Positions 1 to 64,000 of a stretch of DNA of 64,000 nt are shown here, piece after piece (the first letter of the stretch is position 1; every line of letters starts with the position of its first letter). The stretch lies in the NCBI GenBank assembly GCA_964057225.1, contig OZ059900.1:14508001-14572000 (forward strand), given 5' to 3'. This DNA comes from Auanema rhodensis (lineage: Eukaryota > Animalia > Nematoda). The notes beneath the pieces are model-generated. The model did not search any database, was not told the DNA's origin, and saw nothing but the letters and a program-made list of their open reading frames with translations. The position numbers were made by a program, and so were the translations under genes.

Positions 1-1
1 G

Positions 2-3000
2 GAAATACTGAACAACTTATACGTTGACAATATCATTCTTACAGCAAATACAACAGCAGAAGCTATAACGAAATGTAAAGAAACCCAAAAACTATTCACA
101 GAAATAAACATGCATGTTCGCGAATTCTTGTCAAACGATGAACAAGTAATACAGAACCTTCCTGAAGAAGACAGATATCCGAACATGACAACCAAAATAC
201 TTGGCATATCTTTTAATAAAGAACATGACTCTTTCATTATCCCAATAAAAATAACAACGACTCACACAAGTTACACCAAGAGAATTCTACTCAGTCAGCT
301 ACACTCAATATTTGATCCCATTGGATTAGCAGCACCATTACTGTTACCTCTCAAACTTATCTTGCGAGAAATCATAAACACAAAATTATCATGGGACCAA
401 CCCATTGAATCAGATAATATCAAACAATGGGAACAACATATTAATCACATTAACAATCAGCAATTGACCATGAAAAGATATTTTAAATTCTCTGAACATA
501 AAACACAGTTATGGGTCTTTGCTGACGCAAGCAACCAAGCCATGGCCGCATGTTCATATTTCCAAACAAACGAGCAGATTAGTTCTCTGCTCAACGGTAA
601 ATCCCGCATAGCACCCAAAAATAAGACCACAATTCCTCGATTAGAATTATTAGCCATCCGCTTAGCAGTACGAATGGCATTAGCTATTGTAACCATATGC
701 CCGAAAGTGGCAAAAGTCAACATTGTAAGCGATAGCAACATCGCGCTATCATGGATTATTTCTCTAAAATCCCTCCCACTGTTCATTAAAAATCAAACAA
801 ACATTATAAATAAACAGCTACACCAAATCAAACAAGTATGTTGCAATGTAGAATTACATCATGTACAAACCTCGTACAATACTGCAGACATCGGATCCCG
901 AGGTGCAGACATCGAGAAACTACAAGATTCCGACTGGATAAAGGGTCCACATTGGTTAACTAAACTTTCCGCTCATAACCCTCTGACATCATTCGGCTCG
1001 CCTAAGAACTCTAACAGGAATAACGCAGAATCAGAATCGGAACATCACAATGTGGTCCACATAATTATAGACAATCTTCCAACCGATGATATTTGGAACA
1101 TTCGTGAAAACTATGATGATGTGATCAAAACAATGACAACCGTAGGAAAATTATTCAAAAAATGGTTTCTTAAAGTCCATCCTAACAACGCCAACAAGTT
1201 GCAAAAAATAAAACATCTCACATCAACAGACACGAATACTGTTGAAGACATCAACATAATTGAAAAAATTTTGATCAGTAACAGCCAATCTAATATGAGC
1301 CTCGATGAGCTACAGCAAAGAAATATAAATTTAAAATTCTTCAAAGATACATGGGACATTTATCGCGTAAGAAGTCGTTTACAAAATACTCTTCTTCCCG
1401 AAGAGACAAAAAACCCTATATTCCTTCTCAAAACAAACCCCATAGTTAAAAAACTGATCAACAAAATACACAAAGATAATAATCATCAAGGCAAAAATTT
1501 CACGCTTATTCAACTCAGACAAAAGTTCTATATACCAAAAATAACCGGAGTCATTAAGCAAACATTGAAAAACTGTGTGACATGTAAAAGATTTCAATCA
1601 CATCCTTATGAATTACCAGATATGCCATCGCTACCAAAAGACAGAGTAATTCTTACAAGAGCATTCTTTTCAACAGGGTGTGATCTTATGGGCCCCTTCA
1701 CCCTTCGAAATGGGTCTAAAGTCCATATTTGTCTGTTTACATGCATGACAACTAGAGCGGTTCACTTAGAGGTAGTCACCAATCAATCCACAGTTGCCTT
1801 TATGAATGCATTTAATAGATTTATTTCACGCAGAGGTACTCCAGAAATTATGCGCAGTGACTGCGCAGGAAACTTTATTCTGAGCTCAAAAATATTAGAA
1901 ACCCTTGAAAAAACCTCGGATTACAATGAAAGTAGCATACTAAACACATTAGCTCAAAGAAAAATTAAATGGATATACAACACTCCGCTATCTCCTTGGA
2001 AAGGAGGTTGTTGGGAACGCTTAGTAGGTGTCACCAAATCATCCCTCAAAAAATGCTTCGTTCCTAGTCAAATGTCACTAGATGATTTACACACAGCTAT
2101 TGTAAAAATAGAAGCCATAATTAATACACGCCCACTCACTCATCCACACCCAGATAATTTAGATGCTTTACCCATAAGACCAATTGATTTTTTAACATCA
2201 GCAATAAAGTTTTCATTACCAGAAAACAATGATAACACTCATATATTCGATATTCACAGCGATATCCAAACGATTCAATCGACAGAACAAGCGCTAGAAG
2301 CTCTTCAGTTATCAGAAGACTCAGCGTCTAAATTCTGGACACGTTTCCAGGAGGAGTATCTAACTAGTTTAAAAGACATTTTCAAACATAAAAACAAGAG
2401 AAAAAATCACACAAATCTCTTTCCTCACAAGGATGAAATAGTAATAATACAAAACGACATGTCGCCACGAGGAACATGGAAACTAGGTCGCATTATTGAA
2501 ACAATTACCAGTTCAGATGGCAACATACGTTCAGCAAAAGTTGCAACAAGCAACGGAAACATAATTACTCGATCCATCAATCAGCTCTATCCACTAGAGA
2601 TAAGATGCAACACTAGCAACAACAAAATCATAGAAGACAACTCACACATAGTCCAAGAAAATAATAGCTCAACAGATAGAATAGCACATACTGATACCGT
2701 ATTAGACAACATACACTCCGATCATCATATAGAACATACAGATGAAACAATACATGAGAACAATAACATAAATGATAGCAACCATAATTACGATATTGCA
2801 TATGAATCAGACAACTCTCAACATGATAATACATACACTCCAGAAACAGAGAATAATGAGGATGCAACAAACGATCGACCTCAAAATAAAACAAAACCAT
2901 CATCAGTGAAAACAGCAAAATATACAGAACAAGATGAGGTCACTGAGAAGGAAAATATAAAAGCCTTCCCACTAAAAATGTCCTATGCCACACACCAAAG

Positions 3001-5050
3001 AAAAAATAAAATAAACCCAAAAATAGCAGCTGACATAATGAAAGCCCTTTCATTACCAATTATAATTACTTCGACGTATGCCGAAGAAATCAATAGTTGC
3101 AAGGACTCTAACATGTTCACCACAAAACTTATAGCGAATCCTCATTGCTCCCCAGAAATGGCAACATGGACAGTGATAATAACCATTATGGCAGTTACCC
3201 TCATAGTCTCTTGTCTATGCCGCATGGGTTACAGCCAATATAGATATAAGACATGGTCCAGAAACACTCAAACCATGCTCAACATCATGAAATTAAAACA
3301 TAAAACAATCTCCGAACAAGAAGATCATGAAACTGATCAAAAAATAACAGAAGACCACAATGATACGTTGCAATTAAAACAAACGAACACACAAGACGCT
3401 AATATTGTGGATCATGAAACCTTTCAAAAGCATATTTACCCTATTTTAAACCATACGAGAAAGCCACCAAAATTCTCTCTCTTTACTAGAGGGTCGCAAA
3501 CATCTTTACCATCGTTACTGGCAATCATCTTGGCTTTATGTATTGGAAGCTGCAGTTCATGTTCCGATGTTCATGTTCAACACTTCGTTAACATACGATG
3601 CGATGACAACTTAGCTTGTTATCACGAATACAGTCAAGATATCATATTTTCTCCCGGAACAAAACAATTATGCATTACCATAACGCATTCTAATCATGAA
3701 ATTGGTCAATTTAAAATAACTAAACTATATACTGAACATGTCTGCCAGAAGAATACTAGATACTTCACTAGACAGACAACCGTCAACATATTGAGCATAT
3801 TACGATGCCGTCACCGGGGCTCGTGTGACGGAACATGTGAAACTAACTCGCTTCATAATAAAATCGAGGAACTACAACCATATACGTTCCCTTCACAATC
3901 AGGTTGCTTCACATCGTCAGCAAGATTTTACACATGTCCTATGATTTGGACAGATCCGTGCCTTTTCTACAAAATAGAGCATATACCCGTCACTGAGGAA
4001 GTATACGAAGTCTATACTTGTGATAGTTGGTCCACCCAAACCGTATTTAATATAGAAACAACATTACTCCAGCAGAAAAATAATTACAATATCACTCTAC
4101 AACCTTACACGAAAAATCGTGAACAACTTTTCAATATAACAACGTTATCACAATCACAACCTCCTCCAGAAATGTACACAAAATTATTTTTTTCCTCCAA
4201 AGAAAACACGTACATTACGGATATACACACAAAGGGAATAATTCAATGTGGAACAGAGGAAGCCGCATTAAAACATTTTAATAACTGTACAGTATCCTCA
4301 TTCTGCCCTTGCACATTCAATAGATTTGATGACATAAAATGTAGGTGTGATACCCCTACTTTTGAAAAAATGTCCAATACATCAGACATAAAATCTCCTA
4401 ACCAAAACTTTAAAACTAAAGATAACACGTTATCATTCTCTACGAATTTAGACGAAAATTTAGTTACGGTCGATTCATCCCTATTCTTAAACTCAGTGAT
4501 CTTCTCCAACAATTTGCCTTGCGCACCTGCCCTGACAAAACTATCAGGTTGCTACTCCTGCGGGCAGGGTGCATTCGCAGAATTCCAATGCCTTACGGCA
4601 GAAGAAACATGGATTTCTATCGAATGTCAAAAAGAAGTATTCATGATAAAATGCTCTCCAAAAGTAGCAATCACAAAAGTAACAATGAAAAGAGAAAATT
4701 CTCAGATTGATGAATTATGCTACACCACATGCGACAATAAAAAAATTAAGATCATTATTAAAGGAATATTACATCACATAGCAAGCATAGATGAAATAAA
4801 CGAAAGTGACTCAAGTAAGGGTACAGAATCCAAATCCATTGACTTTGCTCCAATCTTCAAGTTAATTTTATCAAAGTTGGGAATCATATTGATAGGCGTT
4901 GCAATAACCGCCACCATAGGATATGTGGCATGTACACCCATCATGTACTGTGTAGTTTTGAATACAGTCTTAACCACACAATGGATAGCTACCAGGATAT
5001 TCACACTGTGGATAAAATCAAAAGCCTTATTTCGGGATCAAAGATTTTAA
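2..5050 (+). CDS. BEL-A Pol-Env polyprotein, 5'-partial (RT end, RNase H, integrase, Gn remnant, Gc-like fusion glycoprotein)
   Basis: Frame is open from position 2 (EILNNLYVDNI), upstream of the listed Met at 110; colinear with the 51987-59900 protein. Confidence 0.93.
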   Translation, partial: EILNNLYVDNIILTANTTAEAITKCKETQKLFTEINMHVREFLSNDEQVIQNLPEEDRYPNMTTKILGISFNKEHDSFIIPIKITTTHTSYTKRILLSQLHSIFDPIGLAAPLLLPLKLILREIINTKLSWDQPIESDNIKQWEQHINHINNQQLTMKRYFKFSEHKTQLWVFADASNQAMAACSYFQTNEQISSLLNGKSRIAPKNKTTIPRLELLAIRLAVRMALAIVTICPKVAKVNIVSDSNIALSWIISLKSLPLFIKNQTNIINKQLHQIKQVCCNVELHHVQTSYNTADIGSRGADIEKLQDSDWIKGPHWLTKLSAHNPLTSFGSPKNSNRNNAESESEHHNVVHIIIDNLPTDDIWNIRENYDDVIKTMTTVGKLFKKWFLKVHPNNANKLQKIKHLTSTDTNTVEDINIIEKILISNSQSNMSLDELQQRNINLKFFKDTWDIYRVRSRLQNTLLPEETKNPIFLLKTNPIVKKLINKIHKDNNHQGKNFTLIQLRQKFYIPKITGVIKQTLKNCVTCKRFQSHPYELPDMPSLPKDRVILTRAFFSTGCDLMGPFTLRNGSKVHICLFTCMTTRAVHLEVVTNQSTVAFMNAFNRFISRRGTPEIMRSDCAGNFILSSKILETLEKTSDYNESSILNTLAQRKIKWIYNTPLSPWKGGCWERLVGVTKSSLKKCFVPSQMSLDDLHTAIVKIEAIINTRPLTHPHPDNLDALPIRPIDFLTSAIKFSLPENNDNTHIFDIHSDIQTIQSTEQALEALQLSEDSASKFWTRFQEEYLTSLKDIFKHKNKRKNHTNLFPHKDEIVIIQNDMSPRGTWKLGRIIETITSSDGNIRSAKVATSNGNIITRSINQLYPLEIRCNTSNNKIIEDNSHIVQENNSSTDRIAHTDTVLDNIHSDHHIEHTDETIHENNNINDSNHNYDIAYESDNSQHDNTYTPETENNEDATNDRPQNKTKPSSVKTAKYTEQDEVTEKENIKAFPLKMSYATHQRKNKINPKIAADIMKALSLPIIITSTYAEEINSCKDSNMFTTKLIANPHCSPEMATWTVIITIMAVTLIVSCLCRMGYSQYRYKTWSRNTQTMLNIMKLKHKTISEQEDHETDQKITEDHNDTLQLKQTNTQDANIVDHETFQKHIYPILNHTRKPPKFSLFTRGSQTSLPSLLAIILALCIGSCSSCSDVHVQHFVNIRCDDNLACYHEYSQDIIFSPGTKQLCITITHSNHEIGQFKITKLYTEHVCQKNTRYFTRQTTVNILSILRCRHRGSCDGTCETNSLHNKIEELQPYTFPSQSGCFTSSARFYTCPMIWTDPCLFYKIEHIPVTEEVYEVYTCDSWSTQTVFNIETTLLQQKNNYNITLQPYTKNREQLFNITTLSQSQPPPEMYTKLFFSSKENTYITDIHTKGIIQCGTEEAALKHFNNCTVSSFCPCTFNRFDDIKCRCDTPTFEKMSNTSDIKSPNQNFKTKDNTLSFSTNLDENLVTVDSSLFLNSVIFSNNLPCAPALTKLSGCYSCGQGAFAEFQCLTAEETWISIECQKEVFMIKCSPKVAITKVTMKRENSQIDELCYTTCDNKKIKIIIKGILHHIASIDEINESDSSKGTESKSIDFAPIFKLILSKLGIILIGVAITATIGYVACTPIMYCVVLNTVLTTQWIATRIFTLWIKSKALFRDQRF
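3038..5050 (+). other. Env region of BEL-A: signal/TM segments and phlebovirus Gc-like (class II) ectodomain with C-terminal TM
   Basis: Motifs NPHCSP, RCRHRGSC, CLFYK, LSGCYSCGQGA; hydrophobic segments LLAIILALCIG and LGIILIGVAITATIGYV. Boundaries approximate. Confidence 0.8.
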
Positions 5051-5355
5051 AAGCATAAGAGAAGAATTTCTTGTGGAGATAAAATTTAAAATTAAAAATT
5101 GAAATAATAATGAAACAAAAGAAAAAGAAAGCATTATGTACGAATATAACCATTGTAATAAAACAATATCATTGTTTTTCTTTCTTTTCAATTTATGGTA
5201 GTATCAAGTTTCTTTTATCCAACTCAGTTACATAACACATAACCTTTTGTACAGGCTCTAAAATTCATTGTATCTGTAACAAGATAACCTAAACACATCA
5301 TTGTACAATGAACTAATAGATGTTAATCAGCGTTTAAAGTCCAGATGTGAACATG

Positions 5356-5362
5356 TATATAA
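5356..5362 (+). promoter_or_regulatory. Candidate TATA box for the BEL-A accessory ORF
   Basis: TATATAAG ~30 bp upstream of ATG 5392; same motif in the equivalent place in BEL-B. Confidence 0.5.
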
Positions 5363-5391
5363 GGATGCAGATCATGTCTTTCCTATAATCC

Positions 5392-5859
5392 ATGAAAATG
5401 GAAGATATTGTCTCGAATATAATTGAGAATGCTTCCTTTGAGGAAGAGCTCAAAAAATATTCCCATCTACCTAACACTGCTGCCAATCTGAGGCAACTAA
5501 TTGTGCTTGAAAAGAGGCTCTACGAGCACCTAGCTAGCGCGGTGAACCATCTATCCGAACGACTGGACAATATTCAACATTCGTTAAATCTGAAACTAGA
5601 CAATTTGACCATTCAGACTGCTCCTAAAGCTTCATGTGTATTCTGCAATAAACCGACAGCTGATGGGCACCGTACTGCGGCCTGTCCGATTTATCCTTCC
5701 TCACCGGAACGCACTCTCCGTCTTCATGAACTGGGGTTATGCATCAGATGTTTGAATCAAAAACATCCAGCGATATGCGAGGTATCCTGCTATAGATGTA
5801 AGGCGGATACGCATCATGGAGTGGTTTGTGGAGATATAAAACGTAAAAGACCTTTGTAG
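5392..5859 (+). CDS. BEL-A accessory protein: coiled coil, three Cys/His knuckles, basic C-terminus
   Basis: CVFC..GHRTAAC, CIRC..H...C, CYRC..HH..C, KRKRPL; clear homolog at 51436-51906. Confidence 0.85.
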   Translation: MKMEDIVSNIIENASFEEELKKYSHLPNTAANLRQLIVLEKRLYEHLASAVNHLSERLDNIQHSLNLKLDNLTIQTAPKASCVFCNKPTADGHRTAACPIYPSSPERTLRLHELGLCIRCLNQKHPAICEVSCYRCKADTHHGVVCGDIKRKRPL

Positions 5860-5889
5860 GCCTTCTTCTCATTCCCGCATTGCCGGGAG

Positions 5890-5948
5890 TGTCGCGATAA
5901 GCGAGTGAGTTTGTATAATTTTTTTATCTTCAACAATTGTTTTATTCG

Positions 5949-5993
<45 letters not shown>

Positions 5994-6241
5994 CTCTTTA
6001 TCTCCTTCCTTTCTAACTAGATCAAAACACATATGCATAACATATGTGTTAACATGTGGCATAAGTAACAGTTTATTTCAGAAGACCGCCCAACAACGGA
6101 GGACAGTCTTACATTTTCAACGTTCGCAGTCAGTGATTTTATTCCGTGCTTGTCTTGTTAATTCATCAATAAACCCTTTTCTACATATTCAATTTGTGTT
6201 TTACTTCCAACCATACTATACACTTGTGGTATATCGCCACA
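5890..6241 (+). repeat. 3' LTR of BEL-A (352 bp)
   Basis: TGTCGCGATA...TATCGCCACA terminal inverted repeat (9/10), preceded by GCCGGGAG, contains AATAAA; array sequence resumes at 6242. Confidence 0.85.
5951..5988. repeat. (TC)n microsatellite within the BEL-A LTR
   Basis: Visible dinucleotide run. Confidence 0.9.
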
Positions 6242-6301
6242 CATTTTTCTACTATAATTCAAACTCACACTCTTAATGAAAGTTTCTAAGTGCAAACTCA
6301 A

Positions 6302-6373
6302 TCCTCGGTAGTATAGTGGTGAGTATCCGCGTCTGTCACATGCGAGACCCGGGTTCAATTCCCGGCCGGGGAG
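6302..6373 (+). tRNA. tRNA-Asp(GTC), consensus
   Basis: TCCTCGG/CCGGGGA acceptor stem, CTGTCAC anticodon loop, GGTTCAATTCC B box, G73, followed by a T-run. Confidence 0.97.
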
Positions 6374-6377
6374 AATG

Positions 6378-6382
6378 TTTTT
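6378..6382 (+). terminator. Pol III oligo-dT terminator (present after every tRNA copy)
   Basis: TTTTT 4 nt after the discriminator base. Confidence 0.75.
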
Positions 6383-6676
6383 GTTCTGATTCATCGTTAT
6401 TGAATGTTATGCTATTTTTGTTTTTTTCCAAAAGTCGGATAAAAAAGATAATTATTAGAAAAAAGGTTGTTTTAAACTTTCTGTTTTTTCAAAAGTGATT
6501 TGAGCTTGTGTTTTTTTTCTAAATTGTTAAACATTTCCATTTAATTTAAATGTTCTATCTCAATTACGATGAAAAAAAATGGAACGTCAGCGTTAATCAA
6601 TTGTTCATTGTAACACCAAACTTCAATTAGCTCTTTGAGTAAAGTAGGCCATAAATCAAGATATGTTAGAGACAGT

Positions 6677-7110
6677 CGTTCCATGGTGGTTCCCCAGAGT
6701 TCCGGCTGGGTAACCACATGGAATTACTTTCTTTTCTTCCAAATATAAATGATAAAGAGTATAGAGAGAAAGGTTTATTCATGATAAAGTATACAAATTA
6801 CAATAATAAAAGTTACATAATGATTCCTAGTCGCAGCCCAAAGGACTCGTAAGGAAACCTTATATAGTTTTCCTTACGAGCATAAAAAGTGGTTATATCA
6901 GGTCCGCGGAACTTGGTTCCGCTTGAATTGGGCTTTCAATTTTTTTTTAAATTACTTTTTTAATTAAACTTAATATGAAAAAGTGTTCGTTCATTGTTGC
7001 ATTGAATTCCTGTTTCTCAAATGTAGCGTCAGCTATTTGTTTTTATAATGTTCCGTTTTATAAGCGATTGACGTTGTCAATCGCTCTACTCATAGGACAC
7101 GTATGGAACA
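6677..7110 (-). repeat. 3' LTR of Gypsy-A, truncated at its outer end
   Basis: Matches 18537-18949 with ~5 substitutions and a 21-bp indel; TATATAA and AATAAA on the minus strand. Confidence 0.9.
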
Positions 7111-7315
7111 TGCCTAATATCGAAAAAGTAGCTGACCTCAGCTACATCGAGAAAGTGAAATTCCATGCAAATGTGAGAGTTGTAGGAAATGTTTTTAAAA
7201 AAAATAAAGAATATTGGTAATATAGAATAATTTTATGAGAAAAAAATAAATTGAAACAATGTAATTACAAAATAATATATCATATATCATACTGGGAATC
7301 TTTCAAAAGTTCTTT

Positions 7316-7918
7316 TTAGTCTTCTTCATAATACTGGTGTATCTCTGGTAATGGTGATGATCCTAGGTCGTGGAGAAGATCCATAGTCTTGTTGCATAAA
7401 TCCGTTTTTCTTTCCATTTCTTCCTTGGTGGTTGCTGGTGATGCCAGAAATATTTGTAGAGCATTTATAATGCTTTTTCTTGCCTCTGTGGATGGCAGTT
7501 CGCTGCAATGTTGCAGGCTCCATTCTTGATAGGCCGAATGGGTCTCGGCAATAATCCAGTTTGGTGTCTGCTGTTCTGGTGAATCGCAACTAGGTGAATA
7601 ACCTAGTTGGTCCCTTAGTTCAGCAATGGCATCTCGGATGACTCCTGCTGTGTTGGTCCATGGTCCTATGCAGTGGTCAACCTCCGACAGTCGATCCTTG
7701 TCGTATTGGTAACATAGGATTTTGAGCGTTTCAGTACTAGTTTTCGCTCTTGTTAGTCCTTGAACTAACTCTTTCAGGATCTTCTCTTTCCTGGGGCGGT
7801 TGGCGATGGTATTGGCGCCTAGCTGCTTCAATTCTCTTACTAATAGTTGAATTGAAAGCCATCTCTTTTTGGCCATCATGAGGGGAATTTCGACGGCTTC
7901 AGGAAGTTGGGTGGACAT
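7316..7918 (-). CDS. Gypsy-A 3' accessory ORF, 200 aa, predicted helical, unknown function
   Basis: ATG-initiated ORF, same sense as pol, coding-like composition between two very AT-rich spacers. Confidence 0.65.
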   Translation of the reverse strand: MSTQLPEAVEIPLMMAKKRWLSIQLLVRELKQLGANTIANRPRKEKILKELVQGLTRAKTSTETLKILCYQYDKDRLSEVDHCIGPWTNTAGVIRDAIAELRDQLGYSPSCDSPEQQTPNWIIAETHSAYQEWSLQHCSELPSTEARKSIINALQIFLASPATTKEEMERKTDLCNKTMDLLHDLGSSPLPEIHQYYEED

Positions 7919-8281
7919 TGTTATCCTTGTTACTGTTTTCTGTCCTTTTATCCTTTTTAAAACTAGGTCGGTCTGTTCTTTCCTTTTTTGTCGCCTCCTT
8001 TTTGACCAGTTAGGTGAAAAAGTGATGAAGATTGTTGATTAAAACTTTGCAGTGATTTTTGAAAGATTCCAAGTATGATGTATAATTTTATTTTGAAATT
8101 TTGGTTATTAATACAATATTTTTATGAGAGTGAAAAATAAAAATGTACAATAAGTTGTGTAGAATTTTATGTATTACTTAAATGAGAAAAAAAAAATTAT
8201 ATATAGGTTCAAGTTTAGATGAAAATTATGAAAATGGTATTATACTTTTTGTGATTTTTATATAGAAATTATGGATTTTTA

Positions 8282-9162
8282 CTATTGTTCTAGCTTCTTA
8301 CTTGTAGTCCCAATAACTGTTGACGGTCTTTTCTTATGGATGACTGGTACTGTTGGTGCCACGAAGTTTGGGTCCGGGATCTGACTCTTCGAAACTCTCT
8401 TCTTCGGCTCTGTTACTGGTATGGTGCTGTGATACCTTATCGGCACATGATAAGGTTTTGCTGGCGTTGTAGGGGAATTATCTTCTAATCCCAATGCCAA
8501 TTTAAGTGCTGAACTCCATTTCTTAATTGTGGGTGGCTCCTTCTTCCGTTCCTCATATAATTCTTTCCTTGCGTTTTCTTCTATTTCCTCTGATAGTTTT
8601 TGAAAAGCCTTGATCGTCTGGTTTTGTTCTCTAGACTCTGTTGTTGACGTTTCCTCTGTGATTCCTGGTATTGGTGCGTCCTGATTTGGACTGATTTGTG
8701 AACTTTCCGCAAGTTCTATGTCTGTTTCCAAAGTATTTTCGTTGATATTTGTTGTCGACGGACTGTTTCGTGTAAATGGTTGTTCGTTTTGATAGAACGT
8801 TTCTTCTTCACTGTCCGAATCAGATAAATGAGTTCTGGTCATCAGTGTAATTTCTTCCGTTGGGTTGTCATCCGGAGGGAAAAATCTGATGTTATTTTTG
8901 TGAGCCTTCATCGTTTTTCCTTCACTATCTGCTAACGTAACGTTATTTCCAATTATCTTCTTGATGATATATGGTCCATCGCTCGTCTTTTGCAATTTGT
9001 TCGTTGGTTTTGCTCGTTTGACCAATGCCCTATCGTCTACGTAGATCTCTCATTCTTCCGTTCTGTGTTTCTCGTCATATTTCTTTTTCATCCTTTCATT
9101 ACTTAATTCAATTCTTTTCTGAATCTTCTCATGTAGATCTGGGGCGTTCTTGATTGGTGTTT
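8282..9162 (-). pseudogene. Disconnected integrase C-terminus of Gypsy-A (GPY module plus acidic tail)
   Basis: NKLQKTSDGPYII aligns with NKLTPSFEGPYLV of Gypsy-B; cut off by a 20-bp tandem duplication (9148-9187) and an in-frame TGA (9050-9052). Confidence 0.85.
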
Positions 9163-12100
9163 CTAGGTCTTGATTGGTGTTTCTAGGTCCTTATCCATTG
9201 GTAGACGAGCTGTTTGTCCAAATAGACAATCGTAGGGTGGTGTGCGAGTTGTGGCGTTTGGTAGTCGGTTGATCGTAAAGACAATTTTGGGTAAAATACT
9301 GTCCCAATTATCTTGATCGGCATTAACGTAAGAAGTTAATGCTTCTTCCAGCGTTCTATGTAGTCGTTCTACTTGACCATTTGCGTTCTTGTAGTATGGC
9401 ATAGTAGTGTGATGTTCCGATCCAAGGTTATCGCACATGCTTTTGAATTCGTGTGAGACAAAGTTTGATCCATTGTCTGTGATGATTTTCTTTGGGCGTC
9501 CGAAGACATAGAATAAGTGTGTCATAATAGCTGATACTATTTCTTCTGATGTCTGACGAATTAATGGTATCGCTATAATCCATTTGGAAAATGCGTCCTG
9601 TATAGATAAAATGTATCTATTATCCTTTGCAGTTCTAGGTAATGGTCCTAGTATGTCCATGTGAACTCGTTCCCATGGATGTGTCACTGTTGGGAAGTTT
9701 CTCATTGGTTCAACTGTGGCTTCATGTGGGTTATTTTTCCTCTTTGCACAGTCGAGACATCTGTTCACGTATCTTGTGATATCATCCTGTATTCCTGTCC
9801 AAGTGTACCGTCGCAAAATGGAGTCTTGAGTCTTATTGATTCCAAGATGTGCTCCGAGAATGGGGTCTTTGTGAAATTTCTCGATAATTGGTGTGGTAAT
9901 TGATGAGTCACTTGGCAGAATAGCTCGTGGAGTTTGTAGAGCTGATTTGGGTTTAGCGTATAGAACATCGTTCAAAACAATGTATCTATCCGTTAGTTGT
10001 GTCCCAGCGTTGTTATTTGACAGCTTCTCTTTAGTTTCTTTGATCCATTCTGTGTCGTTTTGAATGGTCCTTAGGTCCGTTACAGTTGAGATTGTCGAAA
10101 CTTGATGAGATGTTGTCTTTATTGTCGGCTTCTTTTTCCTTTCTTTTGCTTCGTTAATTTCGTCCTCAAAGCACCTTGATAAAGCGTCGCAAACGCTATT
10201 AAGGCGTCCTGGGCGATAGATAATTTCAATGTCATACTCTTGGAGTACTATCTGAAATTTGGCTAATCTTCCAATAAGATCTTTCCTCGTCATGAGACTG
10301 GTTAAGGGTCTATGATCGGTAATAATTTTGATCGGTGCCCCTAGGATGTAGGTACGAAATTGGTGAACCGCAAAGGTTAGAGCTAAGGCTTCAATCTCAA
10401 TGGGGGGATAGTTCCTTTCTGCTCTGTTCAGTTTACGGCTAGCGAAAGCTATTGGGTGCAGTGGTTCTCGATCGTCCGCGGATTGCAATAAAACTGCTCC
10501 TACTGCAATAGTGCTTCCGTCGCTTTCGACTACATATGGCCGTTTTGCTCTAGGCGCTTGGAGGACTGGTGCTTCACAAAGTGCTTTCTTTAGGTGTTGA
10601 AAAGATTTTTCTTCTTTGTCTCCCCATGTGAAGGTTTTATCCTTTTTTGTGAGGTCATAAAGCGGTGATGCAATGCCTGCGGCATTCCTAATGAATCTCC
10701 GGAAGTAGTTTACAACTCCCATGAATGCTCGAACTCCTGTGATTGATTTTGGTCTTGGATAATCTTGGATTGCTTTTACTTTCTGCGGGTCTGGTTTTAT
10801 TCCTTCGTGTCCAACAATGAATCCTAGGAATTTGACTTCTTGTTGTCCAAAGGTACATTTCTTAAGCTTGATTTTCAATCCTAGCTCTGCTGATGCGTTC
10901 AGTACTTCGTCGATATCTTGTAAATGTTTTGTCGTTGATTCCGATATGAGAAGTAGATCGTCGAGATAGACGAAGAGCTTGCATCGTACGTGTTGTTGTA
11001 AATATCGTACTGCATTTTGGAATGTGTGTGGAGCTCCGCAGAGTCCCATCGGCATTCTGCAGTATTGATAAGTTCCGCTCGTAGTAGTGAATGCGGTGAG
11101 GTGTCTATCTTCTGATCTAAGAGGGATTTGAAAGAATCCAGATACTAGATCAAAGTTACTGAAGATACGTGCTCCGGCTGCTAGGTCCAAGATATCTTGA
11201 ATGTTAGATATAACGTAGATTTGTTTTTGCGTTATTGCGTTAAGTGCTCGAAAATCAGTCACAAATCTATCTGTTTTATCCTTTTTCTTGACCAATATTA
11301 CGGGACTGGTAGTCATAGAAAAAGATGGCTCAATTATTCCTTGTTCTAACATTTCCTCCACTTGTTTTTCTACTTCTTCTTGTTGTGATAGAGGTATTCT
11401 GTACGTGATCTTGAAAGATGGAACTTTTCCTTCGATGATCGGGATGCTATGTTCCACTGGTTCTTTGAAAAGTCCGATATTTCGATCCTCGTTCAAGAAA
11501 GCTTCCTTATTTCTAAGTACTATTTTCTTTAATTGTTGTCTTTCTAATTGAGTGAAGATGGAATTTGAGACATCTAGATCTTTTATGAAATCATCTGGAA
11601 AGAATGGTAGTTGATCTTCCCATCTTGCTTCTGGTGGTACATATTGTCCTTTTTGCTCCTCCGTGTTTTTGGGGATAGCATAAGCTGTTCCAATGCCTTG
11701 GTTTGTCTGGACTTCGATTGTATCCGAAGAGATATTTGTAGCAAATATCTGGACTCCATATCCTGTTGGGGTGAAAGTTGTAGGCGCAAAACTCATTTTT
11801 CCTGTTCGTTGTGAGCTTCTAATGAAAGCTTGTTCGAATGAGGCGGGATCATTTACTTCCAAAGTTAGAGATCTTGTTTCTCCGGGGTAAAATTGTTTAG
11901 TTTCCAGACTAACAACGTGTGTAATTGTGTGTTTTTCTGTCCATGCATTGTAGTTTTGCGCTAGAGGTACCGTGGTATCTCCAATCAGCAATGAATTTTG
12001 CAGAGGGCGTAAGGATGTGAGGATTCCTTCTCTGTTGAGTGCTTCAATAAAATCTATTCCAAGCAATATTGGTGCTGGGCAATGATTGTCAGAAGATATC

Positions 12101-15100
12101 AATATTTTGTGGTCAATTTCGGTCTTTCCAATTATTATTGGCAGTCTTGTATATCCTAGGAAGGAAAATCGAGACTTGTTTGCTACAACAGCTGTAGTTT
12201 TCTCAGCGACCATTTTTGCTGCCGGTAATTGATTGAAAGTGCTCTCTTTCATATATGAAATTGATGCACCTGTATCCCATAATGCAGTAAAAACTTGGTT
12301 GTAAATTGATATGGGTACGAATGGTAATCGGGATCCTCCAATGTAGTTTATCTTTGATTCTTTAATAGCGTACCTGGGCAGATAGGTTAGCAGATCGCTA
12401 TCTGTTAATGGTGCATCGGGATCATAGCGTGAGAGTGGAGCATGGTAGTTGTCTTGTGTCGCTCTTCTTAACGGCTGAAGTTCGGTCTCTTGGGCTGGAT
12501 GTTCTCTTCTTTCTTCGTCATCTTCTTCGATATAATTGATGGGAATTCTTGTGACACGTGCGTATATTTTGATTCCGTAAATCAGCGCGGTGATGAGTCC
12601 TATTATCACGATGATTGCGCCGATTGTGGCAAGTGTTCTTAATAGCCAGGCCTTGAAAGTTTCTCCAATAAAAGTGAAGAAGCTGGAAATTCCTTCGTTT
12701 GCCGTGTTTCCGACGATGTCTCCCACTACGATAGGAATTTTTATGGCATTTTCAAGGATGTTGAGTGGATTCAGACTGATTCCTTTCTTGTTGTTAAATA
12801 TAGGTTTCAATCTTCCTGGCAAGGTGGCTTGTAGAGACGCTAGACTGGATCCGTATGAAATAGCGAGTTCAAACGGGAATGAAGATTCCGTGAGGTTGGC
12901 ATATATGTTGGAGTTGTTGAATTTTATGTGATCGATTTTGATCGAAGTGAGTTCGTCCGCAAATGATAGGTTCGTCACATTTAGTGTTGTGTTTTCCTTC
13001 ATCCATTGGTCGTCTAATTTATATGGATCCGTTGTAGCCATCATGCAGTCGATTCGTCTGCCCATTGGTGAAATATCGCGTGTTCCAGGTATTAAAAACA
13101 GTTCTCCATGATGTTCTGTATCTACTGGTGTTTCCATGTAACATGTTCCGTTTCTTTTGTGATCCGAGTAGATTTTTGTTACGTGGATAGGTGTGCAAGG
13201 CATTACGTAGATAAGGTGTTCAGCAACAAATTTAGCTGATATATCCTGACGTCTAAGCATTGTGCGGATACCAATAGTTGGGTTGATTTGTAGAATGGCC
13301 CACCACGTAAGGAGTTGTTTGTTTTGCATCCTACAGATGTCCTTTTTCGTTTTTTGAAACGCCTTCAAAATTTCTTCTTCTAGTTGCGAGGTTGAATATT
13401 GTAGATGCGATTGTGTATCCAGTTGACGTAATTGTTCATCATATTTCTGGATGATATCATGTCTTGTACGAAGAAAATTAGCGTGTGCTTGCTGTCCTAT
13501 GTGAGATTGAACTTCTCTTGCTTGTTGAGGTGTTGTGGCGGCTCGTTTGGTTGTTGTCCTTGGCTCTATCACTGTTGAAGAGATTTGCGGAATTTCTGTT
13601 CGCGTTACAAGCTGTTTTGGTAATGAGAATGGCGTTGTCGTAGCTTGATAGTAGTGATATCTTCTTGGAGTAGTTGTAGAGCTTGGTGATAATGTTCTGG
13701 GAGTGTGGAAAGGTTTGGGAGTAGTTCGAAAAGTTGTTGTTGTAGTCGCGTGCGTAGTAGAGCTTGTAGTGCTTGCGGAAGTCGTGGTAGTCGTAGTCGT
13801 TGTTGTTGAATACGTGAGGGAGTCGATTAATTCAAGATATGTTCGTTGAAATCTCTCGCTTTCTTCCTGTGAAATAGTTTTAGTCGTTGGTGTACCACGT
13901 GGCAGTCCGAAGTTCTGAGCTAGTCCTTCAAAGATGATTGCGTAATTAGGAAAAATAATCCTTGGACTAGTTGATTCCTCTTCCAATTTATTCCACTTTC
14001 TGCTCTCTTTTTCGCGTTCTTCTGTTGATATATGTAGCAGACGATTATGTGATGCTATATAGTCAATAAAGTTTAATACTTCGTCGATTTGTGTGTAAAA
14101 CGAAATGTCCATTCTAGGAGTTGTTCTTCTCGACATCCTAGGTGGGTATAGTTGAAATAAATATTCTTCTAATGAAGGAATCGTTTCTCCTGTTGCTAAT
14201 ACTGCGGGAGTTTGTGCGATTTCAAATGCAATGTCTCTCGCTCGCTCTAAGTAGTCTCCTGTGCGTTTTTCCAACTTATCGGCGAACTCCTCAATCGTGA
14301 TTTGTTTACTCAGTTTTTCTGTGAGCTCAGATGGTAGGAGATGCGCGATAGCAATTTCTGTTGCTAGGAGAATTTCTGCTTTTGCCAGTGCATGTAGAAT
14401 GGCGATATTAGTGTCGTTGTAGTTGTACCATAATAGTGTTTCCTTGATCGCGATTGCGTCTAACTTGAGGAATTTTGTAAGTCCTACGTGAATACTGGAA
14501 GTTTTCAGATAGTCTATGAGACTGTAAGAATTATCCAATCTTTTCCGGTTGCGATACTTCTGATACATTGGAATAATTCCTGTAGAGCTGTCCGTAAGAC
14601 GTAATGATGGATATATGGTGATATTGAAAAAGCGTGTAGGGTATTCTTGTGGCGCTTTCCTTTTCTGTCGTCTTGGAGTCTCTTTAGGTGGTATATGAAT
14701 GTATGTACCACTATTCGTTGCATGTATATCCTTTCCTAAACATCGAGTTGCTATGTTATCCGGTTTCTGGTCTTGGAGGATAAATGCGCTCTGTATCTCC
14801 GAGATTAGGACTGTGTCGTTGTTGACAAGTGCTGAGAAGTTTCCTAAGGAGCTGAAGTCACATTCGTGATGGTCGTGAGGTGGTGTCCAAACGATTATGG
14901 CATTGTGCGTTGTACAAGTTCCTGCTTTCTTTGCACATCCTTCCGTGTTGAGAAAAAGGTCTGATATGATGATATCGTCATGTAGACAAGTCATCATTCC
15001 TCTTTCTAACGTTAATCTTGGAGTTGTGGTGCAAGATGTAGACCAAAATGAGTAAGACTGATTGTTTAAAGGTAAAGGTGCCTTAAATAGTCCTGGAGCT

Positions 15101-17100
15101 GTACGTACAAGATTCGTATCCATATGTCTTCTTTCTTGTATAGCTTCCTTACATTCCTTGAGAGTTGCGGCTTCGACGTAAAGTAGAGTGATATTGTTTT
15201 CTCTAATGAACAGTCTATCGTGAGCACATGTTCTGTAGATTTCTTTGGAGCATTTCCAAGCCTCCCATTCCTTGTAATGCATGTTTTCTGCGAATAATTC
15301 GACGTTAGTAATTTGAACTCCATCCTTGTGTATGTTTTCTGAGCATAAAGTTGGCCGAGGGGGTTCGAGAAAGATGCCTCCTCGTGTTCCGGTGTATAGA
15401 TGGTAGGTGTTGTCTGCGTGACAAGGAAGTATTGTCAGTGCCATGATGGAAAGGAAGAGAGGTGTGAATGGAAGTTTCTTGTTGCTCATGCGGGGTGTTT
15501 CATTGTTAACTTGGTTAACATGGAATCGTACTGATGGGCTTCTTGTGCGATTTCTGTAGCGCGAATTAGGTCCATATGATTCATGGTGATCTCTGTTCTG
15601 GTATCTTCGATCGTACTGGTTTCCGCGATGATAGTTGTTATTATATCTGTTATCGTAACGGTCGTTATACCTATTATTTCTGTGTGGGCTACGGTAGTTG
15701 TTTGGTCCTCTTGAGCGTGGTCTGTTATTCCTGTTCCTGTCGTTGTATTGATGGTATCTTCCTGTTCTTCTTTCATCGTTATGACGGTATCCTCCTCGTC
15801 TTTGGTGCCATGGTTCTTGAGGTCTTTGTGGATGTGAGGAATTGTCGTGTGGCCTGGATGATAGATGTGGTGCCGGTCCTCTATGAATTTTATCACGCTG
15901 TGTAGCTCTCATGTGATTGATGTGCTCGTTATTGATATTCAAATCATCTAGTCCATCGGTTAAGTTGTTGATGAAGGAAGAGGGGTCCTCATCTGCTTCA
16001 ACGGTTTCAGCGATTGTGACGGCTGATTCAAAGGTGGTTGGGCTTCGATTATTGACGTGCGTACGTAGTTGTTTCCGTAATCCACCAAGGAAAGCTACAC
16101 GTAATATACGTTCGTCAGCATCGGTGTTCATATCGCTTGCTTCATAAGCCAGATTTCGACAGCGTTGTGCAAAATGGTTGACAGTTTCACTCTCTCCTTG
16201 CTTCATGCGAGTGAGTCTGGTGAACGCGGCATCTCGCTTCTCTTGAGGTTGAAGTTTGAGAGACAAAATGCGCTTTACGTTATTCCATCCTTGACGTATT
16301 TCGTCCGGAGTTATGCAACGTAAAGCATCGGCTGCTTTGTCCGTCCCCAACAATAGATAGAGGTGCGACAGACGCTCAGCCATGGGTACTTGTAACGCGT
16401 CAAAATAACCTTCCAATCTCCTCATGTAGAGGTTAAAAGGTACTGCTCCATCATACAAGGTGTGTTTATGGTGGCGAATAGAAACAGTGTTCGTGGGTAG
16501 CATGCGGAAATTAGAGTTGTTTTGGGTTTGATCATTGGAGTTTGGGTGGTCATCCATCCGGTCAGTCATCTGAGCGATTTTTCTCTTCTCTGCAACATTC
16601 AAATTGAAATTGGTGGTTACTTCCGACGGAGAAGATACAGGAGAAGAAGATTGCCCATGTAATGATTGATCGGATGAAGAGGGAGAATTTCGAGGAAGAG
16701 GAGAAGACAGAATAGCAGTATTTGGGTATGAAGATAAAATTTGAGAATAATTTTTACGAGGGGAAGTATTTGTGCTAACATTACTAGAGCTTTTTATAAC
16801 ATTAGAAGTGCGTTTTGGAGTTTGTTTGCTAATAGACGCTTTAATTTTACTTAGAGTAATAGCGTGGCGAGAAGTTTTAATAGCTGTTGTGCCTATTTTC
16901 TTCGCGGGGGTACCCGGTATAGCGGGTGGTTTCTTTGCAGCAGTAGGTCGGCGCTTCGTGTCCGGCTCATAAACATTTGGAGGTCCTCTTTTTCTTTGAT
17001 TCCGCTCGAGTACTGGCTCGACGTGCGTATCATTACCGGGGGCTGCGCTCTGTGGATTTGTTTTATCCTGCGGAGGATTTTTACTCTTCGAGTCCGTCAT
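9163..17100 (-). CDS. Gypsy-A Gag-Env-PR-RT-RH-IN polyprotein (2645 aa, prematurely terminated in integrase)
   Basis: Gag QGESETV motif, internal signal peptide, Cys-rich glycoprotein, TM, WDTGA, RMPMGL/YLDD, TDHRPL, HHCC, TDNG, NGQVER. Confidence 0.95.
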   Translation of the reverse strand: MTDSKSKNPPQDKTNPQSAAPGNDTHVEPVLERNQRKRGPPNVYEPDTKRRPTAAKKPPAIPGTPAKKIGTTAIKTSRHAITLSKIKASISKQTPKRTSNVIKSSSNVSTNTSPRKNYSQILSSYPNTAILSSPLPRNSPSSSDQSLHGQSSSPVSSPSEVTTNFNLNVAEKRKIAQMTDRMDDHPNSNDQTQNNSNFRMLPTNTVSIRHHKHTLYDGAVPFNLYMRRLEGYFDALQVPMAERLSHLYLLLGTDKAADALRCITPDEIRQGWNNVKRILSLKLQPQEKRDAAFTRLTRMKQGESETVNHFAQRCRNLAYEASDMNTDADERILRVAFLGGLRKQLRTHVNNRSPTTFESAVTIAETVEADEDPSSFINNLTDGLDDLNINNEHINHMRATQRDKIHRGPAPHLSSRPHDNSSHPQRPQEPWHQRRGGYRHNDERRTGRYHQYNDRNRNNRPRSRGPNNYRSPHRNNRYNDRYDNRYNNNYHRGNQYDRRYQNRDHHESYGPNSRYRNRTRSPSVRFHVNQVNNETPRMSNKKLPFTPLFLSIMALTILPCHADNTYHLYTGTRGGIFLEPPRPTLCSENIHKDGVQITNVELFAENMHYKEWEAWKCSKEIYRTCAHDRLFIRENNITLLYVEAATLKECKEAIQERRHMDTNLVRTAPGLFKAPLPLNNQSYSFWSTSCTTTPRLTLERGMMTCLHDDIIISDLFLNTEGCAKKAGTCTTHNAIIVWTPPHDHHECDFSSLGNFSALVNNDTVLISEIQSAFILQDQKPDNIATRCLGKDIHATNSGTYIHIPPKETPRRQKRKAPQEYPTRFFNITIYPSLRLTDSSTGIIPMYQKYRNRKRLDNSYSLIDYLKTSSIHVGLTKFLKLDAIAIKETLLWYNYNDTNIAILHALAKAEILLATEIAIAHLLPSELTEKLSKQITIEEFADKLEKRTGDYLERARDIAFEIAQTPAVLATGETIPSLEEYLFQLYPPRMSRRTTPRMDISFYTQIDEVLNFIDYIASHNRLLHISTEEREKESRKWNKLEEESTSPRIIFPNYAIIFEGLAQNFGLPRGTPTTKTISQEESERFQRTYLELIDSLTYSTTTTTTTTTSASTTSSTTHATTTTTFRTTPKPFHTPRTLSPSSTTTPRRYHYYQATTTPFSLPKQLVTRTEIPQISSTVIEPRTTTKRAATTPQQAREVQSHIGQQAHANFLRTRHDIIQKYDEQLRQLDTQSHLQYSTSQLEEEILKAFQKTKKDICRMQNKQLLTWWAILQINPTIGIRTMLRRQDISAKFVAEHLIYVMPCTPIHVTKIYSDHKRNGTCYMETPVDTEHHGELFLIPGTRDISPMGRRIDCMMATTDPYKLDDQWMKENTTLNVTNLSFADELTSIKIDHIKFNNSNIYANLTESSFPFELAISYGSSLASLQATLPGRLKPIFNNKKGISLNPLNILENAIKIPIVVGDIVGNTANEGISSFFTFIGETFKAWLLRTLATIGAIIVIIGLITALIYGIKIYARVTRIPINYIEEDDEERREHPAQETELQPLRRATQDNYHAPLSRYDPDAPLTDSDLLTYLPRYAIKESKINYIGGSRLPFVPISIYNQVFTALWDTGASISYMKESTFNQLPAAKMVAEKTTAVVANKSRFSFLGYTRLPIIIGKTEIDHKILISSDNHCPAPILLGIDFIEALNREGILTSLRPLQNSLLIGDTTVPLAQNYNAWTEKHTITHVVSLETKQFYPGETRSLTLEVNDPASFEQAFIRSSQRTGKMSFAPTTFTPTGYGVQIFATNISSDTIEVQTNQGIGTAYAIPKNTEEQKGQYVPPEARWEDQLPFFPDDFIKDLDVSNSIFTQLERQQLKKIVLRNKEAFLNEDRNIGLFKEPVEHSIPIIEGKVPSFKITYRIPLSQQEEVEKQVEEMLEQGIIEPSFSMTTSPVILVKKKDKTDRFVTDFRALNAITQKQIYVISNIQDILDLAAGARIFSNFDLVSGFFQIPLRSEDRHLTAFTTTSGTYQYCRMPMGLCGAPHTFQNAVRYLQQHVRCKLFVYLDDLLLISESTTKHLQDIDEVLNASAELGLKIKLKKCTFGQQEVKFLGFIVGHEGIKPDPQKVKAIQDYPRPKSITGVRAFMGVVNYFRRFIRNAAGIASPLYDLTKKDKTFTWGDKEEKSFQHLKKALCEAPVLQAPRAKRPYVVESDGSTIAVGAVLLQSADDREPLHPIAFASRKLNRAERNYPPIEIEALALTFAVHQFRTYILGAPIKIITDHRPLTSLMTRKDLIGRLAKFQIVLQEYDIEIIYRPGRLNSVCDALSRCFEDEINEAKERKKKPTIKTTSHQVSTISTVTDLRTIQNDTEWIKETKEKLSNNNAGTQLTDRYIVLNDVLYAKPKSALQTPRAILPSDSSITTPIIEKFHKDPILGAHLGINKTQDSILRRYTWTGIQDDITRYVNRCLDCAKRKNNPHEATVEPMRNFPTVTHPWERVHMDILGPLPRTAKDNRYILSIQDAFSKWIIAIPLIRQTSEEIVSAIMTHLFYVFGRPKKIITDNGSNFVSHEFKSMCDNLGSEHHTTMPYYKNANGQVERLHRTLEEALTSYVNADQDNWDSILPKIVFTINRLPNATTRTPPYDCLFGQTARLPMDKDLETPIKT
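12560..15475 (-). other. Env domain of Gypsy-A, class III (gB/chuvirus G-like) fusion glycoprotein
   Basis: Signal LFLSIMALTILPCHA, furin-type RRQKR, INPTIGIR...PCTPI...CYMETPV...FLIPGTRDI...IDC, TM LATIGAIIVIIGLITALIYGI. Boundaries approximate. Confidence 0.75.
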
Positions 17101-17878
17101 CTTGTTGGTTTTCCTGGAAAGGAAATTATTATACCAACGATGCGAATCTTATAAAAATATATATACAACGTGAGAGGCAATATGGGGTTGTATGCGTGAC
17201 GCTTGCTAGGGGGCCAGCCTGCAGCGAATCTTCTAACGGAGAATTGCTCAATCGGGTACATACACGGGCCTGTGACCGGTGCGCCCTTTCTAGGATCAAG
17301 TTCCCATCTCTCGAATAGGCGTGAAATATACGACGGTGATCTAAGCAGTATTCCCTTTCAGTCTTTCGACAAGATTAGGTGCTCAGGCCTCGTACATTCA
17401 CTTTCCCAGACTTCTCTTGCCTATGAAAAATCACAGAAATCGCTCCCTTAACGAAATTCTGCTCCCCTGATTTTTCATGGTGAGACCACTCTAACACTTT
17501 CATTCTCGACTAATTCTGTCGTAATTTTCAAATTTGCAAAAATAGGACCAAAAAGGGATCTTCAAAATCAGGAATGCGTACGTCTTATATCAAAAATAGT
17601 GGTTGCCTCCGCTCAGTTCTCGAGACAGTCTGGTATTGCTTCTCACGGGCTACTTTTAGGATCAAAATGCAAAATTATAAATCTTAGTTTCGGGATTCAG
17701 ATAAAAAAAATTTCAAAATTATTTGACTGTTTTCTGGGTTATATTAGGAAGAAGAGAAAAAATAATAGTAATAAGAGAGGGAAAAAGATGAAATTTAAAA
17801 GAAGATAAAAGAAAAATAAAATAGGAATATAGTAGGAATATAGTAGGAATATAGTGCTAGTATAGAATAGTTTTGTAC

Positions 17879-17883
<5 letters not shown>

Positions 17884-17908
<25 letters not shown>
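17884..17908. repeat. (TA)n microsatellite in the AT-rich leader of Gypsy-A
   Basis: Visible dinucleotide run; also three AGGAATATAGT repeats at ~17823-17855. Confidence 0.85.
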
Positions 17909-17909
<1 letters not shown>

Positions 17910-18475
17910 AAGGAGTAATACATTTTAAAGGATAGAATAGAAATTAATGAATTTTAATATATATAAAACAATGAATTTTGTGATGATTCATACATTTTTG
18001 ATTCAAAAATTGTTTGAAACTTTATAACAAAAAATTTATAAGAGATAGAATAGAGTTTGATTAAAAAAAATGGAATTTTTATTTTAAGTAAGAAAAAGAA
18101 TTAATAAGAATTGACAGAAAAAATATCGAAATACCTTCATTAGATGAATAAATATAGAAGAATTTCAAATTAATTTATGATAGTTATAAACAAAGTTTTT
18201 CTTGAAAATGAATGAAAGATCTTAGAATATGGATAAAAATCGAAATGTTTCTTTTAAATGAATGAATATAAAATTTCAAAATTAAGTTGTTTCAAAATAT
18301 ATTTCTTTAAATAAATGTATATAAGATTTCAAAATTAATTTATGAATCAAAATCAAAATAAAGTTTTTTTGAATGAATGAAATAAAGAAGAGAAAGATTT
18401 CAAATTAAATTCATATAGCATAATCGAAATATAATTCTTTAATTAGATGTATGAAAGACAACAAAATTAAATTTA

Positions 18476-18949
18476 TGTAGCGAAATATGGTTCTTAGAGA
18501 TTCGTCGGTTATAGACGAATCTCGGTGGAACCTCCACGTTCCATGGTGGTTCCCCAGGGTTCCGGCTGGGTAACCACATGGATTTATTTTCTTTTCTTCC
18601 AAATATAAATGATAAAGAGTATAGAGAGAAAGGTTTATTCATGATAAAGTATACAAATTACAATAATAAAAGTTACATAATGATTCCTAGTCGCAGCCCA
18701 AAGGACTCGTAAGGAAACCTTATATAGTATTCCTTACGAGCATAAAAAGTGGTTATATCAGGTCCGCGGAACTTGGTTCCGCTTGAATTGGGCTTTCTTT
18801 AATTAAACTTAATATGAAAAAGTGTTCGTTCATTGTTGCATTGAATTCCTGTTTCTCAAATGTAGCGTCAGCTATTTGTTTTTATAATGTTCCGTTTTAT
18901 AAGCGATTGACGTTGTCAATCGCTCTACTTATAGGACACGTATGGAACA
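18476..18949 (-). repeat. 5' LTR of Gypsy-A (inner boundary inferred)
   Basis: 18537-18949 matches the left LTR; TGTAGC at 18476 marks the compositional boundary with the AT-rich leader. Confidence 0.8.
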
Positions 18950-19024
18950 TTAGAGACAGTGTTTCATTTTTTTACTATAATTCAAACTCACACTCTTAAT
19001 GAAAGTTTCTAAGTGCAAATTCAA

Positions 19025-19096
19025 TCGTCGGTAGTATAGTGGTGAGTATCCGCGTCTGTCACATGCGAAACCCGGGTTCAATTCCCGGCCGGGGAG
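19025..19096 (+). tRNA. tRNA-Asp(GTC) variant
   Basis: C3G acceptor mismatch; variable-loop G>A. Confidence 0.85.
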
Positions 19097-19463
19097 AATG
19101 TTTTTGTTCTGATTCATCGTTATTGAATATTATGCTATTTTCGTTTTCTTCAAAAAGTCGGATAAAAACGATAATTATCAGAAAAAAGATTGTTTTAAAC
19201 TTTCTGCTTTTTCAAAAGTGATTTGAGCTTGTGATTTTTTTTTAAATTTTCAAACATTTCTATTTAATTTAAGTGTTCTATATTAATTACGATGAAAAAA
19301 ATTGAAACGTCAGCGTTAATCAATTGTTCATTGTAACACCAAACTTCAATTAGCTCTTTGTGTAAAGTAGGCCATAAAACAAGATATGTTAGAGACAGTG
19401 TTTCATTTTTCTACTTTAATTCAAACTCACACTCTTAATGAAAGTTTCTAAGTGCAAATTCAA

Positions 19464-19535
19464 TCCTCGGTAGTATAGTAGTGAGTATCCGCGTCTGTCA
19501 CATGCGAGACCCGGGTTCAATTCCCGGCCGGGGAG
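19464..19535 (+). tRNA. tRNA-Asp(GTC) variant
   Basis: D-loop G18A. Confidence 0.85.
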
Positions 19536-19902
19536 AATGTTTTTGTTCTGATTCATCGTTATTGAATGTTATGCTTTTTTTGTTTTCTTCAAAAAGTCGG
19601 ATAAAAACGATAATTATTAGAAAAAAGATTGTTTTAAACTTTCTGCTTTTTCAAAAGTGATTTGAGCTTGTGATTTTTTTTTAAATTTTCAAACTTTTCT
19701 ATTTAATTTAAGTGTTCTATATTAATTACGATGAAAAAAATTGAAACGTCAGCGTTAATCAATTGTTCATTGTAACACCAAACTTCAATTAGCTCTTTGT
19801 GTAAAGTAGGCCATAAAACAAGATATGTTAGAGACAGTGTTTCATTTTTCTACTTTAATTCAAACTCACACTCTTAATGAAAGTTTCTAAGTGCAAATTC
19901 AA

Positions 19903-19974
19903 TCCTCGGTAGTATAGTGGTGAGTATCCGCGTCTGTCACATGCGAGACCCGGGTTCAATTCCCGGCCGGGGAG
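19903..19974 (+). tRNA. tRNA-Asp(GTC)
   Basis: Consensus copy. Confidence 0.95.
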
Positions 19975-20341
19975 AATTTTTTTGTTTTGATTCATCGTTA
20001 TTGAATGTTATGCTATTTTTGTTTTCTTCAAAAAGTCGGATGAAGACGATAATTATTAGAAAAAAGATTGTTTTAAACTTTCTGCTTTTTCAAAAGTGGT
20101 TTGAGCTTGTGATTTTTTTTTAAATTTTCACACATTTCTATTTAATTTAAGTGTTCTATCTTAATTACGATGAAAAAAATTGAAACGTCAGCGTTAATCA
20201 ATTGTTCATTGTAACACCAAACTTCAATTAGCTCTTTGTGTAAAGTAGGCCATAAAACAAGATATGTTAGAGACAGTGTTTCATTTTTCTACTTTAATTC
20301 AAACTCACACTCTTAATGAAAGTTTCTAAGGGCAAATTCAA

Positions 20342-20413
20342 TCCTCGGTACTATAGTGGTGAGTATCCGCGTCTGTCACATGCGAGACCCGGGTTCAATT
20401 CCCGGCCGGGGAG
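20342..20413 (+). tRNA. tRNA-Asp(GTC) variant
   Basis: G10C. Confidence 0.85.
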
Positions 20414-20780
20414 AATGTTTTTGTTCTTATTCATCGTTATTGAATGTTATGCTATTTTTGTTTTCTTCAAAAAGTCGGATAAAAACGATAATTATTAGAA
20501 AAAAGATTGTTTTAAACTTTCTGTTTTTTCAAAAGTGATTTGAGCTTGTGTTTTTTTTCTAAATTGTTAAACATTTCCATTTAATTTAAATGTTCTATCT
20601 CAATTACGATGAAAAAAATTGAAACGTCAGCGTTAATCATTTGTTCATTCTAACACCAAACTTCAATTAGCTCTTTGAGTAAAGTAGGCCATAAATCAAG
20701 ATATGTTAGAGACAGTGTTTCATTTTTCTACTATAATTCAAACTCACACTCTTAATGAAAGTTTCTAAGTGCAAATTCAA

Positions 20781-20852
20781 TCGTCGGTAGTATAGTGGTG
20801 AGTATCCGCGTCTGTCACATGCGAGACCCGGGTTCAATTCCCGGCCGGGGAG
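20781..20852 (+). tRNA. tRNA-Asp(GTC) variant
   Basis: C3G. Confidence 0.85.
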
Positions 20853-21219
20853 AATGTTTTTGTTCTGATTCATCGTTATTGAATGTTAAGCTATTTTTGT
20901 TTTCTTCAAAAAGTCGGATAAAAACCATAATTATTAGAAAAAAGATTGTTTTAAACTTTCTGCTTTTTCAAAAGTGATTTGAGCTTGTGATTTTTTTTTA
21001 AATTTTCAAACATTTCTATTTAATTTAAGTGTTCTATATTAATTACGATGAAAAAAATTGAAACGTCAGCGTTAATCAATTGTTCATTGTAACACCAAAC
21101 TTCAATTAGCTCTTTGTGTAAAGTAGGCCATAAAACAAGATATGTTAGAGACAGTGTTTCATTTTTCTACTTTAATTCAAACTCACACTCTTAATGAAAG
21201 TTTCTAAGTGCAAATTCAA

Positions 21220-21291
21220 TCCTCGGTAGTATAGTGGTGAGTATCCGCGTCTGTCACATGCGAGACCCGGGTTCAATTCCCGGCCGGGGAG
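21220..21291 (+). tRNA. tRNA-Asp(GTC)
   Basis: Consensus copy. Confidence 0.95.
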
Positions 21292-21657
21292 AATGTTTTT
21301 GTTCTGATTCATCGTTATTGAATGTTATGCTATTTTTGTTTTCTTCAAAAAGTCGGATAAAAACGATAATTATTAGAAAAAAGATTGTTTTAAACTTTCT
21401 GCTTTTTCAAAAGTGATTTGAGCTTGTGATTTTTTTTAAATTCTTAAACATTTCCATTTAATTTAAATGTTCTATCTCAATTACGATGAAAAAAATTGAA
21501 ACGTCAGCGTTAATCAATTGTTCATTCTAACACCAAACTTCAATTAGCTCTTCGAGTAAAGTAGGCCATAAATCAAGATATGTTAGAGACAGTGTTTCAT
21601 TTTTCTACTTTAATTCAAACTCACACTCTTAATGAAAGTTTCTAAGTGCAAATTCAA

Positions 21658-21729
21658 TCCTCGGTAGTATAGTAGTGAGTATCCGCGTCTGTCACATGCG
21701 AGACCCGGGTTCAATTCCCGGCCGGGGAG
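21658..21729 (+). tRNA. tRNA-Asp(GTC) variant
   Basis: G18A. Confidence 0.85.
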
Positions 21730-22096
21730 AATGTTTTTGTTCTGATTCATCGTTATTGAATGTTATGCTATTTTTGTTTTCTTCAAAAAGTCGGATAAAA
21801 ACGATAATTATCAGAAAAAAGATTGTTTTAAACTTTCTGCTTTTTCAAAAGTGATTTGAGCTTGTGATTTTTTTTTAAATTTTCAAACATTTCTATTTAA
21901 TTTAAGTGTTCTATATTAATTACGATGAAAAAAATTGAAACGTCAGCGTTAATCAATTGTTCATTCTAACACCAAACTTCAATTAGCTCTTTGAGTAAAG
22001 TAGGCCATAAATCAAGATATGTTAGAGACAGTGTTTCATTTTTCTACTTTAATTCAAACTCACACTCTTAATGAAAGTTTCTAAGTGCAAATTCAA

Positions 22097-22168
22097 TCCT
22101 CGGTAGTATAGTAGTGAGTATCCGCGTCTGTCACATGCGAGACCCGGGTTCAATTCCCGGCCGGGGAG
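22097..22168 (+). tRNA. tRNA-Asp(GTC) variant
   Basis: G18A. Confidence 0.85.
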
Positions 22169-22535
22169 AATTTTTTTGTTCTGATTCATCGTTAGTGAAT
22201 GTTATGCTATTTTTGTTTTCTTCAAAAAGTCGGATAAAGACGATAATTATTAGAAAAAAGATTGTTTTAAACTTTCTGCTTTTTCAAAAGTGGTTTGAGC
22301 TTGTGATTTTTTTTTAAATTTTCAAACATTTCTATTTAATTTAAGTGTTCTATCTTAATTACGATGAAAAAAATTGAAACGTCAGCGTTAATCAATTGTT
22401 CATTGTAACACCAAACTTCAATTAGCTCTTTGTGTAAAGTAGGCCATAAAACGAGATATGTTAGAGACAGTGTTTCATTTTTCTACTTTAATTCAAACTC
22501 ACACTCTTAATGAAAGTTTCTAAGGGCAAATTCAA

Positions 22536-22607
22536 TCCTCGGTAGTATAGTGGTGAGTATCCGCGTCTGTCACATGCGAGACCCGGGTTCAATTCCCGGC
22601 CGGGGAG
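22536..22607 (+). tRNA. tRNA-Asp(GTC)
   Basis: Consensus copy. Confidence 0.95.
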
Positions 22608-22974
22608 AATGTTTTTGTTCTGATTCATCGTTATTGAATGTTATGCTATTTTTGTTTTCTTCAAAAAGTCGGATAAAAACGATAATTATTAGAAAAAAGA
22701 TTGTTTTAAACTTTCTGTTTTTTCAAAAGTGATTTGAGCTTGTGTTTTTTTTCTAAATTGTTAAACAGTTCCATTTAATTTAAATGTTCTATCTCAATTA
22801 CGATGAAAAAAATTGAAACGTCAGCGTTAATCATTTGTTCATTCTAACACCAAACTTCAATTAGCTCTTTGAGTAAAGTAGGTTATAAATCAAGATATGT
22901 TAGAGACAGTGTTTCATTTTTCTACTATAATTCAAACTCACACTCTTAATGAAAGTTTCTAAGTGCAAATTCAA

Positions 22975-23046
22975 TCGTCGGTAGTATAGTGGTGAGTATC
23001 CGCGTCTGTCACATGCGAAACCCGGGTTCAATTCCCGGCCGGGGAG
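22975..23046 (+). tRNA. tRNA-Asp(GTC) variant
   Basis: C3G; variable-loop G>A. Confidence 0.85.
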
Positions 23047-23413
23047 AATGTTTTTGTTCTGATTCATCGTTATTGAATGTTATGCTATTTTCGTTTTCTT
23101 CAAAAAGTCGGATAAAAACGATAATTATCAGAAAAAAGATTGTTTTAAACTTTCTGCTTTTTCAAAAGTGATTTGAGCTTGTGATTTTTTTTTAAATTTT
23201 CAAACTTTTCTATTTAATTTAAGTGTTCTATATTAATTACGATGAAAAAAATTGAAACGTCAGCGTTAATCAATTGTTCATTGTAACACCAAACTTCAAT
23301 TAGCTCTTTGTGTAAAGTAGGCCATAAAACAAGATATGTTAGAGACAGTGTTTCATTTTTCTACTTTAATTCAAACTCACACTCTTAATGAAAGTTTCTA
23401 AGTGCAAATTCAA

Positions 23414-23485
23414 TCCTCGGTAGTATAGTGGTGAGTATCCGCGTCTGTCACATGCGAGACCCGGGTTCAATTCCCGGCCGGGGAG
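23414..23485 (+). tRNA. tRNA-Asp(GTC)
   Basis: Consensus copy. Confidence 0.95.
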
Positions 23486-23852
23486 AATGTTTTTGTTCTT
23501 ATTCATCGTTATTGAATGTTATGCTATTTTTGTTTTCTTCAAAAAGTCGGATAAAAACGATAATTATTAGAAAAAAGATTGTTTTAAACTTTCTGTTTTT
23601 TCAAAAGTGATTTGAGCTTGTGTTTTTTTTCTAAATTGTTAAACATTTCCATTTAATTTAAATGTTCTATCTCAATTACGATGAAAAAAATTGAAACGTC
23701 AGCGTTAATCATTTGTTCATTCTAACACCAAACTTCAATTAGCTCTTTGAGTAAAGTAGGCCATAAATCAAGATATGTTAGAGACAGTGTTTCATTTTTC
23801 TACTATAATTCAAACTCACACTCTTAATGAAAGTTTCTAAGTGCAAATTCAA

Positions 23853-23924
23853 TCGTCGGTAGTATAGTGGTGAGTATCCGCGTCTGTCACATGCGAGACC
23901 CGGGTTCAATTCCCGGCCGGGGAG
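23853..23924 (+). tRNA. tRNA-Asp(GTC) variant
   Basis: C3G. Confidence 0.85.
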
Positions 23925-24291
23925 AATGTTTTTGTTCTGATTCATCGTTATTGAATGTTATGCTATTTTTGTTTTCTTCAAAAAGTCGGATAAAAACGAT
24001 AATTATTAGAAAAAAGATTGTTTTAAACTTTCTGCTTTTTCAAAAGTGATTTGAGCTTGTGATTTTTTTTTAAATTTTCAAACATTTCTATTCAATTTAA
24101 GTGTTCTATATTAATTACGATGAAAAAAATTGAAACGTCAGCGTTAATCAATTGTTCATTGTAACACCAAACTTCAATTAGCTCTTTGTGTAAAGTAGGC
24201 CATAAAACAAGATATGTTAGAGACAGTGTTTCATTTTTCTACTTTAATTCAAACTCACACTCTTAATGAAAGTTTCTAAGTGCAAATTCAA

Positions 24292-24363
24292 TCCTCGGTA
24301 GTATAGTGGTGAGTATCCGCGTCTGTCACATGCGAGACCCGGGTTCAATTCCCGGCCGGGGAG
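24292..24363 (+). tRNA. tRNA-Asp(GTC)
   Basis: Consensus copy. Confidence 0.95.
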
Positions 24364-24729
24364 AATGTTTTTGTTCTGATTCATCGTTATTGAATGTTAT
24401 GCTATTTTTGTTTTCTTCAAAAAGTCGGATAAAAACGATAATTATTAGAAAAAAGATTGTTTTAAACTTTCTGCTTTTTCAAAAGTGATTTGAGCTTGTG
24501 ATTTTTTTTAAATTCTTAAACATTTCCATTTAATTTAAATGTTCTATCTCAATTACGATGAAAAAAATTGAAACGTCAGCGTTAATCAATTGTTCATTCT
24601 AACACCAAACTTCAATTAGCTCTTCGAGTAAAGTAGGCCATAAATCAAGATATGTTAGAGACAGTGTTTCATTTTTCTACTTTAATTCAAACTCACACTC
24701 TTAATGAAAATTTCTAAGTGCAAATTCAA

Positions 24730-24801
24730 TCCTCGGTAGTATAGTGGTGAGTATCCGCGTCTGTCACATGCGAGACCCGGGTTCAATTCCCGGCCGGGGA
24801 G
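24730..24801 (+). tRNA. tRNA-Asp(GTC)
   Basis: Consensus copy. Confidence 0.95.
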
Positions 24802-25168
24802 AATGTTTTTGTTCTGATTCATCGTTATTGAATGTTATGCTATTTTTGTTTTCTTCAAAAAGTCGGATAAAAACGATAATTATTAGAAAAAAGATTGTTT
24901 TAAACTTTCTGTTTTTTCAAAAGTGATTTGAGCTTGTGTTTTTTTTCTAAATTGTTAAACATTTCCATTTAATTTAAATGTTCTATCTCAATTACGATGA
25001 AAAAAATTGAAACGTCAGCGTTAATCATTTGTTCATTCTAACACCAAACTTCAATTAGCTCTTTGAGTAAAGTAGGCCATAAATCAAGATATGTTAGAGA
25101 CAGTGTTTCATTTTTCTACTATAATTCAAACTCACACTCTTAATGAAAGTTTCTAAGTGCAAATTCAA

Positions 25169-25240
25169 TCGTCGGTAGTATAGTGGTGAGTATCCGCGTC
25201 TGTCACATGCGAGACCCGGGTTCAATTCCCGGCCGGGGAG
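25169..25240 (+). tRNA. tRNA-Asp(GTC) variant
   Basis: C3G. Confidence 0.85.
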
Positions 25241-25372
25241 AATGTTTTTGTTCTGATACATCGTTATTGAATGTTATGCTATTTTTGTTTTCTTCCAAAA
25301 GTCGAATTAAAAAGATAATTATTAGAAAAAAGGTTATTTTAAACTTTCTGTTTTTTCAAAAGTGATTTGAGC

Positions 25373-25743
25373 CGTTACATATTGTTTCTTCCCGTCTTTT
25401 CATGGTCGGAAGATATATGTACTTCTACCTTGTTCCTTAGGTAGGCAGACCCGAACGCCCCAATTTCCTTATCAAGACAAATACTTAAAGAGAAAAGGAT
25501 TCATTAAGAAAATACAATATAAGAATTACATTAAGAAAGAATATAAAGAGATATAATAAACTATTAAATAGAGTATATATATAGATGATATAGAGATGAT
25601 ACTCACATGACTATAAGACAACCTATCTGGGTTAGACCAGAAGCAAGAGTGCCATGTGTGTCCCATGTTGTGGGCGGGGCTTGTTCAGGCTCCCGCTATT
25701 TGAATAGCGCGCACATGTTTACCATGTGCTTGCAGATGTGACA
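25373..25743 (-). repeat. 3' LTR of Gypsy-B (371 bp)
   Basis: Minus strand TGTCACAT...ATGTAACG (terminal CA altered to CG), immediately after the PPT. Confidence 0.8.
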
Positions 25744-25755
25744 TCCCCCCACCTT
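25744..25755 (-). promoter_or_regulatory. Polypurine tract of Gypsy-B
   Basis: AAGGTGGGGGGA directly before TGT of the LTR. Confidence 0.85.
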
Positions 25756-26346
25756 AAAAAGTTGAACGTCCTCGTTCAAAAACAAAATAAATTAATTCAC
25801 TTTTTAAGATAGTTGGGTGTTGGAAAAAAAATCATGGTGTAGTGGATAAAAAAAAAGTGTATACAATACGATTTGAAAGTTTAGCTATCGTCTCTTCAAG
25901 TTTGTTGAATTCGAAATGTAGTATCGAGTAGATTCTATTCCATTCACTTGAGTAGTGAAATGCTTGCAAACGAGAGCTTTGCTTCTAAACCATTCGACTG
26001 TGATATAGTCGTTCATTTTCTCGAGTTGTACAGGTACGGTGTTACCCTGAGAATAGGTCGAGCCCGTTCTGTACAAAAAAATGAAAACTCGTTTAACCCG
26101 TATGACTAATGTCCATAAGGTGAATACAAGTAATGATTAAGCATAAAAAATAGCAAAATTCACAAGAGAATGTTGAAAAAAAAATCTACTCAATGAGAGT
26201 TGGAGTAATAAAACAAACTTTTGTAAAACAATAGCAGACTTCTCAGAAAAAATCAATCAACAACAAAGAAGTGGTACAATCAGAAATGGCACAAAATAAA
26301 ATAAAAAAATTTCAACAATTTGATTTTGTTAAAAAAAAAACTACCT

Positions 26347-29300
26347 TCAAGAAATTGTGATAACCGGAATAGATGTTGTCCGTTGGTAAGGTTTGACGAA
26401 GTCCTTGTGTACTCTTCTGCTTTTTCCTTTATCTGTTTGAACCACGACGAAAGATCTTTGAACTGCTGTAACTAAATAAGGCCCTTCGAATGAAGGTGTT
26501 AGTTTGTTTCGAGTAGAATTCACTTTTATCATAACTAAGTCATTAACCTGAATTTCTTTATTTTGTGTTCTATTTCGTGTATTGTAACGTTGTTCATTCT
26601 TCTTTGTGCATGTTTCAATTCTATCTTTTACTATATTAGATGTGCTTTCATTTTGTATTAGCGATCTATTGACAAAATCTTCTGTAGGATTGGCTGGTTC
26701 TTCAGTTTGAAGATTATTTCCAGGCAATTGATGGTCAATAGGAAGTCTTGCATCCCGACCAAATAATACAACATATGGACTAATAGATGTTGATGAGTTT
26801 GGTAACGTATTGATCGCAAACATAACTTTAGGTAGGTGTATATCCCAGTTAGTTTGTTGTTCATTCACGAATGAAGAGAGAGCTTCTTCTAAAGTTCTAT
26901 GAAGTCTCTCCACTTGTCCATTAGCATTTTTATGATATGGTAGCGTAGTAGTGTGTTTAATTCCAAATTGTTTACACATAGCTTGAAATTCAGATGACAA
27001 AAAGCTACTACCATTATCGGTTATCATACTCATTGGTGGTCCATATATGAAAACAAATCTAATTACAAACGCTTTTGTGATTTCAGTAGCCGTTTGTGTT
27101 ATTAATGGGCAAGTTGTTCCCCATTTACTAAAAGCATCTTGAATACTCAAGATGTATCGATGTCCATCATTAGTGCGAGGTAAAGGACCTAGTATATCTA
27201 CATGAATACGATCAAATGGCTTTTCGGGTATAACAAATCTTCCCATAGGTTGAATATACGATTGGTGTGGGTTAGATTTCCTACTTGCACATTTTGTACA
27301 ACGATTAATAAATTCAGTTATTTGTGGAACCATATTAGTCCAAAAGAATCGTCGTCGAATCGCATCAGTAGTTTTATTTATACCTAGGTGTGCACCAATT
27401 TTGGAATCTTCGTGAAAAAATTTGATGACAACATCAGTTATTTTGTCGTTTCGAGGCAAAATAATAGATGGTTTTAAATAATTTTTCGCTTGTTTTGCAT
27501 GTAATATGCCTTCTCGTTCTTCATACCGATCTGATATATTAGCCGGACAGTTATCATTATTAATTTGAGAAAGTGCTTCGCGAATCCAGGGAACTCCAGC
27601 TTGAACTTTCCGTATTTCTTCACAATTTAGTTGGTCAATAGAAGAAATAGTTGTAATATGAGCAATAAAAGCATCAACAGGTTTTACTTTGTCCTTTGGT
27701 TTAGTAGGACGACTGTCATTTGCTTCGTTTCCTATATACCTGGAGAGAGCATCACAGACACTGTTTAATTTGCCAGGACGATATTCAATCTTTATGTTGA
27801 AATCTTGTATCATTAGTTGATACTTGGCTAATCTACCTATGAGATCTTTACGCGACATTAAACTGGTTAATGGTCGGTGATCTGTGATAACTGTGGTAGG
27901 TACTCCTAATACATAGGTACGGAATTGTTGAAGAGCAAAGACTAAACCGAGTGCTTCAACTTCAATAGGAGGATATTTCCGTTCCGCTGGAGTCAACTTT
28001 CTACTAGCGAACGCAATCGGGTGTAATGGAGAATTTTTCTCTGCTGATTGCAATAAAACTGCTCCCACAGCGATCATACTGCCATCACTTTCTATAACAA
28101 AAGGTTGGTCTGCTTTAGGAGGTTTCAGTACAGGGGCAGTACACAGTGATGTTTTTAAAGTTTTAAATGCGTCTGCATGTTCCGATTTCCACTCAAAAGG
28201 AGTATCCTTATGTGTTAACTTATACAATGGCTCAGCTATTCCGGCATAATTTTGAATAAACCGTCGAAAATAGTTAGTCATACCTAGAAAGGATCTGACA
28301 GCCGTAACTGTACTTGGATTTGGAAATTCGGAAACAGCCTGTATCTTAGCAGGATCTGGTTTAACACCATTTCTACCTATTACAAAACCCAAAAACTTTA
28401 CTTCAGTGGCTGCAAAGCAACATTTAGATAACTTAATTTTTAACCCTAGTTCAGTGACCTTTTTCAGCACTTCTTGTATATCTCTTAAATGTTCATCAGC
28501 TGAGTTCGAAATTATTAGCAAATCATCTAGATATACAAACAGTTTGCATCTAACAAGAGATTGCAAGTATCGTACTGCGGATTGAAAAGTGTGTGGCGCT
28601 CCACACAATCCCATAGGCATTCGGCAATACTGATAGGTACCTGATGGAGTGGTAAAAGCAGTTAGGTGTCTATCTGAGCGTTTCAACGGTATTTGGAAGA
28701 AACCAGAAATGAGATCAAAATTCGAAAAGAACTGAGCTCCAGCCGCTAAGTCTATGATATCAGGAATGTGTGGGATGCTGTATGTTTGTTTCTTAGTAAC
28801 ACTATTCAATGCTCTAAAGTCAGTTACGAACCGGAAAGAATTATCTTTCTTTTTCACAAGAACAACTGGACTAGTGAAAGTAGCCGTCGAATTTTCGATT
28901 ATACCTTGCGACAACATTTCTTTCACTTGCCGTTCTACTTCTTCTTGCTTACCCAATGGTACTCTGTAAGATCTACTTTTTGGGAAATCCATATCGGATC
29001 TTATAGGAATGGCATGTTCTACTGGTCCGCAAAAGAGACCAATATTATGATCATGGTTGAAAAATGCCGTTTGGTTTTCCTTAATGATTGTGATCAGATT
29101 TTTCTTCATTTTATGGGACAGAGTGCAAGAATTGAAGTTCAAATCATCCAAAAGATGCTGAGGAAAAGTTGGTAACTTATCTTCCCAATCAGCTTCAGGT
29201 GGAACATAATCGTTCATAATTTCTTTAGATGCTATAAGTCCTGAACCAATGTGGTCATTTTTATTAATTTTAATTGGCTTTGAAGAATTGTTTGATACTA

Positions 29301-32300
29301 CCATAGTAATAGGAAAAGGTCCTATGGCGGCATCTGGAATTGAGATAGGACCTATGCTAGATTTTAAAAGAGCATATTGATCAAAATCTAATTCTGGTCC
29401 TGTTTGCAAAGATATGTGGGAGGTACTATGTGGTGGAACTGTTACTGTGGACAAACTTATGATATTTACTGTTTTAGTTGTGGTTTTATATGCAAAACAA
29501 CCAGGTTTTACTAAGGGTGTTTCCATATTACCAACAATCAACTTTCCTTTACATAGTTTTAATGTAGTAAATATCTCTCTTTCTTCCAACGTACGCATAA
29601 AATCAGTACCAAGTAACATTTGTCCTGGACAGTCATTGTCTTCAGATATTAAAAATTCGTGTTCCACTTGGTAACCTGCTATACCCACATCTAACTTGCA
29701 TTTTCCCACAAAGCGAAACTCTGATCCATTTGCAGTGGATGCAGATTTAGAATATTTTGTAAAATATTGTCTTCCAATATATGCCAATGTGGAGAACGGA
29801 ATATATGAGACAGTAGCTCCAGAATTCCATAATGCTAACAGTCCTCTACCTTCAATGTCAATATGAACAAACGGTAACAAGTGTCCATTTTTCTTTGTTG
29901 TTGTGTGACATACAAAAGGTATGGCTAAAGGAATGTAAGTTATGATGGTGGGAAAATAGCTCCGCATCAATTCATCACTAACTGTTTCATGAATCTCATC
30001 TCCCTCAAGTGGTGGAGCTGTTGGGCTCAACATGATATGGTTTATTTTTAACATAGAAGTAGGGGAGAGATAACATTTTATAGTGAAATATAATGCTATC
30101 ATTAGACATAATATCAGAGTTATACAACCGATGGTAATGAGTGTTCGTTCAATTGAACCTATACAAAAGTCAATGAACAGATCCCAATTGGAGAAAACAA
30201 TTTTCCTGGCATCTCTTATAAGTTTACTTCCTTTCAAGATGAAAGAGGAAATTTGAGGCCAATCACGTGAACGAGAAATTACGCGGAGAAGATCATGGTG
30301 AGGTGAAGTAGATAAACTATAACCATAAGTTAATCCAATAGATAGGGCTAAGGATTTTTCAGTCGAATTTTCAAACAAATTCCGCCCTGTGAATCGAAGT
30401 TTACTCAATTCAGCATAATGATCATGTTTTTCTGAATGAATACTATCTACTTTATGTGTGTCACCTTTATAATCTCTCCATGTTCCATTTTCATACCAAA
30501 TCTCTGTCTCTTTGTGTTCACAATTGATCTCATGTCCTTCAGTGCTCAAATCGTAGCTATCGATAGGAGCAAAGAATAATTGTTTATCGTGTGTTAAAAC
30601 AGGGGTCTCTGCATAACATTTATCATTGTAAGAATGATTACGATAAATGAAATGTGGTTCTATTTCCTGACAAGTTGTTATTTTTAAAACATTTCTTCCA
30701 ACAAATCGGGCAACGATATCATCCCGCTGAAGCATAGCTCTTACTCCTATTGTAGGATGTATACGTAATATAGCTTGCCAGCTTTTTACAGTTTCCATTT
30801 GAGATTTACAGATGGTATGAAACTGTTGATGAAATTCGTCAATTATGGAGAGACGCGCTTTCTCAAACCCATAATTCAACTTATTATCTATTATCGTTTT
30901 AGTTTTATGCTCTGATTTGTGGAGAACATTGTCATATACTTCTGCTACATACAACTCTCGACCTCTCTCGTACGCATTAGGGGTAGGAGTTGTTAAACTA
31001 CGAATTGTAGTTTTGGTGGAAGTTATTGGGGTTACAGTAGTATGCTGTACCATATTTTTATCAGTTGTGATTTGAGTTTTAACCCAACTTATGAATTCTA
31101 AAACTTCTGTTTTATTGAATTTAGGATTTTCCTGTGGGTATTCGATGGACTGTGGAGGAAATCCATAATATGCTGTACTATTCTTTGTATAAAGGTTGTG
31201 ATAGTCAGGCAGCTTGGATATAATTGCTAAATCTTGCTCTTGGTTATTTCTAACAGTAGCATCAGCTTTTTGTTGTCGACTGACTTGCATGTCACGAGAT
31301 ATTTGTTCTTTTCCCGATTGTTGTTGGATCATGAATAACATGCCTTGAGCAGTTGCAATAATTTCAGATTGATTCATATTTCCACTGCGTGGTAATATAG
31401 ATGGATATAAGGCTCTTGCCAACTGTTCGATTGATGGAACTGTTTGTGTACCATCAAGAATTGTGGCTTGATATACTACTGCGTGAGCCATTCCTCGAAA
31501 GAAATCTTCTATGGATGTTGTAGATTTCATCGAAGATCTTTTTAACCGAGGAACTTCTATACGACGAGCTACTTGAGTGATAAGATCATCCAATTTCATG
31601 CTATTAATCACCTGTCTAGTAGCCAGTTTAATTTCCTCTATACCCATACATTGTAAAATCAAAAGATTGGGGTCTTTGAAATTATTAGACTTTGCCCAGT
31701 TAGTTATGTGATCTTTTGTCAATCCTAAACTAACAATTGTGTCAATGAACAGTGGATTATCTATCGCGAATTGGAGCAAACTCTCATAAGATGATGTAGC
31801 TGCATATCTCATATATTTTGCGTAAAACTTAGTGATAGATGCAGATCCAAAAATGAAAGTAGGTCTTAGAAATGGAAACGCATATGGTTGGGATTTCGCA
31901 TTAACAAAAAGATAATCATCACTGAAAGAGCGATGTTTTTGAGGTAATGCATTACGTTTATTTCTGCGTCTATCAGCATTAAGCAAAGTATTGGAAAGAT
32001 CAAGCAAATTATAAACACGGGGATATGCTGTGAATCGGATAATTGCCTCAGAAGATGATTCAAAAACAGCGAATTCGAAACAAGATTGAACGTGAGCGGA
32101 TGTGGAATGATTTTGGAGAACAAAAGCGCTCTCAATAGAGTGAACTAGAAGAATATGATCACCCCACATGGCGGAGAAGGGGCCAAGTTTTTGATAGTGA
32201 CAGACAACTGATGGGATAGGTGGTTGCCAGATAACTGCACCTTCACCAGTTGCACAAAACCCTTCATTTCCTTTACAATTATCAGTATTTATAAATAAGT

Positions 32301-33951
32301 CTGATACAATGTGATCTTCTTTCAATCTAGTTATTATCCCTCGCTTCAATACAAATTGTTCAATTTCTACACATTCTTCAGTGGACCAAGAGCGAGTTGG
32401 ATTATGCTCGTTTAATGGTGTTTCAAAAACTGAATGCTGTTGGGCATTCATGATTTTATCATTCCACATACGATTTCTATGTGCTCGAACACAATCTTTC
32501 TTATCTACTGTTTCAATATGAGAGAATGTGGTGTTACGATCTCTCAAAAACATGAAATCTCTCACACAGCTTTTATACTTTTTCACATAGCATTTCCATG
32601 CTTCCCATGACTCTATCTCAGCCTTTGGTAGATATATTTCTACCTCTACACTGTGAGCCTTTTCAATTTCTGCCTTATGGCAGCCTGTGACCACAGGAGG
32701 GGTTACTAATATACCCCCTTCAGATTGAGCGCAAATCTGATATTTTGCCGACCCAAAGGGAAGGCATGAGAGTGCCAATAAAGTCAGGCACAACGTGACC
32801 GGTGGCATGAATGGGGTCGCTACGCTGTATACCCTTGAGTTACCATTCCCATTGGCTGATGGTCTTTGTCTTCTTGGGGAACTAGGCCTAGGGTTCCAAG
32901 ACGAGCTATTGGCATTTCTGCCATTGGCAAATGGGCGGTTTCCCGGGTTAGGACGCCTATTCATATTCCCGTTCTGCGAGTTATTATTATTATAACGTAC
33001 GGCAGAAGGTCGCTCTCTCTCTCGCTCATAATCATCAGAGCCATTATTGTGCTGAGTCCAGTTATTATTTTTTTTATTATTTTTATTATTTTTATAATTT
33101 TTATTATTATTATTCCTACTTCTTTCTCTTTCTTCACTAAAGCTTAATTTATGTTGTAAAGCATTTATGAGCTCCTTCAAGGTGCTGGTGTCTTCATTTC
33201 TTTTCATGAAGCTATTCCGAACGCCTTCTTCAAACCTAGCTAATTTCTTAGCTTGTTCATAAGTGGCGGGGTTTTTAGTTAAAACCGCAATACCCAGTTC
33301 CTCTTTTAAACCATTAAAAAATGCCGTTTTCAACATTGGTTCCCGCTCGGGATCCATTGGTGACATTATGGTGCTTGCCATTCTCTCTAATTCCATACTA
33401 AAATCAAGAACAGATTTATCTCCTTGTTGTACTCGATGAATAAGCGCTATGGTGAAATTTTTATCTGTTTTAGGCGCTAAAAGCTCAGTGAGCTGATCCA
33501 TCAAAACAATCCATGGGCCATTAGTTCTTATGCCACTAGGAATACTATTATACAAGGAGAGAGCTGTTTCATTTGATTCCAAAAGAAGAGGCAAAATTAA
33601 TAGTCTCTCAGGTAAGCTTAGATTCATTACATTAAAAAATCTATTTAAAGATTCAACAAAAGAACGAAAGCTACGAGAGCCGTCATACCTGGGACAGAGA
33701 TGGCAATTCAAAATAGTTGCCATATTTCTAGAGGGTGGTGCAACATTAGAATTAGGAGATGGAGAGGTAGGAGTCATTTTTCTTTCAAAAGCTTTAGTTA
33801 TAGCAGCGGCCCACCGACTTGGTGATCTATTTCGTACTGTAATAGGTGCCCGAGGTGTTTCCTCAGTGATGGCCTTTCTGCTTTTACTTCTCGTTCTAAT
33901 TGTTAGAGAAGAAGAGTGAGAAGAAGAAGAGGAATCACCTTCTTCTCTCAA
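26347..33951 (-). CDS. Gypsy-B Gag-Env-PR-RT-RH-IN polyprotein (start codon uncertain; protease catalytic Asp replaced by Asn)
   Basis: QQGDKSV Gag motif, signal LCLTLLALSCLPFGSA, RRNKR, HPTIGVR...CYAETPV, TM, WNSGA, YLDD, TDHRPL, TDNG, GPY. Confidence 0.93.
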   Translation of the reverse strand: MREEGDSSSSSHSSSLTIRTRSKSRKAITEETPRAPITVRNRSPSRWAAAITKAFERKMTPTSPSPNSNVAPPSRNMATILNCHLCPRYDGSRSFRSFVESLNRFFNVMNLSLPERLLILPLLLESNETALSLYNSIPSGIRTNGPWIVLMDQLTELLAPKTDKNFTIALIHRVQQGDKSVLDFSMELERMASTIMSPMDPEREPMLKTAFFNGLKEELGIAVLTKNPATYEQAKKLARFEEGVRNSFMKRNEDTSTLKELINALQHKLSFSEERERSRNNNNKNYKNNKNNKKNNNWTQHNNGSDDYERERERPSAVRYNNNNSQNGNMNRRPNPGNRPFANGRNANSSSWNPRPSSPRRQRPSANGNGNSRVYSVATPFMPPVTLCLTLLALSCLPFGSAKYQICAQSEGGILVTPPVVTGCHKAEIEKAHSVEVEIYLPKAEIESWEAWKCYVKKYKSCVRDFMFLRDRNTTFSHIETVDKKDCVRAHRNRMWNDKIMNAQQHSVFETPLNEHNPTRSWSTEECVEIEQFVLKRGIITRLKEDHIVSDLFINTDNCKGNEGFCATGEGAVIWQPPIPSVVCHYQKLGPFSAMWGDHILLVHSIESAFVLQNHSTSAHVQSCFEFAVFESSSEAIIRFTAYPRVYNLLDLSNTLLNADRRRNKRNALPQKHRSFSDDYLFVNAKSQPYAFPFLRPTFIFGSASITKFYAKYMRYAATSSYESLLQFAIDNPLFIDTIVSLGLTKDHITNWAKSNNFKDPNLLILQCMGIEEIKLATRQVINSMKLDDLITQVARRIEVPRLKRSSMKSTTSIEDFFRGMAHAVVYQATILDGTQTVPSIEQLARALYPSILPRSGNMNQSEIIATAQGMLFMIQQQSGKEQISRDMQVSRQQKADATVRNNQEQDLAIISKLPDYHNLYTKNSTAYYGFPPQSIEYPQENPKFNKTEVLEFISWVKTQITTDKNMVQHTTVTPITSTKTTIRSLTTPTPNAYERGRELYVAEVYDNVLHKSEHKTKTIIDNKLNYGFEKARLSIIDEFHQQFHTICKSQMETVKSWQAILRIHPTIGVRAMLQRDDIVARFVGRNVLKITTCQEIEPHFIYRNHSYNDKCYAETPVLTHDKQLFFAPIDSYDLSTEGHEINCEHKETEIWYENGTWRDYKGDTHKVDSIHSEKHDHYAELSKLRFTGRNLFENSTEKSLALSIGLTYGYSLSTSPHHDLLRVISRSRDWPQISSFILKGSKLIRDARKIVFSNWDLFIDFCIGSIERTLITIGCITLILCLMIALYFTIKCYLSPTSMLKINHIMLSPTAPPLEGDEIHETVSDELMRSYFPTIITYIPLAIPFVCHTTTKKNGHLLPFVHIDIEGRGLLALWNSGATVSYIPFSTLAYIGRQYFTKYSKSASTANGSEFRFVGKCKLDVGIAGYQVEHEFLISEDNDCPGQMLLGTDFMRTLEEREIFTTLKLCKGKLIVGNMETPLVKPGCFAYKTTTKTVNIISLSTVTVPPHSTSHISLQTGPELDFDQYALLKSSIGPISIPDAAIGPFPITMVVSNNSSKPIKINKNDHIGSGLIASKEIMNDYVPPEADWEDKLPTFPQHLLDDLNFNSCTLSHKMKKNLITIIKENQTAFFNHDHNIGLFCGPVEHAIPIRSDMDFPKSRSYRVPLGKQEEVERQVKEMLSQGIIENSTATFTSPVVLVKKKDNSFRFVTDFRALNSVTKKQTYSIPHIPDIIDLAAGAQFFSNFDLISGFFQIPLKRSDRHLTAFTTPSGTYQYCRMPMGLCGAPHTFQSAVRYLQSLVRCKLFVYLDDLLIISNSADEHLRDIQEVLKKVTELGLKIKLSKCCFAATEVKFLGFVIGRNGVKPDPAKIQAVSEFPNPSTVTAVRSFLGMTNYFRRFIQNYAGIAEPLYKLTHKDTPFEWKSEHADAFKTLKTSLCTAPVLKPPKADQPFVIESDGSMIAVGAVLLQSAEKNSPLHPIAFASRKLTPAERKYPPIEVEALGLVFALQQFRTYVLGVPTTVITDHRPLTSLMSRKDLIGRLAKYQLMIQDFNIKIEYRPGKLNSVCDALSRYIGNEANDSRPTKPKDKVKPVDAFIAHITTISSIDQLNCEEIRKVQAGVPWIREALSQINNDNCPANISDRYEEREGILHAKQAKNYLKPSIILPRNDKITDVVIKFFHEDSKIGAHLGINKTTDAIRRRFFWTNMVPQITEFINRCTKCASRKSNPHQSYIQPMGRFVIPEKPFDRIHVDILGPLPRTNDGHRYILSIQDAFSKWGTTCPLITQTATEITKAFVIRFVFIYGPPMSMITDNGSSFLSSEFQAMCKQFGIKHTTTLPYHKNANGQVERLHRTLEEALSSFVNEQQTNWDIHLPKVMFAINTLPNSSTSISPYVVLFGRDARLPIDHQLPGNNLQTEEPANPTEDFVNRSLIQNESTSNIVKDRIETCTKKNEQRYNTRNRTQNKEIQVNDLVMIKVNSTRNKLTPSFEGPYLVTAVQRSFVVVQTDKGKSRRVHKDFVKPYQRTTSIPVITIS
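30080..32815 (-). other. Env domain of Gypsy-B, class III-like fusion glycoprotein
   Basis: Shares WEAWKC, SDLF.NT..C, VW.PP...C, P.IG.R.ML.R.DI.A.FV and CY.ETPV with Gypsy-A env; TM LITIGCITLILCLMIALYF. Boundaries approximate. Confidence 0.75.
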
Positions 33952-35228
33952 AAATTCAAAAGGAGAGAGGTAGGTGGATGGAGTATTTAAGTTTTTAGAA
34001 TTAAATTCAAAAACTTGGCGTACCTCTGGTGATCCTTGTTCCTGATCTTTGTTTTCCTCGCTGATGTCCGAGTCCGACAGGGTGGCTGGTGAATACAGTT
34101 AGATGAATATAAGAGCGCGTACTGAAAGCAACTAGACTCCAGTAAAAACGTTTGTGACAATGGCGTCTGATGAACGAGGATCTTTGAAGCTTCAAGCTCC
34201 GCCTCCAGCCATGTGTCACGACACCAGATGTTAGCGCTTATGGTAAACAACCATTGACCGTCTGTCGTGATATTTGAATATTATAATCACTAATGTCAGC
34301 TTAGAGACAAATAAGGAATCACAGATGGTGCCTTAAGCCTGTTTGAAAACTTTTGAATTTTAACAGCTGTTATTGACTACACATATCGAACAGCTGGTAC
34401 GCGTGGGCCAACTATTTGAATGTGAGTAAGCTTAAAGTAAACAAAAATGTCTCATCTCGTATATTAAGTTCAATTTTATAAAGTTTATTAAGATTTGTAG
34501 AAAGAATTTCAAAATAAATCATAATTAAGATAATTTTTAATTTAATTTCAAAAGATTTAGAAGGTAATTTAAGATTGATATAGGAATTTAAATTCAGTAA
34601 TCTGTCAATAATATAGGAAAAAGGAAACGTTGGCAGACGTAGAGTGGACTTGGGTGGGTAGGAATTTAAATATTCTTATTATCTCTGAACTAATAAGAAA
34701 AGAGTTAACAGGAGTAGAACCCTGATGAACCCTTGGATGTGAATCAAAATCAAAAATCGTAAATAAAATTATCCCAACAGCCTCCAGCTTCCAAACAACT
34801 CAGCTAAAAAGTGAGCTCTGTTGCCACACTGGACATTCACATCATAAAGTAATGAATCAAAATAGCACGCGCGTGCATAACAAAAAGGTAACGCTCGTCA
34901 AAACTATTGTCTGATAGTTTCCCCAAACGTCTCAGACACCTCCCAGTTTTCGTTGAGCGGAGGACTTTCTGCTTTTTCAAAAGTGATTTGAGCTTGTGAT
35001 ATTTTTTTAAATTTTCAAACATTTCTATTTAATTTAAGTGTTCTATATTAATTACGATGAAAAAAATTGAAACGTCAGCGTTAATCAATTGTTCATTGTA
35101 ACACCAAACTTTAATTAGCTCTTTGTGTAAAGTAGGCCATAAATCAAGATCTGTTAGAGACAGTGTTTCATTTTTCTACTTTAATTCAAACTCACACTCT
35201 TAATGAAAGTTTCTAAGTGCAAGTTCAA

Positions 35229-35300
35229 TCCTCGGTAGTATAGTGGTGAGTATCCGCGTCTGTCACATGCGAGACCCGGGTTCAATTCCCGGCCGGGGAG
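35229..35300 (+). tRNA. tRNA-Asp(GTC)
   Basis: Consensus copy. Confidence 0.95.
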
Positions 35301-35668
35301 AATGTTTTTGTTCTGATTCATCGTTATTGAATGTTATGCTATTTTTGTTTTCTTCAAAAAGTCGGATAAAGACGATAATTATTAGAAAAAAGATTGTTTT
35401 AAACTTTCTGCTTTTTCAAAAGTGGTTTGAGCTTGTGATTTTTTTTTTAATTTTCAAACATTTCTATTTAATTTAAGTGTTCTATCTTAATTACGATTAA
35501 AAAAAATTGAAACGTCAGCGTTAATCAATTGTTCATTGTAACACCAAACTTCAATTAGCTCTTTGTGTAAAGTAGGCCATAAAACAAGATATGTTAGAGA
35601 CAGTGTTTCATTTTTCTACTTTAATTCAAACTCACACTCTTAATGAAAGTTTCTAAGTGCAAATTCAA

Positions 35669-35740
35669 TCCTCGGTAGTATAGTGGTGAGTATCCGCGTC
35701 TGTCACATGCGAGACCCGGGTTCAATTTCCGGCCGGGGAG
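35669..35740 (+). tRNA. tRNA-Asp(GTC) variant
   Basis: C61T in B box. Confidence 0.85.
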
Positions 35741-36107
35741 AATGTTTTTTTTCTGATTCATCGTTATTGAATGTTATGCTATTTTTGTTTTCTTCAAAAA
35801 GTCGGATAAAAACGATAATTATTAGAAAAAAGATTGTTTTAAACTTTCTGCTTTTTCAAAAGTGATTTGAGCTTGTGATTTTTTTTTAAATTTTCAAACA
35901 TTTCTATTTAATTTAAGTGTTCTATATTAATTACGATGAAAAAAATTGAAACGTCAGCGTTAATCAATTGTTCATTGTAACACCAAACTTCAATTAGCTC
36001 TTTGTGTAAAGTAGGCCATAAAACAAGATATGTTAGAGACAGTGTTTCATTTTTCTACTTTAATTCAAACTCACACTCTTAATGAAAGTTTCTAAGTGCA
36101 AATTCAA

Positions 36108-36179
36108 TCCTCGGTAGTATAGTGGTGAGTATCCGCGTCTGTCACATGCGAGACCCGGGTTCAATTTCCGGCCGGGGAG
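36108..36179 (+). tRNA. tRNA-Asp(GTC) variant
   Basis: C61T. Confidence 0.85.
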
Positions 36180-36546
36180 AATGTTTTTTTTCTGATTCAT
36201 CGTTATTGAATGTTATGCTATTTTTGTTTTCTTCAAAAAGTCGGATAAAAACGATAATTATTAGAAAAAAGATTGTTTTAAACTTTCTGCTTTTTCAAAA
36301 GTGATTTGAGCTTGTGATTTTTTTTTAAATTTTCAAACATTTCTATTTAATTTAAGTGTTCTATATTAATTACGATGAAAAAAATTGAAACGTCAGCGTT
36401 AATCAATTGTTCATTGTAACACCAAACTTCAATTAGCTCTTTGTGTAAAGTAGGCCATAAAACAAGATATGTTAGAGACAGTGTTTCATTTTTCTACTTT
36501 AATTCAAACTCACACTCTTAATGAAAGTTTCTAAGTGCAAATTCAA

Positions 36547-36618
36547 TCCTCGGTAGTATAGTGGTGAGTATCCGCGTCTGTCACATGCGAGACCCGGGTT
36601 CAATTTCCGGCCGGGGAG
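36547..36618 (+). tRNA. tRNA-Asp(GTC) variant
   Basis: C61T. Confidence 0.85.
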
Positions 36619-36984
36619 AATGTTTTTTTTCTGATTCATCGTTATTGAATGTTATGCTATTTTTGTTTTCTTCAAAAAGTCGGATAAAAACGATAATTAT
36701 TAGAAAAAAGATTGTTTTAAACTTTCTGCTTTTTCAAAAGTGATTTGAGCTTGTGATTTTTTTAAAATTCTTAAACATTTCCATTTAATTTAAATGTTCT
36801 ATCTCAATTACGATGAAAAAAATTGAAACGTCAGCGTTAATCAATTGTTCATTCTAACACCAAACTTCAATTAGCTCTTTGAGTAAAGTAGGCCATAAAT
36901 CAAGATATGTTAGAGACAGTGTTTCATTTTTCTACTTTAATTCAAACTCACACTCTTAATGAAAGTTTCTAAGTGCAAATTCAA

Positions 36985-37056
36985 TCCTCGGTAGTATAGT
37001 AGTGAGTATCCGCGTCTGTCACATGCGAGACCCGGGTTCAATTCCCGGCCGGAGAG
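36985..37056 (+). tRNA. tRNA-Asp(GTC) variant
   Basis: G18A, G70A. Confidence 0.8.
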
Positions 37057-37423
37057 AATGTTTTTGTTCTGATTCATCGTTATTGAATGTTATGCTATTT
37101 TTGTTTTCTTCAAAAAGTCGGATAAAGACGATAATTATTAGAAAAAAGATTGTTTTAAACTTTCTGCTTTTTCAAAAGTGGTTTGAGCTTGTGATTTTTT
37201 TTTAAATTTTCAAACATTTCTATTTAATTTAAGTGTTCTATCTTAATAACGATGAAAAAAATTGAAACGTCAGCGTTAATCAATTGTTCATTGTAACACC
37301 AAACTTCAATTAGCTCTTTGTGTAAAGTAGGCCATAAAACAAGATATGTTAGAGACAGTGTTTCATTTTTCTACTTTAATTCAAACTCACACTCTTAATG
37401 AAAGTTTCTAAGGGCAAATTCAA

Positions 37424-37495
37424 TCTTCGGTAGTATAGTGGTGAGTATCCGCGTCTGTCACATGCGAGACCCGGGTTCAATTCCCGGCCGGGGAG
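37424..37495 (+). tRNA. tRNA-Asp(GTC) variant
   Basis: C3T. Confidence 0.9.
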
Positions 37496-37862
37496 AATGT
37501 TTTTGTTCTGATTCATCGTTATTGAATGTTATGCTATTTTTGTTTTCTTCAAAAAGTCGGATAAAAACGATAATTATTAGAAAAAAGATTGTTTTAAACT
37601 TTCTGCTTTTTCAAAAGTGATTTGAGCTTGTGATTTTTTTTAAAATTTTCAAACATTTCTATTTAATTTAAGTGTTCTATATTAATTACGATGAAAAAAA
37701 TTGAAACGTCAGCGTTAATCAATTGTTCATTGTAACACCAAACTTCAATTAGCTCTTTGTGTAAAGTAGGCCATAAAACAAGATATGTTAGAGACAGTGT
37801 TTCATTTTTCTACTTTAATTCAAACTCACACTCTTAATGAAAATTTCTAAGGGCAAATTCAG

Positions 37863-37934
37863 TCCTCGGTAGTATAGTGGTGAGTATCCGCGTCTGTCAC
37901 ATGCGAGACCCGGGTTCTATTCCCGGCCGGGGAG
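37863..37934 (+). tRNA. tRNA-Asp(GTC) variant
   Basis: T-loop A57T. Confidence 0.85.
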
Positions 37935-38301
37935 AATGTTTTTGTTCTGATTCATCGTTATTGAATGTTATGCTATTTTTGTTTTCTTCAAAAAGTCGGA
38001 TAAAAACGATAATTATTAGAAAAAAGATTGTTTTAAACTTTCTGCTTTTTCAAAAGTGATTTGAGCTTGTGATTTTTTTTTAAATTTTCAAATATTTCTA
38101 TTTAATTTAAGTGTTCTATATTAATTACGATGAAAAAAATTGAAACGTCAGCGTTAATCAATTGTTCATTGTAACACCAAACTTCAATTAGCTCTTTGTG
38201 TAAAGTAGGCCATAAATCAAGATATGTTAGAGACAGTCTTTCATTTTCCTACTTTAATTCAAACTCACACTCTTAATGAAAGTTTCTAAGTGCAAATTCA
38301 A

Positions 38302-38373
38302 TCCTCGGTAGTAAAGTGGTGAGTATCCGCGTCTGTCACATGCGAGACCCGGGTTCAATTACCGGCCGGGGAG
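38302..38373 (+). tRNA. tRNA-Asp(GTC) variant
   Basis: T13A, C61A. Confidence 0.8.
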
Positions 38374-38740
38374 AATGTTTTTGTTCTGATTCATCGTTAT
38401 TGAATGTTATGCTATTTTTGTTTTCTTCAAAAAGTCGGATAAAAACGATAATTATTAGAAAAAAGATTGTTTTAAACTCTCTGCTTTTTCAAAAGTGATT
38501 TGAGCTTGTGATTTTTTTTCAAATTTTCAAACATTTCTATTTAATTTAAGTGTTCTATATTAATCACGATGAAAAAAATTGAAACGTCAGCGTTAATCAA
38601 TTGTTCATTGTAACACCAAACTTCAATTAGCTCTTTGTGTAAAGTAGGCCATAAAACAAGATATGTTAGAGACAGTGTTTCATTTTTCTACTTTAATTCA
38701 AACTCACACTCTTAATGAAAGTTTCTAAGTGCAAGTTCAA

Positions 38741-38812
38741 TCCTCGGTAGTATAGTGGTGAGTATCCGCGTCTGTCACATGCGAGACCCGGGTTCAATTC
38801 CCGGCCGGGGAG
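38741..38812 (+). tRNA. tRNA-Asp(GTC)
   Basis: Consensus copy. Confidence 0.95.
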
Positions 38813-39178
38813 AATGTTTTTTTTCTGATTCATCGTTAATGAATGTTATGCTATTTTTGTTTTCTTCAAAAAGTCGGATAAAAACGATAATTATTAGAAA
38901 AAAGATTGTTTTAAACTTTCTGCTTTTTCAAAAGTGATTTGAGCTTGTGATTTTTTTTAAATTCTTAAACATTTCCATTTAATTTAAATGTTCTATCTCA
39001 ATTACGATGAAAAAAATTGAAACGTCAGCGTTAATCAATTGTTCATTCTAACACCAAACTTCAATTAGCTCTTTGAGTAAAGTAGGCCATAAATCAAGAT
39101 ATGTTAGAGACAGGGTTTCATTTTTCTACTTTAATTCAAACTCACACTCTTAATGAAAGTTTCTAAGGGCAAATTCAA

Positions 39179-39250
39179 TCTTCGGTAGTATAGTGGTGAG
39201 TATCCGCGTCTGTCACATGCGAGACCCGGGTTCAATTCCCGGCCGGGGAG
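39179..39250 (+). tRNA. tRNA-Asp(GTC) variant
   Basis: C3T. Confidence 0.9.
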
Positions 39251-39616
39251 AATGTTTTTTTTCTGATTCATCGTTAATGAATGTTATGCTATTTTTGTTT
39301 TCTTCAAAAAGTCGGATAAAAACGATAATTATTAGAAAAAAGATTGTTTTAAACTTTCTGCTTTTTCAAAAGTGATTTGAGCTTGTGATTTTTTTTAAAT
39401 TCTTAAACATTTCCATTTAATTTAAATGTTCTATCTCAATTACGATGAAAAAAATTGAAACGTCAGCGTTAATCAATTGTTCATTCTAACACCAAACTTC
39501 AATTAGCTCTTTGTGTAAAGTAGGCCATAAATCAAGATATGTTAGAGACAGTCTTTCATTTTCCTACTTTAATTCAAACTCACACTCTTAATGAAAGTTT
39601 CTAAGTGCAAATTCAA

Positions 39617-39688
39617 TCCTCGGTAGTAAAGTGGTGAGTATCCGCGTCTGTCACATGCGAGACCCGGGTTCAATTCCCGGCCGGGGAG
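39617..39688 (+). tRNA. tRNA-Asp(GTC) variant
   Basis: T13A. Confidence 0.9.
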
Positions 39689-40055
39689 AATGTTTTTGTT
39701 CTGATTCATCGTTATTGAATGTTATGCTATTTTTGTTTTCTTCAAAAAGTCGGATAAAAACGATAATTATTAGAAAAAAGATTGTTTTAAACTCTCTGCT
39801 TTTTCAAAAGTGATTTGAGCTTGTGATTTTTTTTCAAATTTTCAAACATTTCTATTTAATTTAAGTGTTCTATATTAATCACGATGAAAAAAATTGAAAC
39901 GTCAGCGTTAATCAATTGTTCATTGTAACACCAAACTTCAATTAGCTCTTTGTGTAAAGTAGGCCATAAAACAAGATATGTTAGAGACAGTGTTTCATTT
40001 TTCTACTTTAATTCAAACTCACACTCTTAATGAAAGTTTCTAAGTGCAAGTTCAA

Positions 40056-40127
40056 TCCTCGGTAGTATAGTGGTGAGTATCCGCGTCTGTCACATGCGAG
40101 ACCCGGGTTCAATTCCCGGCCGGGGAG
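40056..40127 (+). tRNA. tRNA-Asp(GTC)
   Basis: Consensus copy. Confidence 0.95.
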
Positions 40128-40493
40128 AATGTTTTTTTTCTGATTCATCGTTAATGAATGTTATGCTATTTTTGTTTTCTTCAAAAAGTCGGATAAAAAC
40201 GATAATTATTAGAAAAAAGATTGTTTTAAACTTTCTGCTTTTTCAAAAGTGATTTGAGCTTGTGATTTTTTTTAAATTCTTAAACATTTCCATTTAATTT
40301 AAATGTTCTATCTCAATTACGATGAAAAAAATTGAAACGTCAGCGTTAATCAATTGTTCATTCTAACACCAAACTTCAATTAGCTCTTTGAGTAAAGTAG
40401 GCCATAAATCAAGATATGTTAGAGACAGGGTTTCATTTTTCTACTTTAATTCAAACTCACACTCTTAATGAAAGTTTCTAAGTGCAAATTCAA

Positions 40494-40565
40494 TCCTCGG
40501 TAGTAAAGTGGTGAGTATCCGCGTCTGTCACATGCGAGACCCGGGTTCAATTCCCGGCCGGGGAG
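40494..40565 (+). tRNA. tRNA-Asp(GTC) variant
   Basis: T13A. Confidence 0.9.
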
Positions 40566-40931
40566 AATGTTTTTGTTCTGATTCATCGTTATTGAATGTT
40601 ATGCTATTTTTGTTTTCTTCAAAAAGTCGGATAAAAACGATAATTATTAGAAAAAAGATTGTTTTAAACTTTCTGCTTTTTCAAAAGTGATTTGAGCTTG
40701 TGATTTTTTTTAAATTCTTAAACATTTCCATTTAATTTAAATGTTCTATCTCAATTACGATGAAAAAAATTGAAACGTCAGCGTTAATCAATTGTTCATT
40801 CTAACACCAAACTTCAATTAGCTCTTTGAGTAAAGTAGGCCATAAATCAAGATATGTTAGAGACAGGGTTTCATTTTTCTACTTTAATTCAAACTCACAC
40901 TCTTAATGAAAGTTTCTAAGTGCAAATTCAA

Positions 40932-41003
40932 TCCTCGGTAGTAAAGTGGTGAGTATCCGCGTCTGTCACATGCGAGACCCGGGTTCAATTCCCGGCCGGG
41001 GAG
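40932..41003 (+). tRNA. tRNA-Asp(GTC) variant
   Basis: T13A. Confidence 0.9.
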
Positions 41004-41370
41004 AATGTTTTTGTTCTGATTCATCGTTATTGAATGTTATGCTATTTTTGTTTTCTTCAAAAAGTCGGATAAAAACGATAATTATTAGAAAAAAGATTGT
41101 TTTAAACTTTCTGCTTTTTCAAAAGTGATTTGAGCTTGTGATTTTTTTTAAAATTTTCAAACATTTCTATTTAATTTAAGTGTTCTATATTAATTACGAT
41201 GAAAAAAATTGAAACGTCAGCGTTAATCAATTGTTCATTGTAACACCAAACTTCAATTAGCTCTTTGTGTAAAGTAGGCCATAAAACAAGATATGTTAGA
41301 GACAGTGTTTCATTTTTCTACTTTAATTCAAACTCACACTCTTAATGAAAATTTCTAAGGGCAAATTCAG

Positions 41371-41442
41371 TCCTCGGTAGTATAGTGGTGAGTATCCGCG
41401 TCTGTCACATGCGAGACCCGGGTTCTATTCCCGGCCGGGGAG
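41371..41442 (+). tRNA. tRNA-Asp(GTC) variant
   Basis: A57T. Confidence 0.85.
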
Positions 41443-41809
41443 AATGTTTTTGTTCTGATTCATCGTTATTGAATGTTATGCTATTTTTGTTTTCTTCAAA
41501 AAGTCGGATAAAAACGATAATTATTAGAAAAAAGATTGTTTTAAACTTTCTGCTTTTTCAAAAGTGATTTGAGCTTGTGATTTTTTTTTAAATTTTCAAA
41601 TATTTCTATTTAATTTAAGTGTTCTATATTAATTACGATGAAAAAAATTGAAACGTCAGCGTTAATCAATTGTTCATTGTAACACCAAACTTCAATTAGC
41701 TCTTTGTGTAAAGTAGGCCATAAATCAAGATATGTTAGAGACAGTCTTTCATTTTCCTACTTTAATTCAAACTCACACTCTTAATGAAAGTTTCTAAGTG
41801 CAAATTCAA

Positions 41810-41881
41810 TCCTCGGTAGTAAAGTGGTGAGTATCCGCGTCTGTCACATGCGAGACCCGGGTTCAATTCCCGGCCGGGGAG
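41810..41881 (+). tRNA. tRNA-Asp(GTC) variant
   Basis: T13A. Confidence 0.9.
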
Positions 41882-42248
41882 AATGTTTTTGTTCTGATTC
41901 ATCGTTATTGAATGTTATGCTATTTTTGTTTTCTTCAAAAAGTCGGATAAAAACGATAATTATTAGAAAAAAGATTGTTTTAAACTCTCTGCTTTTTCAA
42001 AAGTGATTTGAGCTTGTGATTTTTTTTCAAATTTTCAAACATTTCTATTTAATTTAAGTGTTCTATATTAATCACGATGAAAAAAATTGAAACGTCAGCG
42101 TTAATCAATTGTTCATTGTAACACCAAACTTCAATTAGCTCTTTGTGTAAAGTAGGCCATAAAACAAGATATGTTAGAGACAGTGTTTCATTTTTCTACT
42201 TTAATTCAAACTCACACTCTTAATGAAAGTTTCTAAGTGCAAGTTCAA

Positions 42249-42320
42249 TCCTCGGTAGTATAGTGGTGAGTATCCGCGTCTGTCACATGCGAGACCCGGG
42301 TTCAATTCCCGGCCGGGGAG
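42249..42320 (+). tRNA. tRNA-Asp(GTC)
   Basis: Consensus copy. Confidence 0.95.
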
Positions 42321-42687
42321 AATGTTTTTTTTCTGATTCATCGTTATTGAATGTTATGCTATTTTTGTTTTCTTCAAAAAGTCGGATAAAAACGATAATT
42401 ATTAGAAAAAAGATTGTTTTAAACTTTCTGCTTTTTCAAAAGTGATTTGAGCTTGTGATTTTTTTTAAAATTTTCAAACATTTCTATTTAATTTAAGTGT
42501 TCTATATTAATTACGATGAAAAAAATTGAAACGTCAGCGTTAATCAATTGTTCATTGTAACACCAAACTTCAATTAGCTCTTTGTGTAAAGTAGGCCATA
42601 AAACAAGATATGTTAGAGACAGTGTTTCATTTTTCTACTTTAATTCAAACTCACACTCTTAATGAAAATTTCTAAGGGCAAATTCAG

Positions 42688-42759
42688 TCCTCGGTAGTAT
42701 AGTGGTGAGTATCCGCGTCTGTCACATGCGAGACCCGGGTTCTATTCCCGGCCGGGGAG
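42688..42759 (+). tRNA. tRNA-Asp(GTC) variant
   Basis: A57T. Confidence 0.85.
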
Positions 42760-43126
42760 AATGTTTTTGTTCTGATTCATCGTTATTGAATGTTATGCTA
42801 TTTTTGTTTTCTTCAAAAAGTCGGATAAAAACGATAATTATTAGAAAAAAGATTGTTTTAAACTTTCTGCTTTTTCAAAAGTGATTTGAGCTTGTGATTT
42901 TTTTTTAAATTTTCAAATATTTCTATTTAATTTAAGTGTTCTATATTAATTACGATGAAAAAAATTGAAACGTCAGCGTTAATCAATTGTTCATTGTAAC
43001 ACCAAACTTCAATTAGCTCTTTGTGTAAAGTAGGCCATAAATCAAGATATGTTAGAGACAGTCTTTCATTTTCCTACTTTAATTCAAACTCACACTCTTA
43101 ATGAAAGTTTCTAAGTGCAAATTCAA

Positions 43127-43198
43127 TCCTCGGTAGTAAAGTGGTGAGTATCCGCGTCTGTCACATGCGAGACCCGGGTTCAATTCCCGGCCGGGGAG
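43127..43198 (+). tRNA. tRNA-Asp(GTC) variant
   Basis: T13A. Confidence 0.9.
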
Positions 43199-43565
43199 AA
43201 TGTTTTTGTTCTGATTCATCGTTATTGAATGTTATGCTATTTTTGTTTTCTTCAAAAAGTCGGATAAAAACGATAATTATTAGAAAAAAGATTGTTTTAA
43301 ACTCTCTGCTTTTTCAAAAGTGATTTGAGCTTGTGATTTTTTTTCAAATTTTCAAACATTTCTATTTAATTTAAGTGTTCTATATTAATCACGATGAAAA
43401 AAATTGAAACGTCAGCGTTAATCAATTGTTCATTGTAACACCAAACTTCAATTAGCTCTTTGTGTAAAGTAGGCCATAAAACAAGATATGTTAGAGACAG
43501 TGTTTCATTTTTCTACTTTAATTCAAACTCACACTCTTAATGAAAGTTTCTAAGTGCAAGTTCAA

Positions 43566-43637
43566 TCCTCGGTAGTATAGTGGTGAGTATCCGCGTCTGT
43601 CACATGCGAGACCCGGGTTCAATTCCCGGCCGGGGAG
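43566..43637 (+). tRNA. tRNA-Asp(GTC)
   Basis: Consensus copy. Confidence 0.95.
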
Positions 43638-44003
43638 AATGTTTTTTTTCTGATTCATCGTTATTGAATGTTATGCTATTTTTGTTTTCTTCAAAAAGTC
43701 GGATAAAAACGATAATTATTAGAAAAAAGATTGTTTTAAACTTTCTGCTTTTTCAAAAGTGATTTGAGCTTGTGTTTTTTTTTAAATTCTTAAACATTTC
43801 CATTTAATTTAAATGTTCTATCTCAATTACGATGAAAAAAATTGAAACGTCAGCGTTAATCAATTGTTCATTCTAACACCAAACTTCAATTAGCTCTTTG
43901 AGTAAAGTAGGCCATAAATCAAGATATGTTAGAGACAGTGTTTCATTTTTCTACTTTAATTCAAACTCACACTCTTAATGAAAGTTTCTAAGTGCAAATT
44001 CAA

Positions 44004-44075
44004 TCCTCGGTAGTATAGTAGTGAGTATCCGCGTCTGTCACATGCGAGACCCGGGTTCAATTCCCGGCCGGGGAG
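44004..44075 (+). tRNA. tRNA-Asp(GTC) variant
   Basis: G18A. Confidence 0.85.
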
Positions 44076-44441
44076 AATGTTTTTGTTCTGATTCATCGTT
44101 ATTGAATGTTATGCTATTTTTGTTTTCTTCAAAAAGTCGGATAAAGACGATAATTATTAGAAAAAAAAATTGTTTTAAACTTTCTGCTTTTTCAAAAGTG
44201 ATTTGAGCTTGTGATTTTTTTAAATTCTTAAACATTTCTATTTAATTTAAGTGTTCTATATTAATTACGATGAAAAAAATTGAAACGTCAGCGTTAATCA
44301 ATTGTTCATTGTAACACCAAACTTCAATTAGCTCTTTGTGTGAAGTAGGCCATAAAACAAGATATGTTAGAGACAGTGTTTCATTTTTCTACTTTAATTC
44401 AAACTCACACTCTTAATGAAAGTTTCTAAGTGCAAATTCAA

Positions 44442-44513
44442 TCCTCGGTAGTATAGTGGTGAGTATCCGCGTCTGTCACATGCGAGACCCGGGTTCAATT
44501 CCCGGCCGGGGAA
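44442..44513 (+). tRNA. tRNA-Asp(GTC) variant
   Basis: Discriminator G73A. Confidence 0.85.
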
Positions 44514-44879
44514 AATGTTTTTGTTCTGATTCATCGTTATTGAATGTTATGCTATTTTTGTTTTCTTCAAAAAGTCGGATAAAAACGATAATTATTAGAA
44601 AAAAGATTGTTTTAAACTTTCTGCTTTTTCAAAAGTGATTTGAGCTTGTGTTTTTTTTTAAATTCTTAAACATTTCCATTTAATTTAAATGTTCTATCTC
44701 AATTACGATGAAAAAAATTGAAACGTCAGCGTTAATCAATTGTTCATTCTAACACCAAACTTCAATTAGCTCTTTGAGTAAAGTAGGCCATAAATCAAGA
44801 TATGTTAGAGACAGTGTTTCATTTTTCTACTTTAATTCAAACTCACACTCTTAACGAAAGTTTCTAAGTGCAAATTCAA

Positions 44880-44951
44880 TCCTCGGTAGTATAGTAGTGA
44901 GTATCCGCGTCTGTCACATGCGAGACCCGGGTTCAATTCCCGGCCGGAGAG
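44880..44951 (+). tRNA. tRNA-Asp(GTC) variant
   Basis: G18A, G70A. Confidence 0.8.
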
Positions 44952-45318
44952 AATGTTTTTGTTCTGATTCATCGTTATTGAATGTTATGCTATTTTTGTT
45001 TTCTTCAAAAAGTCGGATAAAGACAATAATTATTAGAAAAAAGATTGTTTTAAACTTTCTGCTTTTTCAAAAGTGGTTTGAGCTTGTGATTTTTTTTTAA
45101 ATTTTCAAACATTTCTATTTAATTTAAGTGTTCTATCTTAATTACGATGAAAAAAATTGAAACGTCAGCGTTAATCAATTGTTCATTGTAACACCAAACT
45201 TCAATTAGCTCTTTGTGTAAAGTAGGCCATAAAACAAGATATGTTAGAGACAGTGTTTCATTTTTCTACTTTAATTCAAACTCACACTCTTAATGAAAGT
45301 TTCTAAGTGCAAATTCAA

Positions 45319-45390
45319 TCCTCGGTAGTATAGTGGTGAGTATCCGCGTCTGTCACATGCGAGACCCGGGTTCAATTCCCGGCCGGGGAG
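45319..45390 (+). tRNA. tRNA-Asp(GTC)
   Basis: Consensus copy. Confidence 0.95.
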
Positions 45391-45757
45391 AATGTTTTTG
45401 TTCTGATTCATCGTTATTGAATGTTATGCTATTTTTGTTTTCTTCAAAAAGTCGGATAAAAACGATAATTATTAGAAAAAAGATTGTTTTAAACTTTCTG
45501 CTTTTTCAAAAGTGATTTGAGCTTGTGATTTTTTTTTAAATTTTCAAATATTTCTATTTAATTTAAGTGTTCTATATTAATTACGATGAAAAAAATTGAA
45601 ACGTCAGCGTTAATCAATTGTTCATTGTAACACCAAACTTCAATTAGCTCTTTGTGTAAAGTAGGCCATAAATCAAGATATGTTAGAGACAGTCTTTCAT
45701 TTTCCTACTTTAATTCAAACTCACACTCTTAATGAAAGTTTCTAAGTGCAAATTCAA

Positions 45758-45829
45758 TCCTCGGTAGTAAAGTGGTGAGTATCCGCGTCTGTCACATGCG
45801 AGACCCGGGTTCAATTCCCGGCCGGGGAG
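45758..45829 (+). tRNA. tRNA-Asp(GTC) variant
   Basis: T13A. Confidence 0.9.
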
Positions 45830-46196
45830 AATGTTTTTGTTCTGATTCATCGTTATTGAATGTTATGCTATTTTTGTTTTCTTCAAAAAGTCGGATAAAA
45901 ACGATAATTATTAGAAAAAAGATTGTTTTAAACTCTCTGCTTTTTCAAAAGTGATTTGAGCTTGTGATTTTTTTTCAAATTTTCAAACATTTCTATTTAA
46001 TTTAAGTGTTCTATATTAATCACGATGAAAAAAATTGAAACGTCAGCGTTAATCAATTGTTCATTGTAACACCAAACTTCAATTAGCTCTTTGTGTAAAG
46101 TAGGCCATAAAACAAGATATGTTAGAGACAGTGTTTCATTTTTCTACTTTAATTCAAACTCACACTCTTAATGAAAGTTTCTAAGTGCAAGTTCAA

Positions 46197-46268
46197 TCCT
46201 CGGTAGTATAGTGGTGAGTATCCGCGTCTGTCACATGCGAGACCCGGGTTCAATTCCCGGCCGGGGAG
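46197..46268 (+). tRNA. tRNA-Asp(GTC)
   Basis: Consensus copy. Confidence 0.95.
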
Positions 46269-46634
46269 AATGTTTTTTTTCTGATTCATCGTTATTGAAT
46301 GTTATGCTATTTTTGTTTTCTTCAAAAAGTCGGATAAAAACGATAATTATTAGAAAAAAGATTGTTTTAAACTTTCTGCTTTTTCAAAAGTGATTTGAGC
46401 TTGTGATTTTTTTTAAATTTTCAAACATTTCTATTTAATTTAAGTGTTCTATATTAATCACGATGAAAAAAATTGAAACGTCAGCGTTAATCAATTGTTC
46501 ATTCTAACACCAAACTTCAATTAGCTCTTTGAGTAAAGTAGGCCATAAATCAAGATATGTTAGAGACAGTGTTTCATTTTTCTACTTTAATTCAAACTCA
46601 CACTCTTAACGAAAGTTTCTAAGTGCAAATTCAA

Positions 46635-46706
46635 TCCTCGGTAGTATAGTAGTGAGTATCCGCGTCTGTCACATGCGAGACCCGGGTTCAATTCCAGGCC
46701 GGGGAG
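46635..46706 (+). tRNA. tRNA-Asp(GTC) variant
   Basis: G18A, T-stem C63A. Confidence 0.8.
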
Positions 46707-47072
46707 AATGTTTTTGTTCTGATTCATCGTTATTGAATGTTATGCTATTTTTGTTTTCTTCAAAAAGTCGGATAAAAACGATAATTATTAGAAAAAAGAT
46801 TGTTTTAAACTTTCTGCTTTTTCAAAAGTGATTTGAGCTTGTGATTTTTTTTAAATTCTTAAACATTTCCATTTAATTTAAATGTTCTATCTCAATTACG
46901 ATGAAAAAAATTGAAACGTCAGCGTTAATCAATTGTTCATTCTAACACCAAACTTCAATTAGCTCTCTGAGTAAAGTAGGCCATAAATCAAGATATGTTA
47001 GAGACAGTGTTTCATTTTTCTACTTTAATTCAAACTCACACTCTTAATGAAAGTTTCTAAGTGCAAATTCAA

Positions 47073-47144
47073 TCCTCGGTAGTATAGTAGTGAGTATCCG
47101 CGTCTGTCACATGCGAGACCCGGGTTCAATTCCCGGCCGGGGAG
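47073..47144 (+). tRNA. tRNA-Asp(GTC) variant
   Basis: G18A. Confidence 0.85.
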
Positions 47145-47511
47145 AATGTTTTTGTTCTGATTCATCGTTATTGAATGTTATGCTATTTTTGTTTTCTTCA
47201 AAAAGTCGGATAAAGACGATAATTATTAGAAAAAAAAATTGTTTTAAACTTTCTGCTTTTTCAAAAGTGATTTGAGCTTGTGATTTTTTTTAAATTCTTA
47301 AACATTTCTATTTAATTTAAGTGTTCTATATTAATTACGATGAAAAAAATTGAAACGTCAGCGTTAATCAATTGTTCATTGTAACACCAAACTTCAATTA
47401 GCTCTTTGTGTGAAGTAGGCCATAAAACAAGATATGTTAGAGACAGTGTTTCATTTTTCTACTTTAATTCAAACTCACACTCTTAATGAAAGTTTCTAAG
47501 TGCAAATTCAA

Positions 47512-47583
47512 TCCTCGGTAGTATAGTGGTGAGTATCCGCGTCTGTCACATGCGAGACCCGGGTTCAATTCCCGGCCGGGGAA
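47512..47583 (+). tRNA. tRNA-Asp(GTC) variant
   Basis: G73A. Confidence 0.85.
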
Positions 47584-47950
47584 AATGTTTTTGTTCTGAT
47601 TCATCGTTATTGAATGTTATGCTATTTTTGTTTTCTTCAAAAAGTCGGATAAAAACGATAATTATTAGAAAAAAGATTGTTTTAAACTTTCTGCTTTTTC
47701 AAAAGTGATTTGAGCTTGTGATTTTTTTTTAAATTTTCAAACATTTTTATTTAATTTAAGTGTTCTATATTAATTACGATGAAAAAAATTGAAACGTCAG
47801 CGTTAATCAATTGTTCATTGTAACACCAAACTTCAATTAGTTCTTTGTGTAAAGTAGGCCATAAAACAAGATATGTTAGAGACAGTGTTTCATTTTTCTA
47901 CTTTAATTCAAACTCACACTCTTAATGAAAGTTTCTAAGTGCAAATTCAA

Positions 47951-48022
47951 TCCTCGGTAGTATAGTGGTGAGTATCCGCGTCTGTCACATGCGAGACCCG
48001 GGTTCAATTCCCGGCCGGGGAG
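47951..48022 (+). tRNA. tRNA-Asp(GTC)
   Basis: Consensus copy. Confidence 0.95.
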
Positions 48023-48388
48023 AATGTTTTTGTTCTGATTCATCGTTATTGAATGTTATGCTATTTTTGTTTTCTTCAAAAAGTCGGATAAAGACGATAA
48101 TTATTAGAAAAAAGATTGTTTTAAACTTTCTGCTTTTTCAAAAGTGATTTGAGCTTGTGATTTTTTTTAAATTCTTAAACATTTCCATTTAATATAAATG
48201 TTCTATCTCAATTACGATGAAAAAAATTGAAACGTCAGCGTTAATCAATTGTTCATTCTAACACCAAACTTCAATTAGCTCTTTGAGTAAAGTAGGCCAT
48301 AAATCAAGATATGTTAGAGACAGTGTTTCATTTTTCTACTTTAATTCAAACTCACACTCTTAATGAAAGTTTCTAAGTGCAAATTCAA

Positions 48389-48460
48389 TCCTCGGTAGTA
48401 TAGTGGTGAGTATCCGCGTCTGTCACATGCGAGACCCGGGTTCAATTCCCGGCCGGGGAG
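48389..48460 (+). tRNA. tRNA-Asp(GTC)
   Basis: Consensus copy. Confidence 0.95.
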
Positions 48461-48826
48461 AATGTTTTTGTTCTGATTCATCGTTATTGAATGTTATGCG
48501 ATTTTTGTTTTCTTCAAAAAGTCGGATAAAGACGATAATTATTAGAAAAAAGATTGTTTTAAACTTTCTGCTTTTTCAAAAGTGATTTGAGCTTGTGATT
48601 TTTTTTAAATTCTTAAACATTTCCATTTAATATAAATGTTCTATCTCAATTACGATGAAAAAAATTGAAACGTCAGCGTTAATCAATTGTTCATTCTAAC
48701 ACCAAACTTCAATTAGCTCTTTGAGTAAAGTAGGCCATAAATCAAGATATGTTAGAGACAGTGTTTCATTTTTCTACTTTAATTCAAACTCACACTCTTA
48801 ATGAAAGTTTCTAAGTGCAAATTCAA

Positions 48827-48898
48827 TCCTCGGTAGTATAGTAGTGAGTATCCGCGTTTGTCACATGCGAGACCCGGGTTCAATTCCCGGCCGGGGAG
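48827..48898 (+). tRNA. tRNA-Asp(GTC) variant
   Basis: G18A, C32T. Confidence 0.8.
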
Positions 48899-49265
48899 AA
48901 TGTTTTTGTTCTGATTCATCGTTATTGAATGTTATGCTATTTTTGTTTTCTTCAAAAAGTCGGATAAAGACGATAATTATTAGAAAAAAGATTGTTTTAA
49001 ACTTTCTGCTTTTTCAAAAGTGGTTTGAGCTTGTGATTTTTTTTTAAATTTTCAAACATTTCTATTTAATTTAAGTGTTCTATCTTAATTACGATGGAAA
49101 AAATTGAAACGTCAGCGTTAATCAATTGTTCATTGTAACACCAAACTTCAATTAGCTCTTTGTGTAAAGTAGGCCATAAAACAAGATATGTTAGAGACAG
49201 TGTTTCATTTTTCTACTTTAATTCAAACTCACACTCTTAATGAAAGTTTCTAAGTGCAAATTCAA

Positions 49266-49337
49266 TCCTCGGTAGTATAGTGGTGAGTATCCGCGTCTGT
49301 CACATGCGAGACCCGGGTTCAATTCCCGGCCGGGGAG
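49266..49337 (+). tRNA. tRNA-Asp(GTC)
   Basis: Consensus copy. Confidence 0.95.
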
Positions 49338-49709
49338 AATGTTTTTGTTCTGATTCATCGTTATTGAATGTTATGCTATTTTTGTTTTTTTCCAAAAGTC
49401 GGATAAAAAAGATAATTATTAGAAAAAAGGTTGTTTTATTTTAAACTTTCTGTTTTTTCAAAAGTGATTTGAGCTTGTGTTTTTTTTCTAAATTGTTAAA
49501 CATTTCCATTTAATTTAAATGTTCTATCTCAATTACGATGAAAAAAAATGGAACGTCAGCGTTAATCAATTGTTCATTGTAACACCAAACTTCAATTAGC
49601 TCTTTGAGTAAAGTAGGCCATAAATCAAGATATGTTAAAGACAGTGTTTCATTTTTCTACTTTAATTCAAACTCACACTCTTAATGAAAGTTTCTAAGTG
49701 CAAATTCAA

Positions 49710-49781
49710 TCCTCGGTAGTATAGTGGTGAGTATCCGCGTCTGTCACATGCGAGACCCGGGTTCAATTCCCGGCCGGGGAG
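49710..49781 (+). tRNA. tRNA-Asp(GTC)
   Basis: Consensus copy. Confidence 0.95.
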
Positions 49782-50142
49782 AATGTTTTTGTTCTGATTC
49801 ATCGTTATTGAATGTTATGCTATTTTTGTTTTTTTCCAAAAGTCGGATAAAAACGATAATTATTAGAAAAAAGATTGTTTTAAACTTTCTGCTTTTTCAA
49901 AAGTGATTTGAGCTTGTGATTTTTTTTCAAATTTTCAAACATTTCTATTTAATTTAAGTGTTCTATATTAATTACGATGAAAAAAATTGAAACGTCAGCG
50001 TTAATCAATTGTTCATTGTAACACCAAACTTCAATTAGCTCTTTGTGTAAAGTAGGCCATAAAACAAGATATGTTAGAGACTGTCGCTTCGGCGAAGGTA
50101 TTCGGTTGTCGGTATTCCGCTGAGAATTAATAGAACAGATAG

Positions 50143-50844
50143 TCAGTGGTTGTTTTCATTAGGTTCAATACCCCTTATAACGACCAAAGCTTTATCGGAT
50201 AAGCCTTCGAGTAAAATGTTCACTTTATCAAGTATGGAATATTGTGAATTTTGATGTATCATGTTATTAAATCTTGACCAATACAGTTTGAAATTTTCGG
50301 CTGTACCATCGAAAGTCGGTATTTGTGTTACCGGACGTTGAATGTGATTGCTTGTTTGTAACAATTGTAATAAATTTGAATAAATTTGTGTTGTTTCGGA
50401 ACCAGTGCTTTCGATTACTTTTTCTTTCTTTTTCTCGGGAAGTAGTGATTCCACGAATGCAATTGCTGTTTTAATATGACTGATACGGTCAAGGAGTAAT
50501 AATCTTTGTTCGTCAGCTATATTGTAAGCTTGACGATTGTTTGGATTTTCTTCAAGTTCTTCGTATAATGCTTTCATTTCGTTTCGAAGTTCCTTATCAA
50601 AATCTTTGAAAACGGTTTGGTATTTTTCTATGTTTCTGTTCACTGTGTCGAGAGCAGTAGAGAGCTCGTTCAATACCAATTCATGATTGCGTAAAGTTGA
50701 TTGCAGTAAAATAATTCTATCGTATGTTATTTCTGAATCAGATACCCCGGCGGGTTCGTTGTCGAGAAGATTTGCGTAACGTTTGAGCAAAACGGATAAG
50801 AAATCGTATGAACGACGAATGTCGCCAACAAATGAGGAGGCCAT
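50143..50844 (-). pseudogene. Truncated gag of the deleted BEL-B copy (233 aa)
   Basis: Same as the N-terminus of the 2637-aa ORF except P>A; stops just inside the LTR fragment. Confidence 0.9.
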
Positions 50845-51113
50845 TTCTAACGCTGTGTGAGGCGTAATAGGTAAGCTTCTATAGCTGATAATGATGAATA
50901 AAATTCAGAAAATGAGAGAGAACAAGAAATGAAAGTTGTACAAAGTACAACAAATGAGTATGAGATATACGACTTGTCGTATCTTGGAGCGTTATTATGC
51001 TCCGAAATTATATCGATTACTGCAGGCAAATTCACGCCTGAGCTGATGGACTTAAGAGTCGCCACCAAATTAAATGATAAAGTACCTGTTGAAGCAGTGA
51101 CCTGAGTCGTGAT

Positions 51114-51126
51114 GGTCGATGCACCA
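51114..51126 (-). promoter_or_regulatory. Primer binding site, tRNA-Gly(GCC), of the deleted copy
   Basis: TGGTGCATCGACC one base after the LTR end. Confidence 0.85.
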
Positions 51127-51127
51127 A

Positions 51128-51423
51128 TGTCGCTTCGGCGAAGGTATTCGGTTGTCGGTATTCCGCTGAGAATTAATAGAACAGATAGTCAGTGGTAGAA
51201 TGCTTTATTAAAGAATTAACAATTCAACAAAATATAGATCGTCTATAGTCCGTTGAGGTTTGGTTGAGGTATATCGTATTTTCCGATCCCAAAGATGAAG
51301 ATATGGGAAGGCGGGCCGAAAAGTACAATCTGAAATAGACAAAGTAAAGGAAAACGATAAAAACAAAACTGAAATGGAACAAAACATAGAAAAAAGAATA
51401 AAAAATAATCGCTAACCGCGACA
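51128..51423 (-). repeat. Complete BEL-B LTR (296 bp), shared between full and deleted copies
   Basis: TGTCGC...GCGACA termini; GCGGCGGCAG before it and a PBS after it on the minus strand. Confidence 0.92.
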
Positions 51424-51435
51424 CTGCCGCCGCAG

Positions 51436-51906
51436 CTAAGCCATTGGCCTTTTGCGACGTTGTCCGTCGCATAATGACCCATGATGCTTATCAGAGTTGC
51501 ATTTGTAGCAGTTAGTGCTACAGGGATGCTCGTGTAGAGCCGATAAGCATCGTAAGCATAATTTCAATTGATGAGCGCGGATTCCACGCTCCATTACAGA
51601 TGAATAGATGGGACAATTGCCTGTGCGGTGACCATCAGTAGTCACTTGATCGCAAAATAGGCAAGTTTTCGTTGGTTGCGTTTGTAATCGAATCAAATTC
51701 TGATTTTCATTCAGAATTTTCATAGCTTCAGAAATGATTCTGAAGTGATTGTCCAAATACTCACTCATGTATTGGAACTTTCGATTTAAACGATTTTCAA
51801 CGAGAACAAGAGTTCGAATAGAGGTAGGAAGGTTAGAATAGGAAGGATCTTTCAATTCTTCCTCAAAAGATGGTTCATTATGAACTGTAATAGAATCAGA
51901 ATCCAT
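51436..51906 (-). CDS. BEL-B accessory protein: coiled coil, three Cys/His knuckles, basic C-terminus (start at ATG 51906)
   Basis: SFEEELK...LP, CLFC..DGHRTGNCPIY, CLRCL..H..C, CYKC..HH..C, RRKRP; homolog of 5392-5859. Confidence 0.85.
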   Translation of the reverse strand: MDSDSITVHNEPSFEEELKDPSYSNLPTSIRTLVLVENRLNRKFQYMSEYLDNHFRIISEAMKILNENQNLIRLQTQPTKTCLFCDQVTTDGHRTGNCPIYSSVMERGIRAHQLKLCLRCLSALHEHPCSTNCYKCNSDKHHGSLCDGQRRKRPMA

Positions 51907-51942
51907 GACAACAAATAATTTCAAAAATGAGGATAACAATGC

Positions 51943-51949
51943 TTATATA
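51943..51949 (-). promoter_or_regulatory. Candidate TATA box for the BEL-B accessory ORF
   Basis: TATATAAG ~37 bp upstream of ATG 51906. Confidence 0.5.
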
Positions 51950-51986
51950 GTAAGATTTTTAAGGATAGTACGGAATTAGTTCAATG

Positions 51987-54900
51987 TTAAAATCTTCTAT
52001 CAAAACAAAGATTTCTAAGAATAAAGAAAAACTTGGTTGTTGTATCTATTATGATTTTAATAGTACGGAAAGCTGTGATCAAGAAAAAATAAATGGCTGG
52101 AGTACAACCTAGGTATCCCAAAAAACATATGATGATCAGAAAAACAACGCAGATTGAAAACATCATCCAGTGTTCTTTAAAAAGTTTCAAAAAAGGAATT
52201 ATGTCAGGTATTATAACTGAATTCTGATTTGAATGAATTTCATTTGGTTCATTAGTAGATGAATTAAAATATAATTGTCCCGTTACAATTATATCAATTT
52301 TTTCATGATTACATTTAGTATGACAAACTTCATTTATAATTGAATTATCTCTTTTAATATTGATATTTGTAATTTCATTGAAGGGTGAACATTTAATCAT
52401 GAATACATCTTTTGAACACTCGATCGGTATCCATGTTTCTTTAGATGACATACAAGAAAACAATGCAGATGCACCCTGCCCACAGGAATAACATCCGGAG
52501 AGACTGATCAATAAGGGACGACAAGGTATATCATAGGAAAATGTATTACTGTCATATAAAAGTTCAGAATCAATTGAAACTGTAGTTTCATCAGACTGAG
52601 TTCGAAAAGTTAAGGATGTATCGGGTTTATAGATTGTCTCCGTGTTTGCCATATACGGAGGTAAAATATGAGAAAAATGTGTGAAATTATGTTGTGGACA
52701 TATACAGCCAGCAACATCATTATTGATTTTGTTACAAGTACAATCGATAACCGTTGTACATCTTGAAAAATTGTCGGAAATGTCTGCCTTCGAAATACAT
52801 TGTACCATAAATGGAAAATGTGGTTCAACAGCAAAGATTTGATTGTTTGAAGCAACAAAATAATAATTATGAAGTGGAGTAGGAGGTTTGTCTTGTGTAT
52901 TGATCGTCATATTGAAAAAAGAGTAATTCATCTTCAAATATGGTGGAATTGTGATATTATAAATATTTTTATCTTTAACAATATGTGTTGTAATTTCAAA
53001 AGTTGAAGATGTTGTCCAATCTTCACATTTAAATACTTCAAATATGTCGTCCGAAGTAGGTACATGTTCTAATTTGTAGAAAAGACAAGGGTTTTCCCAA
53101 AATGTCAAACAACGCCATATATGTGCTGAAGACCGGACACATTTGGATTGTGTTGGATAATTATATGGTTCGAATTCAGAAATACGAGAGCGATGATTCA
53201 TAGTTTCACAAGTTTGATCACAAGATCCCATATGAGCACATCGAAAATCAACAGTTAGTTTAGGCAAAGTAGCCTTTGTAAAAAATTTTGTGGTTTTCTT
53301 ACATTCATAACTTGTATATAATTTTCGAATTTGAATATAACCAATAGAATGATTTTTAAATTTTATATCCAGGCATAAATCTTTAACTCCAGGAGAAAAA
53401 ACTGTTTGATCACTATATTGGTGATAACATTGAGTACGATTCAGACAATGTGTAGAAACCGAATGAATAACGTGATGATCGGTACAAGCAGTAGCATTAT
53501 TAATCAGAAATATCGTTAGTATACTGATAATTGATAATCGAGAACCTCTTTTCCAAAATGGAGGATATAATTCAGGTTCTATATGTGGAATATTCTCAGA
53601 TGAAGTTGGAGGAGGTTCAATAACTCCTAATTCAATATCATTCTGTTCCGGAGTATGAGGTCTAAGTGTGAAAAAAGAAGATATGTAACGAATAGTATTA
53701 GACCAGGAATTATATCGATATTGATGGAATCCTATGCGTATACAACAACAAAGGATGCCAAATAAACAACAAAGTGGTAAGAACAATGACCACATGGCAA
53801 GATGAGGAGCACAATGTGGGTTTCCAAGCAAATGTATGGATAAAAACTTTGCCTCATCACATACTACAGAATTTGCAGATGCTACGGGTAAAAATATCGA
53901 TATTATCGTAAAAATTAAAATTGCAGACGTCATTGCTGATTTGAAATTCTTTCGCGAAGCGTATGTGATGTGATCCCGTAAAGGTAAGGTGCGAACACGT
54001 TTTTCGTTTGTTTCAGTAGATGGTTTTACGTCGTTTTGGTCAATGGTAGGCAAAATTATGGTTTGTTTTGCTTTACTTGTGTTTTTCTTTTGTAATTTTT
54101 TACGATTATCGTCAGGCGTATGACCTGGACCCCATAATTGTAATTCAGCTTCTTCCTCAAGGATCGGATTATGTATCGAAGAAATTTTGGACGTAGGTAT
54201 GTAAATTTTTTGAGGATTATTAATATCTATTGGTTCAGGACATGTAACCACATTGTTCGTTTCATGGATTGAAGGTACAGGTGAGTTTGATCTTATAATA
54301 TATTCCTGTATTGGTTGAGCATCAAGGTTCATCATATCCGAAGCAGATCCTACCTTCAAAGACAATGAAGTGTCTTCGGAAGGAGTAGATCGAGGAATTG
54401 ATGTCATATCAGGTAAAACACTTCGTAATTCAAGTGGATATAGATGATTTAAGGAACGTGATATGATGTTCCCAGCTGGAGTGAGAACTTTAGCTGTACG
54501 AATGAATCCATCAGAACTACTTATAAGTTCTGTGATTCGACCAAGTTTCCATTGACCACGAGGTAAGTTATCGTTATGTATAACTACAATTTCACCAATA
54601 TTAGGTTTATTGGCATTTGCTGAAGGTTGTTTTCGGGAATGTTTGTATATATCACGAATATATATCAAATATTCTGTTTGAAATTTATCCCAAAACATCG
54701 TAGCTGCATCAGAAGTAAGTTGTAAAGTTTCTAATGCTTGTTCAACGTTTTGTATTACAGGAATATCAATGGAATTATTATAAACTCGAGAACCACAATC
54801 ATCCGGTAGGGAAAGAACAAGACCAGGCGAAATGAAATCGACAGGACGAATAGGTACGTGATTTATATTATTTGGATCTGGATGTGTTAAAGGCCTTGTG

Positions 54901-57900
54901 TTAATGACTGCTTCAATTTTGACAATTAAAGTTAATAATTCATCAAATGTTAATTTATTTCTTTGTATTGCCTTTTTCATTGCATTTTTAGTAATTCCCA
55001 CCATTCTTTCCCAAGAACCTCCTTTCCATGGAGACTTAGGTGTGTTAAAGAGCCAATTTATGTTATTTTTGGCTAGATGGACTACAATATCAGCTGGGGT
55101 GAAATTAAATTCAGCTGATTTTTGTATTGTCTCAATTAATTGAGCTCCGAGAATAAAATTACCCCCACAATCACTTCGCATTGTGGTTGGTAAACCTCGT
55201 CGGGCTATGAAACGAGTGAAAGCGTTCATAAATGAAGTCGCTGTTTGATCATAGACCATTTCAAGATGAATGGCACGTATGGTTAAGCAAGTAAAAAGAC
55301 ATACATAGACCTTATGTCCACTTTTAAGCATAATAGGTCCAAATAAGTCGCAACCAGTGTTAAGAAATGGTTTAGTTAATATCACTCTATCTTTAGGCAA
55401 TGAAGGCATATCAGGAGTGCCATATGGTAAAGATTGATATTTATTGCATAAATGACATTTCTTCAAAGTTTGTTTTATAATTGCTGCAGCGCGAGCAATA
55501 AAATAAGTTTGACGAAGATGTGTGATCAAAAATTCTTTTCCTTGATGAAAAGATGCGCGATGAGCGTCCATAATTATGTGTTGAGTGAATAATGAGTTGC
55601 GAGGAAGATAAATTGGGTTTTTTGTATCATAGGATAGTAAAGAATTTTGTAATCGGCTTCTTACTCGAATTATCTCGTTATCATCATGATAGAAATGATA
55701 ACCAGGATATTGTCGTCGTAAATCATTAATAATGAGATGATCTTGAGCTTGTCGAATTAAAATAGTACGTATTATCTTCAAATCAGTTGTTAAAACGGGA
55801 TATGATGTTGATATTTGTGAAATATTTCGTAATTTATGTCCATTTTGATTTTTAAATGTTTTTAAATGCCAAATTTTTATAATTTTAGCCAAACGGGCTA
55901 ACAAACGTAAAGTTGCAAAATGACCGTTATGATAAGCTAGGTTATGTTCCAAGGGTACAGATATAGCTTGAGCTATAAGTAATGATACAGGTGAAACATG
56001 CATCACTTGCAAGGAACCATATGGTGTTAAAGCTTGAACGGTTCTGTTAAGAATCCACTGTGGTCCAAGAAGCCACATAGATTCCTGAAGTTGATATTTA
56101 TTGGCTCCTCGTGAACCAATGTCAGCCGGATTATAATCCGTAGTAACATGGTAAAATTGAACATTAATCGAATGTTCTTCTAATACACGGGTCATATGTT
56201 GTACATTTTGAACTTGTTTTGCTATGAAGTCAGGTAATTGCTTATTTGTTAAAATCCATGATAACGCAATGCTGCTATCACTTACAATATTTAGTTTTTT
56301 ACATGGTAATTCCATTAATATTGTGTGAGAAAGTCTCATAGCTAATCGAATAGCTAAGAGTTCCATGCGTGGAATTGTAATTGGTGTTTTAGGAGATAAG
56401 CGGCTTTTACCTGCTAGAATAGAACTCATTTTGTTGTTTGTCTGTATGTAAGCACACACAGCTAACGCTGTTGAACTAGCGTCAGCAAAGACCCATAATG
56501 TACCTTCTTCAATAGATGGTGATAGTACACGAGGTACAGTAACCTTAGCATAATTAATCTCGTTAATTATTGATGTCCAAGAGGCTGATAATTCAGAAGG
56601 TATAGTATCATCCCATTCTGTTTTAAGTGCAAAAATATCTCTAAGAATAACCTTCAAGGGTAAAATTAATGGATTTGTTATACCCAAAGGATCATAAACT
56701 GAATGTAATTGTTGTAATGCGTTTCGTTTGGTTACTGTTGAGAGTTCCGGTATATTGAATCGAATTGAAAGGGAATCACTTAGAGCATTATAAGGTACTC
56801 CAAGAATTTTTAGTGGACAATCAGAGAGAATATCATCTTTATGAAGGTGCTGAAGAGCTTCTGACTTATTTGATGCGAATTCACAAACATGCATCGAAAT
56901 ATTTTGAAATAATTGTTGTGTAAGTGAACATTTTTGTTGAGCTTCATCTATACTATCAGCAAATAATAGAATATTATCTACATATAATGTATTTAATATT
57001 TCATCTGATAAGTCAGTATTCAAAGAGCTTAAATACCAATTTACACTCATGTTTAGAATGCTAGGTGAGGCAGTCAATCCAAATGGTATGCGTTTGAATC
57101 GAAAAACCTTAGTATTACTTGAGTTACAACTTCCTTGAGGATCCTTTACCCAAAAGAAACGGCAAAGATCCCGATGTTGCTTCTGTAAGCCTACTTGTAA
57201 AAAGGCTGATTGAATATCACAAGTAATAATGATTGGTTTTATTCTTGAAGCAATGAGAATGTTGAAAATATTGTTCACAAAACTTTTTCCAGTATATAGT
57301 ATGTCGTTAAGGGATAATTTACCCTTAGTTTTAGCTGAAGCATCGAAAACAACTCGTAAAGGTTTATTCGGCTTGTTTGTATTCCATACCCCATGATGTG
57401 GAATATAATGACATATAATATCAGAATTATGATTATTGTTGGAAGTTTCAAAAGGAACTTCTTCAATGATACCGTTATCGATATAATCATCAATAATTTT
57501 CCTGTACATTTCCAATTTCGAAGGATTTGCTTGTAAAGTTTTGAACAATGCCAAAAATCGATAAAAGGCTAAACCTTTATTATCTGGTAATTGATGATAA
57601 TTTGATTTCAATGGTAAAGGAGCTTCAATACGATGATTGGTTAGTGTCAACTGTTTTGAATAATCTTCGTAATAATCAATAGTTGTGTCAATTCCAGCTT
57701 CAGAAGTATTAATTCCTAAGCTATCAATTTCAAATATGTATCGAAGCATATCATTATGTTGTAATGGTTTATCATTAATTGTTATTAACGTAACAGAATG
57801 ATTTTGATATGGTATTTCCCCATACAAGGTATAACCGAAACTGGTATTCTGCATTCTTAATGTAGAGGGTAACTCAAGTTCAGAATTCATATGAACGAAT

Positions 57901-59900
57901 AACTTATAGCGATCTAATCCAATTAGAATATCTGGTTCAAATGCCTGACCATCAATCATTGGATTAGCTAAAGTTATATTGTTTCTTTTAATGAATGAAC
58001 GATCATTATTGTCTAAAAGTGGAGCTCTTAATGATGTAGCTATGAATGGTTTCGTAAGCATGTTGGTTATGATGATACTGCCATTAGAAGTATAAAAAAT
58101 AGTTTTCACTTCTTTACATTCATGTGTTTCGCTGAGGCCACCTATTCCAAAGAATGTGCGATGTTGAACTTTGTTAATAGGCAATTGAAGATCCTTAGCT
58201 ATATCACTACGTATGAAAGACCGCATAGAGCCACTGTCAATCACTACCTTTACTGTGATATATTTATTTTGTGTGTAACTGAATATATGTGTCATAGCTG
58301 TTTTCAATACAATTTGACTCATCTCGATATCATGGGTATCCTCGGTATGTGTGAGCAATTGTAATTGTGTATTCTTAGGTTCAGTAACTATTAATGTTAC
58401 TGGTAGATGATTGAAAAATGCTGGTTGTACTGTAGGTACTGTTTGTGATACAGTTGGTGTAGAAATGATGTCATTTTTATTTTGTGAGACTGTAAGGTCT
58501 GGAGTTTGTTGTCCTGCACTTTCTGTTATGATCATGCTTGTGGACGATATAGGTTTTACAGGACTCTTTGTTTCACGATCTAAATTTAGACATAAGCAAC
58601 TGTTATGCTCATTTTTGCATTTCGGGCATTTCGGTCGAGAACAATCACGACTGCGATGTGAAGTAGAGAAACAAAGCCAGCATACTTCTTTGTTCTTTAA
58701 GATTTCACGTTTTTTCTGTGGTGTGTCATAAGTACGGCAATAATAAGATGGATGTCCTTCTTTACCACAAAAAACACAAGTCCAAATCTTTTTAGTGGAT
58801 TTGTCGAAAGTTTTATCAACATGTTTTCCACGATTTGGTGAATTATGTGAGTCATGTTCTGAATTTCGTTTTCTAGTGTCCATTAAACTGAATTCATAAA
58901 TTCGTGAAGAGAGATGTTGATAAATGTCATCCATTGATTGATCTAGAGGATCTGGTTGACGATATAGTTCACTCATTATATAATGAGGAAATTTTTCAGC
59001 GCAAATAGTAAAGAAAAATGCAGGACAAATATGACTTCCAGCGGCTGTAATTTGACGATCATAGCTTTGGATCAAATCAAATAATTGCTTACAGCTTTTT
59101 GCATCAGAAGCAGGAGATAAATTTTTCATTTTCCTCAATAATTGAAGTTTATCTGTAGCATATCTCATATATGCATCTTCAAGTGCTTTTCTCAGTAAGA
59201 GATAGTTGTTTTCATTAGGTTCAATACCCCTTATAACGACCAAAGCTTTATCGGATAAGCCTTCGAGTAAAATGTTCACTTTATCAAGTATGGAATATTG
59301 TGAATTTTGATGTATCATGTTATTAAATCTTGACCAATACAGTTTGAAATTTTCGGGTGTACCATCGAAAGTCGGTATTTGTGTTACCGGACGTTGAATG
59401 TGATTGCTTGTTTGTAACAATTGTAATAAATTTGAATAAATTTGTGTTGTTTCGGAACCAGTGCTTTCGATTACTTTTTCTTTCTTTTTCTCGGGAAGTA
59501 GTGATTCCACGAATGCAATTGCTGTTTTAATATGACTGATACGGTCAAGGAGTAATAATCTTTGTTCGTCAGCTATATTGTAAGCTTGACGATTGTTTGG
59601 ATTTTCTTCAAGTTCTTCGTATAATGCTTTCATTTCGTTTCGAAGTTCCTTATCAAAATCTTTGAAAACGGTTTGGTATTTTTCTATGTTTCTGTTCACT
59701 GTGTCGAGAGCAGTAGAGAGCTCGTTCAATACCAATTCATGATTGCGTAAAGTTGATTGCAGTAAAATAATTCTATCGTATGTTATTTCTGAATCAGATA
59801 CCCCGGCGGGTTCGTTGTCGAGAAGATTTGCGTAACGTTTGAGCAAAACGGATAAGAAATCGTATGAACGACGAATGTCGCCAACAAATGAGGAGGCCAT
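51987..59900 (-). CDS. BEL-B Gag-PR-RT-RH-IN-Env polyprotein (2637 aa)
   Basis: IPTFDG...W..F Gag motif, triple zinc knuckle, IDSGS and DILIGLD protease, RVVFDAS/PFGL/YVDN RT, FADAS RNase H, GGSWERMV integrase, RCAHMGSC and LSGCYSCGQGA Gc-like env. Confidence 0.96.
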   Translation of the reverse strand: MASSFVGDIRRSYDFLSVLLKRYANLLDNEPAGVSDSEITYDRIILLQSTLRNHELVLNELSTALDTVNRNIEKYQTVFKDFDKELRNEMKALYEELEENPNNRQAYNIADEQRLLLLDRISHIKTAIAFVESLLPEKKKEKVIESTGSETTQIYSNLLQLLQTSNHIQRPVTQIPTFDGTPENFKLYWSRFNNMIHQNSQYSILDKVNILLEGLSDKALVVIRGIEPNENNYLLLRKALEDAYMRYATDKLQLLRKMKNLSPASDAKSCKQLFDLIQSYDRQITAAGSHICPAFFFTICAEKFPHYIMSELYRQPDPLDQSMDDIYQHLSSRIYEFSLMDTRKRNSEHDSHNSPNRGKHVDKTFDKSTKKIWTCVFCGKEGHPSYYCRTYDTPQKKREILKNKEVCWLCFSTSHRSRDCSRPKCPKCKNEHNSCLCLNLDRETKSPVKPISSTSMIITESAGQQTPDLTVSQNKNDIISTPTVSQTVPTVQPAFFNHLPVTLIVTEPKNTQLQLLTHTEDTHDIEMSQIVLKTAMTHIFSYTQNKYITVKVVIDSGSMRSFIRSDIAKDLQLPINKVQHRTFFGIGGLSETHECKEVKTIFYTSNGSIIITNMLTKPFIATSLRAPLLDNNDRSFIKRNNITLANPMIDGQAFEPDILIGLDRYKLFVHMNSELELPSTLRMQNTSFGYTLYGEIPYQNHSVTLITINDKPLQHNDMLRYIFEIDSLGINTSEAGIDTTIDYYEDYSKQLTLTNHRIEAPLPLKSNYHQLPDNKGLAFYRFLALFKTLQANPSKLEMYRKIIDDYIDNGIIEEVPFETSNNNHNSDIICHYIPHHGVWNTNKPNKPLRVVFDASAKTKGKLSLNDILYTGKSFVNNIFNILIASRIKPIIITCDIQSAFLQVGLQKQHRDLCRFFWVKDPQGSCNSSNTKVFRFKRIPFGLTASPSILNMSVNWYLSSLNTDLSDEILNTLYVDNILLFADSIDEAQQKCSLTQQLFQNISMHVCEFASNKSEALQHLHKDDILSDCPLKILGVPYNALSDSLSIRFNIPELSTVTKRNALQQLHSVYDPLGITNPLILPLKVILRDIFALKTEWDDTIPSELSASWTSIINEINYAKVTVPRVLSPSIEEGTLWVFADASSTALAVCAYIQTNNKMSSILAGKSRLSPKTPITIPRMELLAIRLAMRLSHTILMELPCKKLNIVSDSSIALSWILTNKQLPDFIAKQVQNVQHMTRVLEEHSINVQFYHVTTDYNPADIGSRGANKYQLQESMWLLGPQWILNRTVQALTPYGSLQVMHVSPVSLLIAQAISVPLEHNLAYHNGHFATLRLLARLAKIIKIWHLKTFKNQNGHKLRNISQISTSYPVLTTDLKIIRTILIRQAQDHLIINDLRRQYPGYHFYHDDNEIIRVRSRLQNSLLSYDTKNPIYLPRNSLFTQHIIMDAHRASFHQGKEFLITHLRQTYFIARAAAIIKQTLKKCHLCNKYQSLPYGTPDMPSLPKDRVILTKPFLNTGCDLFGPIMLKSGHKVYVCLFTCLTIRAIHLEMVYDQTATSFMNAFTRFIARRGLPTTMRSDCGGNFILGAQLIETIQKSAEFNFTPADIVVHLAKNNINWLFNTPKSPWKGGSWERMVGITKNAMKKAIQRNKLTFDELLTLIVKIEAVINTRPLTHPDPNNINHVPIRPVDFISPGLVLSLPDDCGSRVYNNSIDIPVIQNVEQALETLQLTSDAATMFWDKFQTEYLIYIRDIYKHSRKQPSANANKPNIGEIVVIHNDNLPRGQWKLGRITELISSSDGFIRTAKVLTPAGNIISRSLNHLYPLELRSVLPDMTSIPRSTPSEDTSLSLKVGSASDMMNLDAQPIQEYIIRSNSPVPSIHETNNVVTCPEPIDINNPQKIYIPTSKISSIHNPILEEEAELQLWGPGHTPDDNRKKLQKKNTSKAKQTIILPTIDQNDVKPSTETNEKRVRTLPLRDHITYASRKNFKSAMTSAILIFTIISIFLPVASANSVVCDEAKFLSIHLLGNPHCAPHLAMWSLFLPLCCLFGILCCCIRIGFHQYRYNSWSNTIRYISSFFTLRPHTPEQNDIELGVIEPPPTSSENIPHIEPELYPPFWKRGSRLSIISILTIFLINNATACTDHHVIHSVSTHCLNRTQCYHQYSDQTVFSPGVKDLCLDIKFKNHSIGYIQIRKLYTSYECKKTTKFFTKATLPKLTVDFRCAHMGSCDQTCETMNHRSRISEFEPYNYPTQSKCVRSSAHIWRCLTFWENPCLFYKLEHVPTSDDIFEVFKCEDWTTSSTFEITTHIVKDKNIYNITIPPYLKMNYSFFNMTINTQDKPPTPLHNYYFVASNNQIFAVEPHFPFMVQCISKADISDNFSRCTTVIDCTCNKINNDVAGCICPQHNFTHFSHILPPYMANTETIYKPDTSLTFRTQSDETTVSIDSELLYDSNTFSYDIPCRPLLISLSGCYSCGQGASALFSCMSSKETWIPIECSKDVFMIKCSPFNEITNINIKRDNSIINEVCHTKCNHEKIDIIVTGQLYFNSSTNEPNEIHSNQNSVIIPDIIPFLKLFKEHWMMFSICVVFLIIICFLGYLGCTPAIYFFLITAFRTIKIIIDTTTKFFFILRNLCFDRRF

Positions 59901-60169
59901 TTCTAACGCTGTGTGAGGCGTAATAGGTAAGCTTCTATAGCTGATAATGATGAATAAAATTCAGAAAATGAGAGAGAACAAGAAATGAAAGTTGTACAAA
60001 GTACAACAAATGAGTATGAGATATACGACTTGTCGTATCTTGGAGCGTTATTATGCTCCGAAATTATATCGATTACTGCAGGCAAATTCACGCCTGAGCT
60101 GATGGACTTAAGAGTCGCCACCAAATTAAATGATAAAGTACCTGTTGAAGCAGTGACCTGAGTCGTGAT

Positions 60170-60182
60170 GGTCGATGCACCA
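60170..60182 (-). promoter_or_regulatory. Primer binding site, tRNA-Gly(GCC), of BEL-B
   Basis: TGGTGCATCGACC, complementary to the GGTCGATGCA-CCA 3' end of nematode tRNA-Gly(GCC) (reference recalled from memory). Confidence 0.85.
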
Positions 60183-60183
60183 A

Positions 60184-60302
60184 TGTCGCTTCGGCGAAGG
60201 TATTCGGTTGTCGGTATTCCGCTGAGAATTAATAGAACAGATAGTCAGTGGTAGAATGCTTTATTAAAGAATTAACAATTCAACAAAATATAGATCGTCT
60301 AT
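60184..60302 (-). repeat. Truncated 5' LTR of BEL-B (119 of 296 bp)
   Basis: Matches 51128-51246, then switches to array sequence over an AT microhomology. Confidence 0.9.
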
Positions 60303-60666
60303 GTTTTTGTTCTGATTCATCGTTATTGAATGTTATGCTATTTTTGTTTTCTTCAAAAAGTCGGATAGAAACGATAATTATTAGAAAAAAGATTGTTTTA
60401 AACTTTCTGCTTTTTCAAAAGTGATTTGAGCTTGTGATTTTTTTTTAAATTTTCAAACATTTCTATTTAATTTAAGTGTTCTATCTTAATTACGATGAAA
60501 AAAATTGATACGTCAGCGTTTATCAATCGTTAATTGTAACACCAAACTTCAATTAGCTCTTTGAGTAAAGTAGGCCATAAATCAAGATATGTTAGAGACA
60601 GTGTTTCATTTTTCTACTTTAATTCAAACTCACACTCTTAATGAAAGTTTCTAAGTGCAAATTCAA

Positions 60667-60738
60667 TCCTCGGTAGTATAGTGGTGAGTATCCGCGTCTG
60701 TCACATGCGAGACCCGGGTTCAATTCCCGGCCGGGGAG
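60667..60738 (+). tRNA. tRNA-Asp(GTC)
   Basis: Consensus copy. Confidence 0.95.
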
Positions 60739-61105
60739 AATGTTTTTGTTCTGATTCATCGTTATTGAATGTTATGCTATTTTTGTTTTCTTAAAAAAGT
60801 CGGATAAAAACGATAATTATTAGAAAAAAGATTGTTTTAAACTTTCTGCTTTTTCAAAAGTGATTTGAGCTTGTGTTTTTTTTCTAAATTGTTAAACATT
60901 TCTATTTAGTTTAAGTGTTCTATATTAATTACGATGAAAAAAATCGAAACGTCAGCGTTAATCAATTGTTCATTGTAACACCAAACTTCAATTAGCTCTT
61001 TGATTAAAGTAGGCCATAAATCAAGATATGTTAGAGACAGTGTTTCATTTTTCTACTTTAATTCAAACTCACACTCTTAATGAAAGTTTCTAAGTGCAAA
61101 TTCAA

Positions 61106-61177
61106 TCCTCGGTAGTATAGTGGTGAGTATCCGCGTCTGTCACATGCGAGACCCGGGTTCAATTCCCGGCCGGGGAG
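61106..61177 (+). tRNA. tRNA-Asp(GTC)
   Basis: Consensus copy. Confidence 0.95.
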
Positions 61178-61544
61178 AATGTTTTTGTTCTGATTCATCG
61201 TTATTGAATGTTATGCTATTTTTGTTTTCTTCAAAAAGTCGGATAAAAACGATAATTATTAGAAAAAAGATTGTTTTAAACTTTCTGTTTTTTCAAAAGT
61301 GATTTGAGCTTGTGTTTTTTTTCTAAATTGTTAAACATTTCCATTTAATTTAAATGTTCTATCTCAATTACGATGAAAAAAAATGGAACGTCAGCGTTAA
61401 TCAATTGTTCATTGTAACACCAAACTTCAATTAGCTCTTTGATTAAAGTAGGCCATAAATCAAGATATGTTAGAGACAGTGTTTCATTTTTCTACTTTAA
61501 TTCAAACTCACACTCTTAATGAAAGTTTCTAAGTGCAAATTCAA

Positions 61545-61616
61545 TCCTCGGTAGTATAGTGGTGAGTATCCGCGTCTGTCACATGCGAGACCCGGGTTCA
61601 ATTCCCGGCCGGGGAG
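61545..61616 (+). tRNA. tRNA-Asp(GTC)
   Basis: Consensus copy. Confidence 0.95.
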
Positions 61617-61988
61617 AATGTTTTTGTTCTGATTCAACGTTATTGAATGTTATGCTATTTTTGTTTTCTTCAAAAAGTTGGATAAAAAAGATAATTATTA
61701 GAAAAAAGATTGTTTTATTTTAAACTTTCTGCTTTTTCAAAAGTGATTTGAGCTTGTGATTTTTTTTTAAATTTTCAAACATTTCTATTTAATTTAAGTG
61801 TTCTATCTTAATTACGATGAAAAAAATTGATACGTCAGCGTTTATCAATCGTTAATTGTAACACCAAACTTCAATTAGCTCTTTGAGTAAAGTAGGCCAT
61901 AAATCAAGATATGTTAGAGACAGTGTTTCATTTTTCTACTTTAATTCAAACTCACACTCTTAATGAAAGTTTCTAAGTGCAAATTCAA

Positions 61989-62060
61989 TCCTCGGTAGTA
62001 TAGTGGTGAGTATCCGCGTCTGTCACATGCGAGACCCGGGTTCAATTCCCGGCCGGGGAG
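61989..62060 (+). tRNA. tRNA-Asp(GTC)
   Basis: Consensus copy. Confidence 0.95.
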
Positions 62061-62427
62061 AATGTTTTTGTTCTGATTCATCGTTATTGAATGTTATGCT
62101 ATTTTTGTTTTCTTAAAAAAGTCGGATAAAAACGATAATTATTAGAAAAAAGATTGTTTTAAACTTTCTGCTTTTTCAAAAGTGATTTGAGCTTGTGTTT
62201 TTTTTCTAAATTGTTAAACATTTCTATTTAGTTTAAGTGTTCTATATTAATTACGATGAAAAAAATCGAAACGTCAGCGTTAATCAATTGTTCATTGTAA
62301 CACCAAACTTCAATTAGCTCTTTGATTAAAGTAGGCCATAAATCAAGATATGTTAGAGACAGTGTTTCATTTTTCTACTTTAATTCAAACTCACACTCTT
62401 AATGAAAGTTTCTAAGTGCAAATTCAA

Positions 62428-62499
62428 TCCTCGGTAGTATAGTGGTGAGTATCCGCGTCTGTCACATGCGAGACCCGGGTTCAATTCCCGGCCGGGGAG
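62428..62499 (+). tRNA. tRNA-Asp(GTC)
   Basis: Consensus copy. Confidence 0.95.
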
Positions 62500-62866
62500 A
62501 ATGTTTTTGTTCTGATTCATCGTTATTGAATGTTATGCTATTTTTGTTTTCTTCAAAAAGTCGGATAAAAACGATAATTATTAGAAAAAAGATTGTTTTA
62601 AACTTTCTGTTTTTTCAAAAGTGATTTGAGCTTGTGTTTTTTTTCTAAATTGTTAAACATTTCCATTTAATTTAAATGTTCTATCTCAATTACGATGAAA
62701 AAAAATGGAACGTCAGCGTTAATCAATTGTTCATTGTAACACCAAACTTCAATTAGCTCTTTGATTAAAGTAGGCCATAAATCAAGATATGTTAGAGACA
62801 GTGTTTCATTTTTCTACTTTAATTCAAACTCACACTCTTAATGAAAGTTTCTAAGTGCAAATTCAA

Positions 62867-62938
62867 TCCTCGGTAGTATAGTGGTGAGTATCCGCGTCTG
62901 TCACATGCGAGACCCGGGTTCAATTCCCGGCCGGGGAG
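62867..62938 (+). tRNA. tRNA-Asp(GTC)
   Basis: Consensus copy. Confidence 0.95.
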
Positions 62939-63310
62939 AATGTTTTTGTTCTGATTCAACGTTATTGAATGTTATGCTATTTTTGTTTTCTTCAAAAAGT
63001 TGGATAAAAAAGATAATTATTAGAAAAAAGATTGTTTTATTTTAAACTTTCTGCTTTTTCAAAAGTGATTTGAGCTTGTGATTTTTTTTTAAATTTTCAA
63101 ACATTTCTATTTAATTTAAGTGTTCTATCTTAATTACGATGAAAAAAATTGATACGTCAGCGTTTATCAATCGTTAATTGTAACACCAAACTTCAATTAG
63201 CTCTTTGAGTAAAGTAGGCCATAAATCAAGATATGTTAGAGACAGTGTTTCATTTTTCTACTTTAATTCAAACTCACACTCTTAATGAAAGTTTCTAAGT
63301 GCAAATTCAA

Positions 63311-63382
63311 TCCTCGGTAGTATAGTGGTGAGTATCCGCGTCTGTCACATGCGAGACCCGGGTTCAATTCCCGGCCGGGGAG
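63311..63382 (+). tRNA. tRNA-Asp(GTC)
   Basis: Consensus copy. Confidence 0.95.
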
Positions 63383-63749
63383 AATGTTTTTGTTCTGATT
63401 CATCGTTATTGAATGTTATGCTATTTTTGTTTTCTTAAAAAAGTCGGATAAAAACGATAATTATTAGAAAAAAGATTGTTTTAAACTTTCTGCTTTTTCA
63501 AAAGTGATTTGAGCTTGTGTTTTTTTTCTAAATTGTTAAACATTTCTATTTAGTTTAAGTGTTCTATATTAATTACGATGAAAAAAATCGAAACGTCAGC
63601 GTTAATCAATTGTTCATTGTAACACCAAACTTCAATTAGCTCTTTGATTAAAGTAGGCCATAAATCAAGATATGTTAGAGACAGTGTTTCATTTTTCTAC
63701 TTTAATTCAAACTCACACTCTTAATGAAAGTTTCTAAGTGCAAATTCAA

Positions 63750-63821
63750 TCCTCGGTAGTATAGTGGTGAGTATCCGCGTCTGTCACATGCGAGACCCGG
63801 GTTCAATTCCCGGCCGGGGAG
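63750..63821 (+). tRNA. tRNA-Asp(GTC)
   Basis: Consensus copy. Confidence 0.95.
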
Positions 63822-64000
63822 AATGTTTTTGTTCTGATTCATCGTTATTGAATGTTATGCTATTTTTGTTTTCTTCAAAAAGTCGGATAAAAACGATAAT
63901 TATTAGAAAAAAGATTGTTTTAAACTTTCTGTTTTTTCAAAAGTGATTTGAGCTTGTGTTTTTTTTCTAAATTGTTAAACATTTCCATTTAATTTAAATG

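What the first reader, a model, noticed from the sequence alone, without database searches (positions are those of the whole stretch)
6241..50082. Unrelated retroelements land in a ~15-bp window 60-75 bp upstream of tRNA-Asp genes: candidate Pol III-directed targeting in an animal
Seen: relative to tRNA +1, the BEL-A LTR end joins the array at -60 (6241/6242), the Gypsy-A right end at -75 (18949/18950), its left junction at -64 (6676/6677), and the BEL-B LTR end at -67 (50081/50082). Three of four elements, from two superfamilies and both orientations, fall in ~15 bp of a 439-bp unit. Gypsy-B is the exception, 132 bp downstream of a tRNA. Established: yeast Ty1/Ty3 and Dictyostelium TRE5/DGLT-A integrate at defined distances upstream of tRNA genes through contacts with Pol III or TFIIIB/C. 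Inference: these elements convergently target the zone just upstream of the TFIIIB footprint and use the redundant array as a safe haven. The sample is small (3 of 4), and a local sequence or chromatin hotspot (GTTAGAGACAGTG) is an alternative.
Basis: partly seen in the sequence, partly recalled or inferred. Interest (0 to 1): 0.85.

Follow-up and report, generated by a model that had tools for sequence, protein, structure and literature searches.

The report
Retroviruses cluster upstream of tRNA-Asp genes
In a nematode tandem array of tRNA-Asp genes, three of four unrelated endogenous retroviruses sit with their ends within about 17 bp of each other, 60-76 bp upstream of a tRNA gene; this could be the first tRNA-gene-directed integration seen in an animal, but four insertions in one array cannot prove it.

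Summary
The window is a 439-bp tandem array of 58 tRNA-Asp(GTC) genes, broken by four young, mutually distant envelope-carrying retroelements of a rhabditid nematode. Two are Atlas-type BEL/Pao elements. Two are gag-env(gB)-pol Ty3/gypsy elements.

Re-annotation strengthens them. I corrected the BEL-B LTR to 296 bp, not 1096 bp. With that correction, every junction in the -76 to -60 zone is a canonical LTR terminus. The two junctions that break the pattern are secondary deletion breakpoints (BEL-B right side at +74, Gypsy-B right side). Gypsy-B's own LTR end lies outside the zone, at +204.

Gypsy-A has an 11-bp flank overlap where relatives make 4-5 bp. This is best read as two insertions 7 bp apart that later recombined.

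Chance gives p of about 0.014-0.05 for 3 of 4 events and 0.001-0.007 for 4 of 5, both post hoc.

The Pol III mechanism is untested. Every unit has the same sequence, so distance and local sequence cannot be separated. No other copy from this species is in any accessible database. Seven flanked loci of relatives in other nematodes have no tRNA gene within up to 10 kb of the matched gene. It is a good, testable lead, not a demonstrated targeting system.

The parts
6242..6676 (+). One array unit (tRNA-Asp at 6302-6373) lying between BEL-A and Gypsy-A. It runs from phase -60 to phase -65 of the next unit.
18950..25372 (+). tRNA-Asp array segment of 14.6 units of 439 bp. It starts at phase -75 and ends at unit position 204.
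34964..50081 (+). tRNA-Asp array segment of 34.5 units. It starts at unit position 175 and ends at phase -68.
60301..64000 (+). tRNA-Asp array segment with a 3-unit higher-order repeat. It starts at +74, two bases after a missing tRNA's 3' end and just before the T5 terminator.
19388..19408 (+). Example of the insertion zone in an intact unit: -76 to -56 upstream of tRNA 19464. It contains GTTAGAGACAGTGTTTC, an imperfect palindrome centred at -66.
   Evidence: no stable single-strand structure
1..6241 (+). BEL-A, an Atlas-type BEL/Pao endogenous retrovirus whose 5' part is off the window. ORF 110-5050 carries the Pao domain, IN, DUF5641 and a phlebovirus G2-like Env. An accessory ORF lies at 5392-5859.
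5890..6241 (+). BEL-A 3' LTR of 352 bp (TGTCGCGAT...CGCCACA). Its canonical CA end abuts array base -60.
   Evidence: same LTR-start design in relatives
6677..18949 (-). Gypsy-A, a gag-env(gB-like)-PR-RT-RH-IN Ty3/gypsy endogenous retrovirus with both LTRs. The main ORF is 9163-17100 (2645 aa). The C-terminal part of IN is out of frame after 9163 and also carries an in-frame stop.
6677..7111 (-). Gypsy-A 3' LTR. Its sense 3' terminus (...GGAACG) abuts array base -65.
18537..18949 (-). Gypsy-A 5' LTR. Its sense 5' terminus (TGTTCC...) abuts array base -75. The PBS lies at 18517-18536. It differs from the 3' LTR by 5 substitutions and one 21-bp indel.
25373..34963 (-). Gypsy-B, a second gag-env(gB-like)-pol element with ORF 26347-33951 (2534 aa). 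Its sense 3' terminus (...GTAACG) sits at unit position 204. The 5' LTR is absent, so the right junction is a deletion.
50082..50150 (-). BEL-B: the last 69 nt of a truncated third LTR copy. Its canonical ...GCGACA terminus abuts array base -68.
50149..51127 (-). BEL-B: a duplicated PBS, leader and first ~232 gag codons. It is a tandem second unit with a large internal deletion.
51128..51423 (-). BEL-B complete LTR of 296 bp (TGTCGCGG...GCGACA).
51436..59900 (-). BEL-B coding region. A single Gag-Pol-Env polyprotein ORF spans 51987-59900 (2637 aa). A 156-aa Cys/His-rich accessory ORF spans 51436-51906.
60170..60300 (-). BEL-B 5' LTR remnant (the last 117 bp, 60184-60300) plus the PBS TGGTGCATCGACC (60170-60182). 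The first 179 bp of the LTR and array positions -67 to +73, including the whole tRNA, are deleted. The junction has 2-nt microhomology.

Best explanation
The tRNA-Asp array is a tolerated landing pad. Within each 439-bp unit there is a real preferred integration zone about 56-76 bp upstream of the mature tRNA start. This zone sits at the upstream border of the Pol III pre-initiation complex.

Proposed mechanism (inferred): TFIIIC/TFIIIB bound to each gene fixes the local chromatin. That either exposes or bends the DNA at its upstream edge, or offers a protein surface that the intasomes contact. Integrases of unrelated elements (Atlas-type BEL/Pao and gag-env-pol gypsy) therefore join their LTR ends there in either orientation.

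Later unequal exchange and deletions within the array reshaped the insertions:
- a tandem BEL-B unit formed;
- 5' LTRs and neighbouring array were lost;
- two Gypsy-A insertions probably merged into one.

Shown: the junction positions, the canonical LTR termini, the independence of the families, and the secondary nature of the out-of-zone junctions.
Inferred: that the bias is real and not chance, and that the Pol III complex causes it.
For: - Four canonical LTR termini from three unrelated families, in both orientations, fall at -61/-60, -65/-64, -68/-67 and -76/-75.
- BEL-B's terminus is canonical once the LTR is correctly defined. The LTR start and PBS design are shared with A. ceylanicum and H. 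contortus relatives.
- The two junctions that seemed to contradict the pattern are deletions. BEL-B's 5' LTR lacks its first 179 bp. Gypsy-B lacks its 5' LTR, and its 30-bp flank overlap differs at a polymorphic array position.
- Relatives make 4-5 bp duplications. Gypsy-A's 11-bp overlap therefore suggests two hits 7 bp apart, giving 4 of 5 events in the zone (p=0.0008-0.007).
- Each unit is a complete Pol III gene, with A and B boxes and a T5 terminator read directly from the sequence.
- The zone is only slightly more distal than the windows known for TRE5 (40-54 bp) and NLTR-B (39-64 bp) (PMC5911963).
- Four different young families occupy 25.6 kb of array.
Against: - There are only four elements in one array, and the finding was picked post hoc.
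- With 3 of 4 events, p is 0.014 under uniformity and 0.05 if only GC-richer islands are eligible.
- Distance and local sequence are fully confounded, because all units are alike.
- Gypsy-B integrated elsewhere, at +204.
- Seven flanked loci of relatives in C. brenneri, A. ceylanicum, H. contortus, N. americanus and N. brasiliensis have no tRNA gene within up to 10 kb of the matched gene. Three short contigs with little flank (C. auriculariae L002, 7.5 kb; Auanema L045, 5 kb; part of L047) also have none. Nor do 32 metagenomic gypsy loci.
- No targeting module is shared between the two superfamilies.
- No tRNA-directed LTR element is reported in animals in the library searched.
Confidence: 0.4

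Rival explanations
1. Chance clustering in a permissive array. The redundant tRNA-Asp array simply tolerates insertions, so young elements persist there. Three of four happening to lie within 16 bp is a coincidence, picked out after the fact.
For: - The nominal p is only 0.014-0.05 for 3 of 4, before any correction for the many windows and patterns the first-stage reader could have flagged.
- Relatives elsewhere are not near tRNA genes.
- Gypsy-B lies elsewhere in the unit.
- The absence of nesting among the elements is not significant; my estimate is about 0.19.
Against: - If Gypsy-A represents two insertions, 4 of 5 events are in the zone (p=0.0008-0.007).
- All in-zone junctions are canonical LTR ends, and all non-canonical junctions are out of the zone. 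That is the pattern expected if the zone reflects integration, not rearrangement.
Confidence: 0.3
2. A local DNA sequence or shape hotspot that is independent of Pol III. The mixed-sequence, imperfectly palindromic stretch GAGACAGTGTTTC, set in an otherwise A/T-tract-rich spacer, is an intrinsically favoured integrase target. It occurs once per unit.
For: - Integrases favour weakly palindromic, bendable targets (general knowledge).
- The zone is one of about six GC-richer islands in a spacer of 26% GC.
- The palindrome is centred at -66, in the middle of the junctions.
- The array sequence TGTTTCATT at -65 to -57 resembles the LTR termini of BEL-B's duplicated end and of Gypsy-A.
Against: - Two superfamilies with 4- to 5-bp staggered cuts at four different phosphodiester positions spread over 16 bp do not look like recognition of one sequence.
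- Other islands of similar composition (for example unit positions 281-296 and 307-360) carry no insertion.
- There is no stable hairpin or cruciform.
Confidence: 0.2
3. Capture of retroviral cDNA at a recurrent DNA break upstream of the tRNA gene (a replication/Pol III conflict site), by repair and not by integrase.
For: At first sight BEL-B and Gypsy-B have non-canonical ends, missing or long 'duplications', and a 141-bp target deletion.
Against: After re-annotation, every in-zone junction is an exact LTR terminus. The aberrant junctions lie at the opposite, out-of-zone sides and are explained by later deletions and tandem duplication.
Confidence: 0.05

Closest known systems
Dictyostelid TRE5-A and NLTR-B (non-LTR elements; 40-54 and 39-64 bp upstream of the tRNA coding sequence; TRE5 ORF1 binds TFIIIB)
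   Same: A narrow window a few tens of bp upstream of the mature tRNA start, just beyond the TFIIIB position. The use of tRNA genes as safe sites is also shared (PMC5911963).
   Different: - Those are L1-type elements integrating by target-primed reverse transcription, with a fixed orientation. Here the elements are LTR/integrase elements in both orientations.
- The window here is 56-76 bp, slightly more distal.
- The host is an animal.
- Genome-wide association is not shown here.
Ty3, Tj1, DGLT-A and other Ty3/gypsy elements that target tRNA genes (1-33 bp upstream; Ty3 IN binds TFIIIB/TFIIIC)
   Same: Same superfamily as Gypsy-A and Gypsy-B. Integration is integrase-mediated, upstream of tRNA genes, in either orientation.
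   Different: - Those insert at or within about 30 bp of the transcription start, inside the TFIIIB footprint region. Here the distance is 60-76 bp.
- No IN-TFIIIB contact has been tested here.
- The nematode elements carry a gB-type env between gag and pol.
Ty1/Ty2/Ty4 (copia; roughly 1-kb window upstream of Pol III genes; Ty1 IN binds Pol III subunits; nucleosome-phased hot spots)
   Same: Integration lies upstream of the Pol III complex and not at the start site. A chromatin-phased pattern could also accommodate Gypsy-B, which sits 235 bp upstream of the next tRNA, about 167 bp from the zone (speculative).
   Different: A different superfamily and a broad periodic window, against a 17-bp cluster here. 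No periodicity can be shown with four events.
R1/R2 and other array-specific elements in rDNA (safe haven in a redundant tandem gene array)
   Same: Use of a redundant, tandemly repeated RNA-gene array, where losing a few units is harmless.
   Different: R elements use a sequence-specific endonuclease and cut inside the gene. Here the LTR elements insert in the spacer and leave the gene intact.
Atlas viruses (nematode belpaoviruses with phlebovirus-like Env; PMC9094657; bioRxiv 10.64898/2026.03.22.711591) and nematode GAG-ENV-POL gB errantivirus-like ERVs (Sacco 2022, as cited in PMC13524379)
   Same: BEL-A and BEL-B have the Atlas design: a single Gag-Pol-Env polyprotein, LTRs of about 300 bp, a TGGTGCATCG-type PBS and a G2 fusion domain. 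Gypsy-A and Gypsy-B have the gag-gB-pol order.
   Different: Only 39-41% (BEL) and up to 62% (gypsy) Pol identity to the nearest database members. Term searches of these papers found no mention of integration or insertion sites or of tRNA genes as targets; the only tRNA mentions are primer-binding sites.

Membership tests
Pol III-gene-directed retrotransposon integration (Ty1/Ty3/DGLT-A/TRE5 type) | Insertions at a narrow, reproducible distance from tRNA genes | tested here: inconclusive
   Three of four elements (four of five LTR-end junctions) lie at -76 to -60. p=0.014-0.05 for 3 of 4 and 0.0008-0.007 for 4 of 5, post hoc.
Pol III-gene-directed retrotransposon integration (Ty1/Ty3/DGLT-A/TRE5 type) | Association with many different Pol III genes genome-wide, irrespective of their flanking sequence | not testable with these tools
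   Only one array of identical units is visible. No same-species sequence was found in the protein, viral, metagenome or assembly collections.
Pol III-gene-directed retrotransposon integration (Ty1/Ty3/DGLT-A/TRE5 type) | Dependence on an assembled TFIIIC/TFIIIB complex (A/B-box mutations abolish targeting) and physical contact of an element protein with a Pol III factor | not testable with these tools
   This needs experiments. Sequence shows only that each unit has intact A and B boxes and a terminator.
Pol III-gene-directed retrotransposon integration (Ty1/Ty3/DGLT-A/TRE5 type) | Trait seen in related elements (supporting, not defining) | tested here: not met
   There are no tRNA genes within up to 10 kb of the matched gene at seven flanked loci of relatives in five other nematode species, in three short contigs, or in 32 metagenomic gypsy loci. 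These relatives are distant, at 39-62% Pol identity.
Canonical integrase insertion | Exact LTR termini flanked by a 4-6 bp target-site duplication | tested here: inconclusive
   The termini are exact at all in-zone junctions. The only element with both ends present, Gypsy-A, has an 11-bp overlap, against 4-5 bp in relatives. The others have lost one side.
Atlas-clade belpaovirus (BEL/Pao with phlebovirus-like Env) | Gag-Pol-Env in one ORF with RT, the Pao domain, IN (H2C2 plus DUF5641) and a phlebovirus G2 fusion domain; short LTRs | tested here: met
   Pfam hits at E=1e-42 (G2) and 1e-36 to 1e-39 (Pao), with a 2637-aa ORF in BEL-B. LTRs are 296 and 352 bp, and the PBS matches that of hookworm and Haemonchus relatives.
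Nematode GAG-ENV-POL Ty3/gypsy ERVs with gB-type Env | Order gag, gB-like class III fusogen, PR-RT-RH-IN, flanked by LTRs with a PBS | tested here: met
   The Pfam domain order lies within single ORFs of 2645 and 2534 aa. LTRs and a PBS are present in Gypsy-A. Gypsy-B lacks its 5' LTR. The arrangement is described in PMC13524379.

The most novel reading that the evidence does not exclude
Two unrelated retrovirus-like lineages of a nematode (an Atlas-type belpaovirus and a gag-env-pol metavirus) have each evolved integration directed by the Pol III machinery to a fixed zone about 60-75 bp upstream of tRNA genes. That would be the first tRNA-gene-directed integration known in an animal, and the first for BEL/Pao elements. 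It would have arisen convergently with yeast Ty and Dictyostelium elements.
Probability: 0.17. Interest if true: 0.85.

Novelty: new variant of a known kind. Interest (0 to 1): 0.55.

Why it matters
In the library searched, tRNA-gene targeting is reported only from yeasts and social amoebae with compact genomes. Reviews from 2018 and 2026 list no animal case.

An animal example would show that the 'Pol III safe haven' strategy is more general. This one would involve envelope-bearing, potentially infectious retroelements of two superfamilies. It would give a metazoan system for asking how intasomes read Pol III chromatin. It would also bear on how tandem tRNA arrays evolve under retroelement invasion.

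Even if the bias is only a chromatin or sequence hotspot, the locus is a clean natural record of repeated independent integrations into identical targets.

Tried and rejected
1. Same-species copies. An exact look-up of the four polyproteins found nothing. A search with the gag N-terminus duplicated beside the BEL-B LTR found nothing. Viral-contig scans with both Pol regions found nothing. A metagenome scan with a 30-mer of the array found nothing. A profile scan of metagenomes returned only 27-42% relatives. The decisive genome-wide test therefore could not be run.

2. Relatives' neighbourhoods. C. brenneri (two loci, three elements), C. auriculariae, Auanema, A. ceylanicum, H. contortus, N. 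americanus and N. brasiliensis all lack nearby tRNA genes. Two proteins were not on record.

3. Break-capture model. I considered this seriously while BEL-B looked non-canonical. I rejected it after finding the true 296-bp LTR and PBS.

4. Homology between a tRNA-Asp primer-binding site and the array. No such site exists in the window. From memory, the PBSs look like tRNA-Gln (Gypsy-A) and tRNA-Gly (BEL-B); this was not checked against this species' tRNAs.

5. Hairpin or cruciform at the zone. None found (z=+1.3).

6. Another Pol III or small-RNA gene in the spacer. Only tRNAs were found.

7. A targeting module shared by the BEL and gypsy proteins. None found.

8. Array sequence derived from an LTR. 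Only 12-15-nt chance matches.

9. A real 11-bp duplication. Judged unlikely, because relatives make 4-5 bp.

The only consensus made was of the host array.

Full report
WHAT IS THERE

The window is a head-to-tail array of tRNA-Asp(GTC) genes. There are 58 genes, all on the + strand, in a 439-bp unit that is 96-97% alike between copies. Each unit has a 72-nt tRNA with recognisable A and B boxes, a T5 terminator 6 nt after the gene, and a spacer of 26% GC. Only 26 of the 58 tRNAs carry the modal sequence. The units fall into higher-order repeat patterns. Rfam finds nothing but tRNAs in the units.

Four insertions break the array and occupy 38 of the 64 kb.

WHAT THE FOUR ELEMENTS ARE

E1/BEL-A (1-6241, + sense) and BEL-B (50082-60300, - sense) are BEL/Pao elements. 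Their env resembles the phlebovirus G2 fusion protein (Pfam E=1e-42). BEL-B encodes Gag-Pol-Env as one 2637-aa ORF. This is the design of the nematode 'Atlas viruses' (PMC9094657; bioRxiv 10.64898/2026.03.22.711591).

Gypsy-A (6677-18949, - sense) and Gypsy-B (25373-34963, - sense) are Ty3/gypsy elements. A herpesvirus gB-like, class III fusion domain lies between gag and protease, within single ORFs of 2645 and 2534 aa. This non-canonical GAG-ENV-POL order is already described for nematodes (PMC13524379, citing Sacco et al. 2022).

The four are four distinct families. Gypsy-A and Gypsy-B share 36% amino-acid identity; BEL-A and BEL-B share 39%.

The host is a rhabditid (clade V) nematode that is not itself in the databases.
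- Best Pol matches for Gypsy-A: Auanema sp. JU1783 (62%), Heterorhabditis (56%), Caenorhabditis (43-50%).
- Best Pol matches for BEL-B: strongylids (Ancylostoma, Haemonchus, Necator) at 39-41%.
Nothing suggests a human contig.

THE JUNCTIONS

- BEL-A: the 3' LTR end (...CGCCACA) is followed by array base -60.
- Gypsy-A: the sense-3' LTR end follows array base -65.
- Gypsy-A: the sense-5' LTR start is followed by array base -75.
- BEL-B: the left edge follows array base -68.
- Gypsy-B: the LTR-like 3' end (...GTAACG, like Gypsy-A's ...GGAACG) follows unit position 204, which is 132 bp after a tRNA.

RE-ANNOTATION OF BEL-B

A 1096-bp repeat (50149-51244 = 59205-60300, one mismatch) looked like the LTR. 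It had an odd extra 69 bp at the array side and no TG start.

Reading the sense strand shows that the sequence ...GCGACA is followed by T and TGGTGCATCGACC. This is a primer-binding site identical in design to those of the A. ceylanicum and H. contortus relatives.

Upstream, after a 156-aa accessory ORF, the LTR starts TGTCGCGG. BEL-A's LTR (TGTCGCGAT) and the hookworm LTR (TGTCGCGAT) start the same way. The true LTR is therefore 296 bp (51128-51423), close to Atlas virus's 271 nt.

It follows that:
(a) The 5' LTR at 60184-60300 keeps only its last 117 bp. Its first 179 bp are gone, together with array positions -67 to +73, which include a whole tRNA. The junction has 2-nt microhomology. The right junction is therefore a deletion.
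(b) The '1096-bp repeat' is a tandem second unit (PBS, leader, first ~232 gag codons) with a large internal deletion.
(c) The 69 bp at 50082-50150 are the end of that unit's 3' LTR. Its ACA terminus at array -68/-67 is therefore a genuine LTR end.

GYPSY-B

Gypsy-B has no 5' LTR at all. Its flanks overlap by 30 bp but differ at unit position 183, a position that is polymorphic among array units. The two flanks therefore come from different units, and the right junction is again a deletion.

THE RESULTING PATTERN

Every junction in the -76 to -60 zone is a precise LTR terminus. Every imprecise junction lies elsewhere.

GYPSY-A

Both LTR ends are exact, yet the flanks overlap by 11 bp (TTAGAGACAGT). 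Relatives with clean ends make 4 bp (C. brenneri, ATAT) or about 5 bp (H. contortus BEL).

Gypsy-A's LTRs differ by 5 substitutions and a 21-bp indel, although a 2645-aa ORF survives. Together with the evidence for unequal exchange in BEL-B, the simplest reading is two Gypsy-A insertions 7 bp apart in different units, merged by recombination. A truly aberrant 11-bp duplication cannot be excluded.

This copy's integrase is damaged. After the catalytic core the reading frame changes near 9163, and the continuing frame holds a stop before the GPY/F-like C-terminal part.

IS IT MORE THAN CHANCE?

Results of the circular scan-statistic simulations:
- 3 of 4 events within 15 bp: p=0.014.
- Excluding the tRNA body: p=0.020.
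- Allowing only the GC-richer islands (137 positions): p=0.05.
- 4 of 5 events: p=0.0008, 0.0013 and 0.0066 respectively.

The zone is one of about six mixed-sequence islands in an A/T-tract-rich spacer. The finding was selected after the fact. The clustering is suggestive, not decisive.

TESTS OF THE MECHANISM

The key prediction is that other copies sit at the same distance from other Pol III genes. It could not be tested. No sequence of this species turned up in the exact-protein index, the 5.8-billion-protein search, viral contigs or metagenomes.

The nearest relatives that have flanking DNA were examined. These were seven flanked loci in C. brenneri, A. ceylanicum, H. contortus, N. americanus and N. 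brasiliensis, plus three short contigs with little flank (C. auriculariae 7.5 kb, Auanema 5 kb). None has a tRNA gene within the DNA fetched, up to 10 kb either side of the matched gene. Neither do 32 metagenomic gypsy loci. These relatives are distant, so this weakens the idea of an ancestral trait only mildly.

Other checks:
- No primer-binding site for tRNA-Asp exists in the window.
- No hairpin forms at the zone.
- No protein module is shared between the superfamilies.

The sequence at the zone is an imperfect palindrome centred at -66, which keeps a pure sequence or shape hotspot alive as an alternative. Because all units are identical, distance and sequence cannot be separated here.

COMPARISON WITH KNOWN SYSTEMS

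The review table in PMC5911963 gives these windows:
- Ty3: 1-4 bp upstream of the start site.
- Tj1: 1-10 bp.
- DGLT-A: 13-33 bp.
- TRE5: 40-54 bp upstream of the coding sequence.
- NLTR-B: 39-64 bp.
- Ty1/2/4: a window of about 1 kb.

The zone here (56-76 bp) is closest in position to the non-LTR TRE5 and NLTR-B elements, and more distal than any narrow-window LTR element. Neither that review, nor a 2016 survey, nor a 2026 review mentions an animal case. Targeted searches found none.

VERDICT

I put about 0.4 on a real Pol III-linked positional preference (tether or phased chromatin), 0.3 on chance, 0.2 on a local sequence hotspot, and 0.05 on break capture. The specific claim of convergent integrase-Pol III tethering in an animal gets about 0.17. 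If true it would be a notable first.

Noticed in passing
window 5392-5859 (+) and 51436-51906 (-): Both Atlas-type elements carry a homologous ~155-aa Cys/His-rich accessory ORF between env and the 3' LTR. The shared motif is C-x2-C...DGHRT..CPIY...C-x2-C...HH. There is no Pfam match. It is conserved although the two elements share only 39% identity overall.
   Followed up: partly
window 9163-17100 (-) and 26347-33951 (-): In both gypsy-type elements gag, the gB-like env and pol lie in one uninterrupted reading frame of about 2600 aa. The gag-env-pol order is published. I did not check whether a single fused ORF is usual.
   Followed up: no
window 8990-9200 (-), with 8282-9025 (-): Gypsy-A's integrase is broken after the catalytic core. 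A short repeated peptide (DLETPIK twice) coincides with a frame change at about 9163. The continuing frame has a stop before the GPY/F-like C-terminal domain. A long acidic, Ser/Thr-rich tail follows.
   Followed up: partly
window 7316-7918 (-): A 200-aa ORF with no Pfam match lies between pol and the 3' LTR of Gypsy-A. Gypsy-B has no equivalent.
   Followed up: no
window 50082-51423 and 59205-60300: BEL-B is a tandem LTR-internal-LTR-partial internal-LTR structure, with an internal deletion of roughly 8.1 kb (internal region plus the first 227 nt of the LTR) in the second unit and a truncated 5' LTR. This is evidence of unequal exchange and deletions inside the array.
   Followed up: yes
whole array, e.g. 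60667-63821: The array has higher-order structure. On the right there is a 3-unit repeat, which includes a 444-bp unit type with a TTTTA insertion at unit position 168. Only 26 of 58 tRNAs have the modal sequence. Several variants break acceptor-stem or T-arm pairs, so many copies may be pseudogenes.
   Followed up: partly
window 6677-6700, 18517-18560: Gypsy-A's U5 end and PBS both match the acceptor-stem strands of the same tRNA. From memory the LTR terminus GTTCCATGGTG resembles the tRNA-Gln 5' end, and the PBS complements its 3' end. This would give a U5/PBS inverted repeat.
   Followed up: no
L046 1-17540 (C. brenneri GL379857.1): In C. brenneri an Atlas-type BEL element (2517-aa product with the phlebovirus G2 domain) and a gypsy element with 100% identical 392-bp LTRs lie within about 8 kb of each other. 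There is no tRNA gene nearby.
   Followed up: partly
window 5990-6040 (+): A (CT)n microsatellite of about 40 bp lies inside the BEL-A 3' LTR.
   Followed up: no
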